Part shown: positions 1 to 46,094 of the stretch, one piece after another
Position numbering within the stretch: position 1 is the first letter of the stretch
Layout: each line of letters begins with the position of its first letter
Virus genome (UHGV): UHGV-0027450
Length of the DNA: 46,094 nucleotides
Direction: 5' to 3' (one strand)
Source: a virus
Notes under the pieces: model-generated
Databases searched by the model: none
Told to the model about the DNA's origin: nothing
The model's input: only the letters and a program-made list of their open reading frames with translations
Made by a program: the position numbers and the translations under genes

Positions 1-200
<200 letters not shown>

Positions 201-206
201 TCACCA

Positions 207-234
207 ATAAAAAATCCCTCACGATGGAGGGATT
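207..234 (-). terminator. intrinsic terminator after the minus-strand membrane-protein operon
   Basis: Hairpin atccctc-acgatg-gagggat. Read on the minus strand it is followed by a T-run (tttttatt). Confidence 0.5.
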
Positions 235-243
235 ATAGCATGG

Positions 244-492
244 TCACTTGTTGCAATTTCGATTTCTGCATGCCGGATAGAATTTTGACAGAGGCCAAAC
301 CCAGAACCTCCACAACATCTCGTCGTAGCTTGGTAGTGCATCATGGAATCGCTTTCCTGCGGAATATCCTTCAGGGTCTTCTTCATAGAAGAACTTTATA
401 AATCTTGTTCTGGCAATATAAACAAGTTGATTTCTTATCAGAATGTAAACGAAGAACGCCGTAACGATAAGGGTAAGAATTATATCTGCCAT
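244..492 (-). CDS. small membrane protein (83 aa, N-terminal TM helix)
   Basis: Internal ATG (M17 of track ORF 244..540) with SD agaggt at 9 nt. Hydrophobic stretch ADIILTLIVTAFFVYILI. Confidence 0.5.
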   Translation of the reverse strand: MADIILTLIVTAFFVYILIRNQLVYIARTRFIKFFYEEDPEGYSAGKRFHDALPSYDEMLWRFWVWPLSKFYPACRNRNCNK

Positions 493-502
493 AACTGTAC
501 CT

Positions 503-664
503 CTATTTAAAACAATGATACAACAGACATGGCACAACACCAGTTACCACAGCGAAAAATGAACCAACAATGAAGTGTATCCATCTTGGTTCATTCACCC
601 CTGCAGCCATAACCCACCAGAACATAAAGTTAAATGGAATCCAGAACGACCAGAATAGCGCCAT
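503..664 (-). CDS. 53-aa hydrophobic Trp/Phe-rich micropeptide
   Basis: ATG 664..662 overlaps the TGA of the upstream gene (ATGA coupling). Its TAG lies 10 nt before the next ATG (492). Translates MALFWSFWIPFNFMFWWVMAAG... Below the 60-aa cutoff, so not in the track. Confidence 0.35.
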   Translation of the reverse strand: MALFWSFWIPFNFMFWWVMAAGVNEPRWIHFIVGSFFAVVTGVVPCLLYHCFK

Positions 665-870
665 CACTCCACCTTTTCGAATTTATCAAAAATAACAGAA
701 AGATTAAAAGCGCCGCTTTCAGTGATTGCCTGAATTTCTTTCACCTGCGCTCTCATAGCGTCCTCATACGCACTAACAGCATCAGTGCCAATTGATAATC
801 CGCAGAAACTACCAACGCTCGCTACGCTTCCTTGTCGCTCGATGTGACCGCAGTAAAAATAAACGCTCAT
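664..870 (-). CDS. hypothetical protein (68 aa)
   Basis: Track ORF 664..873 with the first codon GTG. The ATG at 870 has SD gaggtga 4 nt upstream. Confidence 0.45.
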   Translation of the reverse strand: MSVYFYCGHIERQGSVASVGSFCGLSIGTDAVSAYEDAMRAQVKEIQAITESGAFNLSVIFDKFEKVE

Positions 871-878
871 CACTCACC

Positions 879-1073
879 TCAACCAAGCGGAAACCACTTA
901 TCAATGACATCATGGAATTTTCGCATAACATTTTTCTGCCAAAATTCAAGATACTCAAACAAATTTCTTGCACCAGAAAATAAAACCCACAACAACCACA
1001 CTGGAACAAAAACTGGCAGTAAAGCAATCCTGCCGACCTTACTTCTGTTGCTCATCTTGCTTATCTTAATCAT
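879..1073 (-). CDS. small membrane protein
   Basis: ATG 1073 with SD gaggag. TM segment IALLPVFVPVWLLWVLF. Its stop lies 6 nt before the next start. Confidence 0.5.
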   Translation of the reverse strand: MIKISKMSNRSKVGRIALLPVFVPVWLLWVLFSGARNLFEYLEFWQKNVMRKFHDVIDKWFPLG

Positions 1074-1110
1074 CACTCAATCTCCTCACCATTAACCCAG
1101 CGTTGTTACT

Positions 1111-1314
1111 TTATTTCTGAACATAATTAATCCACCATGCAGCAATTGCTGAGAAAATCCATAAGCCGATAAAAAGCCTGAAAACCTGCCAATTCAGGAT
1201 GTCATCAATACTTGGCGCCTCCCACCTAATCAACCAGATAAGCGGGAAAGCAATCGCCAGTGCAATGGTGTACTTAATGCCAATAAACAGAAAATCTCTT
1301 ACAAAATCCCTCAT
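1111..1314 (-). CDS. small membrane protein (2 predicted TM helices)
   Basis: ATG 1314 with SD gagagggtga. It overlaps the TGA of the HTH gene. Hydrophobic segments are IALAIAFPLIWLI and LFIGLWIFSAIAAWW. Confidence 0.5.
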   Translation of the reverse strand: MRDFVRDFLFIGIKYTIALAIAFPLIWLIRWEAPSIDDILNWQVFRLFIGLWIFSAIAAWWINYVQK

Positions 1315-1316
1315 AA

Positions 1317-1526
1317 TCACCCTCTCAAAAAATCATTCTTGCAGCAGATGCCCCTGTATCCGCGTTTCTCTTGCAGGTTAACGAAAACATCATCCAGAAC
1401 GCGCAGCAGGAAATCCTCGTCGATGTCATACCGACGACAAATAACATCATCAGGCACGCCAGCCCGTGCCAGTGAATAAACCTGCTCTTTCTCCTCCTGT
1501 GTGAATCCTGCATAGCTGCGCATAGT
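1317..1526 (-). CDS. small putative HTH DNA-binding regulator (69 aa)
   Basis: ATG 1526 (M48 of track ORF 1317..1667) with SD ggagat. The sequence SLARAGVPDDVICRRYDIDEDFL looks like a helix-turn-helix. It is the first gene after the divergent promoter region. Confidence 0.5.
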   Translation of the reverse strand, partial: TMRSYAGFTQEEKEQVYSLARAGVPDDVICRRYDIDEDFLLRVLDDVFVNLQEKRGYRGICCKNDFLRG

Positions 1527-1676
1527 GATATCTCCGATAAACCTGATGTAGATTATACTATGCGCTCGGTGTAGATTGGTCAAGTGTGGTGATGCGGATT
1601 TATCAACAACAATAATAAATGTTGACGTGGATATATTGGTGATGTAGATTGAAGTCATACGAAACAAGGAGGATTT
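1527..1676. promoter_or_regulatory. divergent promoter/operator region
   Basis: Plus strand: TTGACG(1622-1627)-17nt-TAGATT(1645-1650), then gaagtcatacgaaac and SD aggagg before the ATG at 1677. Minus strand: TTGACC (rc of 1578-1583)-17nt-TAGTAT (rc of 1555-1560). Three copies of the GRYGTAGATT motif (1540-1550, 1568-1578, 1641-1651) overlap the promoter elements. Confidence 0.55.
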
Positions 1677-1940
1677 ATGGAACGCATCATCACTCGCTAC
1701 ATCAACAAAGAAACTGGCCTTGTTGCATTCAAAAAGCTATGTGTGCGCAACATTGATGGTATGTTTCGCGTAGTGCAGGTATCAAATTACGGTTACGGCG
1801 CTGAAGACTCGGTGACTCCAGTACCCAGCATTAAGGCATACAAGACGCAGCGCGGAGCAGAGAAAGCACTGGAGTCTTACAGGCTGCCGAGATACAAAAT
1901 GACGGTGGTTGAAGGTTTGATGCAAGAAGGTAAAATATAA
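1677..1940 (+). CDS. hypothetical protein (87 aa)
   Basis: Track ORF. Strong SD aggagg 4 nt upstream, a canonical promoter, and a terminator directly downstream. Confidence 0.55.
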   Translation: MERIITRYINKETGLVAFKKLCVRNIDGMFRVVQVSNYGYGAEDSVTPVPSIKAYKTQRGAEKALESYRLPRYKMTVVEGLMQEGKI

Positions 1941-1945
1941 CCACA

Positions 1946-1973
1946 AGCCCTCGAATGAGGGCTTTATTTTTAT
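1946..1973 (+). terminator. intrinsic terminator
   Basis: Hairpin agccctc-gaat-gagggct followed by ttatttttat. It overlaps the 3' end of the convergent terminase gene. Confidence 0.6.
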
Positions 1974-3277
1974 CGCCTGCGCCGGATTAGCATTGCTGCC
2001 ATTGGTCGCACGAGTGGGAACTTATTATAAATGTAATAATCAGCCGCATCGTTCGGATGGTCATTATCGTGAGTTTTGTCTGGCTCACCCTGCTTGTTGT
2101 AAATCTGCTGCTCTCTCGCCTCAGTGTATATTGGACACAGCTTTGTGTTTACCTTGTATCTGCGCTCGCCTTCAGCGTTGCAGAACATCGCGTTAACAGA
2201 GTTGATGCGGTCCCTGACTGGTGGGTTCTTACTGTCAGCCATAACATGAAAGCCAGCATCTCTCAACAAAGCTATATCTGACGTACCAGCGTTCACGGTT
2301 TTGCGACTGCCGCCTGATGCATCGGGATAAACGTAAATTTCACACAGCTTCTCAAACTCGCCATTTGATGTCTCACGCCATAAACGCTGCTTGATTAACC
2401 TAATCATTTCTGGCGTATCGTAAGCACCAAGTATCTCGCCAACTGCGATCGGGTCACCATTCCTCTCGACGTGAATAATTGCAGACATCTTGCCAACGTT
2501 GAAGTCCATACCGACATGGGCTGGTTCGCCTGTCTTGTATTCCTCATCGCTGTGATTAAGATTCCTGTCGAATTGAGGATAAACAGTGCCAGACGTAAGG
2601 TTTACAAACTCACCCTGCAAATAGGCATCAATGAGTTGTGGAGGGTAGCTATCACGCAGTGACTGAACGTAGTCATCAGGCAGGAAAGGGTTACTCATAG
2701 TGCTTGCCTGCACCATTTCATACCCATCCTTTTTGTTCTTTACCCATCTGTCATAAACAAACCGGAATCCTTCAGGGGTTGAGAATATACCAACAGTATT
2801 CATCGGCTTGCCTGAGGTGTCAGTGTATGTCCTCGGTCGCTGACGGTTGCGGGCGATTATTTTTATCCACGCCTCAGATGCGTGCTCTTGCTTAAGCGTA
2901 TCAATTTCGTCAATCTTTGCACGGAACGACTCATAACCAACTATTCGAGCCGGATTATCAAGAGTCCTGAGAACAAAATCCCCCATCTGTCCTGATGAGG
3001 TGTAAATTATGTTCTCTGCCTTGTTGTATTTATATCGCACCCCCCAGTCGATTAATTTCTCCTCCATGCGAGGGGCGAGAATAAGACGCACGAGGTCATA
3101 TGTTGGCTCATATAACGCAACAAGGCTATCAGAACCACCCTCAAGGCTATCCAGAAGAGCTGAGTTGCACATGGTTTCTGACTTGCCAGTGCCAAAGCCA
3201 GCGATGAAGGCCGGAAATTTGCACTTGAGGTTCAGGTATCTTGCCTGTGGCTCAGTTGCTGTTACTCTTATCTGCAC
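1970..3277 (-). CDS. terL: terminase large subunit (GTG start)
   Basis: 435-aa track ORF with Walker A GFGTGKS near the N-terminus and a C-terminal nuclease-like region. GTG start with SD agaggtga. It overlaps the small subunit gene, which is the canonical terS-terL arrangement. Confidence 0.85.
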   Translation of the reverse strand: MQIRVTATEPQARYLNLKCKFPAFIAGFGTGKSETMCNSALLDSLEGGSDSLVALYEPTYDLVRLILAPRMEEKLIDWGVRYKYNKAENIIYTSSGQMGDFVLRTLDNPARIVGYESFRAKIDEIDTLKQEHASEAWIKIIARNRQRPRTYTDTSGKPMNTVGIFSTPEGFRFVYDRWVKNKKDGYEMVQASTMSNPFLPDDYVQSLRDSYPPQLIDAYLQGEFVNLTSGTVYPQFDRNLNHSDEEYKTGEPAHVGMDFNVGKMSAIIHVERNGDPIAVGEILGAYDTPEMIRLIKQRLWRETSNGEFEKLCEIYVYPDASGGSRKTVNAGTSDIALLRDAGFHVMADSKNPPVRDRINSVNAMFCNAEGERRYKVNTKLCPIYTEAREQQIYNKQGEPDKTHDNDHPNDAADYYIYNKFPLVRPMAAMLIRRRR

Positions 3278-3713
3278 TAATCACCTCTATCTGCACCTTA
3301 TGGATTGCTCCATCACCATCTGCACCTTCCGATTCAGGCTTATCTCTCCATAGTTTTGGTTGCCTGTTTTTTAACCAGAAAATCATTGATGTTGGGTCTG
3401 GTGGGTATCTTTTGATTGTTGGTGTGATTACTATTTCACCATTAACCGCTTTGATGTCGTCTTCTGGATGCTCATAACCGGTAGCCCTGCTGAACAATGC
3501 TTGAGCAACTCGCGCGTCAGCAATTTCCTTTCCTCGCCTTAAGGACTCAAGAAACGACGGGTGTTTGTGCTTCCATGCGTTTATTGTTTGCTCGCTCACG
3601 TCAAAGAAAGTAGCAAGCTGTTTATCAGTAGCGCCAAGCAGGCAATAGTTGTACGCCTGCTCGTCGTACTCAGGTTTGTATTCTGTCGGTCGCCCGATTG
3701 GTTTATCTGACAT
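3252..3713 (-). CDS. terS: terminase small subunit
   Basis: 153-aa ORF immediately upstream of and overlapping terL. HTH-like N-terminus (KQLATFFDVSEQTINAWK). SD agaggtga. Confidence 0.7.
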   Translation of the reverse strand: MSDKPIGRPTEYKPEYDEQAYNYCLLGATDKQLATFFDVSEQTINAWKHKHPSFLESLRRGKEIADARVAQALFSRATGYEHPEDDIKAVNGEIVITPTIKRYPPDPTSMIFWLKNRQPKLWRDKPESEGADGDGAIHKVQIEVISADKSNSN

Positions 3714-3742
3714 AATTCACCTCTTGATATTTATGTTTATTC

Positions 3743-3770
3743 TATCACAAAGGCAAAAAAGAACCCGCAC
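3743..3770 (-). terminator. intrinsic terminator separating the early mini-gene operon from the terminase genes
   Basis: On the minus strand: hairpin aacccgcc-ttgt-gcgggtt followed by cttttttgcc. Confidence 0.55.
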
Positions 3771-3824
3771 AAGGCGGGTTAAAGGTTGGGTGATGATATG
3801 AGTGAAGCAATGGTGGTTATGTGC

Positions 3825-3998
3825 TTATTGTACACCATCATTATCACGCTTGCCAGCATAGCACCATGCATTTTCATTTGGCGTCTGCACATGAACGATT
3901 TCAAGAGCATCCGGAAATGTTTTGGCTACCTTAGCTATGAATTCGTCCAGTTCGTGCTGCTTTGCGAGGTGCCAAACTTTCTGTTTAGTGGTTTGCAT
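3825..3998 (-). CDS. hypothetical protein (57 aa)
   Basis: Derived ORF with a TAATG overlap to the upstream gene. Translates MQTTKQKVWHLAKQHELDEFIAKV... Not in the track (<60 aa). Confidence 0.35.
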   Translation of the reverse strand: MQTTKQKVWHLAKQHELDEFIAKVAKTFPDALEIVHVQTPNENAWCYAGKRDNDGVQ

Positions 3999-4153
3999 TA
4001 CAGAATCCTGTTCACTTCGTTGGCGTCAACTATCCTCTGGATTAAACCAATTGTTCCATCTACCAGAATCGGCATTCCAACTTCAACGAAGTTAAGGTTG
4101 TCAACTAAAACAGGTTTAAATCTGCACTTAATATAAACAAGCCACATGGTCAT
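3998..4153 (-). CDS. hypothetical protein (51 aa)
   Basis: ATG 4153 overlaps the TGA of the upstream gene. SD ggagga at 6 nt. Translates MTMWLVYIKCRFKPVLVDNLNFVEVG... Confidence 0.35.
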   Translation of the reverse strand: MTMWLVYIKCRFKPVLVDNLNFVEVGMPILVDGTIGLIQRIVDANEVNRIL

Positions 4154-4353
4154 CCTCCAAACGTAAAATCAAGAGCAATTGCATCATGTCCGCCAAATGA
4201 TTCACACATCTGCATAGAGCAACTTGAATCATCTGTAACGATACTTACCGGGTCTTCTGCCTTTATGCCTACATAACCATTTATTACTGGAGAGAACAGT
4301 ATTAGCAGCACATATGCCGCAAAGGCAATAATGCAGACATAGAATTTATTCAT
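4150..4353 (-). CDS. small secreted/membrane protein (signal-peptide-like N-terminus)
   Basis: Track ORF. ATGA overlap with the upstream gene. SD gagggg. N-terminus MNKFYVCIIAFAAYVLLILFSPV. Confidence 0.5.
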   Translation of the reverse strand: MNKFYVCIIAFAAYVLLILFSPVINGYVGIKAEDPVSIVTDDSSCSMQMCESFGGHDAIALDFTFGG

Positions 4354-4520
4354 GTTTCATAGCCCCTCGTAGAGCGCATGCACTTAATGTCGTGAACACC
4401 AGTATCGGGCACAACCTCAATGTAATTACCTATCTGTACCATCATGTAGTGACACGTCTTCATGCTATCCCAGTAGCGCTCCCACATGAATTCCATTGCG
4501 GCGTTAATATCGTTAAACAT
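4350..4520 (-). CDS. hypothetical protein (56 aa)
   Basis: Internal ATG (MFNDINAAMEF) with SD caggag. It overlaps the stop of the upstream micropeptide. Confidence 0.45.
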   Translation of the reverse strand: MFNDINAAMEFMWERYWDSMKTCHYMMVQIGNYIEVVPDTGVHDIKCMRSTRGYET

Positions 4521-4620
4521 AATGCACAACTCCTGCAACAGCTGCTACAAGTGACAGCACATACACAGCAAGGAAGATTTTAGCGCCAGTTGTGTATCGG
4601 CGTCGTTGGTGTCTGGTCAT
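4513..4620 (-). CDS. 35-aa TM micropeptide
   Basis: ATG 4620 with SD ggagg at 7 nt. Translates MTRHQRRRYTTGAKIFLAVYVLSLVAAVAGVVHYV, a basic N-terminus followed by one TM helix. Confidence 0.3.
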   Translation of the reverse strand: MTRHQRRRYTTGAKIFLAVYVLSLVAAVAGVVHYV

Positions 4621-4683
4621 CTGTATGCCTCCACTAAAGCGTGCGCCACATAGAGCGCACTTATAATTAATATGAACGGGTAG

Positions 4684-4986
4684 TTATTCACCTTTAGCCA
4701 GGCTTTCGAATTGCTGTGCGGTGGTGTCAAACTGAACCAGACTGACAACATCGTCGAACATGACAAATTCTCCTTCAGAATCTTCAGTCATGTCAGCGCC
4801 ACAATCCTGACCGAACGAGTCACAACCATCCATATCAAGCTCGTATCGCTTGAGTTTTGCGATATTTGATAAATTCAGCGCCAGTACAGCAAGGTCATAA
4901 ACCTCATCAGCGGTATACCAGGCACCATGCCCATGCATTTCAATACGGGATATGATTTCTTCTACACGTTGTTTTGTGATCGTCAC
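4684..4986 (-). CDS. hypothetical acidic protein (100 aa, GTG start)
   Basis: Track ORF. GTG start with SD ggaggtga at 6 nt. It overlaps the stop of the upstream gene. Confidence 0.5.
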   Translation of the reverse strand: MTITKQRVEEIISRIEMHGHGAWYTADEVYDLAVLALNLSNIAKLKRYELDMDGCDSFGQDCGADMTEDSEGEFVMFDDVVSLVQFDTTAQQFESLAKGE

Positions 4987-5459
4987 TTTTGCTCACCTCC
5001 CTGTTCTTCCAGAAAAATACGCATAGCCTCAAGCATCTCTTCGGTGTCATACGGTGATAACTTGTCACGCAGGATGTGTTCAATGCTGTTAATGAACTTG
5101 CGGATTGCTTTGCGTTCAATTTCAGCCAGAAAAGCATCAGTGGCTGGGGTTTCAGGGAGTTCGAATAGCTCAACCAGATTCGTGACCTTTCCAGTCTCAA
5201 GCATCCATTCAGGCGGTTTTTCTTTTGATAACTCCCACCGCCAATCCTGGAAGCCCTCACATGTTTCACACCCCTCATATCGATAAGAATAAGCAACAGG
5301 TGTCCGCGCACTCATCCCGGCATTCTCCGCAGCCAGCGCCACGCATTTAGCTTCTAGTGCCGCGTAGTCTTCGTAGTCAACATAATCACCGCATGGCGAT
5401 TCGTAAGACTCAACGCCACCAAGTGAAACTCTCATGTCATAACGCTTAACTTCACTCAT
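4983..5459 (-). CDS. hypothetical protein (158 aa, Cys-rich N-terminal half)
   Basis: Track ORF with ATGA overlap to the upstream gene. Confidence 0.55.
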   Translation of the reverse strand: MSEVKRYDMRVSLGGVESYESPCGDYVDYEDYAALEAKCVALAAENAGMSARTPVAYSYRYEGCETCEGFQDWRWELSKEKPPEWMLETGKVTNLVELFELPETPATDAFLAEIERKAIRKFINSIEHILRDKLSPYDTEEMLEAMRIFLEEQGGEQK

Positions 5460-5689
5460 ACCCTAACCCCCATAATTTCTTCGTAATAGCCATCTTCTTC
5501 AAACTCAATCTTTGCGATTTTGAGCGCATCCTCATCGGTAATGTCAATCGCTTTGAATTTGCACTTTGCCAGCATGATGCATCCTGACAGGATTAGCCAC
5601 TTATTCCACCAGTGCACTCGCTTGATTGTCCTGCTCGCATACACTTTGTTCTGTACAAACCAGAATTCGTATGTTTTGACCTTTGCCAT
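5456..5689 (-). CDS. hypothetical protein (77 aa)
   Basis: ATG 5689 lies 2 nt after the stop of the Lar-like gene. The track ORF starts at the GTG at 5698. Confidence 0.45.
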   Translation of the reverse strand: MAKVKTYEFWFVQNKVYASRTIKRVHWWNKWLILSGCIMLAKCKFKAIDITDEDALKIAKIEFEEDGYYEEIMGVRV

Positions 5690-5690
5690 A

Positions 5691-5879
5691 TCAATCACTA
5701 TTAACCCTGCGATTCCAGTCAGCGATTGTCTGCACTGCAGACTCCCTGAAGTTTGTCATTCTCGCCCCACACGAGCATCGAATCAGGAAGTATGGTTTCT
5801 CATGCTCAGATGAACGCCATGGTTTAACTTTTGGTTCTCCACCGCAAAACGGGCAACTCTTGATAATCAACTCACTCAT
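5691..5879 (-). CDS. Lar-family restriction alleviation protein
   Basis: MSELIIKSCPFCGGEPKV...YFLIRCSCGARM...AVQTIADWNRRV matches the Lar (Rac prophage) signature CPFCG...C.CG...A...WNrR. ATG 5879 (M14 of the track ORF) with SD ggtga. Confidence 0.6.
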   Translation of the reverse strand: MSELIIKSCPFCGGEPKVKPWRSSEHEKPYFLIRCSCGARMTNFRESAVQTIADWNRRVNSD

Positions 5880-5914
5880 ATAATCACCATTCAAATAAGA
5901 GCGCTGAATCGAGG

Positions 5915-6097
5915 TCAAAACACGATAATCAGCTCATCCATTACTCTTCTCTTGCCTTCACCATTAAACACGCGCACAACGCGATTTACGCGGATAGATT
6001 CCATCGCATGGCGAGCCTGCTTGCCCATGAAGTTTTGCGCGCCAACGTGACCGAGTTCCTGTTCCAGCTTCTCGCGACGATAGATAGTCTTTGCCAT
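5915..6097 (-). CDS. hypothetical protein (60 aa)
   Basis: Track ORF. SD ggaga. Confidence 0.5.
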   Translation of the reverse strand: MAKTIYRREKLEQELGHVGAQNFMGKQARHAMESIRVNRVVRVFNGEGKRRVMDELIIVF

Positions 6098-6100
6098 TTG

Positions 6101-6259
6101 TTATTTCTCCACGTGCGCCTGATACATTGCTTGCCAGATGAACACAACGGCATCGCTTAGTTCATCATCAGTCAGGTAGTCGATATTGAAATTTTCAATA
6201 ACTTCACGAATACCTGCCTCAATCATCTCTTCTGTTGGTTGGATTGGTTTGTTGCTCAT
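6101..6259 (-). CDS. hypothetical acidic protein (52 aa)
   Basis: Internal ATG (MSNKPIQPTEEMIEAG) with SD aagggg. The track ORF starts further upstream at a non-ATG codon. Confidence 0.45.
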   Translation of the reverse strand: MSNKPIQPTEEMIEAGIREVIENFNIDYLTDDELSDAVVFIWQAMYQAHVEK

Positions 6260-6263
6260 TTTG

Positions 6264-6359
6264 TTACCCCTTATACCCTGATTTAGAAACTGCCACTGCA
6301 ATAATGATGAATGTCACGATAACCAGACTTGCGATAAGTTCGAATGTTGCGCCTGTCAT
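6264..6359 (-). CDS. 31-aa TM micropeptide
   Basis: ATGA overlap with the upstream gene. Translates MTGATFELIASLVIVTFIIIAVAVSKSGYKG. Its stop lies 5 nt before the next ATG. Confidence 0.3.
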   Translation of the reverse strand: MTGATFELIASLVIVTFIIIAVAVSKSGYKG

Positions 6360-6541
6360 TTCTTTGAAGCCTTGTATTCATCTTCAGTCATCGCATAAGC
6401 CTCGCAAATCATGTTTGCTGCATCAATGATTGCATTTGAGCGCATATCAGCAGGAAGGCTTGGAACCTGTTGTGATAATGCCATGCATATATCGCTGAAT
6501 AACTTCATCTGGTCGATGCTGTATGTGATTTCTTCTTTCAT
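6356..6541 (-). CDS. hypothetical protein (61 aa)
   Basis: Track ORF. SD gagggtga. Confidence 0.5.
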   Translation of the reverse strand: MKEEITYSIDQMKLFSDICMALSQQVPSLPADMRSNAIIDAANMICEAYAMTEDEYKASKK

Positions 6542-6555
6542 CCCTTCACCCTCGT

Positions 6556-6771
6556 TTAGTTTTTCTGTTGCTGCGCTAACCCTAACTGCTCATTGGCTAC
6601 TTCGGCCGCCGATAAAAGAATTCCTGCAAGTTCGGTTGCCTGCTCTGGTGTCATAAACATGAAGTCATTCTCAGTCTCCAGCTCTACACGGTTAAACTTG
6701 GCTGCAATCATGATGTCATCACCACTTTTGTTTTTCATTGATGCGCTGAACTCAGTTTTTTTATTACTCAT
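6556..6771 (-). CDS. hypothetical protein (71 aa); first gene of the early mini-gene operon
   Basis: Track ORF. SD ggtgaagag. It lies directly downstream of the canonical promoter at 6802-6830. Confidence 0.55.
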   Translation of the reverse strand: MSNKKTEFSASMKNKSGDDIMIAAKFNRVELETENDFMFMTPEQATELAGILLSAAEVANEQLGLAQQQKN

Positions 6772-6801
6772 CTCTTCACCATAGTTTGTTTCGATGAGTT
6801 C

Positions 6802-6830
6802 AATCTACATCAATTGTTATTCTACGTCAA
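6802..6830 (-). promoter_or_regulatory. sigma70-type promoter, TTGACG-17-TAGATT, for the early mini-gene operon
   Basis: Read on the minus strand: TTGACG-tagaataacaattgatg-TAGATT-gaactcatcgaaac. The leader is almost identical to the promoters at 1622-1665 and 26300-26341. Confidence 0.55.
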
Positions 6831-6908
6831 TGCGATTTTTCAGGTGTCGCATTAGTGGGTTCTGGTGAAACATGACCAATTGCGCGATTATCAATCACAC
6901 CACAAAAA

Positions 6909-7264
6909 CCCGGTAAATCCCGGTTTTTCAAATAAAGTACCGGTAATCAACATCTTACAAAAACAATCCTGACTTAAAAACTACTGTATTTACCTACAGG
7001 TGGTAAAAATCAATCCAGTAATGACGCGGGCTGCGGAGGAGTTACCGGTTTTACCCGGTAAATCCTATATAAGTAAGTAAGTTACTTTCTTATATTAATA
7101 TATTGATTTTATTATAGTTCTTTAAAAATTAGACCAATTAATATACTACTACTCTCAATGATGAAAATACTCCTTAGAGTTACGGTAAAACCGGTAAAAT
7201 CATATAAATCAATTAGTTATGCAAAAAACTGACCAATAAATATACGGTAAATTAGGTAAAATCG
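6909..7264 (+). repeat. iteron array (at least 8 direct copies of mCGGTAAA(A)TC) with an AT-rich segment; putative replication origin
   Basis: Copies sit at 6909-6923, 6939-6950, 6999-7016, 7043-7065 (two copies), 7181-7201 (two copies) and 7243-7264 (two copies). The 7066-7160 stretch is more than 75 percent AT. There is no ORF on either strand between 6830 and 7410. Confidence 0.5.
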
Positions 7265-7428
7265 AGTGCAAATTGAACGATAGGCACCATCCACATATAT
7301 CAGATATGAGATAGTGGTCTGACCAGTTGTTAAGTGTGGTAGCTATTGTTGCTGGTTAGGCCTGTTTTGTGTTGCGTTAATTTTATTTTTTATCTATAGT
7401 TTCTAACAGAATGCAGATGGAGGTGACT

Positions 7429-7659
7429 ATGAGAAAAAAAATGTACCGTGATGGTTCAAAGATGGAATTCGTGTATCGCGTTGCAAAACATATGGATATT
7501 GGTCAGGTTAATTCGATTGCTTATGAGGATATTGCAGATAAAGGGATGTCTGTTGAAAGATTTCGCGCGTGTCTCGGAAGGATTGGTGAGGATTTTGGGA
7601 TGAAATTCAGAACGTGCTCATATTTCGATGAGGTTTTGCACATTAAGCGAGTTGAGTGA
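7429..7659 (+). CDS. hypothetical protein (76 aa)
   Basis: ATG 7429 with SD ggaggtga. First gene of the plus-strand replication operon. Confidence 0.5.
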   Translation: MRKKMYRDGSKMEFVYRVAKHMDIGQVNSIAYEDIADKGMSVERFRACLGRIGEDFGMKFRTCSYFDEVLHIKRVE

Positions 7660-7666
7660 GGTGAGT

Positions 7667-7957
7667 ATGAGTTGCGCTCCGATATTCCCTGTTACGACAT
7701 CTCTTGCTCACGACGTGATAAATAATCTTACCGCTCCTGATGGGTGTCAGTTTTACTTTGAGAACGGGTATTCAACTTCAATTTTGATTGGTGGAAGAGA
7801 TGGGTGCTACGCATACGACATAGAGCGAGGTTTTCAGATGACAATGGCGTCACTTCAGAAGGCGCTAAAAATTGAGGCTGACAGGGTGGGTGCTGTGTTA
7901 ACGGTGAAACATGGTGTTATCCATGGTAAATTCTTGCGCGTATGGAGGGTGTATTGA
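7667..7957 (+). CDS. hypothetical protein (96 aa)
   Basis: ATG 7667 with SD gaggtgag. ATGA-coupled to the next gene. Confidence 0.5.
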   Translation: MSCAPIFPVTTSLAHDVINNLTAPDGCQFYFENGYSTSILIGGRDGCYAYDIERGFQMTMASLQKALKIEADRVGAVLTVKHGVIHGKFLRVWRVY

Positions 7958-9534
7958 TGAGTTCGATTGATTTTGAGTCTCTGGCTATGGGCATAAAGCG
8001 GGAGGCTCCCGGGGCACTTGGTGAGTTTATGGATGAGATCGCAAGGGGGTTTGAGCGCCGTGAGGGCGGGGGAAGGTATCGTTTAACTGGCGCTTTGGGT
8101 CTTGCTCAGGCGATGGCTGGACGATACTTGATTGGTCCAACAGGTAGTATCTGCAATACTGGCATATTTCTGGTGGCTCGCTCTGGTGCAGGCAAGGGTG
8201 CACCGGTGAGTTTTGTCAGGGCATATGCCAATGCGCTGGGAATAGGGTCCAGAGTTTGCGCATCCAAATCAACCTCGACGAAACAGATGCAGTTGGACCT
8301 GATTGCTGGAGGCGGGTCTTTGCTCTACGTTGTGAACGATGACAAGCAACATCTTGAAGACTGGAACAACCCGCGCAATGCATATCTTGGCGGCACTATG
8401 GCGTGGTATAGAGGCCTCACTGATGGCGGCGTGTGGGTCCCTAACAGACCAATAATCAAGGAGTTGCTTGAAAACCTTACGTGGGAACAAAACCCAAAAC
8501 GCATCATGGCGGCAGCAAGCGCTGAGGGATGGATAGTGCCACTTACTGGTGGCGATGATGGGAAAGGAGTCATAGATTATAAGCGCCTTGCGATGATGGA
8601 CCACAGCGTTGGGCGAGCGCTAAAGTCGGCAATGAATGAGTACGAAATTGCAACAAAAGACGGTGGAATTGAAAATGCAAAATTTGTCCCGCTGATTACT
8701 GTCACACCAGAGCAGGGAATAGATGCTGCGCGTTCATGGCAGAAAGATGGCGGTATGGGGCGCGTGCTGTTCCAGCTTGGGCATCTTGCTGGTGAGGAAA
8801 TGCCAGCGATGAAGGATGTGGAAGTGAGTGGTACGCTTTCAAGAAAAATAATCAATGAGTGGAAAGGTAGGGTTCTTACCGCGAAAACTAACGTCGTATG
8901 GGCTGATGATAATGCGAAAAAACTGCACAGATATCTGTCTATGAAACTGGAAAGTGAGCTTGGTGATTGCGATGGTGTTGTTGGTGATGTTATACCTCGT
9001 ATGGGTCTAATGATTGTCGATCTTGCAACTCTGGCGGCGTATACCGATCTGTCAAGTCGTCGTGGAATGACACCATCAGTGACGACGGAGCATATTGAGT
9101 GGGGTTATCTCACGGTTCTTGAACACCTCGCAGGGCTGAAAAGATTCCTTGAGGGTGAACAGGCATTTGATGGGCTTGAGAATACTGAGTGGTCAAATAT
9201 TGTTGAAAAAATAAAGCGAATTTGTGAATCACAGGCATTCATTAAAACGCCTTATTTGTCTGTTATAAAGAACAAACTGTGCCGTGACAGAGTTGAAAAG
9301 ATAATCAATTCTGCTGACTCGAATAACATCACATTAACGCCGGATAAATTTGTTTATGAAGTTCTTCTTGCTATTGAGGAGAACAAACATTCACCACTAA
9401 TGCTGGACAGGGATAATCCAAGAGCAATTAAGATGTGTAGTGATGGATCATGGGATGGTCTGCGGATGAACTCAACGGTTAGAAATTATCTTTCTGCTGC
9501 CGTTAAGCGCATGAGATTTATGAGGGGGTTGTAA
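7957..9534 (+). CDS. P-loop NTPase, putative replication initiator/helicase-like protein
   Basis: 525 aa. Walker A ARSGAGKGA and a Walker-B-like LLYVVNDD. SD ggagggtg. It lies next to the origin-like iteron region and a primase gene. Confidence 0.65.
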   Translation: MSSIDFESLAMGIKREAPGALGEFMDEIARGFERREGGGRYRLTGALGLAQAMAGRYLIGPTGSICNTGIFLVARSGAGKGAPVSFVRAYANALGIGSRVCASKSTSTKQMQLDLIAGGGSLLYVVNDDKQHLEDWNNPRNAYLGGTMAWYRGLTDGGVWVPNRPIIKELLENLTWEQNPKRIMAAASAEGWIVPLTGGDDGKGVIDYKRLAMMDHSVGRALKSAMNEYEIATKDGGIENAKFVPLITVTPEQGIDAARSWQKDGGMGRVLFQLGHLAGEEMPAMKDVEVSGTLSRKIINEWKGRVLTAKTNVVWADDNAKKLHRYLSMKLESELGDCDGVVGDVIPRMGLMIVDLATLAAYTDLSSRRGMTPSVTTEHIEWGYLTVLEHLAGLKRFLEGEQAFDGLENTEWSNIVEKIKRICESQAFIKTPYLSVIKNKLCRDRVEKIINSADSNNITLTPDKFVYEVLLAIEENKHSPLMLDRDNPRAIKMCSDGSWDGLRMNSTVRNYLSAAVKRMRFMRGL

Positions 9535-9950
9535 TGAGCAAAACACACGAACTAAAAATCTTACCTGAGCACTTCTGGCCTGTCGTCACCGGGCACAAGA
9601 AAGCAGAGTTAAGAAAGAATGACCGTGATTTTAAGGTTGGAGACACGATTATTCTTTGGGAGTGGAATGGAGACTACACAGGTGAAAGAACGGAGCGAAC
9701 CATAGTTCACATTGCTGATGTCGGCGCTTATCTTCCCGGTTATATCCTTCTTTCCCTTAATGAGATTGCCAACTGGAAAGATGCGCGTCTTTTCGACCCT
9801 AAAGATGGACAGGAGGTTGTTATTATTGATGCTGATCGCGTCAAGGTTACTGCCAAGTATGATGACTCAGGAATATACTGGTGCAATCACACGGGTAAGT
9901 CGCTGCGAAATGTAGCCTTCTGGACTGAAGCGCCAGAGTTCAATGAATAA
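9534..9950 (+). CDS. ASCH-like PUA-fold protein (DUF3850 family)
   Basis: HELKILPEHFWPVVTGHKKAELRKNDRDFKVGDTIILWEW matches the DUF3850/ASCH consensus. TAATG-coupled to the upstream gene. Confidence 0.6.
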   Translation: MSKTHELKILPEHFWPVVTGHKKAELRKNDRDFKVGDTIILWEWNGDYTGERTERTIVHIADVGAYLPGYILLSLNEIANWKDARLFDPKDGQEVVIIDADRVKVTAKYDDSGIYWCNHTGKSLRNVAFWTEAPEFNE

Positions 9951-9952
9951 CA

Positions 9953-9983
9953 AAAACCCTCCTATTGGAGGGTTTCTTTTATC
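9953..9983. terminator. bidirectional intrinsic terminator
   Basis: Hairpin aaaccctcc-tat-tggagggttt flanked by an A-run and a T-run. It lies between the convergent ASCH and primase genes. Confidence 0.6.
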
Positions 9984-10932
9984 TATTGACTGACATTTTT
10001 TCTATCAACTGGCCAGCGTCATAAATCTTTCTTCTGATTCGCTTCGCCATCCTGATTGTGTCCGCATCATCAGGCAGCATCACCGGAAGCCCTGCATTTT
10101 CCGCAGCGCAAAGCTCGTCAAATTTATAATTAACTATGCAGCGTAACCGTGCTTTCATCTCATCGCTAACAGAGCGCACCACTTCCCACATGTTTTCCGG
10201 CGACCAGCAGCACCAGACATGCGCACCAGTGAAGTAATGGCACTTCCACGCATCGGCATAATCAGATACCAGATAAATGAACTTTCCGTTGTCTTCACCG
10301 ATTGGGCTTATCGCGCCTCGCGTGAGTTTGCCGTTGATGGCTGAGTCTTTATTGTACCCTGCTTTATAAAACGTTCTGAATGCATCACCATCCATGCCAA
10401 TGAATGCCACGTTGCACGGATTCATTGTGTCAGCGCGCATCATCTCAACTGCAATAAGCTCTCCAGATTTACCTCTGACGACTTTAACGTCGCAACCAAT
10501 ACCATTTACCAAAGTCCACTCATTCATCGCGACACGCGTCGTTTTAGCTATGATTGCGGCAACTTCCTGCTCGGTGATGAAGTCGTCGTTATGATTTATC
10601 TTTGGTAGTTCTTTCCTGATTGCCTCCAGCTTTTCGCGCGGGTGCATATTCAGGAATCCTCCCAGTGCCTCCAGTGCTTCAGGAAAGCTCATGCCGGAGA
10701 GTTTCATCAGCCAGTTCATGCCGCTACCGGAACCGCACTGATTACAGATTGCACCGCCATCGCCTTTTGTTTCGAAGTTATCATCAAAACGATACCTGTC
10801 TTTTCCTGAGCATGACGGGCATGGCTGGTGCTTGCCATTGAAAACTCTGCTATCCACATTGACGATAGACATGATGGCGGCCTGCCAATTTCCGAGCATT
10901 TTTGGCTCAATGTCTTTCCAGTCGTATCTCAT
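9979..10932 (-). CDS. DNA primase (Zn-ribbon plus TOPRIM, T7 gp4 N-terminal/DnaG-like)
   Basis: CPSCSGKDRYRFDD...ICNQCGSG is a primase zinc-ribbon, followed by an acidic TOPRIM-like region. ATG at 10932 (M22 of track ORF 9979..10995) with SD aaggg. Confidence 0.7.
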   Translation of the reverse strand: MRYDWKDIEPKMLGNWQAAIMSIVNVDSRVFNGKHQPCPSCSGKDRYRFDDNFETKGDGGAICNQCGSGSGMNWLMKLSGMSFPEALEALGGFLNMHPREKLEAIRKELPKINHNDDFITEQEVAAIIAKTTRVAMNEWTLVNGIGCDVKVVRGKSGELIAVEMMRADTMNPCNVAFIGMDGDAFRTFYKAGYNKDSAINGKLTRGAISPIGEDNGKFIYLVSDYADAWKCHYFTGAHVWCCWSPENMWEVVRSVSDEMKARLRCIVNYKFDELCAAENAGLPVMLPDDADTIRMAKRIRRKIYDAGQLIEKMSVNR

Positions 10933-10935
10933 AAA

Positions 10936-10987
10936 TTGACCCTTGATTGTTGGTGTAGATTGAGTATAAGCTAACTGACGTAGAAAC
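10936..10987 (+). promoter_or_regulatory. helicase promoter region with embedded GTAGATT and TGACGTAGAAAC motifs
   Basis: TTGATT(10944-10949)-16-TATAAG(10965-10970). GGTGTAGATTG (10952-10962) sits inside the spacer and TGACGTAGAAAC (10976-10987) just downstream. Confidence 0.45.
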
Positions 10988-11007
10988 ATCAACAAAGGTT
11001 AGTTGCT

Positions 11008-12945
11008 ATGACGCATAAAATAGACAAGATGATCTCAGAGATTGATATTAACTTGATGAAATCTTATCTGGATACTGGTGATATCGAGCCAAGACCCTAT
11101 CAGTGGTTGATATATAAGTTAACTGGTGATGTGATTCGTCATTATGTTGGCCCGAGCTATGTAACAGCAAGCGTCGGTAGCGGAAAATCCCTGATGATTG
11201 CCATGATAGCAAAGCGCTTTCAGGAAATGGGCTATTCAGGGATGATTTTATCAAGGCAGGGCGAAATAGTGGAGCAAGATGCGGAAGAGTTATGGTCGCT
11301 TGGTGTTAGAAACTCGCTATTCAGTGCTTCGTTGGGTAGAAAAAGTTCTACGTACCCAATAATCTGTGGTTCTGAGGGTACTGTTGTAAATGCTTTGTTT
11401 GATAAAAAGGATGAGTCAGGGAATGTTATTGCAAAAGGTGCGCTTTCTGACTTCTGCCCAAGATTCCTGCTTATCGATGAAAATCATATGGTTAATGACA
11501 TTGATGTTGTTAATGATGGTGATACGCAGTATGCAGTGATAATTAATGAGCTAATGAAAAGGTGCAAAGATAAGCACGGCCATGAGTTGAGAATAATAGG
11601 TTATACAGGCTCACCGTTTCGCGGAACTACATCAATAAAAGGCGCTTTCTGGAAGAAAGAGATTATCAACATAGACACCAAGTACATGGTTGAAAATGGT
11701 TTTCTTGTGCCAACAATTTTTGGTCTTCATGATGTTGATAGCCTGCATTATGACCTTTCTGAGTTTCATGGTTCAGATGTTGATGGTACTCAGGATTTTA
11801 CCACCGAGCAGCTCAAGCAGATGCAGGAAGAAATTCTTGAGCAAGGAACTCTTACACAGAAAATCATGCTTAAAGTGATGGAACTTACTAAAAATAGAAA
11901 CGGAGTATTGATTACATGTGCTGGCAAGAAGCACTGTAAGGAGGCGGCAAAATACCTACCTGAAGGAAGTTATTCAATAGTTACAGAAGATATGGGGCAA
12001 AAAGCCAGAAAGAAGGCTCTAAAAGATGCATACACCGGGCGCAAAAAATTCACATTCCAGATAGCCGCCCTTACCACTGGCGTAAATATACCATTATGGG
12101 ATACGAGCTGCATATTACGAAAAATAATGTCACTCACTCTTCTTGTTCAGTTGCTTGGTCGCGGTATGCGCCTGCTGAAGAAGGAGCAAATTGATGCCGG
12201 GTATCATAAGGAAGACCATCTGGTCCTTGATTTCTCCGGTACGATGTTTGAGCTTGGTCAGCTGTATGAAGACCCGATTCTGGAAGAGGCTGAAGCGCAA
12301 CGTTCAAAACGCAGTGGTGAACAAGTTCCGTGCCCAAAATGCGGGACAATGAACAGTCCATATGCGCGTCGCTGCATTGGCAAAGATGCATTATCGCCAG
12401 ATGGTCGCTGCGAAGAATTTTTCAGTTATATCCGTTGCGGTTTCGATAAGCACGGAATCCGAATTTTTGATGATGGTTGCGGTACTAAAAACGACCCGAC
12501 AGCGCGCTATTGCCGACATTGCGATCATGTTTTGCGCGACCCGAATGCGGCATTGAATGAACGCGCGTATACGGATAATGAATGGACTGATGTTATGGAT
12601 TTCAAGGTTCAGTTAACGAAGGACGGAGAAGGTATTTTGTATCGCTACTGGATTAATCGTTGTGATGGGAAAGAAGGTTGGGCTAACGAGGTTTTCTACC
12701 CTTACGGAGGCGCAACTCACATGAAAAACATGTTTAAGGCAAAGGCCATCTTTCCTCACCTTGATGATAAGTCAATGGCCGGGAAAATACTGAAGTGCCA
12801 GAACGCCAAACAATTCATGATGTATGCTGGATTGATTAAAGCTCCAAAGCGCATCACGCATCGAATTAACGATAAAGGCAGAGACATAATCCACAGAAAA
12901 GATTTTGCAGGAGAGAATATTGAAAAAGCGATTCAAGCAGCATGA
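11008..12945 (+). CDS. SF2 DNA helicase (DExH box) with C-terminal multi-Zn-ribbon domain
   Basis: 645 aa. Walker A VGSGKSLMIA and DExH box LIDENH. The C-terminal region has four CxxC pairs (CPKCG, CIGKD...C, CRHCDH). Confidence 0.8.
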   Translation: MTHKIDKMISEIDINLMKSYLDTGDIEPRPYQWLIYKLTGDVIRHYVGPSYVTASVGSGKSLMIAMIAKRFQEMGYSGMILSRQGEIVEQDAEELWSLGVRNSLFSASLGRKSSTYPIICGSEGTVVNALFDKKDESGNVIAKGALSDFCPRFLLIDENHMVNDIDVVNDGDTQYAVIINELMKRCKDKHGHELRIIGYTGSPFRGTTSIKGAFWKKEIINIDTKYMVENGFLVPTIFGLHDVDSLHYDLSEFHGSDVDGTQDFTTEQLKQMQEEILEQGTLTQKIMLKVMELTKNRNGVLITCAGKKHCKEAAKYLPEGSYSIVTEDMGQKARKKALKDAYTGRKKFTFQIAALTTGVNIPLWDTSCILRKIMSLTLLVQLLGRGMRLLKKEQIDAGYHKEDHLVLDFSGTMFELGQLYEDPILEEAEAQRSKRSGEQVPCPKCGTMNSPYARRCIGKDALSPDGRCEEFFSYIRCGFDKHGIRIFDDGCGTKNDPTARYCRHCDHVLRDPNAALNERAYTDNEWTDVMDFKVQLTKDGEGILYRYWINRCDGKEGWANEVFYPYGGATHMKNMFKAKAIFPHLDDKSMAGKILKCQNAKQFMMYAGLIKAPKRITHRINDKGRDIIHRKDFAGENIEKAIQAA

Positions 12946-13360
12946 GCTGAGTGATAATGTTTTTGTGTTTGATGATAGCTACCGCGGCGAGTGCCCGCTT
13001 GAGGATTCCGACCTGATAGCGTTCAAGTGGTGGATGGATTACCGGTTTCCTGATGTGCTGTGGTTCCATCCGTCTCAGGAGACCAAAAGCAACTCAGTGC
13101 AGCATCTGGCATCGCGCGCAAGGAAAGGTGTCAGGTCAGGGGTGTCTGATGTGATAATCCTGACGCCGGGTTCGAGGTGGCATAAAGCGACGATAGAGTT
13201 GAAGCGCCACGATTCAACGCTTAGCAAATGGCAACCAGGACAGATACCGTTTCTCAATGATAGCGCCAGCGCTGGTGCTTTCTCTGCGGTGGCGTGTGGA
13301 CTCGACCAGATAAAGATTGCAGTGTTGACGTATTTTGGCTTGCCTTTTGATGTAGATTGA
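12905..13360 (+). CDS. VRR-NUC domain nuclease (start uncertain; a TTG at 12920 or GTG at 12964 is possible)
   Basis: GVRSGVSDVIILTPGS...ATIELKRHDSTLSKWQ is a PD-(D/E)XK motif of VRR-NUC type. It overlaps the helicase 3' end by 41 nt. Confidence 0.6.
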   Translation: MQERILKKRFKQHELSDNVFVFDDSYRGECPLEDSDLIAFKWWMDYRFPDVLWFHPSQETKSNSVQHLASRARKGVRSGVSDVIILTPGSRWHKATIELKRHDSTLSKWQPGQIPFLNDSASAGAFSAVACGLDQIKIAVLTYFGLPFDVD

Positions 13361-13370
13361 TGTAGATTCA
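13347..13370 (+). promoter_or_regulatory. tandem GATGTAGATT motifs upstream of the exonuclease gene
   Basis: TTGATGTAGATTGATGTAGATTCA, with a TTGACG at 13323-13328. Confidence 0.4.
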
Positions 13371-13398
13371 TTTACGTGATGATGAGTGAGGTTAACAA

Positions 13399-14337
13399 AT
13401 GAAAGTCTATTTCAATAATGAATTAACTAACGAGCAATACCATGCCGACACTGAGCATATTAATGGCTCTGGCCTGTGGAATCTGTATGACAGATGCCCG
13501 GCCGCATGGCGCTACAAAGACGAAGAAGATGAGCAGTCAAAAGCTCTTATCTTCGGTACAGGAAGCCATACAGCTCTGCTTGAACCTGAACGTTTCGATG
13601 CTGAATATGCTCGCATGCCAACCAAAGAAGATTTTGGTGATGAACTGCTTGTTACTGTTAGTGACATGAACTCATGGGCGAAAGAGCGTGGCATCAAGGG
13701 GCTTTCAGGAAAGTCAAAAGCTGAGGTGATCAAAATCATTCAGGCGACTGGCGAACCAGTGAAAATTTACGATGTTATCCGTGAAGAGGCTGAAAAAGCT
13801 GCTGCAGGAAAGCAAATGCTGGAAGGTGGTGATTATGATGCCATTCAGCAAATGCGTGCTGTAATCCACGCAAACAGCTATTACAGCAGTCTTCTTGCTG
13901 GTGCTTATGCTGAAGTGTCAATTCTCGGTGAGCTTAACGGAGAGAAGGCAAAGGTTCGCTTTGATTGCCTTACAAAAGGTGGTGACATCATTGACTACAA
14001 GACAGCGGTGAGCGCCAAGCCTGAAGAGTTTTTCCGCCACGCCGCGCGACTCGGTTACTTTATGAAAATGGCGATGCAGCACGACATGTTTGTTGCGGCA
14101 TATGGTCATGCGCCACGTTCTGTGAATCTTCTCGTGCAGGAAAAGAAATCCCCATTCATTCCTGCGTTAATCCGATTAACGGAAGAGCAATTACATATTG
14201 GTCGCATTCAGTTGCATGGCTCCATGGAAATTTACAAGGCGTGCAAAAAGGCAAATTCTTGGCCGGGTTATTCAATGGGTGATCCTGTCATCGAAATGGA
14301 AACGCCTGAATGGTTCAAGAAGCAATTTAATTTATAA
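13399..14337 (+). CDS. PD-(D/E)XK recombination exonuclease (YqaJ/lambda-Exo/RecE-like)
   Basis: 312 aa. SD gagtgaggt. The motif ...RFDCLTKGGDIIDYKT is a D..D.K nuclease core. Confidence 0.6.
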   Translation: MKVYFNNELTNEQYHADTEHINGSGLWNLYDRCPAAWRYKDEEDEQSKALIFGTGSHTALLEPERFDAEYARMPTKEDFGDELLVTVSDMNSWAKERGIKGLSGKSKAEVIKIIQATGEPVKIYDVIREEAEKAAAGKQMLEGGDYDAIQQMRAVIHANSYYSSLLAGAYAEVSILGELNGEKAKVRFDCLTKGGDIIDYKTAVSAKPEEFFRHAARLGYFMKMAMQHDMFVAAYGHAPRSVNLLVQEKKSPFIPALIRLTEEQLHIGRIQLHGSMEIYKACKKANSWPGYSMGDPVIEMETPEWFKKQFNL

Positions 14338-14348
14338 TTAGTGAGGTG

Positions 14349-15392
14349 ATGCAAATGGGTATTCTCAATATTAAACCAGCAGAGCGTTCCGGTTCTCGCG
14401 TGGTCATCGGTATTTCAGGCCAGTCTGGTAGCGGAAAAACATATAGCGCACTTAAGCTGGCTCGTGGGATGGTTGACTCACCAGAAGAAATCGGATTCCT
14501 TGATACTGAAAACGGTCGCGGTCGCCTGTATTCAAACATCCTTGATGGTAAATTCCTGCACGCTGATATGTATGCACCATTCAGCCCTGCTCGTTACCGT
14601 CAGGCCATTGAAGAATTTCAGGCTACTGGCGTTAAGGTTCTTGTTATTGATTCAGGCTCGCACGAATGGGAAGGTGAAGGAAGTTGCACGGAGATTGCTG
14701 AAAAGCCGCTGCTTAACGGCAAAAAGATGGCTGACTGGAAGCGCGCCAAAGCTGAACACAAGAAGTTCATGAATGCCATGCTGCAAAGCAATATGCATAT
14801 CATTGTCTGCCTTCGCGCTCGCCAGAAAACTGACTTCGCAAACCCGAAGGAGCCTGTATCACTTGGGCTGCAGCCAGTGTGCGAGAAAGATTTCATGTTC
14901 GAGATGACTGTGAGCATGATGATGCACGATGGAGGCAAAATTCAGGAGTTCACCAAATTACCAGAAGAACTACGCCCAATCTTCTTTGAGTCTGGTCGTG
15001 AAAGTGTTCGTCATGGATACATTGGCGAGGCTCACGGTCGCGGACTCATCAAATGGGTGGACTCTGGCGTTAAAGTTGACGAAGAGTTTGAGTCATGGCG
15101 CTCACGACTTCAGCTCTCTGCCGCAAAAGGCATGGAAGGACTGAAGGAAGAGGCAAAATCAATACCTGATAACCTGAAAGATAAGATTCGTGCAATCTGG
15201 CCTTCTCTCGCTGCTTCTGCTGCTGAATATGATCGCATTGAGTCTTTCATCAATGATGAGCAATTATCTCCTGTGGTAATAACTCCGCAGGATAATTTCA
15301 ATCCTGCAAAACTGGCTAAACCGCAACTACAACATCCAGAACCGCAGGAAGAAAAAACCGAACATAAACCAACCCCAATTGAAGGATTTTAA
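14349..15392 (+). CDS. Sak4-like RecA-fold ATPase (AAA_24 family), putative single-strand annealing/recombination mediator
   Basis: Walker A GISGQSGSGKTYSAL and Walker B VLVIDSGSHEW. It sits between the exonuclease and SSB genes. SD gaggtga; the ATGs at 14349 and 14355 are both possible starts. Confidence 0.6.
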   Translation: MQMGILNIKPAERSGSRVVIGISGQSGSGKTYSALKLARGMVDSPEEIGFLDTENGRGRLYSNILDGKFLHADMYAPFSPARYRQAIEEFQATGVKVLVIDSGSHEWEGEGSCTEIAEKPLLNGKKMADWKRAKAEHKKFMNAMLQSNMHIIVCLRARQKTDFANPKEPVSLGLQPVCEKDFMFEMTVSMMMHDGGKIQEFTKLPEELRPIFFESGRESVRHGYIGEAHGRGLIKWVDSGVKVDEEFESWRSRLQLSAAKGMEGLKEEAKSIPDNLKDKIRAIWPSLAASAAEYDRIESFINDEQLSPVVITPQDNFNPAKLAKPQLQHPEPQEEKTEHKPTPIEGF

Positions 15393-15395
15393 TAA

Positions 15396-15878
15396 ATGGC
15401 ACGCGGCGTAAATAAAGTAATTATCGTTGGTACTCTCGGTAACGACCCTGAAGTTAAATATTCAGCATCAGGCTCTGCAATTGCCAATCTTTCTATTGCA
15501 ACATCTGAGCAGTGGAAAGACAAGAAAACAGGAGAAAAGAAAGAGCAGACTGAATGGCATCGCGTGGTAATCTTCGGAAAAATTGCGGAAGTTGCAGGAG
15601 AATACCTTCGCAAAGGTTCTCAGGTTTATATCGAAGGCCAGCTTCGCACTCGTAAGTGGACTGACAGCAACGGCGTAGACCGATATACCACTGAGATTGT
15701 CATTCCACAGATGGGCGGCGTTATGCAGATGCTTGGAGGTAAACGTGACGATTCTGGTCAGCAACCACGCCATCAATCAGGCCAACAACCGCAACGACAA
15801 CAGCAGCCACCAAAACAACAAAGCCCACAAGGAGGCAATGAGCCTCCAATGGACTTTTCAGACGACATTCCGTTCTGA
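15396..15878 (+). CDS. ssb: single-stranded DNA-binding protein, E. coli type with acidic C-terminal tail
   Basis: [22 protein letters not shown]...[39 protein letters not shown]... followed by a Gln/Pro-rich linker and a terminal DDIPF. This is close to host SSB. Confidence 0.9.
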
Positions 15879-15890
15879 TGATAAAACTAA

Positions 15891-15915
15891 CCCCCAGTCC
15901 ATGCTGGGGGCTATC
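15891..15915 (+). terminator. weak terminator-like hairpin
   Basis: cccccag-tccatg-ctggggg followed by ctatcatgtg. The U-tract is poor. Confidence 0.35.
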
Positions 15916-15942
15916 ATGTGAATATTTATTTAATTTTTTGTC

Positions 15943-17562
15943 TTATTCCCCTCGAATAAATTCAGTTAGAGCCATAGTGTCGTTTATTTTAGTTACTTTG
16001 AGTATATCAACCTTACCTGATGCCACATTAGCGCCGAATAACGTACCGTCTACCACAGCCCCGTACAGTATAACTCCACCAGTTTGTCTGATATTCCAAC
16101 CGTTCGCAGTGTTGCGGCTAATAATCGTAACCTCTTGTCCTGGGCGCAGATAGGGTAGAAACCCTAGAGTTAATTGGTATGTAGTTGTTGTGCCGTTTGT
16201 TATAACATAGATGCCAGCGAATGGGTCACTTAGTGATCCAGTTTGAATGGTTTGCGTTACTATATTTCTCTCATACCCGGATACTTTCTGGTAAACCTGC
16301 CCTCCTCTTGAGAAAAACCCAACAGCACCAGATTTGATAACATTATCGTCGTTATCCGGATTCTGGGCCACCCATATGTTTGGTCTACCTACTGTACTGA
16401 AGTTAGCATTACTGTTACCTTGGGTACTAGCCCTAACATTACTCTCTGAGTAAATGTTTAGGTAGTTATAACGTCCACCTGTTTCTTTAAAACCGATCAC
16501 GTTACGTTCACATGAATAGTAAATGGTGTTCATGCCAGGATGCTTAGTTCCATCACTCCCTGCCGTCATTTCGAATCCGATTTCACAGTTGTAGCTTCGA
16601 CCATGGATGTATGAACCATTGCAGTCACTGGCTCCTGTGGGGTACATTTTGTAACCGACTCCGCAGCTTTCAGCCAAGAAATTACGAATCCATGAACTGT
16701 TGTTCTTCTCGTGTAATACACCTACGGCGGCAATCTTGATAACAAGATTATCTGATGAGAAATTATTGCCATTCTGTAAATGTAAACCAGTTACTCCTTC
16801 TGCCGTTGTTAGGTAAATGTTGCTAACCTCACAAGAGCTGCCTGTCACCTTAATTGCGGGGTCTACGCCTGCAGTGGTCTGGATATTACTGCCCCAACGA
16901 GAATCCCCGATAATACGCAATCCCTGACTATCGAGTAGGATTGTTTCATTGAACAGATACGGGGTGCTGCTCTCTTTTGAGTTTCTAATATAGATAACTC
17001 CAGCCCCACGATACTGAGTTTTGATGTAGGCGATAGCCGCCTTAATGGCGGCGGTACACGCGGCGGCATCTCCCGGTACAGCTCCGAAGTCTTTTATATC
17101 TACTACATCTCTTAATTTCTCTGTTAGTGTTCTTCCAGAATAACTTATCAGGTTGGAGCCGTTACTTGATGCCAGATCGCTTCTTAGTGACGCATCACCA
17201 ACACTAACCCATGCACCAAGACCAACACCACCAGAAGTTTCAGGAGTTGAATCTGCCGGAACTGTTTTAGGGAATTCACCATCCCAACGGTAATATTCTC
17301 CAGTAGCTTCATAACGCAGCGTCTGATTAGGTAGTGTAAGTGTCGTTCCATCTTCGAAGCTGTCCATTGTTATGTAGCCATAATTGCGAATGGCTTCTTC
17401 TGCGGTGTATTGGAATCCCGCAATAGTCCAGCGGCGCACACCGAAACGATCGGTATAGTAATGCGCGTCAGATGTCACTACCTCGTCAATTTTTCCGGCA
17501 TTAAACTTCAGGTCACGCGGGTCTTCAGACGGAATTGGTTTGTTAGTTGGTGTGGTAGCCAT
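15943..17562 (-). CDS. tailspike/tail fibre protein with right-handed beta-helix (pectate-lyase-like) domain
   Basis: 539 aa. SD aaggag. Repetitive Gly/Asn/Ser-rich beta-helix-like sequence. Last gene of the tail module. Confidence 0.7.
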   Translation of the reverse strand: MATTPTNKPIPSEDPRDLKFNAGKIDEVVTSDAHYYTDRFGVRRWTIAGFQYTAEEAIRNYGYITMDSFEDGTTLTLPNQTLRYEATGEYYRWDGEFPKTVPADSTPETSGGVGLGAWVSVGDASLRSDLASSNGSNLISYSGRTLTEKLRDVVDIKDFGAVPGDAAACTAAIKAAIAYIKTQYRGAGVIYIRNSKESSTPYLFNETILLDSQGLRIIGDSRWGSNIQTTAGVDPAIKVTGSSCEVSNIYLTTAEGVTGLHLQNGNNFSSDNLVIKIAAVGVLHEKNNSSWIRNFLAESCGVGYKMYPTGASDCNGSYIHGRSYNCEIGFEMTAGSDGTKHPGMNTIYYSCERNVIGFKETGGRYNYLNIYSESNVRASTQGNSNANFSTVGRPNIWVAQNPDNDDNVIKSGAVGFFSRGGQVYQKVSGYERNIVTQTIQTGSLSDPFAGIYVITNGTTTTYQLTLGFLPYLRPGQEVTIISRNTANGWNIRQTGGVILYGAVVDGTLFGANVASGKVDILKVTKINDTMALTEFIRGE

Positions 17563-17601
17563 TATAATAAATGCTCCTTTGTGAATTTGATGTATATTGT
17601 A

Positions 17602-21418
<3,817 letters not shown>

Positions 21419-21440
21419 CTCTTATTGTTGTATTTTAGCA

Positions 21441-21460
21441 CGTTGATGGTACAATCATAA
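21441..21460 (+). promoter_or_regulatory. promoter for the inserted Zn-ribbon/T5orf172 gene
   Basis: TTGTAT-16-TACAAT. The 14-mer CGTTGWKGGTACAATC is shared with 39346-39361. Confidence 0.4.
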
Positions 21461-21542
21461 GTGCAGCTAGTCCGGCCAGATGAAAAGCGATTGGTTATCG
21501 CCTGCTGCATCACTCCAAACCACCTTTAACCGAGGGTTCCAA

Positions 21543-22622
21543 ATGCGCAAGCTAACCACCGAAGAATTCATTTCCAAGGCCAGAATGGTTCATGGCGATA
21601 AGTACATTTATGATAAATCCGTGTACATTGGCTCAAAGATAAAGATAATTATAACCTGCACTTATCACGGTGATTTTGAGCATACTCCAGGTGCTCATTT
21701 GAATGGTTCAGGGTGTCCATCTTGCTCTGGAGGCAAGAGGAAGACAACGCGTGAGTTTGTGGCTGATGCGATTGCAAAACATGGTGACTCTTATGATTAT
21801 TCTAAAGTTAAATATATAAACTCACACACAAAAATAACAATAACATGTGCAACCCATGGGGATTTCAGTCAGCTTCCTTATAAGCACCTTGAAGGTTTAG
21901 GGTGCAGATTGTGCGGATATAAAATCATATCCGAAAAGAAAACGCATTCTATTGGTAGTTTTATTTCTAGAGCTGTCGCCAGACATGGGTTGAGATATTA
22001 TTACTCCGCTGCTAACTTTCATGGCATGGATGCCGATGTTAATATTAAATGCAACATACATGGGTTATTTACTCAGAGAGCCATATCACATGTAAACGGC
22101 AAGGGGTGTCCGTCATGTGGCATTCAGTCTAGAACTGAAGGAAGGACTTTAAAAGTAGACGATTTCATCATCAGATCAAATAAAATTCACGATTCAAGAT
22201 ATGACTATCATCTTGTTGATTATAGAAATGTAATGAGTAAGGTAAAAATAGTTTGCCCCATTCATGGTTTATTCATGCAATCACCAAATACACACATGAA
22301 AGGTAGCGGATGCCCTTCGTGTGCAAAAGGTGGATATAATCCATCACTGAACGGATATGTGTATTTCTTGATGGGCGATGGAGTTATTAAAGTTGGATTA
22401 ACTAATAAAATCAGTAAAAGATTAGCGCAACTTAAATCTTCTACACCGTTCGATTTTAGCCTGATCGCAAAGATAAAAACAACCGGAGCAGAAGCCATGC
22501 GCATTGAAAAGTACTATCATAAGAAATACGAAAGTGCAGGACTGACAGGTTTTGATGGCGCAACTGAGTGGCTTAAGTATTCGCCTGAATTAATGGATGA
22601 GATAATGAACAAAGCCCCGTGA
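21543..22622 (+). CDS. four tandem about 65-aa Zn-ribbon repeats fused to a C-terminal T5orf172 (GIY-YIG-like) domain; putative homing-endonuclease-like or DNA-binding selfish gene
   Basis: The repeats follow F(I/V)..A.(A/K)HG..YDYS.V.Y....KI.I.C..HG.F.Q.P..H..G.GCP.C (x4). The C-terminus GYVYFLMGDGVIKVGLTNKISKRLAQL...GATEWL matches T5orf172. It is on the opposite strand inside the tail operon. Confidence 0.7.
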   Translation: MRKLTTEEFISKARMVHGDKYIYDKSVYIGSKIKIIITCTYHGDFEHTPGAHLNGSGCPSCSGGKRKTTREFVADAIAKHGDSYDYSKVKYINSHTKITITCATHGDFSQLPYKHLEGLGCRLCGYKIISEKKTHSIGSFISRAVARHGLRYYYSAANFHGMDADVNIKCNIHGLFTQRAISHVNGKGCPSCGIQSRTEGRTLKVDDFIIRSNKIHDSRYDYHLVDYRNVMSKVKIVCPIHGLFMQSPNTHMKGSGCPSCAKGGYNPSLNGYVYFLMGDGVIKVGLTNKISKRLAQLKSSTPFDFSLIAKIKTTGAEAMRIEKYYHKKYESAGLTGFDGATEWLKYSPELMDEIMNKAP

Positions 22623-22638
22623 GGGGCTTATTTTTACT
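22611..22638. terminator. bidirectional intrinsic terminator
   Basis: Hairpin aaagccccg-tga-ggggcttt followed by tttttact. Shared by the 21543 gene and the convergent tape-measure gene. Confidence 0.6.
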
Positions 22639-25543
22639 CTGTTGCTCGTCTGTTAGTATTGTAGTTTCTTGAGATGGCTTGCCCTATTGGGCCATTTTCC
22701 GAAATATCACTAACAATCGTCTCAATTGTCACGCTGCCGTCACCATTGTCTCTGGCGCTGCTGCTAACCTGTGCTGAGCTGTTATTGATAATGCTATTAT
22801 AAACTACAACGCCACTGCTGCCGCCTGTCAGGTCTTTGTTGCTAATTACGCGCCCGCTGTCGCCAGGTATCATGTACTGATGACCGTTTGATGCCTGGAA
22901 TATCTCAGGGAGGTTATTCTCGCCGACGCGGTACATTGAGCCTTCCTGCGCGGGACCACCGTTTTTCAGAGCGCCAGCAATGGATAACGTTTTTGCAAGA
23001 CCAACAGTTGCAGACATGCCAGCCATAGCGGGAGCTGAGTTTGTGCCAGCAGTTGCGAGGGATGTCATTGCTGCGGCAGGAGCCATTGCAGCCGATATTG
23101 CTGCAGCTTGAGCAATTGTTGCAGCAGAAGCCGCCGCCATGCCAGCTTGACCCATTATCACCGACTGCGCCCACTGGATACCCATTTGCACAAACGCATT
23201 GATAACGCTGGACAGAATGTTTGAGCCAATAGAACGGAGTGCATCTGATACAGACATTGAACCAGTAAGGATGCCAGTTAACGCGTTTCCAGCAGTCTGC
23301 CCAAAAGCATCAAACGCCGCCGCCGCCGCTTGTGTGGCTGCGTTTTGCTGACTCCACTCCTGCCACATGGCTTCAATTCGTTTTTGCCTGTATTGTTCTT
23401 CAATGGTGGCTCTTGTTTGCTGTATCTCTGCCATTTTTTGCGGGTACGCTTTGGCATAAGCATCCAAATCAGCCATATCCTTCTGATAGGATGTTTCTAC
23501 AGCAAACATTGGTGAGGTTTGCGATTTTAGCGCGCTGTATCCTTTTACAGCATCTATTCTTTCCTTCTCCGCTGCCGCCTGCTCCTTCAGCGCATTCTTC
23601 TGGTCCCAAATCTTCGCAGCGTACTCGCCAGCCAGTTTTATCTGCTCCTGAGTGGCTGCTTTACCAAGCGATTGCTGCGCATTGAGGATGGCTTGCTCGC
23701 GTGAGAGTTCTTTTGTGGACTCAGCATGACCAGCGAGCAGCGCCTCATCCCGAAGTTTGTTTAATTTCTGCTGGATGGTTTCCTGTTGCTTTAATTCTGT
23801 TTTCAGCTGGTTATTTGCATTACGTTCATCTTTTGTCGCCTGAGCGTTTCTTTCCTGCTGGCGATAAGTTTCAAGACGAACGTTGTAGTATTCGCGGAAA
23901 GCGGCGGTGTTTTGTTTTAACCCCTGCGCCTCCGCATCTCGCCACGCCTGAGCTTTTAGCTTTTCATCGCCAGTTTGTTTCTCAATAAATAATGTCTGGC
24001 GAGCAGTTTGTAGCGCCTTATCCTGACTTGATGTTAAGGAGTCTGTCATCTCCTTGAGAGCCTTCAGGCGCATTGTTGCATCGGTTGTTGTTGTGGCAAT
24101 TTCCAGCAAACGAGCAGCATACTCTCTTGCCTTTTGCGCGCCAGATGACTGTCCCTCACCTACCTTTTGCAGAGTAACGATTAACTCATTAAGTTTTTCA
24201 TTGCTTGGGTTTTTAGCAATTTCAGAGAGCTGCTTGGCAAACTCAAATGCCTGCTGGTCGGTCAAATCAAAGCGACTTGCCAGAGCGCCGACGGTAGCAA
24301 TCATGTTATTCATCGTAGATTGCCCGGCAAGTCCGGCTGATGCAGCCTGCTTCATTGCCTCGCTGAAATCATTGGTGGTGATATTCAGCATTGAGAGGTA
24401 ATCATTAAACGATTTAACGCTGACATTTGCACCAGCAAAAGAGGCGAAAAGCCTGTCGCCAAAGGTGACAAACTCACCGGATGCTTTTGATACTTCCTTG
24501 GATACCTTTGAGAGCGCCGCTGAAAGTTCAAGTTGCGCTTGCTGACGCATCAGTGTTGCAACGGTTGTGTTTGCCTTTGCCAGTGCTGCAAACTTATCTG
24601 AATATGCTGCCACGCCATTACTGGAAACGCTTATAACCTGATCCATTGCAGAAATGGCATCCTTCATGGCATCAATAGCATTCTTGCCATTACTCAGTGA
24701 AGCCATCAGGGAGCCAGCAATAACTGTCGCTATTGTCAATACTGCGCCAGCTACCGGGCTGAATACAGATGCAAGTTGCGAACCCTGCTGACTGAATGCA
24801 ACAAGCGCAGACTGCCCACTCTGAACCTGAACAATAAAGTCCTGAACCTGATAACCGCCCTGTTGTAGCGCGTTCCTGAATCCGTTTGTTGATTTGCCAG
24901 CCGACTCTGTGCCATTCTTCATGTCGTACAGGCGACCAGTCAGCTCAGCAATCTTGGCCTTTTGCGCGTCGGTTGCGCCATCTCCAGCTCTGAGTTGCGC
25001 CGCAAGAATTGCCGCACTTCTCGCGCCGTTTTCCATTTGCTCTTCAAGAATGGCAACCTGATTGCCGAGGCTTTCAATTAACCTTTCTGTGCCAGATATG
25101 CTTGCTCCGGCGCCGCCAGTAGATGTCCCAAGCTCACGAATAGCAGTCGTAACGGCATTAATTGAGGTTTCCAGTCTGCCAGTAGAAACAGCGGCTTGTT
25201 GCTGTTGCTGCTGCATCATGGCAAGTTGCTGATTTAATGCGTCGATAACCTGATTCGCTGACTCAGCAGATTGCGATGTTGATTTGACAGCGCTTGCCGC
25301 GCCATCACTGGAAGCAGCCATCTTGCTGAGAGTCGCATCAATGCTTTTAACCACGGAGACAAGGGATGAGAATGCCTTGCCAGTTGAATCAGCCTGACCA
25401 TCAAGTTTATTTAAATTCTTCATGGAGCCACTTACAGCGGAGTCAAATTTTGATAATTCTGATTCCGCTGAACTTGTGCCAGCTTTAAGCCCGGATACAT
25501 CCATCCCGACTTCGTAGACAATTCCGCCGACTTCTTCAGTCAT
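22634..25543 (-). CDS. tail tape measure protein
   Basis: 969 aa. Ala/Gln-rich coiled-coil with a hydrophobic Ala/Gly-rich segment near the C-terminus. SD gagga. Sits in the H position of the tail operon. Confidence 0.85.
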   Translation of the reverse strand: MTEEVGGIVYEVGMDVSGLKAGTSSAESELSKFDSAVSGSMKNLNKLDGQADSTGKAFSSLVSVVKSIDATLSKMAASSDGAASAVKSTSQSAESANQVIDALNQQLAMMQQQQQQAAVSTGRLETSINAVTTAIRELGTSTGGAGASISGTERLIESLGNQVAILEEQMENGARSAAILAAQLRAGDGATDAQKAKIAELTGRLYDMKNGTESAGKSTNGFRNALQQGGYQVQDFIVQVQSGQSALVAFSQQGSQLASVFSPVAGAVLTIATVIAGSLMASLSNGKNAIDAMKDAISAMDQVISVSSNGVAAYSDKFAALAKANTTVATLMRQQAQLELSAALSKVSKEVSKASGEFVTFGDRLFASFAGANVSVKSFNDYLSMLNITTNDFSEAMKQAASAGLAGQSTMNNMIATVGALASRFDLTDQQAFEFAKQLSEIAKNPSNEKLNELIVTLQKVGEGQSSGAQKAREYAARLLEIATTTTDATMRLKALKEMTDSLTSSQDKALQTARQTLFIEKQTGDEKLKAQAWRDAEAQGLKQNTAAFREYYNVRLETYRQQERNAQATKDERNANNQLKTELKQQETIQQKLNKLRDEALLAGHAESTKELSREQAILNAQQSLGKAATQEQIKLAGEYAAKIWDQKNALKEQAAAEKERIDAVKGYSALKSQTSPMFAVETSYQKDMADLDAYAKAYPQKMAEIQQTRATIEEQYRQKRIEAMWQEWSQQNAATQAAAAAFDAFGQTAGNALTGILTGSMSVSDALRSIGSNILSSVINAFVQMGIQWAQSVIMGQAGMAAASAATIAQAAAISAAMAPAAAMTSLATAGTNSAPAMAGMSATVGLAKTLSIAGALKNGGPAQEGSMYRVGENNLPEIFQASNGHQYMIPGDSGRVISNKDLTGGSSGVVVYNSIINNSSAQVSSSARDNGDGSVTIETIVSDISENGPIGQAISRNYNTNRRATE

Positions 25544-26259
25544 TATGTATTCCTCGTTTTTTTCGCTTTGCGTTCAGCCAGTGCCTTCATGCGCTCACGG
25601 TCTGCTTTAGCCTGATCGTACTCTGCCGCGCGCTCTTCTTTCGTTAACCCTTTCGGCTCTGGATATTTATTCTTAATCATCATCTGAAACTCTGTCATGG
25701 ACAGGTTTTCAGCTTCTTTACGCGTCATGTCGAAATGCGTGCGCGCTGAGATGATGTATTGCGACGCATGAAACTCGTTTGTGGTTTTCTTGCCCTGCTC
25801 TTCCAGACGCTCAGGCACTTTTAGTGGCGACTTGCCTATGATGCCGTGCTGCATCAGGTTGCGCGCAATAATAATAATGTCGCTCACTGGCATAATGCCC
25901 GGCACGTATCGCACGCCGCGTGGTGTTGGTTTCCATCCACCAATCAGCACAGAAATATCATCTTCACAGCATGACTGCATGACGATATATGCCGCGCTCA
26001 GCACATGGCGACCATACACTGGCTTGCTGATGGTTTTCATAACCTGCATCTGAGCGCCAAATGGCAGGTATTCTACGTGCTGCAATGCCGCAACATAATC
26101 AATGCCATTGAGCTTAGCGTACACCTCGACGATTTCCTTTGGTGTGCCGATTTCATTCATGGCGCGGAATGATGGCTTGAAGAAAAAACTCCTGTCGGAA
26201 AGCGAGATGCGCATCTCTCCGATTTCTGTTAGTGGTGTGCGATTACTCATGTTTTGCAT
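25543..26259 (-). CDS. putative tail assembly chaperone (lambda G/GT position)
   Basis: 238 aa, directly upstream of and overlapping the tape-measure start. No slippery frameshift site was seen. Confidence 0.45.
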   Translation of the reverse strand: MQNMSNRTPLTEIGEMRISLSDRSFFFKPSFRAMNEIGTPKEIVEVYAKLNGIDYVAALQHVEYLPFGAQMQVMKTISKPVYGRHVLSAAYIVMQSCCEDDISVLIGGWKPTPRGVRYVPGIMPVSDIIIIARNLMQHGIIGKSPLKVPERLEEQGKKTTNEFHASQYIISARTHFDMTRKEAENLSMTEFQMMIKNKYPEPKGLTKEERAAEYDQAKADRERMKALAERKAKKTRNT

Positions 26260-26299
26260 CCTGAATTTGACTGATGTTGATTATATCATCTCAGTGGTG

Positions 26300-26328
26300 T
26301 TGACACCTGTTAGGTGGTGATGTAGATT
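26300..26328 (+). promoter_or_regulatory. sigma70-type promoter, TTGACA-17-TAGATT, for the moron cluster
   Basis: TTGACA-cctgttaggtggtgatg-TAGATT-caagtcatcgaaac. The minus strand of 26281-26290 carries an extended -10, TGATATAAT, for the downstream tail genes. Confidence 0.55.
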
Positions 26329-26363
26329 CAAGTCATCGAAACGAGTGATGAATGAGGTGAGTT

Positions 26364-26657
26364 ATGAAAATTAAAATGTTGATCGCATCCGTCCTGTTGG
26401 CTTCTTCTTTCTCTGCTGTAGCAACATCAGAGACGTGCAAGAATATTGGCGACATCGCATTGAATACGGCTGAAGTTCGAGATAACGGTGTTAGCAAAAA
26501 TCTTGCAGAGGTTGTGGTAAAAGGCTCAGCAAAAAACAACCCGCAGGCGGAAATTATTGGCCTTGCTATTGTAGAAATGGTTTATGCACGCAAGGATATG
26601 ACCAAAGAGCAATTGCGTGATGTAGCTGTTGCTTTGTGCGAAAAACAAGGGATGTAA
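26364..26657 (+). CDS. small secreted protein with a signal peptide; candidate superinfection-exclusion/receptor-blocking protein
   Basis: MKIKMLIASVLLASSFSAVA-TSETC has a signal peptidase I type cleavage site. Two Cys residues in the mature part. SD gaggtgag. Confidence 0.6.
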   Translation: MKIKMLIASVLLASSFSAVATSETCKNIGDIALNTAEVRDNGVSKNLAEVVVKGSAKNNPQAEIIGLAIVEMVYARKDMTKEQLRDVAVALCEKQGM

Positions 26658-26666
26658 GGTTCCCCT

Positions 26667-26810
26667 ATGAACGAACAAACAAAAGCAGACCTGATTTTCT
26701 ACACTGAACTGTATGTTGATGCAGGTTACGATTATGAAGAAGCAGAGCGTATGGCTAAAGACTTGCTTCGTGTTATTGGTGTTATTTTTGATGAGGATAA
26801 GGTGATATGA
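26667..26810 (+). CDS. hypothetical protein (47 aa)
   Basis: Translates MNEQTKADLIFYTELYVDAGYDYEEAERMAKDLLRVIGVIFDEDKVI. ATGA-coupled to the next gene. Not in the track (<60 aa). Confidence 0.35.
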   Translation: MNEQTKADLIFYTELYVDAGYDYEEAERMAKDLLRVIGVIFDEDKVI

Positions 26811-27139
26811 AAAATTATGGGGACATGAGTGATTCACAAATAGCGCAAAAGGTTTTCTTTTTTGTGAGTGGCAATCTTTGCCCAAACGGAGGATTGGCTC
26901 ATATCAGTTCAGATGGGTTCTTCTTTTTTGATGACAAAAACATTAAGAGGAAGTTTGACCCATGCAACAACCCATCTGATGCGTGGCCTATTATAGTTGA
27001 TAATGAGATAAGCATAAATCGTTGGGAGATATCAGATGACTGGCGAGCAGACCGTTTTGGTCATTTTGATACTGGGGATGACAAACCACTCCGCGCCGCC
27101 ATGATTGTTTTCATGAAAATGAATGAGGATAAATTATGA
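26807..27139 (+). CDS. DUF2591-like phage protein
   Basis: 110 aa. The motif FDPCNNPSDAWPIIV resembles the DUF2591 core. Confidence 0.5.
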   Translation: MKNYGDMSDSQIAQKVFFFVSGNLCPNGGLAHISSDGFFFFDDKNIKRKFDPCNNPSDAWPIIVDNEISINRWEISDDWRADRFGHFDTGDDKPLRAAMIVFMKMNEDKL

Positions 27140-27336
27140 GCAAGTGGATTAAGTGTAGTGAGCGGATGCCGGAAGAAGGTGAGATGGTTCTCACGGCGTT
27201 TCGTGGCGTCGTTAGAACTGCTATATGCAAAACCGTAGATGATATTGGCGCTAAAATATTTGTTAGCGAATTAGACCGCTGTCACGGAATTCCAGCTACC
27301 CACTGGGCTAATGCACCAGAACCACCACAAGAATAA
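27136..27336 (+). CDS. DUF551 protein
   Basis: The N-terminus MSKWIKCSERMPEEGEMVL and C-terminal PEPP match the DUF551 signature WIxCsDRLPE. Confidence 0.65.
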   Translation: MSKWIKCSERMPEEGEMVLTAFRGVVRTAICKTVDDIGAKIFVSELDRCHGIPATHWANAPEPPQE

Positions 27337-27367
27337 AAAAAAGCCCCGAAAGGGGCTTTTTCTTTAT
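27335..27367. terminator. bidirectional intrinsic terminator
   Basis: aaaaaaaagccccg-aaa-ggggctttttctttat. It lies between the convergent moron cluster and the major tail gene. Confidence 0.7.
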
Positions 27368-28083
27368 CAGGATACGGTGCACGCCGTGCTGATAATAATT
27401 TCCGGGTCAGTAGACGAATCCGTTACCGTGACGGTATACACACCAGCGGTAGGGCTTGCCAGTGTTGCGCCTGACTCACTGCCGACAACCACACCATCTT
27501 TGCGCCACACGTAGGTGTAAGGAGCAACGCCACCTTCAACAGCAACGGTCAACGGGCTGCCAGTGCTGCCAGTTGATGGCAGGTCGGTAGTGAATGCCAG
27601 AGGTTCAAGGCTTTCGACGGTAACACTGTCAGAGTCATACACCTTAAACTCAAGGCTGCCGGTTACGATGTCGTTAGTGCCGCCTTCGTAACTGATGCTG
27701 GTGATGTTGCAGTACGCGGTAACGATAGTCGCACCAGTCACCTGACGCACCCACAGGGAAGGTTGGCGGCGACCATTCATTTCAGTGGTGTAAATCTCAA
27801 CCAGACGATGGAAACCAAATTCATCGCTCGGGTCATTCTTGCGGATTTCAACCTCTGCGCTGATGGTCATATCAGAGCTGGTAACGAGAGTGGAAACAAA
27901 ACCGCCAGCGGTATCCGCTTCTGACGTAGTGGTCTGTGGCGAGTAGTCAACGCCTTTACTGGTGGTTGAACCTAAATATTTCCAGTCTTCCGCGTCAGGA
28001 ACTGCGTCGCCGCACCCTTCAGCAAGGAACAGTCGGGTCATGCGACCGACCAGAACGCCTTTATCATTTGCACAAATAGCCAT
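27367..28083 (-). CDS. major tail protein with C-terminal Ig-like (Big_2-type) domain
   Basis: 238 aa. SD ggaga. The C-terminus LTVAVEGGVAPYTYVWRKDGVVVG...GVYTVTVTD is Ig-like. Sits in the V position of the tail operon. Confidence 0.75.
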   Translation of the reverse strand: MAICANDKGVLVGRMTRLFLAEGCGDAVPDAEDWKYLGSTTSKGVDYSPQTTTSEADTAGGFVSTLVTSSDMTISAEVEIRKNDPSDEFGFHRLVEIYTTEMNGRRQPSLWVRQVTGATIVTAYCNITSISYEGGTNDIVTGSLEFKVYDSDSVTVESLEPLAFTTDLPSTGSTGSPLTVAVEGGVAPYTYVWRKDGVVVGSESGATLASPTAGVYTVTVTDSSTDPEIIISTACTVS

Positions 28084-28116
28084 TTCGATCTCCGAATTGT
28101 GTTAGCTGCTAACGTG

Positions 28117-28125
28117 GTGATTATA
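28117..28125 (-). promoter_or_regulatory. extended -10 promoter (TGATATAAT) for the major tail gene
   Basis: Read on the minus strand: cctgTGATATAATcacc, 35 nt upstream of the ATG at 28083. The same element occurs at the 26282 cassette. Confidence 0.4.
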
Positions 28126-28134
28126 TCACAGGTG

Positions 28135-28163
28135 TTGACAGTGATTATTTTGTGGTGTAGATT
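28135..28163 (+). promoter_or_regulatory. sigma70-type promoter, TTGACA-17-TAGATT, driving the ncRNA-tRNA transcript
   Basis: TTGACA(28135-28140)-gtgattattttgtggtg-TAGATT(28158-28163). Paralogous to the 26300 promoter. Confidence 0.55.
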
Positions 28164-28169
28164 GTATTT

Positions 28170-28790
28170 AAGATAGTTTTCGTGAGCGACTTTGCGGACT
28201 TTTTATAAACTGACCACAAAGATAAATGCAAACGATGATGTTGTTCTGATGGCGGCGTAATAGCCTGTAAGTCAGCAAGGTCTTCCGATTCCTTGTAAAC
28301 AAATTCGGCGCAGTGGCCCGCTGTGATTAATAATGGGCACCTACCAATGAGAGCATTGTGATTGATCGTCGTTCTTGCGCGCAAAGTATGCTCGAAGACA
28401 GTGCTCTCTTTAGTGGGTAACAACGGGCATGTCGCCTTAGTAAATCCCGCACAGGTGCAGCGAATAATCCGGTAATGTCGTTGCCGTAAGCCACACGAAA
28501 CGTGGCACACAACAGGTAAGAGCATTGAATGTTGACTGGCTTAGCGTACCAAATCCAACATTGTTGCAGCAGTGCTCTTTCAGTTGTGGTGAATGCGCAG
28601 GCTGATGCGCTATAAAAATGCGGCGAAGCCAGTACGTAAACCCGTGCCGTTTCGCACCTAAGCCGGAGATCAGCGCCGGCCACCACAACACTTAATATCC
28701 AGCGTTATCGCAATCATATGTAGGGGTATGTATGGGTTACGGGGCTGGATATTAAGAAAGCACGCTGGCAATGCTTAAACCAGCACTTAT
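28170..28790 (+). ncRNA. about 620-nt ORF-free, hairpin-rich transcribed leader; candidate large structured ncRNA co-transcribed with the tRNA
   Basis: No plus-strand ORF of 60 aa or more. The minus-strand ORFs overlap each other in different frames and have junk composition. Many local stems are present: gccacacgaaacgtggc, gcgcaggctgatgcgc, ccggagatcagcgccgg, gtgccgtttcgcac, and a 13-bp stem cttaatatccagc/gctggatattaag. The region is bounded by a promoter and a tRNA plus terminator. Confidence 0.4.
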
Positions 28791-28867
28791 GGACGCGTAG
28801 CTTAATTGGTTAAAGCAACCGACTCATAATCGGCTGATTGAAGGTTCAAATCCGTCCGTGTCCACCA
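28791..28867 (+). tRNA. tRNA with anticodon CAU (Met elongator-type or Ile2/lysidine), CCA encoded
   Basis: Acceptor stem ggacgcg/cgtgtcc (one G-U pair), D-stem gctt/aagc, anticodon loop ctCATaa, T-loop ttcaaat. One mismatch each in the anticodon and T stems. Confidence 0.8.
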
Positions 28868-28871
28868 TATT

Positions 28872-28901
28872 AAAAGCCGCTTCATGCGGCTTTATTTATT
28901 T
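28872..28901. terminator. intrinsic terminator after the tRNA
   Basis: aaaagccgc-ttcat-gcggcttt followed by atttatttc. Confidence 0.65.
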
Positions 28902-29270
28902 CACAACCCGCAAAAGCAACTCATGCACAGGCCGCTTCTCTTCTGTTAGCATCGGCCTTCCAAGTGGCGCTTGCAACTGGATATAGTTAACGCATGAGTC
29001 AATCGGATGGGTTTTGATGTATTCGATAATCTCCAGTGCCTTCGCATCAACATCCTGAACGTTATATTGCCCTTGTTTCCCAACAACATACAGCGAGAAA
29101 TAGAAATCACCGCCGAGGCCATCCATCACCTGCGTGCCACCATTGGATTGCAAAACAATAAACTGCTCGTTGCCATCTCCGGTGTCATTCCAGAACTGCA
29201 ACTGCGAAGTCCATCCATCGTACAATCCGGCATCCTGAAGATATGCATCAACAAGCTCAAGCATATTCAT
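28896..29270 (-). CDS. neck/tail completion protein (putative tail terminator)
   Basis: 124 aa. Last gene of the connector set, before the major tail gene. TAATG-coupled to the upstream gene. Confidence 0.5.
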   Translation of the reverse strand: MNMLELVDAYLQDAGLYDGWTSQLQFWNDTGDGNEQFIVLQSNGGTQVMDGLGGDFYFSLYVVGKQGQYNVQDVDAKALEIIEYIKTHPIDSCVNYIQLQAPLGRPMLTEEKRPVHELLLRVVK

Positions 29271-29668
29271 TAGAGTGTCATCTCCTTCTTGATAGCGCCA
29301 TCGACCAGGTCTTTCGTGCGCTGCGCTCCCTTGGTCAGGAATTGCGGCTCAGCACCCGGCGACCAATACGTGCCGTTACCATTGCTGCGCGGCTTGCCTG
29401 CAAGTTTGCCACTGGCGTTATGGACGTATAGTGCATATTTTGCAGAATAGCCAACCTTGCCAGTGATTCGCGTTCCGCTAACTTCCACAGTATCAAACTG
29501 ACTGTTAATCAGCGTCGATGTATCAATTGGCGTTAGCGTGGCTGATTCGGTGCGGATGATATATGTCGCCGATTTCAGAGCGCGCACGGCTTTCGTGGCG
29601 ATTATCTCATCCACAATCTGCGAAGTCCTCTCTACGGCCTGCCTGACGCCTCTTAATTTCGCTGGCAT
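29270..29668 (-). CDS. head-tail connector protein (HK97 gp10-like)
   Basis: 132-aa track ORF in a coupled chain of connector genes. Confidence 0.5.
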   Translation of the reverse strand: MPAKLRGVRQAVERTSQIVDEIIATKAVRALKSATYIIRTESATLTPIDTSTLINSQFDTVEVSGTRITGKVGYSAKYALYVHNASGKLAGKPRSNGNGTYWSPGAEPQFLTKGAQRTKDLVDGAIKKEMTL

Positions 29669-30009
29669 TATGTCACCAGTGCAAAGTCAGGCGGCTCAGC
29701 GCGATTGAACGTATTGCCGTAATTAATCACATTCAGAATCTGGTTTGCGCCAGCCGTCAGCGGGTCAGCTTCTGTCATCGTGCCAATCATGATGTAATCA
29801 CCTACCTTAGCGCCAGTGTATTCTGTCCAGAACGTATTCTTCTGCACGATTTCATTACCTTTCGCGTCGGTAGATACATCATCGTTAAAGCCATAATCGC
29901 ACATGATGCTCACTGGCGCGTCAAAAGTTGGCTTTCCGTACTTGTCAGTGCCGCTTTTGTGCCAGATTGTGCATGGTTGTGTGTAGCTCCAGTTAGCCAG
30001 CGAAGTCAT
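29668..30009 (-). CDS. head-tail joining protein (SPP1 gp16-like size and position)
   Basis: ATG 30009 with SD gggag. ATGA-coupled to the upstream gene. Confidence 0.5.
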   Translation of the reverse strand: MTSLANWSYTQPCTIWHKSGTDKYGKPTFDAPVSIMCDYGFNDDVSTDAKGNEIVQKNTFWTEYTGAKVGDYIMIGTMTEADPLTAGANQILNVINYGNTFNRAEPPDFALVT

Positions 30010-30398
30010 TTGCACTTACTCCCACGCACAACTGCAAACCACGGTTTACCGCTTCCATCAGGGTCTTCCACTAAATCGCCAGTGCATCCGGCTGTGTCCA
30101 GTAGTTTCATCTGATTGTACAGTGCCACCCACGGTTTGCTTCCGTAAGCGAATGATTGTGATGCGCCAGATGGTGCGCTCTGGCTGGTGACGTAACGCCC
30201 TGCGGTATTTGCGCTAATCAGGATGGAAGCCCACAGCATGATCGCATTTTGTCGGCATTCATCGTTTGGATAGTTCAGTTCAAGGCATTCGCTGATTGAT
30301 GCCACAAGGCACAGAATACCGGACGCATCCGTTGTGGTGATAGTCATTCCACGGGATGCCATCTGGCTTACTAATTCTTCAGGTGTTGGTGCTGCCAT
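30006..30398 (-). CDS. head-tail adaptor/head completion protein
   Basis: 130 aa from the ATG at 30398 (SD gggag). The track ORF starts at the TTG at 30434. Confidence 0.5.
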   Translation of the reverse strand: MAAPTPEELVSQMASRGMTITTTDASGILCLVASISECLELNYPNDECRQNAIMLWASILISANTAGRYVTSQSAPSGASQSFAYGSKPWVALYNQMKLLDTAGCTGDLVEDPDGSGKPWFAVVRGSKCK

Positions 30399-30663
30399 TT
30401 TTCTTCGACTCCCGTACCTTCCACCACATTTCAAACAGGTTCTTTATTACCAGAGACAGAGCGCCGAGGATTGACGCTACTGCCGCCCACTCTGTCAGGC
30501 TGTGTGGAATCATCGCTTCAAAATAAGATTGCGTGACAGGTGTTTGCTCTGCAACTTTCAGTCCGATGCCAGTGCCAATAGAAGCATATCCAGCCTTATC
30601 AATCACCTGTCCTGCTGTTCCGCTTATAATCTGCTCTGCGACTTGCCTTAGTGTTCCGTTCAT
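30379..30663 (-). CDS. hypothetical protein with C-terminal hydrophobic segment
   Basis: 94-aa track ORF that overlaps the next gene by 20 nt. Confidence 0.4.
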   Translation of the reverse strand: MNGTLRQVAEQIISGTAGQVIDKAGYASIGTGIGLKVAEQTPVTQSYFEAMIPHSLTEWAAVASILGALSLVIKNLFEMWWKVRESKKNGSTNT

Positions 30664-30695
30664 TGCGTGTCTCGCTGATGATATGTTTCCAGCAC

Positions 30696-31136
30696 TTATA
30701 GATTTGAATCAGCGAAAAAACGATGGCGACCACGCCAAGAATAATGTCCAATTTCGCCGCCCCATTTAAAAGTGATGGAAAGGATGAACAGATGGATGCC
30801 GATAATAATAAATGCGTACTGCGCATGAAGCGGCGTTTCTACAGGCGTGATAAATTCCCATACGAATGACTCTATCGCAACCAGCCATTCGTAAAGGCTC
30901 ATCGTCAGCACGCAGAGCGCCATCTTTGTACTTTTGCGCAGCGCAATAGCAGGAAATAACCAGACCATAGACTGCGCAAGGTAATACAGATATTCGGCGG
31001 GAAATGAATCAACAAGCACCCATCCAAGATACACAGACATCACCATTGCCGGAATGAACACCAGAAACGCGAACATGCCTGTGCAGGCAAAACCCAGCAC
31101 ATACATGATCATGATGGTAACATCTGCGCCGAACAT
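30696..31136 (-). CDS. integral membrane protein (about 4 TM helices)
   Basis: 146 aa, highly hydrophobic. TAATG-coupled to the upstream basic micropeptide. Confidence 0.55.
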   Translation of the reverse strand: MFGADVTIMIMYVLGFACTGMFAFLVFIPAMVMSVYLGWVLVDSFPAEYLYYLAQSMVWLFPAIALRKSTKMALCVLTMSLYEWLVAIESFVWEFITPVETPLHAQYAFIIIGIHLFILSITFKWGGEIGHYSWRGRHRFFADSNL

Positions 31137-31255
31137 TATTTCTTACCGCGCGATGGTGAACGGGTGGAGCCGTTTGGCTTCACTGCGCCAGTTTTGCCGC
31201 CAGTTTTGGTATTGCCAGTGGCGCGTGAACGAGACGGACCGTTTGTTGAACCCAT
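31136..31255 (-). CDS. 39-aa highly basic Gly/Ser/Thr-rich micropeptide
   Basis: Translates MGSTNGPSRSRATGNTKTGGKTGAVKPNGSTRSPSRGKK. SD aggag at 9 nt. Its stop overlaps the ATG of the membrane protein gene. Confidence 0.3.
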   Translation of the reverse strand: MGSTNGPSRSRATGNTKTGGKTGAVKPNGSTRSPSRGKK

Positions 31256-31302
31256 GTTTAAATCTCCTGTTGTTTGATTAGCATGATTTTAGCATATTCC
31301 TG

Positions 31303-31346
31303 TTGACGTAGATTGATGCGGCGTTTATAGTTAGTGACGTAGAAAC
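31303..31346 (+). promoter_or_regulatory. promoter/operator for the plus-strand ParB/DnaN-like island
   Basis: TTGACGTAGATTGATG (31303-31318) and GTGACGTAGAAAC (31334-31346). The minus strand of 31262-31300 carries a TGcTAAAAT extended -10 for the membrane-protein operon. Confidence 0.5.
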
Positions 31347-31366
31347 AACAATAAATGTTAGAGGTG

Positions 31367-31546
31367 ATGAAAATGGAAGGTGAAACAGAAGTTGTGGTTG
31401 TTGATATTTTTTATCAAGCATCAGACGAAGGCATACCAGCTCACTGGTGCTGCCAGTTTATTCGCGATGGATGGACTGGTTATGAATATTTTGATAACTC
31501 AGAAGATGCATATAACTATGCTTACTCACATGGATTTCAAGGGTAA
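31367..31546 (+). CDS. hypothetical protein (59 aa)
   Basis: ATG 31367 with SD agaggtga. Confidence 0.45.
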   Translation: MKMEGETEVVVVDIFYQASDEGIPAHWCCQFIRDGWTGYEYFDNSEDAYNYAYSHGFQG

Positions 31547-31549
31547 ACA

Positions 31550-32359
31550 ATGAAAACACTCAGCAAAATCTATTCAGACAAAGAAACGCGAAACGGCATC
31601 GCTGTTAACAAAACCTATCTCGTGCCAGTGGAGCAAATCTATCTGGAGCCTGGATACAACATCCGTGAAGCAGATGAGCAGCATGTAGAATATTTCGCTC
31701 AGTGCTGGGAATCAGGTCAACCATTACCAGCATTAACAGTTATTCCAGATGAGAAGGGAATCCCCATTCTTGGTGGTCAGCATCGCTATCTCGGTGCGCT
31801 GCGTGCCATTGAGCGTGGAGCGCCAATCATTCGCATTGAGTGCAAGGATTTCACTGGCGATGAAGCGAACAAAATTGCCTTCATGGTGTCATCCAGTCAG
31901 GGTAAGCAGCTCGACCCGTTTGAGCGCGCAAATGCTTACACGCGACTGAAAGGTTTTGGCTGGACCAACGAGGAAATCGCCAAAAAGGTAGGTCGTTCAG
32001 TATCTGACGTGCAAATGCATTTGTCGCTGGGTGGTGTTACAGCGGAAGTAAAAGCGCGAATCAGCGCCGGGCAAATCAGCTATGCAAATGCCGTAGCGGT
32101 GACGCGCGAGCATGGCGATGATGCGGTAAAAGTTATCGACGAGGCAGTCGAAGAAGCGAAGGCGCAAGGTAAGGACAAGGTCACAGCCAAGGTGCTGAAG
32201 TCGAAAAAGATTAAGCCAGTGGACCGCCTGATTGAGTTACTGAAGCAAGCAGATCACGTGATTCTTCCTGCTGGCCATGTCGTGGCAGAGGATGAGGAAT
32301 TCATCCAGATTCCTGTTGCTGACATTCACGAGGTTATGGCAATTCTGGAGAAGATGTGA
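31550..32359 (+). CDS. ParB-like nuclease-domain protein with C-terminal HTH
   Basis: IPILGGQHRYLGALRA matches the ParB/Srx GxxR core. An HTH follows at EEIAKKVGRSVSDVQMHL. Confidence 0.7.
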   Translation: MKTLSKIYSDKETRNGIAVNKTYLVPVEQIYLEPGYNIREADEQHVEYFAQCWESGQPLPALTVIPDEKGIPILGGQHRYLGALRAIERGAPIIRIECKDFTGDEANKIAFMVSSSQGKQLDPFERANAYTRLKGFGWTNEEIAKKVGRSVSDVQMHLSLGGVTAEVKARISAGQISYANAVAVTREHGDDAVKVIDEAVEEAKAQGKDKVTAKVLKSKKIKPVDRLIELLKQADHVILPAGHVVAEDEEFIQIPVADIHEVMAILEKM

Positions 32360-32610
32360 TGAATAAGTATGAAGAACTTGATGCGATGATTATGGGGATT
32401 CTTGATTTCAACATTCCAACACCATTCATGGCAATTCATTTTTCTGACGGTATACATAGTGGCATATATGCAGAGTGTGAAAAGCTGGCGACAAAACCGC
32501 ATGAAGGTTTTCGTGTTCTTGACCGCAGGTTGCAAGCGCTAAGAAAGAAAGGCCTTATCGTGTCGCATGGCGCAAGCAAAGGATGGGTGAAGATAAATCA
32601 TGAACGCTGA
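32359..32610 (+). CDS. hypothetical protein (83 aa)
   Basis: ATG 32359 with SD ggagaag. Coupled to the ParB-like gene stop. Confidence 0.5.
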   Translation: MNKYEELDAMIMGILDFNIPTPFMAIHFSDGIHSGIYAECEKLATKPHEGFRVLDRRLQALRKKGLIVSHGASKGWVKINHER

Positions 32611-32773
32611 ACAATTCATCGAAAAACAGCTACGCGCCAAGCTGCCCGACATTGACCAGAGGGCAATTGATGCGGCAATTCAGTATTACAAGCGCAATCA
32701 GAGCGCAAAGAAGGGTGGCATTTTTGAAGAATGCCTGAAGGTTGCAAAAAAACACATGATTAAGGTGAAGTGA
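32600..32773 (+). CDS. hypothetical protein (57 aa)
   Basis: Translates MNAEQFIEKQLRAKLPDIDQRAIDAAIQYYKRNQSAKKGG... The ATG lies 11 nt inside the upstream gene. Not in the track. Confidence 0.35.
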   Translation: MNAEQFIEKQLRAKLPDIDQRAIDAAIQYYKRNQSAKKGGIFEECLKVAKKHMIKVK

Positions 32774-32982
32774 TGATTAACACAATTGATTATTTATACT
32801 TGATTCTTGTTCCTACAGCTAAAGCGTTCAGAGGGAGATACGAGGAAGGGAAAGCGCCATTCAAGGCAACCAGAAATTGCAGGCAGTGCAGGATTGGGTT
32901 TCTTGATAAAGAACAGGAGAGAGAATGGCAAAAATTTTGCCTTGAAAATGAATTAAAAAACGATGCGTCTCTTGAATTTTGA
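32773..32982 (+). CDS. hypothetical protein (69 aa)
   Basis: ATG 32773 with SD aaggtgaag. Overlaps the stop of the upstream gene. Confidence 0.45.
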   Translation: MINTIDYLYLILVPTAKAFRGRYEEGKAPFKATRNCRQCRIGFLDKEQEREWQKFCLENELKNDASLEF

Positions 32983-32991
32983 GGTGAAGTG

Positions 32992-33528
32992 ATGAAACTA
33001 AAAATCAGCAAACTATTACTTGAATCAGCACTAATATTTCAGGCGCGCAACGATGTGAGATATTACCTGAATGGTATCTGCTTTATGCCTGATGGTCGCA
33101 TTTCCTCAACTGACGGTCATCGCGCATTCATTGGTGGCAGCCATGACAACGAACTGGCTGAAAATGTGATTGTAAAGGTCAGCAAGTCTCCGACAAAACG
33201 CTATGACTACGCCATCATTGATACTAAGTCGAAAATTGCGACGTATCATGATAAAGCTGGCGTGATGGTTGGTGCTGGCATCTGCGAAGAGATTGACGGT
33301 CGATTCCCTGATATTGATCGCGTGATACCAAAGAAAACGAAATCAGCAGAGGAAATTGGTTTCAATGCTGGCTACCTTGTTGATATTGAGAAGGTGGCGA
33401 AGCTGTTTAATCCTAAATTCTGTTGCGTTAAATTTGAGTTGAATGGAAATACAAATGCCTCGGTTTGCTGTCTTAGCGCTCCTACAGGCGAGAACGCAAA
33501 GATTGTTGTTATGCCTATGCGTCTGTAG
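32992..33528 (+). CDS. truncated beta sliding clamp (DnaN) derivative, 178 aa
   Basis: NDVRYYLNGICFMPDGRISSTDGHRAF aligns with E. coli DnaN QDVRYYLNGMLFE...TVATDGHRLAV. EEIDGRFPDIDRVIPKK aligns with KLVDGRFPDYRRVLPKN. The C-terminus EIGFNAGYLVDIEKVAK...AKIVVMPMRL aligns with EIGFNVSYVLDVLNALK...AYVVMPMRL. This is about half the length of the host beta clamp. Confidence 0.65.
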   Translation: MKLKISKLLLESALIFQARNDVRYYLNGICFMPDGRISSTDGHRAFIGGSHDNELAENVIVKVSKSPTKRYDYAIIDTKSKIATYHDKAGVMVGAGICEEIDGRFPDIDRVIPKKTKSAEEIGFNAGYLVDIEKVAKLFNPKFCCVKFELNGNTNASVCCLSAPTGENAKIVVMPMRL

Positions 33529-33531
33529 TAA

Positions 33532-33562
33532 TAAAAAACCCGCATAATGCGGGTTTTGTTTA
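33532..33562. terminator. bidirectional intrinsic terminator
   Basis: ataaaaaacccgcat-aa-tgcgggttttgttt. Confidence 0.7.
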
Positions 33563-33757
33563 CTCTGCTTTCTTTTTCTTTGTCGTTTTGTCTTGCGGGG
33601 TTGCGACTTCGAAAGACTTTTCCAGTTCTGGCATGATGCGCAGTTTTGGCAGCAGATGCTCGGCTGGTTCGGTAATCACCTCGCCAAGCTGCAACTCACG
33701 AATCTTGCCTTTCTCTTTTACAAAGATTCCGCGAGCGATCACTTCGTATTTAGCCAT
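33560..33757 (-). CDS. hypothetical protein (65 aa) downstream of the capsid gene
   Basis: Track ORF. SD gaggtga. Confidence 0.5.
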   Translation of the reverse strand: MAKYEVIARGIFVKEKGKIRELQLGEVITEPAEHLLPKLRIMPELEKSFEVATPQDKTTKKKKAE

Positions 33758-33775
33758 TATTCACCTCAAATTCAC

Positions 33776-33797
33776 AAAGGGGCTATTCGCCCCTTTT
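33776..33797 (-). terminator. terminator-like hairpin (possible attenuator) after the major capsid gene
   Basis: aaaggggc-gaat-agccccttt immediately 3' of the capsid stop. The downstream U-tract is weak. Confidence 0.35.
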
Positions 33798-33800
33798 CTA

Positions 33801-34871
33801 TTACTGCGGAGTTTGCGTACCGTAGCCGTTGAACACTTTGGATTTGCCGGAGAAATCCTTGCGCACCTGTAGGCCGAAAGCAGACCACACGAGGAAGTTG
33901 AAATTAGCGTGCGGAGTGGTGCGCGGCTCTGCATAGGTTGATACCGGCTGAGCAACACGCGGACGGATGTACATGTCGTTGCGAACGTAGCCAACGAAGT
34001 GGTTGCCAGTCAGCAGGAAGTTGGTGCCAATCTTGCCGATGCGACCATTGCCAAACTGCGTGATGTACTGCTCAACGGTGCCACCTTTGAAGCCTGCCGC
34101 ATCAGAATACGGACGCATGAAGCTGCGACGCACTGCCGGGGAAACCCACAGAGTCACCTGCTCAAATACGTTCTGCGCATCCAGAATAGCCTGGAAATCC
34201 TGATTGAAGAAGGTCACGATTTCATCTGGCGTTGCGGTTTGCAGGTCGATATTCAGGCCGCCGGAAGCATTCAGGTTAACCTGAACGGTGTTCGGGTGGT
34301 TGGTGATACCGTAGCCAGTGTAAACGCCGTTCACGTTCAGAGTCTGGTCGCCAGTCAGCAGGTATTGCGCCATATCGGAACGTAGATTAAAGGTGACGTT
34401 AGCCTGATCGTCCAGCAGCGGGTCGAAGCCTTCAGACTGCATACCCAGTAGTTCGCGCCATTCGCGGCTGTAGCCAGTTTTGAAGATTGGAATTACATCG
34501 CCAGTGTAATCGTAGCGGGTTTTATCCAAATCTTCCGGCTCCTGACCGGACAGGGTGCGGACGACTTTACCAGCATCGGAAGCGATGCGGCTGATTGCCA
34601 CAGTCTTACCAATATTGATGTTTGCTGCGATGCCCATCAGGTCAGCCATCATGTCCTGACCAGCTTCGTTGCGGAAAACGCGGGTGGTGACGTTGTCAAC
34701 GTCGCGCCAGTAATCTTTCGTTACCAGTGCGGTAGCGTTAACGCCATAGGTTTTCGCCAGTTCAGCTTCTGCATTGCAGAACACTTTACGGTCGATGGTA
34801 AGATGTTTCCACTGGTCAGCCACCACTGCGGAGTTGGCTACCAGGTCTTTGGTAAAAATAATCTTTTCCAT
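33801..34871 (-). CDS. major capsid protein
   Basis: 356 aa. It follows the protease-scaffold and decoration-like genes. Confidence 0.75.
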   Translation of the reverse strand: MEKIIFTKDLVANSAVVADQWKHLTIDRKVFCNAEAELAKTYGVNATALVTKDYWRDVDNVTTRVFRNEAGQDMMADLMGIAANINIGKTVAISRIASDAGKVVRTLSGQEPEDLDKTRYDYTGDVIPIFKTGYSREWRELLGMQSEGFDPLLDDQANVTFNLRSDMAQYLLTGDQTLNVNGVYTGYGITNHPNTVQVNLNASGGLNIDLQTATPDEIVTFFNQDFQAILDAQNVFEQVTLWVSPAVRRSFMRPYSDAAGFKGGTVEQYITQFGNGRIGKIGTNFLLTGNHFVGYVRNDMYIRPRVAQPVSTYAEPRTTPHANFNFLVWSAFGLQVRKDFSGKSKVFNGYGTQTPQ

Positions 34872-34873
34872 TA

Positions 34874-36753
<1,880 letters not shown>

Positions 36754-36770
36754 GGTTAACTCTCCACGGT

Positions 36771-36893
36771 TAGTTTGTGGTCGAATTATAACACAGGGAG
36801 ATATAGCACCATGAGGCGGTAGCCAGTGCAAACAATGGCGAATTGGTGAGTGCGTATAGCGTGAGAAAGTAAGTGATAGGGATTATGTTCATG
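36771..36893 (-). CDS. 40-aa hydrophobic micropeptide
   Basis: SD aggaggtg at 6 nt. Translates MNIIPITYFLTLYALTNSPLFALATASWCYISLCYNSTTN. Confidence 0.3.
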
Positions 36894-36947
36894 GGCCACC
36901 TCCTGATTAAATGATAGCAGCCCATGATGAACAAAAGATATACGGAG

Positions 36948-37094
36948 TTAGTCTGAAATCACATCATCCATGAATGCAAGCGCAGCGCCTGAAAGACAGA
37001 ACAGAGCGCCATAGCAAATCATCTGGTACAGAGTGTCAGCCTCAAATACCCGCGCGAATGCGTAAGCAGAAAGAGCCCATAGAAGTGGAATCAT
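36948..37094 (-). CDS. small membrane protein (48 aa)
   Basis: ATG 37094 (M30 of the track ORF) with SD ggag. ATGA-coupled to the upstream gene. Confidence 0.4.
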   Translation of the reverse strand: MIPLLWALSAYAFARVFEADTLYQMICYGALFCLSGAALAFMDDVISD

Positions 37095-37342
37095 TTTCGC
37101 TCCGGAATGATGATTGTAGTATCGAATGGTGGAATGCACCCAAGGTGGACATATTCTCCAAATGTATCGAATAGCGCCCACAGCGGAAATGAAGAATATC
37201 CATCGTCATCTTTTTCTGGCTCGACAAAATCACCAATACTAGGAACTCTCAAACGAAGTTCATCGTGTCGCTTGCGCAGAATGTCGATTCCGTTATCGTT
37301 TAGCTTAATTTTCACGGACTCATTTATATTGAATTTCATCAT
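37091..37342 (-). CDS. hypothetical protein (83 aa)
   Basis: Track ORF, part of the coupled chain. Confidence 0.5.
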   Translation of the reverse strand: MMKFNINESVKIKLNDNGIDILRKRHDELRLRVPSIGDFVEPEKDDDGYSSFPLWALFDTFGEYVHLGCIPPFDTTIIIPERK

Positions 37343-37668
37343 ACCAACCCCGCATTACGTTTGGCTTTATGAACAAATTCCATAAAGCGACCAATCGGCA
37401 TTTCCTTACGGATTTGCGCCAGAATAGCGCCATGCAAATATCTTTCCTCGCCGTAATACAGCTTATCCAGTCTCGTTTTAATAAGTGCTCGCGTGCGCTT
37501 CATGTGGTCTCTCGCTTTAAGTGCTTTCTCATGCCAGACGCGGTCGTTCTTCTTATCAGCATATTGAAGCTGCCGTTCAACGGTCTCGATTTCAAATGCC
37601 AGTTGCATGTCATAATCTTCAAGCTGAATGATGTCTGCTTTCATAATGTCGTTTAATGGAATAATCAT
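37339..37668 (-). CDS. hypothetical protein (109 aa)
   Basis: Track ORF, part of the coupled chain. Confidence 0.5.
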   Translation of the reverse strand: MIIPLNDIMKADIIQLEDYDMQLAFEIETVERQLQYADKKNDRVWHEKALKARDHMKRTRALIKTRLDKLYYGEERYLHGAILAQIRKEMPIGRFMEFVHKAKRNAGLV

Positions 37669-38030
37669 TTTTTCACCTCTAATCCTGCGTTATTAATTTG
37701 CTCGCGATAATGGTCATCAACATTCGGGCCATGATCGTTTGGACATGGACACGCTTGAATCTCAATTGCTGCGCGCGATGCCTGCCATGCCATCCATGCA
37801 AGGTTTGTTTGATGGCATTTGTACTGCTGGTCATCCCATTCTGTCATTGGGTATTCAGTACGCCATAAATCAAAGCCTGTTTCTTTCTTAACCCACGCCT
37901 CAAACTGCTCTCTACTCGTCATCTTCACTTCCTCCACTATCCAGCCCATCTTTCTACGGTTATTGGCAATAAACTCATCCGATGTCACAAACAGAGTTCT
38001 GCCTGATTTATGCTTAATAGCCCATCTCAT
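37665..38030 (-). CDS. hypothetical protein (121 aa)
   Basis: Track ORF. A possible additional 58-aa ORF (38190..38014, MGKAKRKKQEYEPLPP...) overlaps both neighbours and was not called. Confidence 0.5.
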   Translation of the reverse strand: MRWAIKHKSGRTLFVTSDEFIANNRRKMGWIVEEVKMTSREQFEAWVKKETGFDLWRTEYPMTEWDDQQYKCHQTNLAWMAWQASRAAIEIQACPCPNDHGPNVDDHYREQINNAGLEVKK

Positions 38031-38155
38031 TTAGTACATCCTCAGCAAGTTTGCGGAACATAATTTGCACCCTTGCCACCTTTCGCCACTCAGCCTCGGT
38101 GAGAATCACATCCTCATGCTGCGGCATTCCTGACATTTCGCATGGCGGCAGCGGT

Positions 38156-38644
38156 TCATACTCTTGTTTCTTGCGCTTTGCTTTCCCCATGCTGGCCTCT
38201 TACATTGCGAAGAAGTGAATTAAACAGGTTGCTCACGTTTACTTCCTGCTCCTGCCATGAGTAACGCCATAGCTTCTTGTGGTGGTCATAGCTTCGCGTA
38301 ACATCGCCGTTATGAAACATGATTCGGATGCGGCTTTTTACGATTCGGTAATCCAAGCCAGTGGCTGAGCTAATTTCTTTCACCTCTGAGTCATTATTAT
38401 CAATCAGGTGGCACTTAATCGCATCATCAATATCAGCAGCATCATCAGAGATGAAATACATGTACTGCCACTTACCACCACGAATCACGGACTTCTCTCG
38501 GCGAATGAAGCCAAGAGCAAGCATCTCATGAAGTCGATGCGTTGTGGTGCTTGAATGTTTACCACCGCAATGCTTTTCAATATATGCACGCGTTGCTCCA
38601 GGATGCATCATAATCACGCGCATGATTTGTGATTTATAGTCCAT
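38156..38644 (-). CDS. winged-HTH DNA-binding protein (162 aa)
   Basis: Start taken at M70 of the track ORF (SD agagga). MDYKSQIMRVIMMHPGATRAYIEKHC...RLHEMLALGFIRREK is wHTH-like. Confidence 0.5.
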   Translation of the reverse strand: MDYKSQIMRVIMMHPGATRAYIEKHCGGKHSSTTTHRLHEMLALGFIRREKSVIRGGKWQYMYFISDDAADIDDAIKCHLIDNNDSEVKEISSATGLDYRIVKSRIRIMFHNGDVTRSYDHHKKLWRYSWQEQEVNVSNLFNSLLRNVRGQHGESKAQETRV

Positions 38645-38879
38645 GATCGCGTTCCTCTGCTGCCTGATTGAAGTCTTCTGCGGTGTAGAGGTGTCCTCCT
38701 CTTGTGTTCCATTGGGTAGCCGCTGCCAACTTCGTTGCGTGAACATCACTTGAGCAGCCACACTCACACATAGCGAAATACATCCCATCATCGTTATATA
38801 ACTTAATTTCGTTGCTACCACAGAATGGGCACTCCAGTAATCCTTCGTCATTCATCATCAGCATATGTGGCGCGCTCAT
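38634..38879 (-). CDS. Lar-family restriction alleviation protein (second copy)
   Basis: LLECPFCGSNEIKLYNDDGMYFAMCECGCSS...AAATQWNTRGG carries the Lar signature. ATGA-coupled to the upstream gene. Confidence 0.6.
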   Translation of the reverse strand: MSAPHMLMMNDEGLLECPFCGSNEIKLYNDDGMYFAMCECGCSSDVHATKLAAATQWNTRGGHLYTAEDFNQAAEERDHGL

Positions 38880-39070
38880 TTCAACCACTCCCCAAGATTA
38901 TTAAATTTAGGCGTATCACCAGACCAGTCGATAACGTCCCTCTGCTGATTGCGCTTGCGTTGTAATCGGTTGCGTACTTCCCGCAGTTCGCATTCCAGCC
39001 ATTCGCGAGTGCGCTCAACTTCATTCAGTCGCTGGATTAACGATTCTTCGTACAGTTCGTCATGCGCCAT
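38876..39070 (-). CDS. hypothetical coiled-coil protein (64 aa)
   Basis: Track ORF. Confidence 0.45.
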   Translation of the reverse strand: MAHDELYEESLIQRLNEVERTREWLECELREVRNRLQRKRNQQRDVIDWSGDTPKFNNLGEWLK

Positions 39071-39130
39071 TTATAATTTCTCCCGTAGAATTTGATAACA
39101 ACGTGCTCAACGCACAGATAACCTTCATCC

Positions 39131-39328
39131 TCAACCGTTACTGGTTGAACTATAAACCACCGCAGATATAAGTTCGTCAGCCTTTTCACGACCAGCAACC
39201 TCCGCCTCAAGCGCCAGTGAGCACATGGCAGTTTCCACAAACTTGATGGTATCCTCGCGAACGTTAAGGATTTCCATAACCTCGCGAACCTCTTTCTGGT
39301 ATCTAGCTGCTATTTCTTTGTATCGCAT
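39131..39328 (-). CDS. hypothetical protein (66 aa)
   Basis: ATG 39328 (M11 of the track ORF) with SD ggtga. Confidence 0.45.
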   Translation of the reverse strand: MRYKEIAARYQKEVREVMEILNVREDTIKFVETAMCSLALEAEVAGREKADELISAVVYSSTSNG

Positions 39329-39356
39329 TTCCACATCACCTTTTCCGTTGTGGTAC

Positions 39357-39395
39357 AATCTACGTCAATAAGTATTGACTAAGTGACGTAGAAAC
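39357..39395. promoter_or_regulatory. divergent promoter/operator region
   Basis: The minus strand reads TTGACGTAGATTG (rc of 39357-39369). The plus strand carries GTGACGTAGAAAC (39383-39395) and an upstream tgGTACAAT element (39352-39359). Confidence 0.45.
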
Positions 39396-39427
39396 GTCAA
39401 GATGTTTTTCGAGAAGGAGTAGTAAAT

Positions 39428-39652
39428 ATGCCAAGACCACGACGCGAGCCGATGGACATTATCACCAGCATTGTGGAGAAGCGTCAGCCGCTGACACTCC
39501 GTGATGTTCGCTACTTTGCCCGTTGCTATGTGGCGCTGGCTGATATGCCAAAGGATGAGATGTATGATTTGATTCGGGACAATTTTGAAGTTGATGAACA
39601 CAACCGCGTCACAATGCCGCGACGCAAGATGACTAAGTGGAGAGAGAAATGA
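39428..39652 (+). CDS. hypothetical protein (74 aa)
   Basis: SD gaaggag. Confidence 0.5.
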   Translation: MPRPRREPMDIITSIVEKRQPLTLRDVRYFARCYVALADMPKDEMYDLIRDNFEVDEHNRVTMPRRKMTKWREK

Positions 39653-40170
39653 TTAAAGGTAAACTGGTTTATTCTGGAACTGGCAGCCCGGCGCGCATAT
39701 ACAAATCGCAAAGCATTGAGCGGTCATATGATGATATTCAATTTGAATCAATGACACTGAAAAAAGTTGATGCTGGTAGATTCGCGAGAATAGAGGGGAT
39801 TGATAAGTATGGGTATAAATTTTTCGCCGAATACCCTTCGTGGTCTTTTGTGTTTGAAAATGACGAGCAAGACCTCAACGATTGCATTGGCGCACCGGAA
39901 GCTGACACAACAGAGCAACTCATCACCGAGCGCGGTAGCCGATATGGTAAATTCAAAGATGGCGCTGAAATCATGCAGGAACTAAAATTCGTCATGCGCG
40001 AAGTTGATGGATGGCATAATCTTACGCCAAGCCAACGCGAGGCGCTCGACATGATTCAGCACAAGATTGGGCGCATCCTGAATGGCGACCCGACATATGA
40101 CGATAGCTGGAAAGATATTGCTGGCTATGCGACGTTAATTGTTAATGAACTGAACGGAGAGATTAAATAA
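39649..40170 (+). CDS. hypothetical protein (173 aa)
   Basis: ATGA-coupled to the upstream gene. The C-terminal half is all-alpha and could be an NTP-pyrophosphohydrolase-like fold. That is only a guess. Confidence 0.5.
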   Translation: MIKGKLVYSGTGSPARIYKSQSIERSYDDIQFESMTLKKVDAGRFARIEGIDKYGYKFFAEYPSWSFVFENDEQDLNDCIGAPEADTTEQLITERGSRYGKFKDGAEIMQELKFVMREVDGWHNLTPSQREALDMIQHKIGRILNGDPTYDDSWKDIAGYATLIVNELNGEIK

Positions 40171-40433
40171 TGTCATTCTGCGACATCACAATCGCGCAAC
40201 GAAACGCGAACTACACCAATATTGCTGACACATCAGCACAACTGGTATCACTAAACAGCGACGGCAGCGCAGTGCTAAAAATCGGCACTGAGACGGCGCA
40301 ATTCATCGTTCAGAATCTGTCACAGGCAAACGCAAAGCAGGTATTAATCAGCACTGGTAGCGTTTTGTTTTTAGCTGGTAATTACAATGCACCGAATCTT
40401 GAGTGCTCATTAGTCCGCATTGTGGAGGAGTAA
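40170..40433 (+). CDS. hypothetical protein (87 aa)
   Basis: TAATG-coupled to the upstream gene. Confidence 0.5.
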   Translation: MSFCDITIAQRNANYTNIADTSAQLVSLNSDGSAVLKIGTETAQFIVQNLSQANAKQVLISTGSVLFLAGNYNAPNLECSLVRIVEE

Positions 40434-40434
40434 A

Positions 40435-40773
40435 ATGAAAATCGAAAAAATATCACCAGCCAGCATGTTGATTAGCGATGTTGGTAACGATGTGGTATTT
40501 AAGCGTAATGGCCGACATTATTTGGTGGCTCCTGACATTACGATTGAATCTGGAGGAGTGAAATTCCGCATCCCGGCAAAAGCTATAGACCTTGAGATGG
40601 TTAGTTGCACTGGTTTATCTGGAGGCCTGGCGTTTACTGCTGTTGATGGCTACAACGTTCGAGTTGAGCATAGCGCTGATGGCAATGTAGCTAAATTCAC
40701 ATCGAAAATAGAGAGGGAGTTAAAGCAAATAAAGGAGTCCGCTGATGAACCAACAGCATTGCCAGCAGAGTGA
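40435..40773 (+). CDS. hypothetical protein (112 aa)
   Basis: ATG 40435 with SD ggaggag. Confidence 0.5.
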   Translation: MKIEKISPASMLISDVGNDVVFKRNGRHYLVAPDITIESGGVKFRIPAKAIDLEMVSCTGLSGGLAFTAVDGYNVRVEHSADGNVAKFTSKIERELKQIKESADEPTALPAE

Positions 40774-40900
40774 TCCACCAAAACCGTCAGCATGGTGTGA
40801 GCAAATGGAGCGCAATGCGAAGGATGGCGATGAGGCGTATGCTTATTTCCAGCTGAAGCAGATGTGGAAGCGGCGAGAAAATCCTGAGCAAACCAATTAA
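40745..40900 (+). CDS. hypothetical protein (51 aa)
   Basis: Translates MNQQHCQQSDPPKPSAWCEQMERNAKDGDEAYAYFQLKQMWKRRENPEQTN. It ends at the terminator. Not in the track. Confidence 0.35.
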   Translation: MNQQHCQQSDPPKPSAWCEQMERNAKDGDEAYAYFQLKQMWKRRENPEQTN

Positions 40901-40904
40901 ACAC

Positions 40905-40931
40905 AAGCCCCATGATGGGGCTTTTTTATTG
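40905..40931 (+). terminator. intrinsic terminator
   Basis: aagcccc-atgat-ggggcttttttatt. Confidence 0.7.
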
Positions 40932-40940
40932 TGTATGGAG

Positions 40941-41084
40941 TTGACTCACGAAAAGGATGTTGCTACCATTGCCTTGTTTAAAAGTAACGACAACGTGAAC
41001 TTTGGTACATGTTTTCGGGCAGCAGTCGGCGATTCGCACTCGCTGATTCATAAGAAAACCCCTCAATTGAGGGCTTTTTTATTG
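40941..41084 (+). ncRNA. candidate about 105-nt small RNA between two terminators
   Basis: TTGACT(40941-40946)-17-TACCAT(40964-40969), followed about 100 nt later by the hairpin cccctcaattgagggg and a T6 run (41055-41084). The only ORF here (40929..41144) reads through that terminator. Confidence 0.3.
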
Positions 41085-41557
41085 CGCAGAGAATTGTACT
41101 GCGCCTCACACATCAATCCTGCTTCCCTTGCCCTGTCAGCGTAATCTGCCAGCTGTCGATTTCTTTCGACAGACTTTGCGAGCACGTCTGCAAGCAAAAC
41201 TCCGGTATCTGCGGCTGGGTTGCCAATGGACTCAGTGGCGGAATATCCGACGAGCTGCTTGCGGATGTTTGCGAGTTGTTGCTGCAGCCTGCCAGACTTA
41301 GCAGCAGCATTGACAGCATCATTGCGCGCAGCATCAATCCTTTGCTGTGCGTCAGCCTGAATCTTTTGCAGTTCTGCATTGCGTCGTTGCTCCTCTTGTT
41401 CGTCTGCGGCCTTCTGTTCTGCAACTGCCTTCGCGTATCCAGCGGAATATTGTTGCTCACCATAACTGGATACTTTATTTGCCACCCACAATGCGCCAGC
41501 GGCAACAATTATAATAATTGCCAGCGGTCGCCAGTATTTAACGAGAATCGACATCAT
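41063..41557 (-). CDS. i-spanin (Rz-like)
   Basis: N-terminal TM helix LAIIIIVAAGALWVA, then an Ala/Gln/Glu-rich periplasmic coiled-coil. It follows the holin and endolysin genes. Confidence 0.65.
   Translation of the reverse strand: MMSILVKYWRPLAIIIIVAAGALWVANKVSSYGEQQYSAGYAKAVAEQKAADEQEEQRRNAELQKIQADAQQRIDAARNDAVNAAAKSGRLQQQLANIRKQLVGYSATESIGNPAADTGVLLADVLAKSVERNRQLADYADRAREAGLMCEAQYNSLRNKKALN
41113..41322 (-). CDS. o-spanin (Rz1-like lipoprotein) embedded in the +1 frame of the i-spanin gene
   Basis: MMLSMLLLSLAGC has a lipobox (LAGC), followed by a Ser/Pro-rich short mature peptide. It lies entirely inside the Rz-like gene. Confidence 0.55.
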   Translation of the reverse strand: MMLSMLLLSLAGCSNNSQTSASSSSDIPPLSPLATQPQIPEFCLQTCSQSLSKEIDSWQITLTGQGKQD

Positions 41558-41777
41558 TGCGCAGCCTCCGGTTCTCCTTCCTCATACCGTGCATCTTGCC
41601 GAGGATGCCAACCAGCATGATGGAGTAGCTCACACCTTTCACCACTATTGGCGGTAGTGCCGCTTTCAGGTCGTCCGGCATCATTACCCATACATGCATC
41701 ATTGCATCAGGCCATAGCTGCAATAGCGAGCAGAATGAAATCCACAGGCCGAGCAGCCAGTTGCTTAGCTTTTTCAT
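41538..41777 (-). CDS. putative class II holin (2 TM helices)
   Basis: 79 aa. Hydrophobic segments WLLGLWISFCSLLQLW and IVVKGVSYSIMLVGILG. ATGA-coupled to the endolysin stop. Confidence 0.5.
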   Translation of the reverse strand: MKKLSNWLLGLWISFCSLLQLWPDAMMHVWVMMPDDLKAALPPIVVKGVSYSIMLVGILGKMHGMRKENRRLRNDVDSR

Positions 41778-42238
41778 GCGACCGTCCCGCCTGCGGCCTT
41801 ATACACCTGAATCAGCTTATCCAGTTTCTGCTCATGCTGACCATACCCAGCGCCCGGCAGTGAAGCCCATCGTGAGCGGCATTTATGAATAGCATCAGCA
41901 ATCCTCCCAGCCTCAATATCTGCCATTGCTTTGCATTCACGGATTAGCTGCATTGCAATAGCATCCTGCGATGCAGGAGAGAAGTCCGGCAGGCGCAACT
42001 GCTTTTTGTACGCGTCATAAAACTTAGCCAGTACCTGATAACGCCCGGCGGCAGTGGATTTGATGCCCAGCTTAGGCAGGCTAATCAGCTTGCGCGGGTG
42101 ATCGGAGTAGTCGGTAAACAGCGAGCCGCCAACAATCACATCATAACCATGATTATTGGTTTTCTGCCGCCCGTTATCAGTGCCCTCGCTGTACGCCAGC
42201 ATATCCAAAAACGCTTTCATGTTTTTGCTAATAGCCAT
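41774..42238 (-). CDS. endolysin, lambda R-like lytic transglycosylase
   Basis: MKAFLDMLAYSEGTDNGRQKTNNHGYDVIVGGSLFTDYSDHPRKL... is nearly collinear with lambda R (KAFLDMLAWSEGTDNGRQKTRNHGYDVIVGGELFTDYSDHPRKL). ATG 42238 with SD aagagg. Confidence 0.85.
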   Translation of the reverse strand: MAISKNMKAFLDMLAYSEGTDNGRQKTNNHGYDVIVGGSLFTDYSDHPRKLISLPKLGIKSTAAGRYQVLAKFYDAYKKQLRLPDFSPASQDAIAMQLIRECKAMADIEAGRIADAIHKCRSRWASLPGAGYGQHEQKLDKLIQVYKAAGGTVA

Positions 42239-42506
42239 ACCAGTAAACCTCTTTTTCAGCTTTGCGTTTTGCTTTATCGCCAGTCTTCTCTCCCCACACG
42301 ATGAAATGCGCAACAGCACATGAGAAGCAGCGGAAATTGTGTTTCTTCAGAAGCGTTGATTTTCGGAAAGCGTCAATGCCAATGTCGGTTGCAAGACTTG
42401 TCAGCGCATCGAACTGATTCTGCGCTGTCTCCGTGGTGATGTAAGGCGATATATCCACGGCATCGGTGATTCCAAGTGTCTCCATGCCGTGTTGCGATAG
42501 TTTCAT
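42228..42506 (-). CDS. hypothetical protein (92 aa) upstream of the endolysin gene
   Basis: Track ORF with an 11-nt overlap with the endolysin gene. No TM helix. Confidence 0.45.
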   Translation of the reverse strand: MKLSQHGMETLGITDAVDISPYITTETAQNQFDALTSLATDIGIDAFRKSTLLKKHNFRCFSCAVAHFIVWGEKTGDKAKRKAEKEVYWYGY

Positions 42507-42550
42507 TCTGCCTCCTGTTCAAGTTATTATTAATTCTATCACAATGGCTA

Positions 42551-42590
42551 TTGACGTAGATTGAGCGGTGGTGCATAGTATCTACATCAA
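42551..42590. promoter_or_regulatory. divergent promoter/operator region
   Basis: TTGACGTAGATTGAG (42551-42565), then gcaTAGTATctacatca (42573-42589). The latter mirrors the minus promoter at 1544-1563. Confidence 0.5.
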
Positions 42591-42607
42591 ATAGAGAGGT
42601 GATAAGC

Positions 42608-42799
42608 ATGAGTACGCTTGAACTGGTTGGTCGCTCGATAATTACGCTGTGGGTTCTTTCCTTGGCTTTTGGGTTGTGCGCCTTCTATACGCCATGGGCG
42701 TGGCAAAGAAAGAACTACTTCGCCATAATTTACGGTCCGTTCTGTGCTACAAGCATGATTGCGGCGCTATTCTTCGTTATTGTTGGGGTGTGGTCATGA
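42608..42799 (+). CDS. small membrane protein (2 TM helices)
   Basis: 63 aa. Hydrophobic segments IITLWVLSLAFGLCAF and MIAALFFVIVGVW. Confidence 0.5.
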   Translation: MSTLELVGRSIITLWVLSLAFGLCAFYTPWAWQRKNYFAIIYGPFCATSMIAALFFVIVGVWS

Positions 42800-42942
42800 T
42801 GGTAATGGTCAAATTCAAAGAAAACGGACGCTACGGAGTGTTCAATCTTGAGCAAATCAAAGTCCGTCCGTGCGGCAAGGTGGTTGCGCCATTTAGTCTG
42901 GTGCAGATGCGTGAAGTTGAGATTGTTGAATATATTAAGTGA
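42796..42942 (+). CDS. hypothetical protein (48 aa)
   Basis: ATGA-coupled to the upstream gene. Translates MMVMVKFKENGRYGVFNLEQIKVRPCGKVV... Confidence 0.4.
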   Translation: MMVMVKFKENGRYGVFNLEQIKVRPCGKVVAPFSLVQMREVEIVEYIK

Positions 42943-42950
42943 GGCAGGCT

Positions 42951-43220
42951 ATGACGCAGCGCGAAGTGTACCAGTTATTTAGCAAATGGTTCGATTCCGT
43001 TGGTTTTGTCGGCATGACTGATATGGAAAAGGACTGGATTTGGCTTGGGTTCTCTGTGGGCTATTGTCACGACAATAACAAAGCCATGCTAGCAGCACTC
43101 CAGCAACTACTGGAAATCTACGACGACCAATCAGGAAAAGTCTGGACAACATCAAGCAAGCGTCGCGCTCTGGATAATGCGCGCGAGGCGGTTAATAAGG
43201 CGTTGGGAGGAACAAAATGA
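42951..43220 (+). CDS. hypothetical protein (89 aa)
   Basis: ATG 42951 with SD gaggcagg. Confidence 0.45.
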   Translation: MTQREVYQLFSKWFDSVGFVGMTDMEKDWIWLGFSVGYCHDNNKAMLAALQQLLEIYDDQSGKVWTTSSKRRALDNAREAVNKALGGTK

Positions 43221-43861
43221 AACTTATCGACCTGTTAGTTCAAGAATTGCCTAAGCGTGGCGGGTGGCCTGATGGTGCGGAATACTGTCATCTAACACAA
43301 TACGATCGCCACTGCTTAACCATTGTTTTTTCTCACAAGCAGGTTGGCACAGGAAATAATTCAACAATATCAAAGGAAGAAATGGTTTTTTCTGGTATTG
43401 GTTACCTTGGCGATACATTGTATGGATGCATAGTTACCGCTAAAGAATACGAATCCGCGCTATCCGCATCGCAAAAGCCAGCATGGAACGGAGATGGCTT
43501 ACCGCCAGTTGGTGAAAAAGTAGAATTTTTCATCAATCCAAAGTTCGGATACCGCAATGCCTGGATTCCTGCCGCTGGAACTGAAATGGAGGTAGTTGCG
43601 CACAAGACAACAACTGACGGAAACGATGTGGCTGTTTGCTATTGGGATGAAGGTGGTGCTGGTCGGTCATGCTGCATCGTACCGGAAAGCCTAAAGCCGC
43701 TGCGCTCAGAAGCAGAGCGCAAGCGTCATGAGGCAGCAGAAGCCATTGACTTTTATATGCCTGAATTTATTACCGATACGCCAAATGAATTTTACCACGC
43801 CAAAAAGATTTACGACGCAATCGCAGCAGGCAAAATTCCAGGCGTTAAACTGGATGATTAA
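43217..43861 (+). CDS. hypothetical protein (214 aa)
   Basis: ATGA-coupled to the upstream gene. SD ggagga. Confidence 0.5.
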   Translation: MKLIDLLVQELPKRGGWPDGAEYCHLTQYDRHCLTIVFSHKQVGTGNNSTISKEEMVFSGIGYLGDTLYGCIVTAKEYESALSASQKPAWNGDGLPPVGEKVEFFINPKFGYRNAWIPAAGTEMEVVAHKTTTDGNDVAVCYWDEGGAGRSCCIVPESLKPLRSEAERKRHEAAEAIDFYMPEFITDTPNEFYHAKKIYDAIAAGKIPGVKLDD

Positions 43862-43925
43862 AACAATATTCAGCGTCGTAGAGATATTGTGCTATGCGAT
43901 AATAATATTTGTTCTGTGTATGCTG

Positions 43926-43944
43926 ATAAGATAAAACAAATCCC

Positions 43945-43955
<11 letters not shown>
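43926..43955. terminator. bidirectional intrinsic terminator
   Basis: aaacaaatccctc-actta-gagggatttttgtt. Confidence 0.7.
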
Positions 43956-46093
<2,138 letters not shown>

Positions 46094-46094
46094 T

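Follow-up and report, generated by a model that had tools for sequence, protein, structure and literature searches.

The question raised by this locus is why a short word recurs at predicted promoters across the window (the whole stretch analysed, 46,094 nucleotides of UHGV virus genome UHGV-0027450), and whether it is read by a dedicated regulator, as a preliminary description had proposed. The window is a Skatevirus/Deseoctovirus-like siphophage, reported as a virulent small siphovirus (PMC11990801), and no integrase is found in the annotations of its relatives. The hosts given for Skatevirus-like phage are E. coli and Salmonella. Judged from the sequence, the motif most likely marks a phage-wide early-gene regulon under a candidate phage DNA-binding protein; the overall interpretation given in the preliminary description is partly supported.

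The motif and its enrichment

In an unbiased k-mer scan (k = 8–11), TGACGTAGA, TGATGTAGA and words extending them rank first. The TGACGTAGA-type 9-mer and the TTGACR-N17-TAGATT promoter family, previously treated as separate, are therefore one motif, TGAYGTAGA followed by TT or AAC. TGAYGTAGA shows the strongest over-representation genome-wide among 8–11-mers, with 14 exact and about 5 degenerate copies in the window. The full word, tTGAYGTAGATT, is asymmetric, 11–12 bp long and present in about 19 copies, and the weight matrix (86 non-redundant contexts) has no dyad partner. TGACGTAGA occurs seven times, as had been counted, at 6821(−), 10976, 31304, 31335, 39359(−), 39384 and 42552, against 0.14 expected (the earlier value of 0.35 was conservative); 0/100 shuffles reach seven, confirming the enrichment over shuffled sequence. 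All four of the TTGACR-N17-TAGATT promoters claimed earlier were recovered in place (0.02 expected). Two individual readings had to be corrected: the reverse copy at 6820, given as ending in ATTG, is TTGACGTAGAATA, and the GTGAC reading at 10975 is in fact CTGACGTAGAAAC. The proposed 25-nt leader is present but inexact, with a match at 1641, a version shorter by 1 nt at 26319, and one mismatch plus the same 1-nt deletion at 6788(−).

Intergenic sequence makes up 9.4% of the genome but holds 13 of the 14 exact TGAYGTAGA copies, and the intergenic segments that were simulated contain 12 against a mean of 0.076. By our own gene map, all copies are intergenic apart from the one at 13348, which extends into the final codons of the preceding ORF. 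Copies are paired in direct (10, 17, 21, 24 and 30/31), convergent (29) and divergent (25) arrangements, 17 bp being the most frequent spacing.

Promoter architecture and operon classes

Sites are found at the −35, spacer, −10 and +1 of predicted sigma-70 promoters, in both orientations (Table 1). Promoter calls are consensus matches, and genome-wide the promoter scanner returned no more matches than in shuffles. On these calls, every −35/−10-type promoter predicted here carries the putative operator within its core, between −35 and about +12. The sites at 1544, 1567 and 1590 keep a 23-bp register, and the P_A-L architecture is the same in a divergent contig. The copy in the spacer of the helicase promoter is as originally described; so is the tandem at 13348/13358, except that its second copy does supply a −10. 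Operon 7429–9950 has no recognisable motif-bearing promoter.

Table 1. Predicted sites, promoters and candidate regulator genes in the window
Feature	Coordinates	Strand	Comment
Site TGATGTAGATT	1544–1554	+	overlaps 3′ end of −10 and +1 of leftward P_A-L
Degenerate site CGGTGTAGATT	1567–1577	+	P_A-L spacer
Degenerate site TGATGCGGATT	1590–1600	+	immediately upstream of P_A-L −35; sequence read directly
P_A-L, TTGACC-N17-TAGTAT	1555–1583	−	TATAAT 2 nt downstream of TAGTAT; predicted to drive 68-aa gene and small-gene operon 1523–244
P_A-R, TTGACG-N17-TAGATT	1622–1650	+	87-aa gene 1677–1940; sites TGACGTGGATA 1623–1633 (−35), TGATGTAGATT 1640–1650 (−10)
P_B, TTGACG-N17-TAGATT	6802–6830	−	small-gene operon 6771–3825; sites 6819–6829 (−35), 6802–6812 (−10), 17 bp apart
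P_C-R, TTGATT-16-TATAAG; P_C-L, TTGATG-18-TATACT	10943–10992		overlapping divergent; helicase operon (R), primase (L); sites 10951–10961, 10976–10986, each in one promoter's spacer and at the other's +1
P_D, TTGCCT-N17-TAGATT	13340–13368	+	internal, upstream of exonuclease VIII-like gene 13399; tandem sites 13348–13358 (spacer), 13358–13368 (−10)
P_E, TTGACA-N17-TAGATT	26300–26328	+	site 26318–26328 (−10); predicted to drive accessory ('moron') operon 26364–27336
P_F, TTGACA-N17-TAGATT	28135–28163	+	site TGGTGTAGATT 28153–28163 (−10); points to 630-nt stretch without called gene and tRNA-Met 28791–28867
P_G, TTGACG-N17-TATAGT	31303–31345	+	ParB-like operon; sites 31304–31314 (−35/upstream spacer), 31335–31345 (+1)
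Region H, bidirectional	39351–39404		sites 39357–39367(−), 39384–39394(+)
P_H-L, TTGACG-18-AATACT	39400–39371		predicted
P_H-R, TTGACT-17-CAAGAT	39376–39404		predicted
Region H rightward extended −10, TGGTACAAT	39351–39359		3′ end overlaps reverse site
P_I, TTGACG-N17-CATAGT	42551–42589	+	site 42552–42562 (−35); inverted site 42579–42589 directly after −10
Extended −10 promoter TGATATAAT	26280–26288	−	tail/tape-measure operon
Late extended −10 family	232–240, 3739–3747, 17596–17604, 20178–20186, 21432–21440, 26280–26288, 28120–28128, 31286–31294, 36785–36793, 42533–42541	−
74-aa basic protein	39428–39652	+	winged-helix-like fold; candidate regulator
ParB-like protein	31550–32359	+	Spo0J-like N-terminal domain and HTH_ParB; candidate regulator
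68-aa protein	1317–1523	−	three-helix, HTH-like; candidate regulator or co-factor
MarR-like wHTH protein	38156–38644	−	disfavoured

The 12 predicted motif-bearing promoters (12/12) serve non-structural operons, with replication, recombination, ParB, anti-restriction and small accessory genes downstream, and for this reason the coordinated early regulon suggested previously is a fair reading. For the structural and lysis operons, the promoters are instead of the extended −10 type (TGnTAnAAT), without the operator; they lie ahead of the terminase, portal, capsid, tail and lysis genes and are frequently back-to-back with an early promoter.

Conservation of the sites

Many copies double as a TTGACG or TAGATT hexamer, so part of the motif conservation is ordinary promoter constraint. 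The word might be nothing other than a composite of −35 (TTGAC) and −10 (TAGATT), with no dedicated factor, kept by selection for strong host-polymerase promoters and spread or homogenised by recombination between promoter cassettes, comparable to the PeSL modules of T4. Both hexamers are contained in the word, 9 of the 19 copies act as a −35 or −10 element, and the commonest spacing of 17 bp makes the first copy a −35 and the second a −10. Recombination at promoter modules is shown by the first gene behind the conserved P_G promoter and UTR, which is swapped among relatives. However, site positions outside the hexamers are conserved (0.82, n = 157) to the level of hexamer-only positions (0.83), compared with 0.64 for other intergenic positions and 0.58 for promoter spacers outside sites, the least conserved class (Mann–Whitney p = 4e-13), and site positions exceed other positions in 9/9 regions. 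Copies in the spacer, at +1 or in reverse cannot be hexamers, yet are equally conserved; the GTAGAAAC form lacks the final T essential to a −10; and the bases between the half-elements and beside TTGAC are invariant, though unread by sigma-70. We regard a purely composite origin as improbable. The equal conservation of bases outside the hexamers supports a cis-acting site superimposed on sigma-70-type promoters, as had been proposed, rather than a mere promoter hexamer. Across relatives, 31303–31346 has an invariant TTGACGTAGATTG, 8 free nucleotides, a conserved TATAG and a conserved TGAYGTAGAAAC. Because the entire 5′ UTR of region G is invariant, its +1 site adds no independent evidence.

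The phages C1, Bas80 and KFS-SE2 and the Klebsiella phages KP591P1 and VLCpiS13a have 11–14 motif copies each. Nearly all of 75 IMG/VR loci have 2–3 copies per 10 kb (one 5.9-kb fragment has none), and 38 kb of a divergent contig with 44–70% protein identity contain 5 exact copies. Counts are 0–2 in T1, a Vibrio myovirus, ECOO78 and Mulock, all of which share modules with the window. At orthologous places the orientation and the 3′ tail (ATT versus AAAC) change while TGAYGTAGA is retained, which also agrees with a superimposed site: the site after the P_I −10 is inverted in the window and direct in KP591P1, and at the same place the window has GTAGAAAC where C1 has GTAGATT.

Phages infecting E. 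coli, Salmonella, Shigella or Klebsiella share an identical core, and so do the lineages at 44–70% protein identity. A host protein conserved in Enterobacteriaceae (a nucleoid protein or transcription factor), whose binding the phage exploits, would easily explain this, because the reader of the site would not evolve with the phage. The module-sharing coliphages T1, ECOO78 and Mulock are nevertheless without the word, and a literature search did not find it in a phage or bacterial regulatory context. We know of no match to the E. coli factor consensuses compared (DnaA, FNR, NarL, MetJ, EvgA, CRP and others). A host reader seems to us very unlikely.

Proposed function

We infer that the motif is bound by a protein, that the binder is encoded by the phage and that its effect is repressive. 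We give roughly even odds to tTGAYGTAGATT(S)A being an asymmetric operator, about 12 bp long, through which such a binder represses early promoters. The free register, the use of either orientation and the lack of dyad symmetry fit the operator of a monomer-type binder, most simply an early-promoter repressor. At the start of infection, host sigma-70 RNA polymerase would use the motif promoters unaided, to which their TTGACR, 17-bp spacer and TAGATT or TATAGT are suited. A sequence-specific phage protein from one such operon, a monomer or flexibly linked, would bind each copy independently. As the copies overlap the −35, spacer, −10 or +1, the bound protein would occlude or trap polymerase, so that the early/middle regulon would limit itself by feedback and be shut off. 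Transcription of the structural and lysis operons would start from the operator-free extended −10 class, which has no −35, and early-promoter silencing may also ease competition with the late promoter, since the two are often back-to-back.

Repression is the proposed sign of the regulation, but class II activators and T4 MotA also act at −35-overlapping sites. A phage factor at the same sites could act positively or as a switch, either remodelling or recruiting sigma-70 polymerase by MotA/AsiA-like sigma appropriation or, like phi29 p4, repressing the early promoter and activating the back-to-back late one. For regions G and I, the centre of the site falls at about −30 relative to the predicted start of the leftward extended −10 promoter, the position at which T4 MotA boxes sit; the distance varies, however, being −45 to −50 in E and F, and 6 of 10 late promoters have no nearby site. 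Some motif promoters have a weak −10 (CAAGAT in region H), but all retain a good −35 and a 17-bp spacer, unlike MotA-dependent ones, and −10 and +1 are not activator positions. The 74-aa candidate has a weak fold match, among many winged helices, to the MotA N-terminal domain, and the 68-aa protein, being small, helical and acidic, resembles anti-sigma factors such as AsiA; against this, none of the 18 proteins scanned has a Pfam match to MotA or AsiA. Positive or switch-like action is in our view unlikely.

Candidate regulators

As candidate binders, the 74-aa, ParB-like and 68-aa proteins rank roughly level, with the MarR-like wHTH protein below them. The preliminary description had named the 68-aa and wHTH proteins, and missed the other two, which we rate better or equal. 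The 74-aa protein is present in every motif-bearing lineage tested. The 68-aa protein has an HTH-like fold, but its third helix is acidic; its gene always adjoins the largest site cluster. The MarR-like protein is an unlikely binder, as its recognition helix varies between clades with an identical motif, and it was not found in the 38 kb covered of the most divergent genome that bears the motif.

The ParB-like protein has an invariant recognition helix, and its gene follows two perfect sites. The word is missing from phages whose ParB-like protein is 47% identical. In one viable isolate the N-terminal and HTH parts of ParB have been lost, a recent event, and the sites are retained. The same protein raises the reading that the sites function in DNA metabolism and not in transcription, where a ParB-like protein, primosome or recombinase would load or recognise the DNA. 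Short boxes scattered in either orientation can be recognised by ParB-family proteins, as with the P1 ParB boxes. Such functions do not require every site to be inside a core promoter, however, the isolate is viable without these parts, and the obvious origin-like region (6831–7428) has a different repeat, CCGGTAAA. This we hold to be the least probable of the explanations considered.

Comparison with known systems

The closest analogues of the proposed operator appear to be the operators/stoperators of mycobacteriophage L5 and the C1 operators of P1. In cluster A mycobacteriophages (L5, Bxb1) these sites are 13–14 bp long, lack dyad symmetry, are bound non-cooperatively and number 20–30 per genome, mostly oriented with transcription; some are true operators in promoters such as Pleft (PMC6550527, PMC1934351). 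The window likewise has about 19 asymmetric 11–12-bp sites, dispersed over the genome and without fixed pairing. The L5 operator contains a −35-like TTGAC, as does the word here. L5, however, is temperate, its repressor confers immunity and most of its sites are outside promoters and block elongation, whereas the present phage is reported as virulent (PMC11990801), its relatives have no annotated integrase and its sites are all inside predicted core promoters.

In RK2, KorB/ParB resembles the present case in that about a dozen sites lie at promoters across the replicon; here too the putative regulon includes a gene for a ParB-family protein, preceded by copies of the site. The RK2 sites are 13–16-bp palindromes, whereas the word here is asymmetric and persists in the isolate that recently lost the ParB HTH. 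The C1 operator of P1 is an asymmetric 17-bp sequence found at more than 10 dispersed places in either orientation, overlapping the promoters of many operons and bound by monomers; P1 is temperate, and its operator is longer, with an unrelated sequence. The C1 labels on the records of some relatives are automatic names and carry no evidential weight. T4, likewise a virulent phage, also has in its middle promoters (MotA box and AsiA) a short asymmetric phage-specific word, which is associated with an entire temporal class of promoters used by host polymerase; four of the promoters here have the word overlapping the −35 region, centred near −29. The MotA box replaces the −35 at a fixed position, whereas here the −35 is intact and the word occurs also at −10, spacer and +1 in both orientations. 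Thermus phage P23-45 transcribes its early genes from −10/−35 promoters and its middle and late genes from extended −10 promoters without −35 recognition. Its switch consists of the polymerase-binding proteins gp39 and gp76, not of a DNA operator, but the same two promoter classes can be recognised by sequence here.

A single motif in nine regions

An unbiased k-mer scan of the window ranks TGACGTAGA, TGATGTAGA and their extensions first at k=8–11. The preliminary description had treated a promoter family and a recurring 9-mer as separate; because both lead this ranking, we regard them as a single motif that consists of TGAYGTAGA and a tail, either TT(G) or AAC. The copy counts given there all hold on recount. 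The motif is genuine, and as a cis element it is both far from random and under evolutionary constraint. It occurs in 14 exact copies and about five with one or two mismatches, all in nine regions (A–I), and 13 of the 14 exact copies fall in the 9.4% of the window that is intergenic in our own gene map (binomial 6e-13). Its enrichment was borne out by simulation, the simulated intergenic segments holding 12 copies against a simulated mean of 0.076. Pooling the relatives gives 86 non-redundant contexts, whose weight matrix reads tTGAYGTAGATT(S)A; its information is confined to positions −1 to +12 with no symmetric partner, and the sole partial palindrome among the copies is TGACGTAGAAACGTCA in region H.

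Two simpler assignments were rejected. The word does not suit a plain or extended −10 element: its TG is separated from TAGATT by 3 nt instead of 1 nt, a −35 at 16–18 bp is missing from many copies, and the GTAGAAAC form lacks the final T. A palindrome bound by a dimer was rejected because there is no dyad and the spacings vary. The word is not known to match convincingly the sites of E. coli factors (DnaA, FNR, NarL, MetJ, EvgA and others). The only match to Rfam families is tRNA-Met, and no relevant paper containing the word was found in the literature searched.

Coordinates of the motif copies, promoter elements, hairpins and candidate genes in the window
Feature	Position	Strand	Remark
Motif-bearing regions	A 1544-1650; B 6802-6830; C 10943-10992; D 13340-13368; E 26300-26328; F 28135-28163; G 31303-31345; H 39351-39404; I 42551-42589		
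Word supplying −35	1623, 6821, 31304, 42552		T/TGACG...
Word supplying −10	1640, 6804, 13358, 26318, 28153		.../TAGATT
Word in spacer	1567, 10951, 13348, 39384		
Word at or just after +1	1544, 10976, 31335, 39359, 42581	− (39359, 42581)	
Late element TGATAGAAT	3739-3747, 20178-20186, 42533-42541	−	
Late element TGCTAAAAT	21432-21440, 31286-31294	−	
Late element TGATATAAT	26280-26288, 28120-28128	−	
Late element TGATACAAT	17596-17604	−	
Late element TGTTATAAT	36785-36793	−	
Late element TGCTATAAT	232-240	−	
Terminator-like hairpins	9952-9977, 22612-22629, 33535-33557, 40905-40923, 41060-41073	both	41060-41073 sits between two − strand genes
68-aa protein	1317-1523	−	candidate binder
ParB-like protein	31550-32359	+	candidate binder
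57-aa protein	32600-32773		
MarR-like wHTH protein	38156-38644	−	candidate binder
74-aa protein	39428-39652	+	candidate binder

Predicted early promoters built around the motif

Consensus scans and direct reading give 12 predicted sigma-70 promoters in the nine regions, each with a TTGACA-like hexamer, a 16–18 bp spacer, TAnnnT and a gene downstream on the same strand; a start codon with a Shine–Dalgarno sequence lies 20–65 nt downstream of each. Every site overlaps a predicted core promoter, at positions that span −35 to +12. At 1622-1650 and 6802-6830, a pair of copies spaced by 17 bp, the arrangement met most often in the pooled data, makes up the whole promoter; other pairs are direct (10, 21, 24 and 30/31), convergent (29) or divergent (25). 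The predicted leftward promoters of regions A, C and H (P_A-L, P_C-L and P_H-L) follow one plan: a reverse copy adjoins the −35, and the −10/+1 junction carries another, which is forward in P_H-L and reverse in the other two. The divergent contig retains the P_A-L plan, beside a homologue of the 68-aa protein. At orthologous places the orientation may flip (42581(−) in the window is a direct copy in KP591P1) and the tail may change (GTAGAAAC at 39384 is GTAGATT in C1). Such freedom of register, spacing, orientation and tail is unlike an element contacted by polymerase or a dimer site of fixed spacing. It would fit independent binding by a monomer-type protein anywhere in the polymerase footprint, the pattern of positions being that of repressor operators.

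Blocks of genes switch strand along the window in the map made here. Structural, lysis and terminase genes lie on the − strand, and replication, recombination, ParB-like and many small genes mostly on the + strand. Taking functions from the annotations of relatives, motif promoters serve the 87-aa gene at 1677, the small-gene operons 1523-244 and 6771-3825, the primase, the helicase/VRR-NUC/exonuclease VIII/annealing protein/SSB operon together with its internal promoter, the accessory ('moron') operon 26364-27336, a predicted tRNA-Met transcript, the ParB-like/RusA operon, operon 39328-36948 (with Lar-like and MarR-like genes), and operons 39428-40900 and 42608-43861. Region D is the only site region inside an operon, and it also forms a predicted promoter. 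None of the structural and lysis operons has a motif promoter ahead of it.

Three promoters of type I have TCAT(A)CGAAAC in common at about +5 to +15 (1655-1664, 6784-6797(−) and 26333-26342). The variants ATCGAAAC and TCATCGAAAG are retained in the Klebsiella and divergent clades, and the motif in its +1 form, GTAGAAAC, likewise ends in GAAAC. A conserved element of the 5' leader is one possible reading. Downstream of the predicted promoter at 28135-28163 (+), no gene can be called with confidence over about 630 nt; tRNA-Met (28791-28867, +) and then a terminator (28873-28893) come next. Conservation in Klebsiella relatives is about 77% over the first 275 nt. The opposite strand has a weakly conserved ORF (28145-28525), and relatives carry one to three tRNAs at the locus (28135-28895). 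Given the gene-poor stretch, the tRNA with its terminator and the opposing ORF, the transcript may be processed to the tRNA, or may instead be a non-coding or antisense RNA. In the ParB-like operon (31346-31550 and orthologous loci, for example L023, L022, L073 and L020), the promoter and 5' UTR are invariant to the start codon. Relatives differ in the first gene: at least five alternatives, unrelated to one another, occur there, and one of them carries an anti-restriction annotation. The start of this operon marks a hot spot of cassette exchange anchored on a conserved promoter.

Predicted late promoters and the probable role of the site

Directly upstream of each structural, lysis and terminase operon, the − strand has an extended −10 element (TGnTAnAAT) without a −35. 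Ten copies have TGn abutting TAnAAT and an operon downstream. The pattern TGNTANAAT occurs 16 times in the window (8 expected), and ten of the 16 stand at late-operon starts inside the 9.4% intergenic mask (binomial 2.5e-7). One of these needs a caveat: around 20178 the gene finder called nothing, yet the stretch looks coding. Conceptual translation of that stretch reads like an NlpC/P60-type tail protein. The strand bias of TGNTANAAT tracks the structural strand in five relatives, and the late elements are conserved in the orthologue alignment. Two-way terminator-like hairpins, scored on both strands, stand at most strand-switch junctions with converging operons and help to bound transcription units that alternate between early and late.

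In regions E, F, G and I, early and late promoters stand back-to-back, 6–11 bp apart. An activating or switching role of the site, like that of MotA or phi29 p4, is possible, as the site centre in G and I is located about 30 bp upstream of the predicted late start. The distance from site to late start varies, however, and a nearby site is missing from six of the ten late promoters. The word is best read as a phage-wide operator of early promoters, and systems of this kind are known. When infection starts, a phage that has no polymerase of its own depends on promoters that the host can use. With their consensus-like −35 elements and 17-bp spacers, the motif promoters should be usable by host sigma-70 polymerase unaided, and would be read by it early in infection. 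The constrained word inside the polymerase footprint would then act as operator, through which a phage product would limit or shut off the motif operons; the late class has no operator. We consider improbable a more elaborate reading, in which the 12-bp word (a −35 half plus a −10 half) is both the building block of early promoters and the target of a small phage protein that flips E, F, G and I from the rightward early to the leftward late operon, with the acidic 68-aa protein as an anti-sigma-like partner that might disable −35 recognition. If true, a virulent siphophage would carry bidirectional temporal switches arrayed over its whole genome.

Conservation across relatives

The window, 46,094 bp, is a complete or near-complete small siphophage genome. 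Its closest relatives are mosaic and about 90% identical: the E. coli phages C1 (genus Deseoctovirus), S192, swi2 and Bas77–81, the Shigella phage Sf11, and the Salmonella phages KFS-SE2 (Skatevirus) and seszw. Exact copies of the motif number 12 in C1, 14 in Bas80, and 11 each in KFS-SE2 and the Klebsiella phages KP591P1 and VLCpiS13a. Among 75 IMG/VR loci around the ParB-like gene, nearly all have two to three per 10 kb, and one 5.9-kb fragment has none. The divergent contig (44–70% protein identity) has five exact copies in 38 kb, with degenerate copies and the same promoter architectures. A Vibrio myovirus that shares the replication module has one copy, ECOO78 has one, Mulock two and T1 none. 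Searching for related loci with the 525-aa helicase returned a single locus, and with the 68-aa family close relatives only.

The nine regions were aligned with all unique orthologues (11–68 per region). Mean conservation is 0.94 where site and hexamer coincide (n=51), 0.82 at site positions outside predicted hexamers (n=157) and 0.83 at hexamer positions outside sites (n=122), compared with 0.65 for Shine–Dalgarno regions (n=233), 0.64 for other intergenic positions (n=320) and 0.58 for promoter spacers outside sites (n=75). Site positions are more conserved than other positions in nine of nine regions; the test of site-only against other positions (Mann–Whitney, p=4e-13) we regard as indicative only, since positions are not independent. 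The clearest footprint is 31303-31346, where TTGACGTAGATTG is invariant and is followed by 8 freely varying nucleotides, conserved TATAG, two to three variable nucleotides and conserved TGAYGTAGAAAC.

T1 has a repeat of its own, a ~20-mer TTTTAACAAAAAGTGCTATT, with 16 copies of GTGCTATT (for example 1449(−), 2268(−) and 38952(−)). About half of the copies, including the cluster 1449-8361, are opposite in strand to the neighbouring genes. This is a repeated element specific to the T1 lineage.

Candidate binding proteins

The small non-structural proteins present in all motif-bearing lineages, the divergent contig included, are the 68-aa, DUF7334, ParB-like, 57-aa and 74-aa proteins and those at 38876 and 40170. 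DUF7540 is widely conserved, and in the divergent lineage is found only in the sister contig (L077/L167), not the assembled one. The MarR-like wHTH protein, put forward earlier with the 68-aa protein as a regulator, is disfavoured: its Klebsiella homologue is 34–36% identical and has a different recognition helix (SSTTTHRLHEM versus RASVTGYLIEL between clades), while the motif is identical. It was not found at the expected place in the divergent contig.

The ParB-like protein has an N-terminal ParB domain and a helix-turn-helix (HTH_ParB E=2.7e-10, KorB domain E=3e-4), and aligns to Spo0J residues 42–199, with GGQHRY replacing GERRY. Its helix-turn-helix segment GWTNEEIAKKVGRSVSDVQMHLSL is identical or differs by one residue across all motif-bearing clades. 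The recognition helix RSVSDVQMHLSL is invariant in those clades and different in the 47%-identical homologues of ECOO78 and Mulock. ParB sites are normally palindromic. The word is asymmetric, unlike the palindromic 13–16-bp parS and OB sites of ParB and KorB, and so this is not a parS/OB system. The viable isolate VLCpiS13a (L168, 7618-7800) has lost the N-terminal and helix-turn-helix parts and retains its 11 sites; the C-terminal ~50 residues remain, fused to a new start. The deletion must be very recent, because its flank is 100% identical to vB_KpS_GP-1, which carries the full gene, and it shows dispensability only.

The 68-aa family is found only within this phage group. The gene is always found beside the largest cluster of sites, and its own predicted promoter is overlapped by two sites. 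The AlphaFold model is a three-helix bundle (pLDDT 82), and a fold search gave weak PDB matches (E>0.3), nearly all helix-turn-helix (NarL, CENP-B, ArdK, resolvase). As the helix in the 'recognition' position is acidic, with invariant DEDFLLRVLDD, a protein-binding role, speculatively anti-sigma-like, would suit it better. The 74-aa protein is basic; its N-terminal arm (MPRPRRE) and a segment RQPLxLRDVR are invariant, and its gene is the first downstream of the site-rich bidirectional region H. It is modelled as a small winged-helix-like fold (pLDDT 83), with weak matches (E>0.3) to MarR, forkhead, STIV F93 and the MotA N-terminal domain (E about 1). For both small proteins, these model-based matches would support a fold class only, not a function. 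PDB sequence searches with the 68-aa and MarR-like proteins gave no matches, and none of 18 small proteins scanned matched MotA or AsiA in Pfam.

Comparison with other regulatory systems

Among known systems, the nearest parallel is the repressor of Cluster A mycobacteriophages; a second close parallel is provided by the C1 operators of phage P1. Cluster A phages have 20–30 sites per genome, some of which are operators inside promoters (PMC6550527). As with the asymmetric multi-copy operators of L5 gp71 and P1 C1, more than ten dispersed copies occur in the window, the motif is kept among relatives and the site has no dyad symmetry. Unlike the temperate, immunity-conferring L5 and P1 systems, this phage is virulent, every site lies inside a predicted core promoter and the cognate repressor is represented by candidates only. 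Most L5 stoperators, in contrast, are sites away from promoters, between the genes of a single operon, where they block elongation. Nor is this a MotA-box system as in T4, where the box is fixed, centred at −30 and replaces the −35, because here the position is unfixed and the −35 elements are intact.

Skatevirus/Deseoctovirus-like siphophages are common on E. coli, Salmonella, Shigella and Klebsiella and are used in biocontrol; Bas77–81 can be obtained from the BASEL collection. To our knowledge, temporal gene control is essentially unstudied in them, and no description of transcription, promoter classes or the motif in this group was found in the literature searched. The BASEL paper, which classes the whole cluster as Skatevirus and relatives and describes small siphoviruses isolated as lytic phages, makes no mention of promoters (PMC11990801). 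Annotations of relatives list no integrase or immunity repressor. Our analysis offers a testable map of 12 predicted early promoters with one operator, about ten late extended −10 promoters and four candidate proteins. The map aids annotation because it marks operon boundaries and hot spots of accessory-gene exchange. If confirmed, the system would add a virulent phage to the few regulators with many dispersed asymmetric operators (L5, P1), and would provide a compact orthogonal operator-and-regulator pair for engineering.

Other repeats in the genome

The 7-mer GCCAGTG/CACTGGC, which is not the Chi sequence, occurs 34 times in the window (8.4 expected), 25:9 between the strands and mostly in coding sequence (for example 1256, 14873, 24579 and 34314). 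Upstream of the helicase/primase operon, a 600-bp AT-rich, gene-free region (6831-7428) holds at least five CGGTAAA repeats (three of them CCGGTAAA), three ACCGGT palindromes, inverted repeats of 14–17 nt and three 22-mers containing GACCAAT. It looks like a replication origin with iterons of its own, different from the TGAYGTAGA word.

Follow-up and report, generated by a model that had tools for sequence, protein, structure and literature searches.

Within the window, by which we mean the whole 46,094-nt stretch of the virus genome UHGV-0027450 that was analysed, a transcription unit on the plus strand occupies positions 28135-28901. It opens with a sigma-70 promoter, TTGACA-17-TAGATT (28135-28163), from which transcription would start at about 28170-28171, and it closes with a tRNA bearing the anticodon CAU (28791-28867; 63 bits in Rfam) and an intrinsic terminator (28873-28901) composed of a hairpin (28873-28893) and a T tract. 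An earlier, sequence-only reading of this DNA had pointed out the promoter, the run-on into the tRNA and terminator, and a tract of about 620 nt in which no plus-strand ORF reaches 60 aa, and all of these are confirmed: the longest plus-strand ORF between 28164 and 28790 has 37 aa. An extended -10 element of the minus strand, TGATATAAT, precedes the major tail gene at 28120-28128, 3 nt from where it had been placed; it is a neighbour lying outside the RNA and is conserved in relatives. The promoter sequences differ between phages: PJ16 has TTGACA-17-TATTGT, and KpV2811 and VpaE1 have TTGACA-17-TATAGT, all of them 5' of the same motif, UAGUUUUCGU, so that four lineages use three different sigma-70 promoter sequences, each 6-11 nt upstream of this conserved 5' motif.

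The minimum free energy of the tract is not striking (z-score for 28171-28790, only -2.5). Covariation among homologues, which had been suggested as a check, is strong, both in the base pairs of the first 170 nt and in a helix further downstream (helix A). The idea of one large RNA of about 620 nt did not survive the comparison: only 28171-28340, here called unit B1, is common to all relatives, and the remainder is mosaic. The alternative raised in the same reading, that a leader is processed into several small RNAs, fits this modular build.

Further modules follow B1. The first is an optional insert (28341-28507) with hairpins at 28349-58 / 28399-408 and 28490-28506 (loop ACGAAAC), which is 93.5% identical to its counterpart in Nonanavirus PJ16 and is missing in STGO-35-1, ZCEC08, KFSST1 and HK620. 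Helix A (28508-28588) pairs CACAAC-A-GG-U-AAGAGCAUU with AGUGCUCUU-U-CA-GUUGUG on either side of a variable insert, and homologues present 11 distinct stems, each with 8-9 of the 9 positions paired. The long-range pairing noticed earlier is part of this helix, and only its position (given as 28531-28595) was off: AAGAGCA/TGCTCTT lies at 28518-28524 / 28573-28579 and encloses AATGTTG/CAACATT at 28528-28534 / 28556-28562. Next comes a conserved unit (28583-28689) with the borders GUUGUGGUG and CACCACAAC and hairpins at 28595-28610 and 28662-28680, in which the changes seen are G-U-compatible only. The last module, 28691-28784, lies 5' of the tRNA and holds a 13-bp hairpin (28691-703 / 28744-56) and a small hairpin (28764-84); it is 98% identical in KFSST1. 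A derivation of these parts from ssrA was considered for the insert, helix A, 28583-28695 and the hairpins: short blastn matches in sense or antisense were suggestive, and all proved to be at shuffle background, as is the similarity of unit 28583-28689 to ssrA.

Unit B1 is spread over at least six unrelated phage families. Among about 50,700 phage records, 708 contain it, unannotated, and the carriers are as different as HK620, P1, Kuttervirus, Felix O1-like and N4-like phages. Of 5426 complete E. coli genomes, 592 (11%) have it too, at sites that include Q-to-holin late leaders in lambdoid prophages as well as P1-like plasmids. Many of the phages have tRNA genes next to it; HK620, PJ16, Bas79 and KpV2811 have none. 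In SP-058 and at two further loci (L048 and L102) B1 is kept alone, with the other modules gone. Against Rfam, B1 stays below the gathering score in the window and in 13 related loci, where no family other than tRNA reaches its threshold. IMG/VR matches with tags like ANDERFLMAA were set aside as ordinary coding pieces of two-piece-type tmRNAs, with the 5' end GGGGCUGA and belonging to a different family.

The centre of B1 is a short reading frame, overlooked in the sequence-only reading along with the antisense match described below. An A-rich linker (28207-28227) ends in ...GAUAAAU and places U(-5) and A(-4) before a resume-like codon, from which the frame GCA AAC GAT GAT GTT GTT CTG ATG GCG GCG TAA (28228-28260) reads ANDDVVLMAA*. 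Across homologues the frame has 25 distinct nucleotide versions, invariably of 10 codons and a stop, with synonymous changes present: Ala10 is GCC, GCT or GCG, Leu7 is CTG or TTG, and the stop is TAA, TGA or TAG. The consensus is A-N-[DE]-[DENT]-x-[YFMV]-L-[AMV]-[AV]-A. Neither an AUG nor a Shine-Dalgarno sequence is present for this frame in any member, and 8 codons 5' of it most members have an in-frame UAG (UAU in this window). A leader peptide in the +1 frame, ATG CAA ACG... (MQTMMLF*), was rejected: Cba120 lacks the start codon, and the changes are non-conservative.

Around and behind the frame lies a compact fold. A hairpin resembling helix 5 of tmRNA (28246-28275) carries the stop codon in its loop; its outer stem is 99% paired, and one of the pairs alternates between GC (17) and AU (11) across homologues. 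Pseudoknot 2 (28276-28308) combines the hairpin 28276-80 / 28291-95 with pairing of its loop (28285-88) to 28305-08, is 98% paired and has compensatory changes in three plus two pairs. Pseudoknot 3 (28309-28338) is formed by 28309-14 / 28320-25 and 28316-19 / 28335-38, with the invariant loop AUUAAUAAU, and the window's own G28313-C28321 is a compensated pair. Taken over 26 pairs, the B1 fold is 93.2% paired, against 32-46% in slid controls, with double changes at 13 pairs, and none of 500 shuffles equals the observed values. Both the structure and the coding-type constraint on the tag are properties of B1 seen in silico.

The features of B1 are those of the message part of bacterial tmRNA (SsrA; RF00023): a GCA resume codon behind U(-5)A(-4) (U85 and A86 in E. 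coli), a 10-residue tag of the A-N-D-E type with a small hydrophobic end, a stop codon in the helix 5 loop, and pseudoknots 3' of it. The Rfam tmRNA models match the tag region below threshold (E 6.5e-4 and 7.7e-4), with scores of 29.7 against a threshold of 47 for RF04321 and 19.7 against 84 for RF01850; in Moogle, ARAGORN reads the homologous tag ANDNVFLAVA. Unlike tmRNA, B1 lacks an acceptor stem, a T arm, G3:U70 and CCA, its tag has the C-terminus L-[AM]-[AV]-A, it scores under every Rfam tmRNA threshold, and an arm complementary to host tmRNA appears to replace pseudoknot 1 and helix 2. In two-piece tmRNAs (two-piece and permuted forms are RF01849-51 and RF04321), base pairing joins a coding molecule to a separate acceptor molecule. 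To judge from its sequence, B1 looks like a derivative of the tmRNA message part without the tRNA-like domain, and this forms part of the best explanation of the locus.

The 5' arm (28174-28206) is antisense to nt 67-106 of host tmRNA, a match that first came up in a blastn search as a minus-strand hit to ssrA. The paired blocks are UAGUUUUCGU, GCGAC, UUUGCGG and CUUUUUA, and the target runs from the 3' half of pseudoknot 1 through the upstream bases that set the frame and the resume codon to the sixth tag codon; this is the single-stranded message region of tmRNA. In the window, the Smith-Waterman score of the arm against ssrA is 36, a value that none of 5000 dinucleotide shuffles reaches. 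The same holds for the arms of P1, Cba120, L042 and L030 (0/5000), and at most 18 of 5000 shuffles reach the score of the arms of HK620, SP-058, VpaE1 and Moogle; one arm subtype (L050/L095) has weak complementarity (270/5000). Nine of ten divergent arms share the target region, which always falls within ssrA 57-106, with alignments starting at nt 57, 68 or 81. The sense-orientation control is at background, and among the modules only the arm is significantly similar to ssrA. The arm matches the host RNA far better than its own, with a score of 36 vs 18 and a longest perfect run of 10 nt vs 5 nt, and RNAcofold of the arm with host tmRNA gives 30 intermolecular pairs and a ddG of -13 kcal/mol. 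Indels among the arms coincide with predicted internal loops of the duplex. RNAduplex energy separates the arm only weakly from shuffles (z -4.9; 1 of 1000 about as low) and was replaced by the alignment score, because RNAduplex allows large loops and discriminates poorly. The complementarity of the arm to host tmRNA and its conservation are in silico observations.

Across 117 enteric and related species this target stretch hardly varies. Since it is constant in about 25 enteric genera and in all known hosts, no host-specific covariation of arm and target can be read. One divergent type of host tmRNA, the Yersinia type, reads ANDSQYESAALAA. Two further docking sites were considered and rejected: for 28305-14 with ssrA 40-51, covariation of the phage bases follows the pseudoknot that they form themselves, and the complementarity is not kept, and for the pseudoknot 3 loop UGAUUAA with ssrA 236-242, the host site is unconserved beyond a few genera. 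An alternative intramolecular pseudoknot, GUUUU/GAAAC plus CUUUG/CAAAG, is 87% paired and almost invariant, and could also occupy the arm; its bases, a possible pseudoknot 1 of the phage RNA, are also complementary to host tmRNA. Taken as a whole, 28171-28901 is probably a non-coding RNA operon, driven by host RNA polymerase, of exchangeable structured units that ends with tRNA(CAU) and a terminator, in which B1 is derived from tmRNA and docks on host tmRNA through its arm.

What the docking would achieve can be proposed from the arrangement of arm and frame. By annealing to the message region of host tmRNA, which is single-stranded, the arm would mask the host tag template. The phage frame would begin 22 nt past the duplex, and the host resume codon lies 21 nt past stem 1 of pseudoknot 1; the similar spacing suggests that the phage frame is positioned for reading in place of the host frame. 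Rescued nascent chains would then receive a phage tag ending in L-[AM]-[AV]-A instead of the host ending A-L-A-A, and as a minimum outcome host tagging would be blocked. Tagged chains would be predicted to end in AANDDVVLMAA with the window's frame, AANEEMYLAVA with that of HK620, AANDDLMMVAA with that of P1 and AANDNVFLAVA with that of Felix O1, where the host tag gives AANDENYALAA. That the RNAs anneal in the cell, that the phage frame is decoded and that proteolysis is affected are inferred. Terminal Ala-Ala has been called critical for ssrA-like degrons (bioRxiv 10.1101/2024.01.29.576913). About half of the phage tags end in A-V-A and are thus without terminal Ala-Ala; host tags have an x-L-A-A ending in all 117 species sampled, and none ends like the phage tags. 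Our tentative reading is that B1 is a parasitic coding piece, a phage RNA that makes host Ala-tmRNA-SmpB decode the phage tag rather than ANDENYALAA, in many enterobacterial phages and prophages of at least six unrelated families. For a template given in trans, with the ring open, we know of no experimental precedent.

That last step is dispensed with if B1 is purely an antisense inhibitor or sponge, which would shut off trans-translation either sterically or through cleavage by RNase III and leave the tag undecoded. The substrate of RNase III would be the interrupted duplex of about 30 bp, and the tag part would serve as a mimic for S1, SmpB or RNase R, or for stability. The complementarity of the arm applies equally to this explanation, the tRNA-like domain is absent as it would allow, and an antisense block requires no unprecedented step. 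Simple inhibition leaves unexplained, however, the constraint on the tag (its fixed length, synonymous third positions, three stop codons and conservative D/E and F/Y/M exchanges) and the retention of the frame-setting bases U(-5)A(-4), and we regard it as rather unlikely.

A phage-encoded partner would also supply what B1 lacks: B1 could be the coding piece of a multi-piece phage tmRNA with the tRNA-like piece encoded elsewhere in the phage. Candidates for that piece are a permuted T-arm/acceptor element of Felix O1-like phages, a CCA-ending element of Kuttervirus, and unit 28583-28689 of the window. ARAGORN calls a permuted tmRNA in Moogle, a call that the literature repeats for Moogle and Felix O1 (PMC4319497, PMC4392139). 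Two unrelated families have the same T-arm, GAAGGUUCGA(U/G)UCCUUC, close to B1, with a covarying acceptor stem. A 7-bp acceptor-like stem, with U3-A70 and no CCA, is also possible in the window between 28585-91 and 28681-87, and its homologues in HK620 and L132 have GCCA or ACCA directly after the stem. None of the candidate elements has G3:U70, however; the VpaE1 element has no CCA, and the Felix-like element is separated from B1 by three tRNA genes and a promoter. Unit 28583-28689 was rejected as a tRNA-like domain: its 9-nt 'T loop' is non-canonical, Rfam gives no tRNA match for it even at E<=10, and it is missing from many B1-bearing phages. The window has no canonical T arm, and a strict T-arm scan returned nothing near the locus, only a single chance site at 42985. 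An acceptor stem with G3:U70, a T arm with a GUUCRANYC-type loop and a 3' CCA were not found in the window, ARAGORN finds no tmRNA there at default or 90% thresholds (at 80% it makes 15 junk calls scattered over coding sequence), and at the Rfam gathering score the window yields tRNA(CAU) alone and no tmRNA family. SP-058, L048 and L102 carry B1 alone, the arm against the host RNA is left without explanation, and a multi-piece phage tmRNA appears unlikely. The tRNA-like elements near B1 in Felix O1-like phages and Kuttervirus might stand in for host tmRNA.

A functionless origin is less probable again. The region could be a passive leader or spacer of a tRNA operon, holding a captured and decaying fragment of bacterial ssrA, and both the tRNA genes that adjoin it in many phages and the mosaic content of a recombination hot spot agree with this. 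B1, however, persists in at least six unrelated families, with or without tRNA neighbours, and a fragment in decay would not keep promoters of its own, compensatory changes and an unbroken tag frame, which makes a passive leader very improbable. Least credible are a single large ornate RNA of the GOLLD or ROOL type, suggested by the sequence-only reading from the tRNA adjacency and ORF-free length, of which only 170 of 620 nt are conserved family-wide and neither GOLLD nor ROOL appears among Rfam matches at E<=10 (27900-29100), and minus-strand genes, annotated as 'hypothetical protein' CDS in Bas79, PJ16, KFSST1 and Bas81, for which the three overlapping ORFs (126, 119 and 84 aa) are not genes, with no Pfam or PHROG match, 1-nt indels in PJ16, STGO-35-1 and Bas79 and a different split in each record, and with covariation tracking plus-strand RNA helices.

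Known phage RNAs resemble B1 in part. Complete tmRNAs are encoded by mycobacteriophages of the Bxz1 group and by Bacillus phage G, and an ssrA survey found none in enterobacterial phages (PMC4131195); here, unlike there, only the message half is present. Mycobacteriophage DS6A encodes an RNA consisting of the tRNA-like domain only, for which a role in inhibiting trans-translation of the host was suggested (Hudson et al. 2014, PMC4131195). In both DS6A and the B1 phages a partial tmRNA is kept, but the DS6A RNA is the tRNA-like half and B1 the message half with an antisense arm. Full-text searches of the literature brought up no description of the element beyond bare ARAGORN tmRNA or 'ssrA' calls, given without analysis, in genome notes on the Felix O1-like phages Felix O1 and Moogle (PMC4319497, PMC4392139). 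The gene called there is 749 nt long and includes three tRNA genes and a promoter; its tag is the Felix-type homologue of B1, and both the stand-alone tag unit in other families and the anti-tmRNA arm went unrecognised. Like the base-pairing RNAs that phages and prophages encode in trans, and like their anti-sRNAs, B1 has a promoter of its own, is complementary to a host RNA over a short, interrupted stretch and is structured in its 3' part; unlike them, it would target a stable housekeeping RNA of translation, and it fuses the antisense to a surrogate of the masked sequence. Like GOLLD and ROOL, the tract is phage-borne, tRNA-adjacent and ORF-free; unlike them, it is modular and mosaic and matches neither in sequence or structure.

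If decoding of the phage frame is borne out, B1 would represent a widespread viral takeover of bacterial ribosome rescue, for which no earlier description was found in the literature, and the phage would re-programme the fate of every rescued nascent chain. Such a system would show whether the tmRNA template works in trans, with a bearing on resume-codon selection and programmable C-terminal tagging, and would make testable the old question of why some phages need or disturb tmRNA. It would also give a function to unexplained ORF-free tracts beside phage tRNA genes and correct many 'hypothetical protein' annotations over the region. In lysogens of the HK620 and P1 types, the action could be constitutive. 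Phage-therapy candidates also carry B1, among them BASEL phages, Felix O1-like phages and Kuttervirus.

The stretch comes from a 46-kb siphophage of E. coli/Salmonella, whose relatives include the BASEL phages Bas77-81, Salmonella phage STGO-35-1 (genus Caminolopintovirus), swi2 and Akira. A plus-strand transcription unit is flanked by its neck genes and major tail gene, which are themselves encoded on the opposite (minus) strand. The promoter described in the sequence-only reading (TTGACA-17-TAGATT, 28135-28163), the ORF-free stretch of about 620 nt (longest plus-strand ORF, 37 aa), the tRNA(CAU) at 28791-28867, called by ARAGORN and Rfam, and the following intrinsic terminator (28873-28901) were all found, so that observation is confirmed with small changes of coordinates. 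The long-range pairing AAGAGCA.../...TGCTCTT is real, though its position is 28518-28579, and the minus-strand TGATATAAT, taken for a promoter of the tail gene, exists at the corrected position 28120-28128. Three distinct sigma-70 promoter sequences, from the window, KpV2811, PJ16 and VpaE1, end 6-11 nt 5' of a shared UAGUUUUCGU, and this fixes the strand and approximate 5' end of the RNA. Another plus-strand island (26364-27336) lies within the minus-strand structural operon directly beyond the tail gene; relatives have its small ORFs annotated as genes for superinfection immunity or as 'morons'.

The first unit of the RNA, B1 (28171-28340), is a conserved structured RNA with a decodable-looking tag frame and a 5' arm (28174-28206) complementary to the accessible message region of host tmRNA, the ssrA RNA of ribosome rescue. 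Its structure, tested with 28 distinct aligned B1 sequences, comprises a helix-5-like hairpin whose loop contains the stop codon; a hairpin at 28276-95, whose loop pairs with 28305-08 as pseudoknot 2; and a compact pseudoknot 3 (28309-14/28320-25 and 28316-19/28335-38). The check for covariation in homologous regions supports this structure: pairing across the four tested elements is 93.2% and drops to 32-46% once the partners are slid along by 1-3 columns, and 13 of the 26 pairs show compensatory double changes. None of 500 shuffles matches the observed covariation; the shuffles ignore phylogeny, whereas the slid-partner control does not. With a covariation-supported helix 5 and pseudoknots, B1 is built like the message half of a tmRNA.

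In a comparison with E. coli K-12 ssrA, 28174-28205 of the arm proves to be the reverse complement of tmRNA nt 68-106. Its segment UAGUUUUCGU pairs with ACGAAAACUA (tag codons 3-6 of the host), GCGAC with GUCGC (bases -3 to +2 at the host resume codon), UUUGCGG with CCGCAAA, and CUUUUUA with UAAAAAG (3' half of host pseudoknot 1). When alignment scores were compared with 5000 dinucleotide shuffles, none reached the arm score for the window, P1, Cba120 and loci L042 and L030, and 1-18 did so for SP-058, HK620, VpaE1 and Moogle. The sense-strand control against ssrA gave background level, and none of the other modules of the transcript resembles ssrA significantly, whether sense or antisense. 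All arms share one target region except the weak arm of L050 (nt 96-106 only). Felix-type arms have another sequence, yet the stretch they pair with, nt 81-106, overlaps that target region, and arm indels are located in predicted internal loops. Pairing is far better with the host than with the phage's own RNA (score 36 vs 18; perfect run 10 nt vs 5 nt): the arm 10-mer fits the host codons GAC GAA AAC UA(C), which are missing from the phage tags. RNAcofold predicts 30 intermolecular pairs between 28174-28206 and tmRNA 67-106, and makes the joint fold 13 kcal/mol more favourable than the two RNAs folded apart. The target stretch is almost invariant across 117 species of Enterobacterales and neighbouring orders, hence the conservation of the arm across phages of many genera. 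Host tmRNA is probably the target of B1; an intramolecular pseudoknot using the arm could also form.

The permuted and beta-proteobacterial tmRNA models of Rfam match 28137-28309 below threshold (E 6.5e-4, 7.7e-4), and both align one frame, AUAAAU GCA AAC GAU GAU GUU GUU CUG AUG GCG GCG UAA. It translates to ANDDVVLMAA*; the E. coli tag is ANDENYALAA. The loci collected here hold 25 distinct nucleotide versions, each of 10 codons plus stop, with the consensus A-N-[DE]-[DENT]-x-[YFMV]-L-[AMV]-[AV]-A and codon variation at Ala10 (GCC/GCT/GCG), Leu7 (CTG/TTG) and the stop (TAA/TGA/TAG). Judged from these versions, the frame is under protein-type constraint. It has neither AUG nor a Shine-Dalgarno sequence in B1 members; most, the window being an exception, have an in-frame UAG eight codons 5' of the tag, and U(-5)A(-4) ahead of GCA is the counterpart of U85 A86 in E. 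coli tmRNA. In Moogle, ARAGORN calls the homologous tag.

Phage tags ending in A-V-A keep the SspB-binding part (AAN[DE]..[FY]), the determinants of which Flynn et al. reportedly described in 2001. The phage tags are consistently unlike those of the hosts: all 117 host tags terminate in x-[LIV]-A-A, whereas L-M-A-A, L-A-V-A, L-A-A-A or M-V-A-A closes the phage tags. Because a recent screen deems terminal Ala-Ala 'critical' for ssrA-like degrons (bioRxiv 10.1101/2024.01.29.576913), A-V-A tags may be poor ClpXP signals. Certain IMG/VR contigs (L024, L052, L063, L117, L020, L068, L062, L104) carry apparent 5' (coding) parts of ordinary tmRNAs, with ANDERFLMAA, ANDNAFLMAA and ANESVYRLAA among their tags. 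Their 5' end reads GGGGCUGA...UUCGAC. They do not belong to the B1 family and may be either flanking host DNA or true tmRNAs of phages.

In the proposed mechanism, the arm would anneal to host tmRNA and hide both the tag and the resume codon of the host. The phage frame would begin 22 nt past the duplex, and host G90 lies 21 nt past stem 1 of pseudoknot 1; given these spacings, stalled ribosomes could receive the phage frame from SmpB and the charged tRNA-like domain of the host, a two-piece tmRNA being formed in trans with the acceptor piece from the host. The main rival, that B1 is a plain antisense inhibitor, requires fewer assumptions but leaves the coding constraint on the tag unexplained. 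Actual template replacement by B1 is a tentative reading, somewhat more doubtful than probable.

Membership of B1 in the tmRNA family itself fails on the defining feature, the tRNA-like domain: the window gives no ARAGORN call for a tmRNA at thresholds down to 90%, a T-arm scan gives no match close to the locus, Rfam reports only the tRNA(CAU) on the window, and SP-058, L048 and L102 keep B1 as their sole unit. tRNA-like elements do occur near B1 in Felix O1-like phages and Kuttervirus, two unrelated families with a shared T-arm, GAAGGUUCGA(U/G)UCCUUC, near the tag unit. In the Felix-like phages (L013 680-745, L010 655-715, L099 ~1379, L109 ~1185) it lies ~510 nt upstream of the tag unit, and next comes a 7-bp acceptor-like hairpin that covaries (Moogle, ACCCUUC-GCCAAACA-GAAGGGU; VpaE1, ACUCGGC-AGAU-GUCGAGU), together a permuted tRNA-like element. 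In Cba120 (L009 1400-1490) it lies ~250 nt downstream, unpermuted, without a D arm and with the 3' end C-CCA. G3:U70 is absent from all these elements. The phage cases in a 2014 census of tmRNA genes are mycobacteriophages and Bacillus phage G only, with a TLD-only RNA in DS6A (PMC4131195); for Moogle and Felix O1, the Moogle and Mushroom genome notes give an ARAGORN call of 'ssrA' that they do not analyse (PMC4319497, PMC4392139). Searches of open-access full text gave no description of a TLD-less tag unit or anti-tmRNA arm, and an earlier description may exist.

A sensitive search (query 28171-28333) finds B1 in 708 phage records from very different families, nearly always without annotation. 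It occurs in P1 and D6 (after dmt), Ackermannviridae (Cba120, PhaxI, IME250), the Felix O1-like VpaE1 and Moogle (within the tRNA cluster), N4-like SP-058, Klebsiella podophages, a Drexlerviridae phage of Cronobacter and a Chaseviridae phage of Erwinia. In SP-058 (FSL SP-058, NC_021772; L011 300-972), four tRNA genes are annotated, one overlapping an annotated CDS; neither ARAGORN nor Rfam detects them in the fetched stretch. Of 5426 complete E. coli genomes, 592 also contain B1, at 150 places on chromosomes and 485 on plasmids, and 29 of the 30 matches listed have no annotated feature. The plasmid matches cover query 12-90, as the P1 match does; one chromosomal copy examined is flanked by the Q antiterminator and a holin gene. 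In HK620 (L007 1233-1940), other P22-like phages and the E. coli E2865 prophage (L135), B1 is part of the late-operon leader, with pR'/qut on one side and the late terminator on the other, and for this reason may be made constitutively in lambdoid (P22-like) lysogens as a long '6S-like' terminated transcript. The 58-kb Escherichia phage PJ16 (Nonanavirus; L003 2501-2855) has a 356-nt stretch 93.5% identical to window 28171-28526. In this phage of another genus the cassette separates the major capsid gene from the neck genes and is equipped with a promoter and a terminator of its own; Sashavirus BDX09P1 is a further example. The finding suggests that the RNA cassette moved laterally in recent times.

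The idea of one conserved ~620-nt RNA gives way to a mosaic: four collinear blocks (28172-28340, 28504-28528, 28569-28612 and 28657-28692) are shared with relatives, variable inserts lie between them, and coverage of the stretch is at most 74% in any relative. Kinship with GOLLD or ROOL is not borne out, as only tRNAs reach the Rfam gathering score (whole window and 13 related loci) and neither family is among the matches at E<=10. The three overlapping minus-strand ORFs, already dismissed as junk, are ruled out as genes by 1-nt indels in homologues, division that differs between GenBank records and the lack of any Pfam or PHROG match.

The same spot in relatives holds tRNA Met, Ile or Ser+Arg, an HNH endonuclease gene, or nothing, and is an exchange hot spot. 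KFSST1 (L005 2269-2748) has an HNH endonuclease gene with tRNA-Met and tRNA-Arg, Bas81 (L006 2426-2595) tRNA-Ser and tRNA-Arg, and Bas79 no tRNA. ZCEC08 (L004 2063-2139), HC6, 6947 and HC8A carry the same tRNA gene as the window with anticodon AAU (called tRNA-Ile), not CAU, a one-base anticodon switch.

Downstream of B1, units are delimited by the motifs CACAAC, GUUGUG(GUG) and CAC(CAC)AAC. Helix A (28508-26/28571-88, plus strand) encloses variable inserts and is represented by 11 distinct covarying stems in relatives, with 8-9 of 9 positions paired. A/B-like units, two in the window, are in tandem in other phages; such repeats (window 28341-28692; L097, L051, L006, L008) have covarying stems and variable inserts, some of these with T-arm-like hairpins. 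These units may be processing stems or additional small RNAs. The 167-nt insert 28341-28507 is 93.5% identical to that of the unrelated PJ16. A hairpin at 28490-28506 (GCCAC-ACGAAAC-GUGGC), limited to the long variant, has a stem that covaries in L042 and L032 and a conserved loop that resembles the host tag segment ACGAAAAC. The loop is complementary, with one bulge, to GUUUUCGU of the arm, and the hairpin may be a self-masking element.

Follow-up and report, generated by a model that had tools for sequence, protein, structure and literature searches.

A half-size beta-clamp homologue encoded by Skatevirus-like phages and its predicted peptide-binding pocket

Replication and repair in bacteria converge on the beta sliding clamp, a central hub that is also an antibiotic target. 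In the window analyzed here, i.e., the whole 46,094-nt stretch of viral DNA, a gene was found whose product resembles this clamp at about half of its length: 178 aa versus 366 aa in bacterial DnaN (E. coli P0A988; PDB 1MMI and 2POL). The question raised by this locus is which parts of the ring protein have been kept in the phage product, hereafter called the half-clamp, and what they may do. The window shows ~90% nucleotide identity to Skatevirus siphophages of Salmonella and E. coli, namely, Skate, Akira, C1, Sf11, swi2, and seszw.

The half-clamp gene and its transcription unit

The half-clamp is encoded by a real ORF of the plus strand that extends from the ATG at 32992 to the TAG at 33528 (CDS 32992..33528, stop codon included). 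Direct reading of the sequence reveals a ribosome-binding site, GAGGTG (32981..32986, plus strand), located 5 nt upstream of this ATG; an in-frame GTG at 32989 is an alternative start that would add one residue. The gene is part of a plus-strand island (31355-33528), which comprises a ParB/Noc-like protein, the half-clamp and four small ORFs. A consensus scan indicated a sigma-70-like promoter candidate on the plus strand (31303..31331; TTGACG, 17-nt spacer, TATAGT), which is a consensus match only, at 10 of 12 positions. A bidirectional intrinsic terminator hairpin (33535..33557) ends both the island and the convergent head operon, and terminators are annotated at the homologous site of phage Skate. 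The promoter and terminator that the initial annotation had ascribed to the island are thus present, the former as a promoter-like site.

As for the composition of the island, the ParB-like gene proposed earlier was recovered, while its description as a nuclease was not, and the small ORFs number four instead of three. The 269-aa ParB/Noc-like DNA-binding protein (31550..32359, plus strand), which belongs to the transcription unit of the half-clamp, was identified by Pfam HTH_ParB (2.7e-10) and phrog_1033 (1.3e-86); matches to TIGR04285 and TIGR00180 were below cut-off. No nuclease signal was detected in it, the Pfam matches being HTH_ParB and KorB only. This neighbour was considered as a conserved partner of the half-clamp and rejected, since the upstream protein in Dhillonvirus is unrelated. 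A 57-aa ORF (phrog_4439; 32600..32773, plus strand) directly abuts the half-clamp gene in Skate and seszw. In the window, a 70-aa ORF (phrog_3379; 32770..32982, plus strand) with the C-terminus ...NDASLEF lies directly upstream of the half-clamp. Compared with phage Skate, this ORF lies on an insertion of 219 bp, bordered by the 14-bp direct repeat AGGTGAAGTGATGA at 32763 and 32982. A scan of the window proteome for clamp-binding motifs gave scattered, unconvincing matches only.

Domain architecture and the predicted clamp-binding-motif pocket

A phmmer search of PDB sequences returned beta sliding clamps as the sole matches of the half-clamp, with E=4.8e-11 for E. coli DnaN (1mmi). Two local alignments were obtained, in which half-clamp residues 7-153 correspond to DnaN 136-288 and residues 119-178 correspond separately to DnaN 314-366. 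The blocks DVRYYLNG, TDGHR, DGRFPDxxRVxPK, EIGFN, and VVMPMRL are identical in both proteins, and the profile of the half-clamp family matches E. coli DnaN with 108 bits. The homology is far beyond chance, and the earlier assignment of a half-size DnaN homologue was confirmed by the E value, the profile score and the identical blocks it had named. Overall identity to E. coli DnaN is only ~35%, and standard domain models stay below their cut-offs: PF02768 scored 17.1 bits and PF02767 15.5 bits versus 27, and TIGR00663 scored 33.3 bits with a cut-off of 137.65. Neither Pfam nor phmmer against PDB sequences gave a half-clamp match for domain I of DnaN.

The structure of the half-clamp was modeled using the AlphaFold2 program with an alignment of 134 sequences (26-52% identity to the query), which resulted in a model with pLDDT 97.3 and pTM 0.91. 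The predicted fold is that of a beta clamp, so that alignment and structure prediction, two of the checks proposed for this gene, agree. The model contains a beta-alpha-beta-beta-beta repeat (aa 1-48), a helix-less beta-beta-beta-beta repeat (aa 59-101), a connector, and a further beta-alpha-beta-beta-beta repeat (aa 119-178). According to both alignment and model, aa 1-101 (32992..33294, plus strand) are the counterpart of domain II (DnaN about 130-237) and possess all eight strands and the first helix (E2-6, H7-16, E29-31, E37-40, E44-48, E59-63, E73-77, E82-86, and E92-101). Hence, more than the start of domain II, as had been supposed, is retained. The first repeat of the domain is intact. 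In the second, the helix (DnaN about 197-208) is replaced by the nine-residue loop SKSPTKRYD (aa 64-72), and the model shows no helix between strands 59-63 and 73-77. The domain is followed by the II-III interdomain connector DGRFPDIDRVIPKKTKS (aa 102-118; 33295..33345, plus strand).

Local alignment assigned the single repeat at aa 119-178 (33346..33525, plus strand) to the C-terminal half of domain III (DnaN 314-366); this repeat finishes at the native C-terminus of the clamp, ...VVMPMRL. Its alignment score was 67 with DnaN 313-366 and 25 with DnaN 251-312, unrelated repeats scoring 19-25, and the C-terminal half was the better fit in 118 of 134 family members. The alternative that the third repeat represents the N-terminal half of domain III was rejected by these scores. 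The protein therefore consists of domain II without its second helix, the connector, and the half of domain III that lies C-terminally. With one helix-less repeat among its three, compared with the six beta-alpha-beta-beta-beta repeats in three domains of DnaN, the half-clamp is a '1.5-domain' derivative of the beta clamp. Domain I (DnaN 1-~129) is absent, domain II has lost its second helix, and domain III is missing its N-terminal half (DnaN ~251-313). The earlier list of missing parts was right about domain I and overstated the loss of domain III, of which only the N-terminal half, and not most of the domain, is lacking.

The hydrophobic pocket of the bacterial clamp, which receives QLxLF / QxxLxF motifs, is made jointly by the C-terminal half of domain III, the scaffold and first helix of domain II, and the connector between the two domains. 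According to a 2024 review, subsite I of this pocket includes R152, L155, T172, G174, H175, R176, L177, P242, R246, V247, V360, and M362, and subsite II includes H175, N320, Y323, V344, M362, P363, M364, and R365 (PMC11139829). The 19 pocket residues of the review were mapped through the alignments, with E. coli numbering checked against PDB-derived segments. It was possible to map 17 residues onto the half-clamp, and 16 of them are identical to those of E. coli, the exception being L177, replaced by A. Domain II contributes R23, L26, T40, G42, H43, R44, and A45 (DnaN R152, L155, T172, G174, H175, R176, and L177), the connector contributes P106, R110, and V111 (P242, R246, and V247), and the third repeat contributes N125, Y128, V172, M174, P175, M176, and R177 (N320, Y323, V360, M362, P363, M364, and R365). 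The previous suggestion that the retained C-terminal residues belong to the protein-binding pocket is borne out by V172, M174, P175, M176, and R177.

Conservation was assessed in 134 members of the half-clamp family, 26-52% identical to the query. The mean frequency of the top residue was 0.76 at pocket positions and 0.37 at other positions (Mann-Whitney p=9e-8). At least 90% conservation was observed at 13 positions, nine of which belong to the pocket (R152, L155, T172, G174, H175, P242, Y323, M362, and P363 in DnaN numbering); the connector proline P106 is conserved in 99% of the family. The other four are the pocket neighbours D150, Y154, and G157 and the initiator Met. Since the pocket comprises the most conserved positions of the family, selection in the family acts on the predicted peptide-binding site. 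Judging from the mapped residues, the half-clamp keeps a putatively intact clamp-binding-motif pocket with both subsites I and II.

The ring interface has the opposite fate. In the E. coli dimer, I78 and F106 pack on I272 and L273, with additional ion pairs of the K74/E298 type (PMC11139829). All of the ring-closing residues (I78, F106, I272, L273, K74, and E298-E304) fall within segments deleted from the half-clamp; the deleted parts hold both halves of the ring-closing interface, as well as two of the four DNA-channel helices of the retained region. The absence of these parts of DnaN leaves the half-clamp without any ring-closing interface, in disagreement with the initial annotation, which had placed the retained residues in the dimer interface. 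With a median pI of 8.25, the family is mildly basic, and Lys/Arg are conserved on both retained helices.

Distribution, database names and genomic context of the family

A profile search that covered 1.84 billion cluster representatives detected 4189 clusters (50% identity) at E<1e-3 and 513 at E<1e-10. The proteins of the family are 170-240 aa long, nearly all of the best 150 matches being 170-215 aa, and full-length DnaN (373-378 aa) enters the matches only near E=1e-15. Close homologues numbered 754. According to tblastn, the family is present in 303 phage records, including Skatevirus, Dhillonvirus, Murrayvirus, a lambdoid Hafnia phage, and phages of Vibrio, Acinetobacter, Pseudomonas, Burkholderia, Ralstonia, Pantoea, and Morganella, and members also reside in plasmid regions that resemble prophages. 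Numerous viral structure predictions in BFVD match the half-clamp in size and shape (TM-scores 0.8-0.89). The low identity to DnaN (~35%) and the depth of the phage family (513 clusters at E<1e-10) argue against recent copying from host dnaN, and the view of the gene as an internally deleted host copy was abandoned. The half-clamp belongs to an old, diverse and widespread phage family.

The names given to these genes in databases vary. In GenBank, the gene is called 'DNA polymerase III beta subunit' or, in several records, 'DNA polymerase', which means that the DnaN homology itself was known before. In RefSeq and PHROGs, the name is 'RusA-like Holliday junction resolvase', and phrog_3007, which bears it, matches the half-clamp over its full length (2.1e-63; residues 1-178 versus profile positions 1-186 of 190). 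Searches of Pfam (E<=1) and NCBIfam (E<=0.1) gave no RusA match to the half-clamp, and the RusA label appears to be a propagated family-naming error. This label and the 'DNA polymerase' label need correction. Literature searches on the protein and the clamp family revealed no structural or functional study of the half-clamp family.

In every phage lineage examined, the half-clamp gene is located in a module of early, replication or recombination genes. Its order is cII-[half-clamp]-O-P in the lambdoid Hafnia phage yong1; it adjoins Dam and SSB in Vibrio phage PVP-XSN, and is accompanied by primase, Dam, helicase, VRR-NUC, ExoVIII, and Erf in Murrayvirus. In Pantoea phage LIET2 it follows helicase and VRR-NUC; in the T7-like phage RS-PII-1 it is an early-region gene that precedes those for primase, helicase and polymerase, and in plasmid-borne prophages it is also found in early regions. 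The gene set of Skate contains primases, helicases, SSB, a RecA-like ATPase, and ExoVIII and no DNA polymerase, so that this phage must use host polymerases; no clamp loader is annotated in Skate. The window phage likewise encodes no DNA polymerase of its own. A correlation of the half-clamp with a missing phage polymerase nevertheless fails, as RS-PII-1 encodes a polymerase and the Dhillonvirus 'rolling' encodes its own Pol A alongside the half-clamp. A conserved 74-aa downstream partner was also discarded: its equal length in Lumpael and plasmid prophages is coincidental, and the sequences are unrelated.

Evidence on dispensability was obtained from Skatevirus seszw, the subject of a CRISPR genome-reduction study from which many mutant genomes were deposited (PMC9825161). 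At >=99% identity, 72 records contain the coat gene and 47 the half-clamp gene; among records without a listed host, i.e., the seszw mutants, the numbers are about 70 and about 44, respectively. The 38.2-kb genome of mutant 200L keeps gene 16 (half-clamp), its neighbours being deleted, which had first been read as a sign that the gene is essential. This reading was reversed by the record counts and by mutant 280S (37.7 kb), which lacks genes 16 and 17, the half-clamp included, and has lost the 57-aa ORF together with it. The lower number of half-clamp records and the genome of 280S indicate that the half-clamp is dispensable for laboratory propagation. Such deletability is easier to reconcile with an accessory role or one in host manipulation than with a core part of the replisome.

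Proposed function and alternative explanations

Since the pocket is kept and the ring-closing parts are lost, the half-clamp would most likely bind clamp partners away from DNA, acting as a decoy or an adaptor rather than as a ring. We favour this reading and give it roughly an even chance of being correct. The protein would be a soluble module that forms no canonical ring, expressed from a transcription unit of the early or replication type, and its conserved job would be to bind peptides of the clamp-binding-motif type away from the DNA-loaded clamp. It may compete with host beta for some of its clients (Pol III alpha/epsilon/delta, Hda, Pol II/IV/V, and MutS/MutL) or, alternatively, tether one client to phage replication intermediates; the outcome would be sequestration in the first case and recruitment in the second. 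By either route, replication and repair in the host would be shifted to the benefit of the phage, the half-clamp being an accessory factor that is non-essential for the replisome. The decoy role suggested earlier for clamp-binding proteins is therefore structurally plausible, given the near-complete identity and the highest conservation of the predicted pocket. A difficulty is that a decoy strong enough to strip Pol III from host beta would also harm a phage that depends on Pol III.

Comparison with known systems places the half-clamp apart from each of them. Relative to bacterial DnaN, it lacks domain I, the N-terminal half of domain III and the second helix of domain II, is phage-borne and deletable, and falls below Pfam and TIGRFAM cut-offs. 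E. coli beta* is a 26-kDa product of an internal dnaN start and consists of domains II and III; in the work of Skaliter, Paz-Elizur, and Livneh of 1996, it is said to oligomerise into a functional or alternative clamp. Like beta*, the half-clamp is truncated N-terminally, with M1 aligning near DnaN 130 at the start of domain II; unlike it, beta* has a domain II with both helices and a complete domain III, and with the latter the half-domain on which head-to-tail ring assembly depends. T4 gp45 and PCNA have two complete domains and form closed trimers with the help of a loader, whereas the half-clamp has 1.5 domains and a beta-type bacterial sequence, and no phage loader is annotated in Skate. 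The herpesvirus factors UL42, UL44, PF-8, and BMRF1 show that a clamp fold can work without a closed ring or a loader, and by analogy they may offer a precedent for a clamp-fold protein that stays open while holding a peptide of a polymerase. Among beta*, gp45/PCNA and the herpesvirus factors, none is a 1.5-domain pocket-only module.

Twort Gp168 and G1 gp240 are phage proteins that block the host clamp. To our knowledge, the clamp-targeting proteins of phages known so far are either such blockers or dockers of the MuC type. The MuC protein of phage Mu uses the host clamp, docking onto it (PMC12867686), and over-initiation at oriC, as expected when Hda is titrated, is reported for MuC. These proteins are ligands or blockers of the clamp, while the half-clamp copies its receptor site. 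If the pocket-only reading is true, a widespread phage family would provide a new route to rewire the host replisome, and the half-clamp, with 178 aa and a very high-confidence model, would be a natural minimal scaffold for studying and screening clamp-binding peptides. It could also explain how phages without a polymerase, such as Skatevirus, compete for Pol III. What is new here is a testable pocket-only anatomy in a very widespread phage family.

Another explanation is that the half-clamp is a true sliding clamp or processivity factor that holds host Pol III or phage Pol A on phage DNA, either as a non-canonical D2 ring of four copies with three repeats each (12 repeats) or as an open, loader-independent tether similar to herpesvirus UL42/UL44. 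The clamp fold with its apparently intact polymerase-docking pocket, the constant location of the gene in replication modules and the reported ability of beta* (domains II and III) to act as an alternative clamp are consistent with it. Two further observations speak for this explanation and against the pocket module: the family is also present in the polymerase-encoding phages 'rolling' and RS-PII-1, and its basic character with conserved helix Lys/Arg would suit direct DNA binding as well. However, one channel helix of domain II is deleted family-wide, both canonical ring-closing surfaces are absent, and Skate has no annotated phage clamp loader. Moreover, the gene can be deleted with viability kept and no other phage clamp present, although the host clamp could cover the loss. 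Taken jointly, the two forms are considered unlikely. An even lower probability is assigned to a dominant-negative subunit that joins host beta monomers and poisons the host ring, as had been proposed for this gene. Such a DnaN homologue would be made inside the host, and the edges of clamp folds can in principle pair strand-to-strand, but the host interface is formed by domain I and the N-terminal half of domain III (I272, L273, and E298-E304), the half-clamp has neither of them, and the conservation in the family centres on the pocket rather than on the edge strands. This makes ring poisoning very improbable. The chance that the protein is a RusA-like Holliday-junction resolvase is negligible: the name is borne by phrog_3007, which matches at 2e-63, and repeated by RefSeq records, yet neither Pfam nor NCBIfam gives a RusA match, and sequence, profile and fold all point to a beta clamp.

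A more general form of the pocket module, which is advanced here tentatively and with clearly less confidence than the module itself, is that many phage lineages carry a ring-less receptor pocket as a portable reader of QxxLxF tails, serving for client capture or, in temperate phages, for shielding of degrons that resemble clamp motifs, such as the C-terminal FtsH tag of CII. If so, the docking site of the hub would be mimicked, and not its ligands, for which no earlier description was found; the captured host clients would be Pol III, Hda, TLS polymerases, and MutL/S, with replication and repair redirected. A related and rather improbable explanation, less so than ring poisoning, is that the ligand of the pocket is the C-terminal tail of an adjoining phage protein instead of a host clamp client, the half-clamp protecting or regulating this partner; the clearest candidate is the CII-type tail QxxMxF. 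A degenerate DNA motif scan of IMG/VR gave 104 half-clamp loci (48 clusters), in which 10 of 83 distinct tails of upstream genes end in Q..[LIMVFY].[FL], versus 1 of 3061 tails of control ORFs; the proteins with such tails fall into two families that are unrelated to each other. In lambda, the CII tail RSEQIQMEF is a known FtsH degron (PMC8138137). It fits the hexameric clamp-binding-motif pattern, the gene order of yong1 is cII-[half-clamp], and the ORF upstream of the half-clamp in the window ends in ...ASLEF. On the other hand, the pattern search was post-hoc, lambda CII has the same tail although lambda has no half-clamp gene, and whatever gene is inserted ahead of O in a lambdoid phage will come after cII. 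The enrichment could simply mirror lambdoid gene order and is treated as a lead only. The window phage itself is virulent and has no cII, its 70-aa upstream ORF is an insertion absent from Skate, and in most Skate-like relatives another gene lies upstream, whose tail, ...KQHMIKVK, does not show the pattern.

Among the tails found upstream of half-clamps, those of CII homologues read ...SEQITINF, ...SQVTMNF, and ...SQIDMLF, and the second tail family is an 81-aa membrane-anchored protein ending in ...QHSYIF.

Family naming and the insertion upstream of the half-clamp gene

In PHROGs (phrog_3007) and in the RefSeq annotation of phages (NC_054639, NC_054647, NC_054651, NC_048113, NC_047804 and others), the family of the half-clamp, the 178-aa relative of DnaN encoded at window positions 32992-33528 (+), is named "RusA-like Holliday junction resolvase", and some GenBank records name the protein "DNA polymerase". 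No similarity of the half-clamp to RusA was found in the Pfam (E ≤ 1) and NCBIfam (E ≤ 0.1) searches, and the RusA-like label looks like a propagated misannotation.

Upstream of the half-clamp gene, two copies of a 14-bp direct repeat, AGGTGAAGTGATGA, comprising a ribosome-binding site and a start codon (32763-32776 and 32982-32995), bracket a 219-bp segment with a 70-aa ORF (32770-32982; phrog_3379, labeled "endonuclease"). The related phage Skate has a single copy of AGGTGAAGTGATGA, located where the 57-aa gene (32600-32773 (+) in the window; phrog_4439) directly meets the half-clamp gene, so the 70-aa ORF of the window is an insertion. It is moron-like and lies at the translation-initiation repeat.

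Terminal extensions and upstream proteins

Many homologues carry 10-30 additional residues past the MPxR end of the clamp (e.g., P0234, P0241, P0252, P0255, and P0265; loci L016, L029, L037, L039, and L116). A Trp motif (PSWA, PTWL, or GWL) is common in these C-terminal extensions, and they frequently end with -AA, similar to a tail of the ssrA/ClpX type; the extension may represent an autoinhibitory or degron tail. The half-clamp of the window has no extension past MPxR. In a subset of the close homologues, of 192-193 aa (P0088, P0098, P0112, P0120, and others), a 14-residue N-terminal stretch, MPEGCKTTHGEGEK, precedes the conserved MKLK start; it probably reflects the call of an upstream start codon rather than a true extension.

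Homologues of lambda CII are encoded immediately 5' of the half-clamp genes in the IMG/VR loci L030, L041, L051, and L132 and in the Hafnia phage yong1, where the CII gene (L007:4684-4983) adjoins the half-clamp gene. Their C-termini (...SEQITINF, ...SEQFTINF, ...SQIDMLF, or ...SQVTMNF) are the counterpart of the FtsH degron of lambda CII, RSEQIQMEF, and this tail matches the hexameric clamp-binding-motif pattern QxxLxF. A 224-aa variant of the half-clamp is preceded, with a gap of 13 nt, by an 81-aa ORF (IMG/VR L019, L024, L033, L036, L045, L058, L079, L091, L103, and L135). A membrane helix is predicted in its product, whose tail is rich in Ser and Ala and terminates in ...(Q/H)HSYIF. This product is a second upstream protein with a clamp-motif-like C-terminus, unrelated to the CII homologues; the ORF itself may be spurious, since the DNA there appears GC-rich.

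Plaque size of seszw mutants

Plaque size and the presence of gene 16, the half-clamp gene of Skatevirus seszw, were compared in two of the approximately 69 CRISPR genome-reduced clones. The small-plaque mutant 280S (MZ375350.1, L015:3281-3436) lacks genes 16 and 17, and the large-plaque mutant 200L (MZ375296.1, L004) retains gene 16 and lacks genes 17 and 20.

Other proteins of the window

The arginine patch GERRxRA of canonical ParB serves CTP binding. In the ParB/Noc-like protein (31550-32359), its place is occupied by LGGQHRYLGALRA, and no Pfam ParBc ("ParB-like nuclease") domain was detected at E ≤ 1; this may be a ParB-fold protein without CTP binding. The RecA/Sak4-like AAA ATPase (14346-15392) begins with (V)MQMGIL and ends with ...PTPIEGF, and both termini loosely resemble clamp-binding or SSB-tail-like peptides, possibly by chance.
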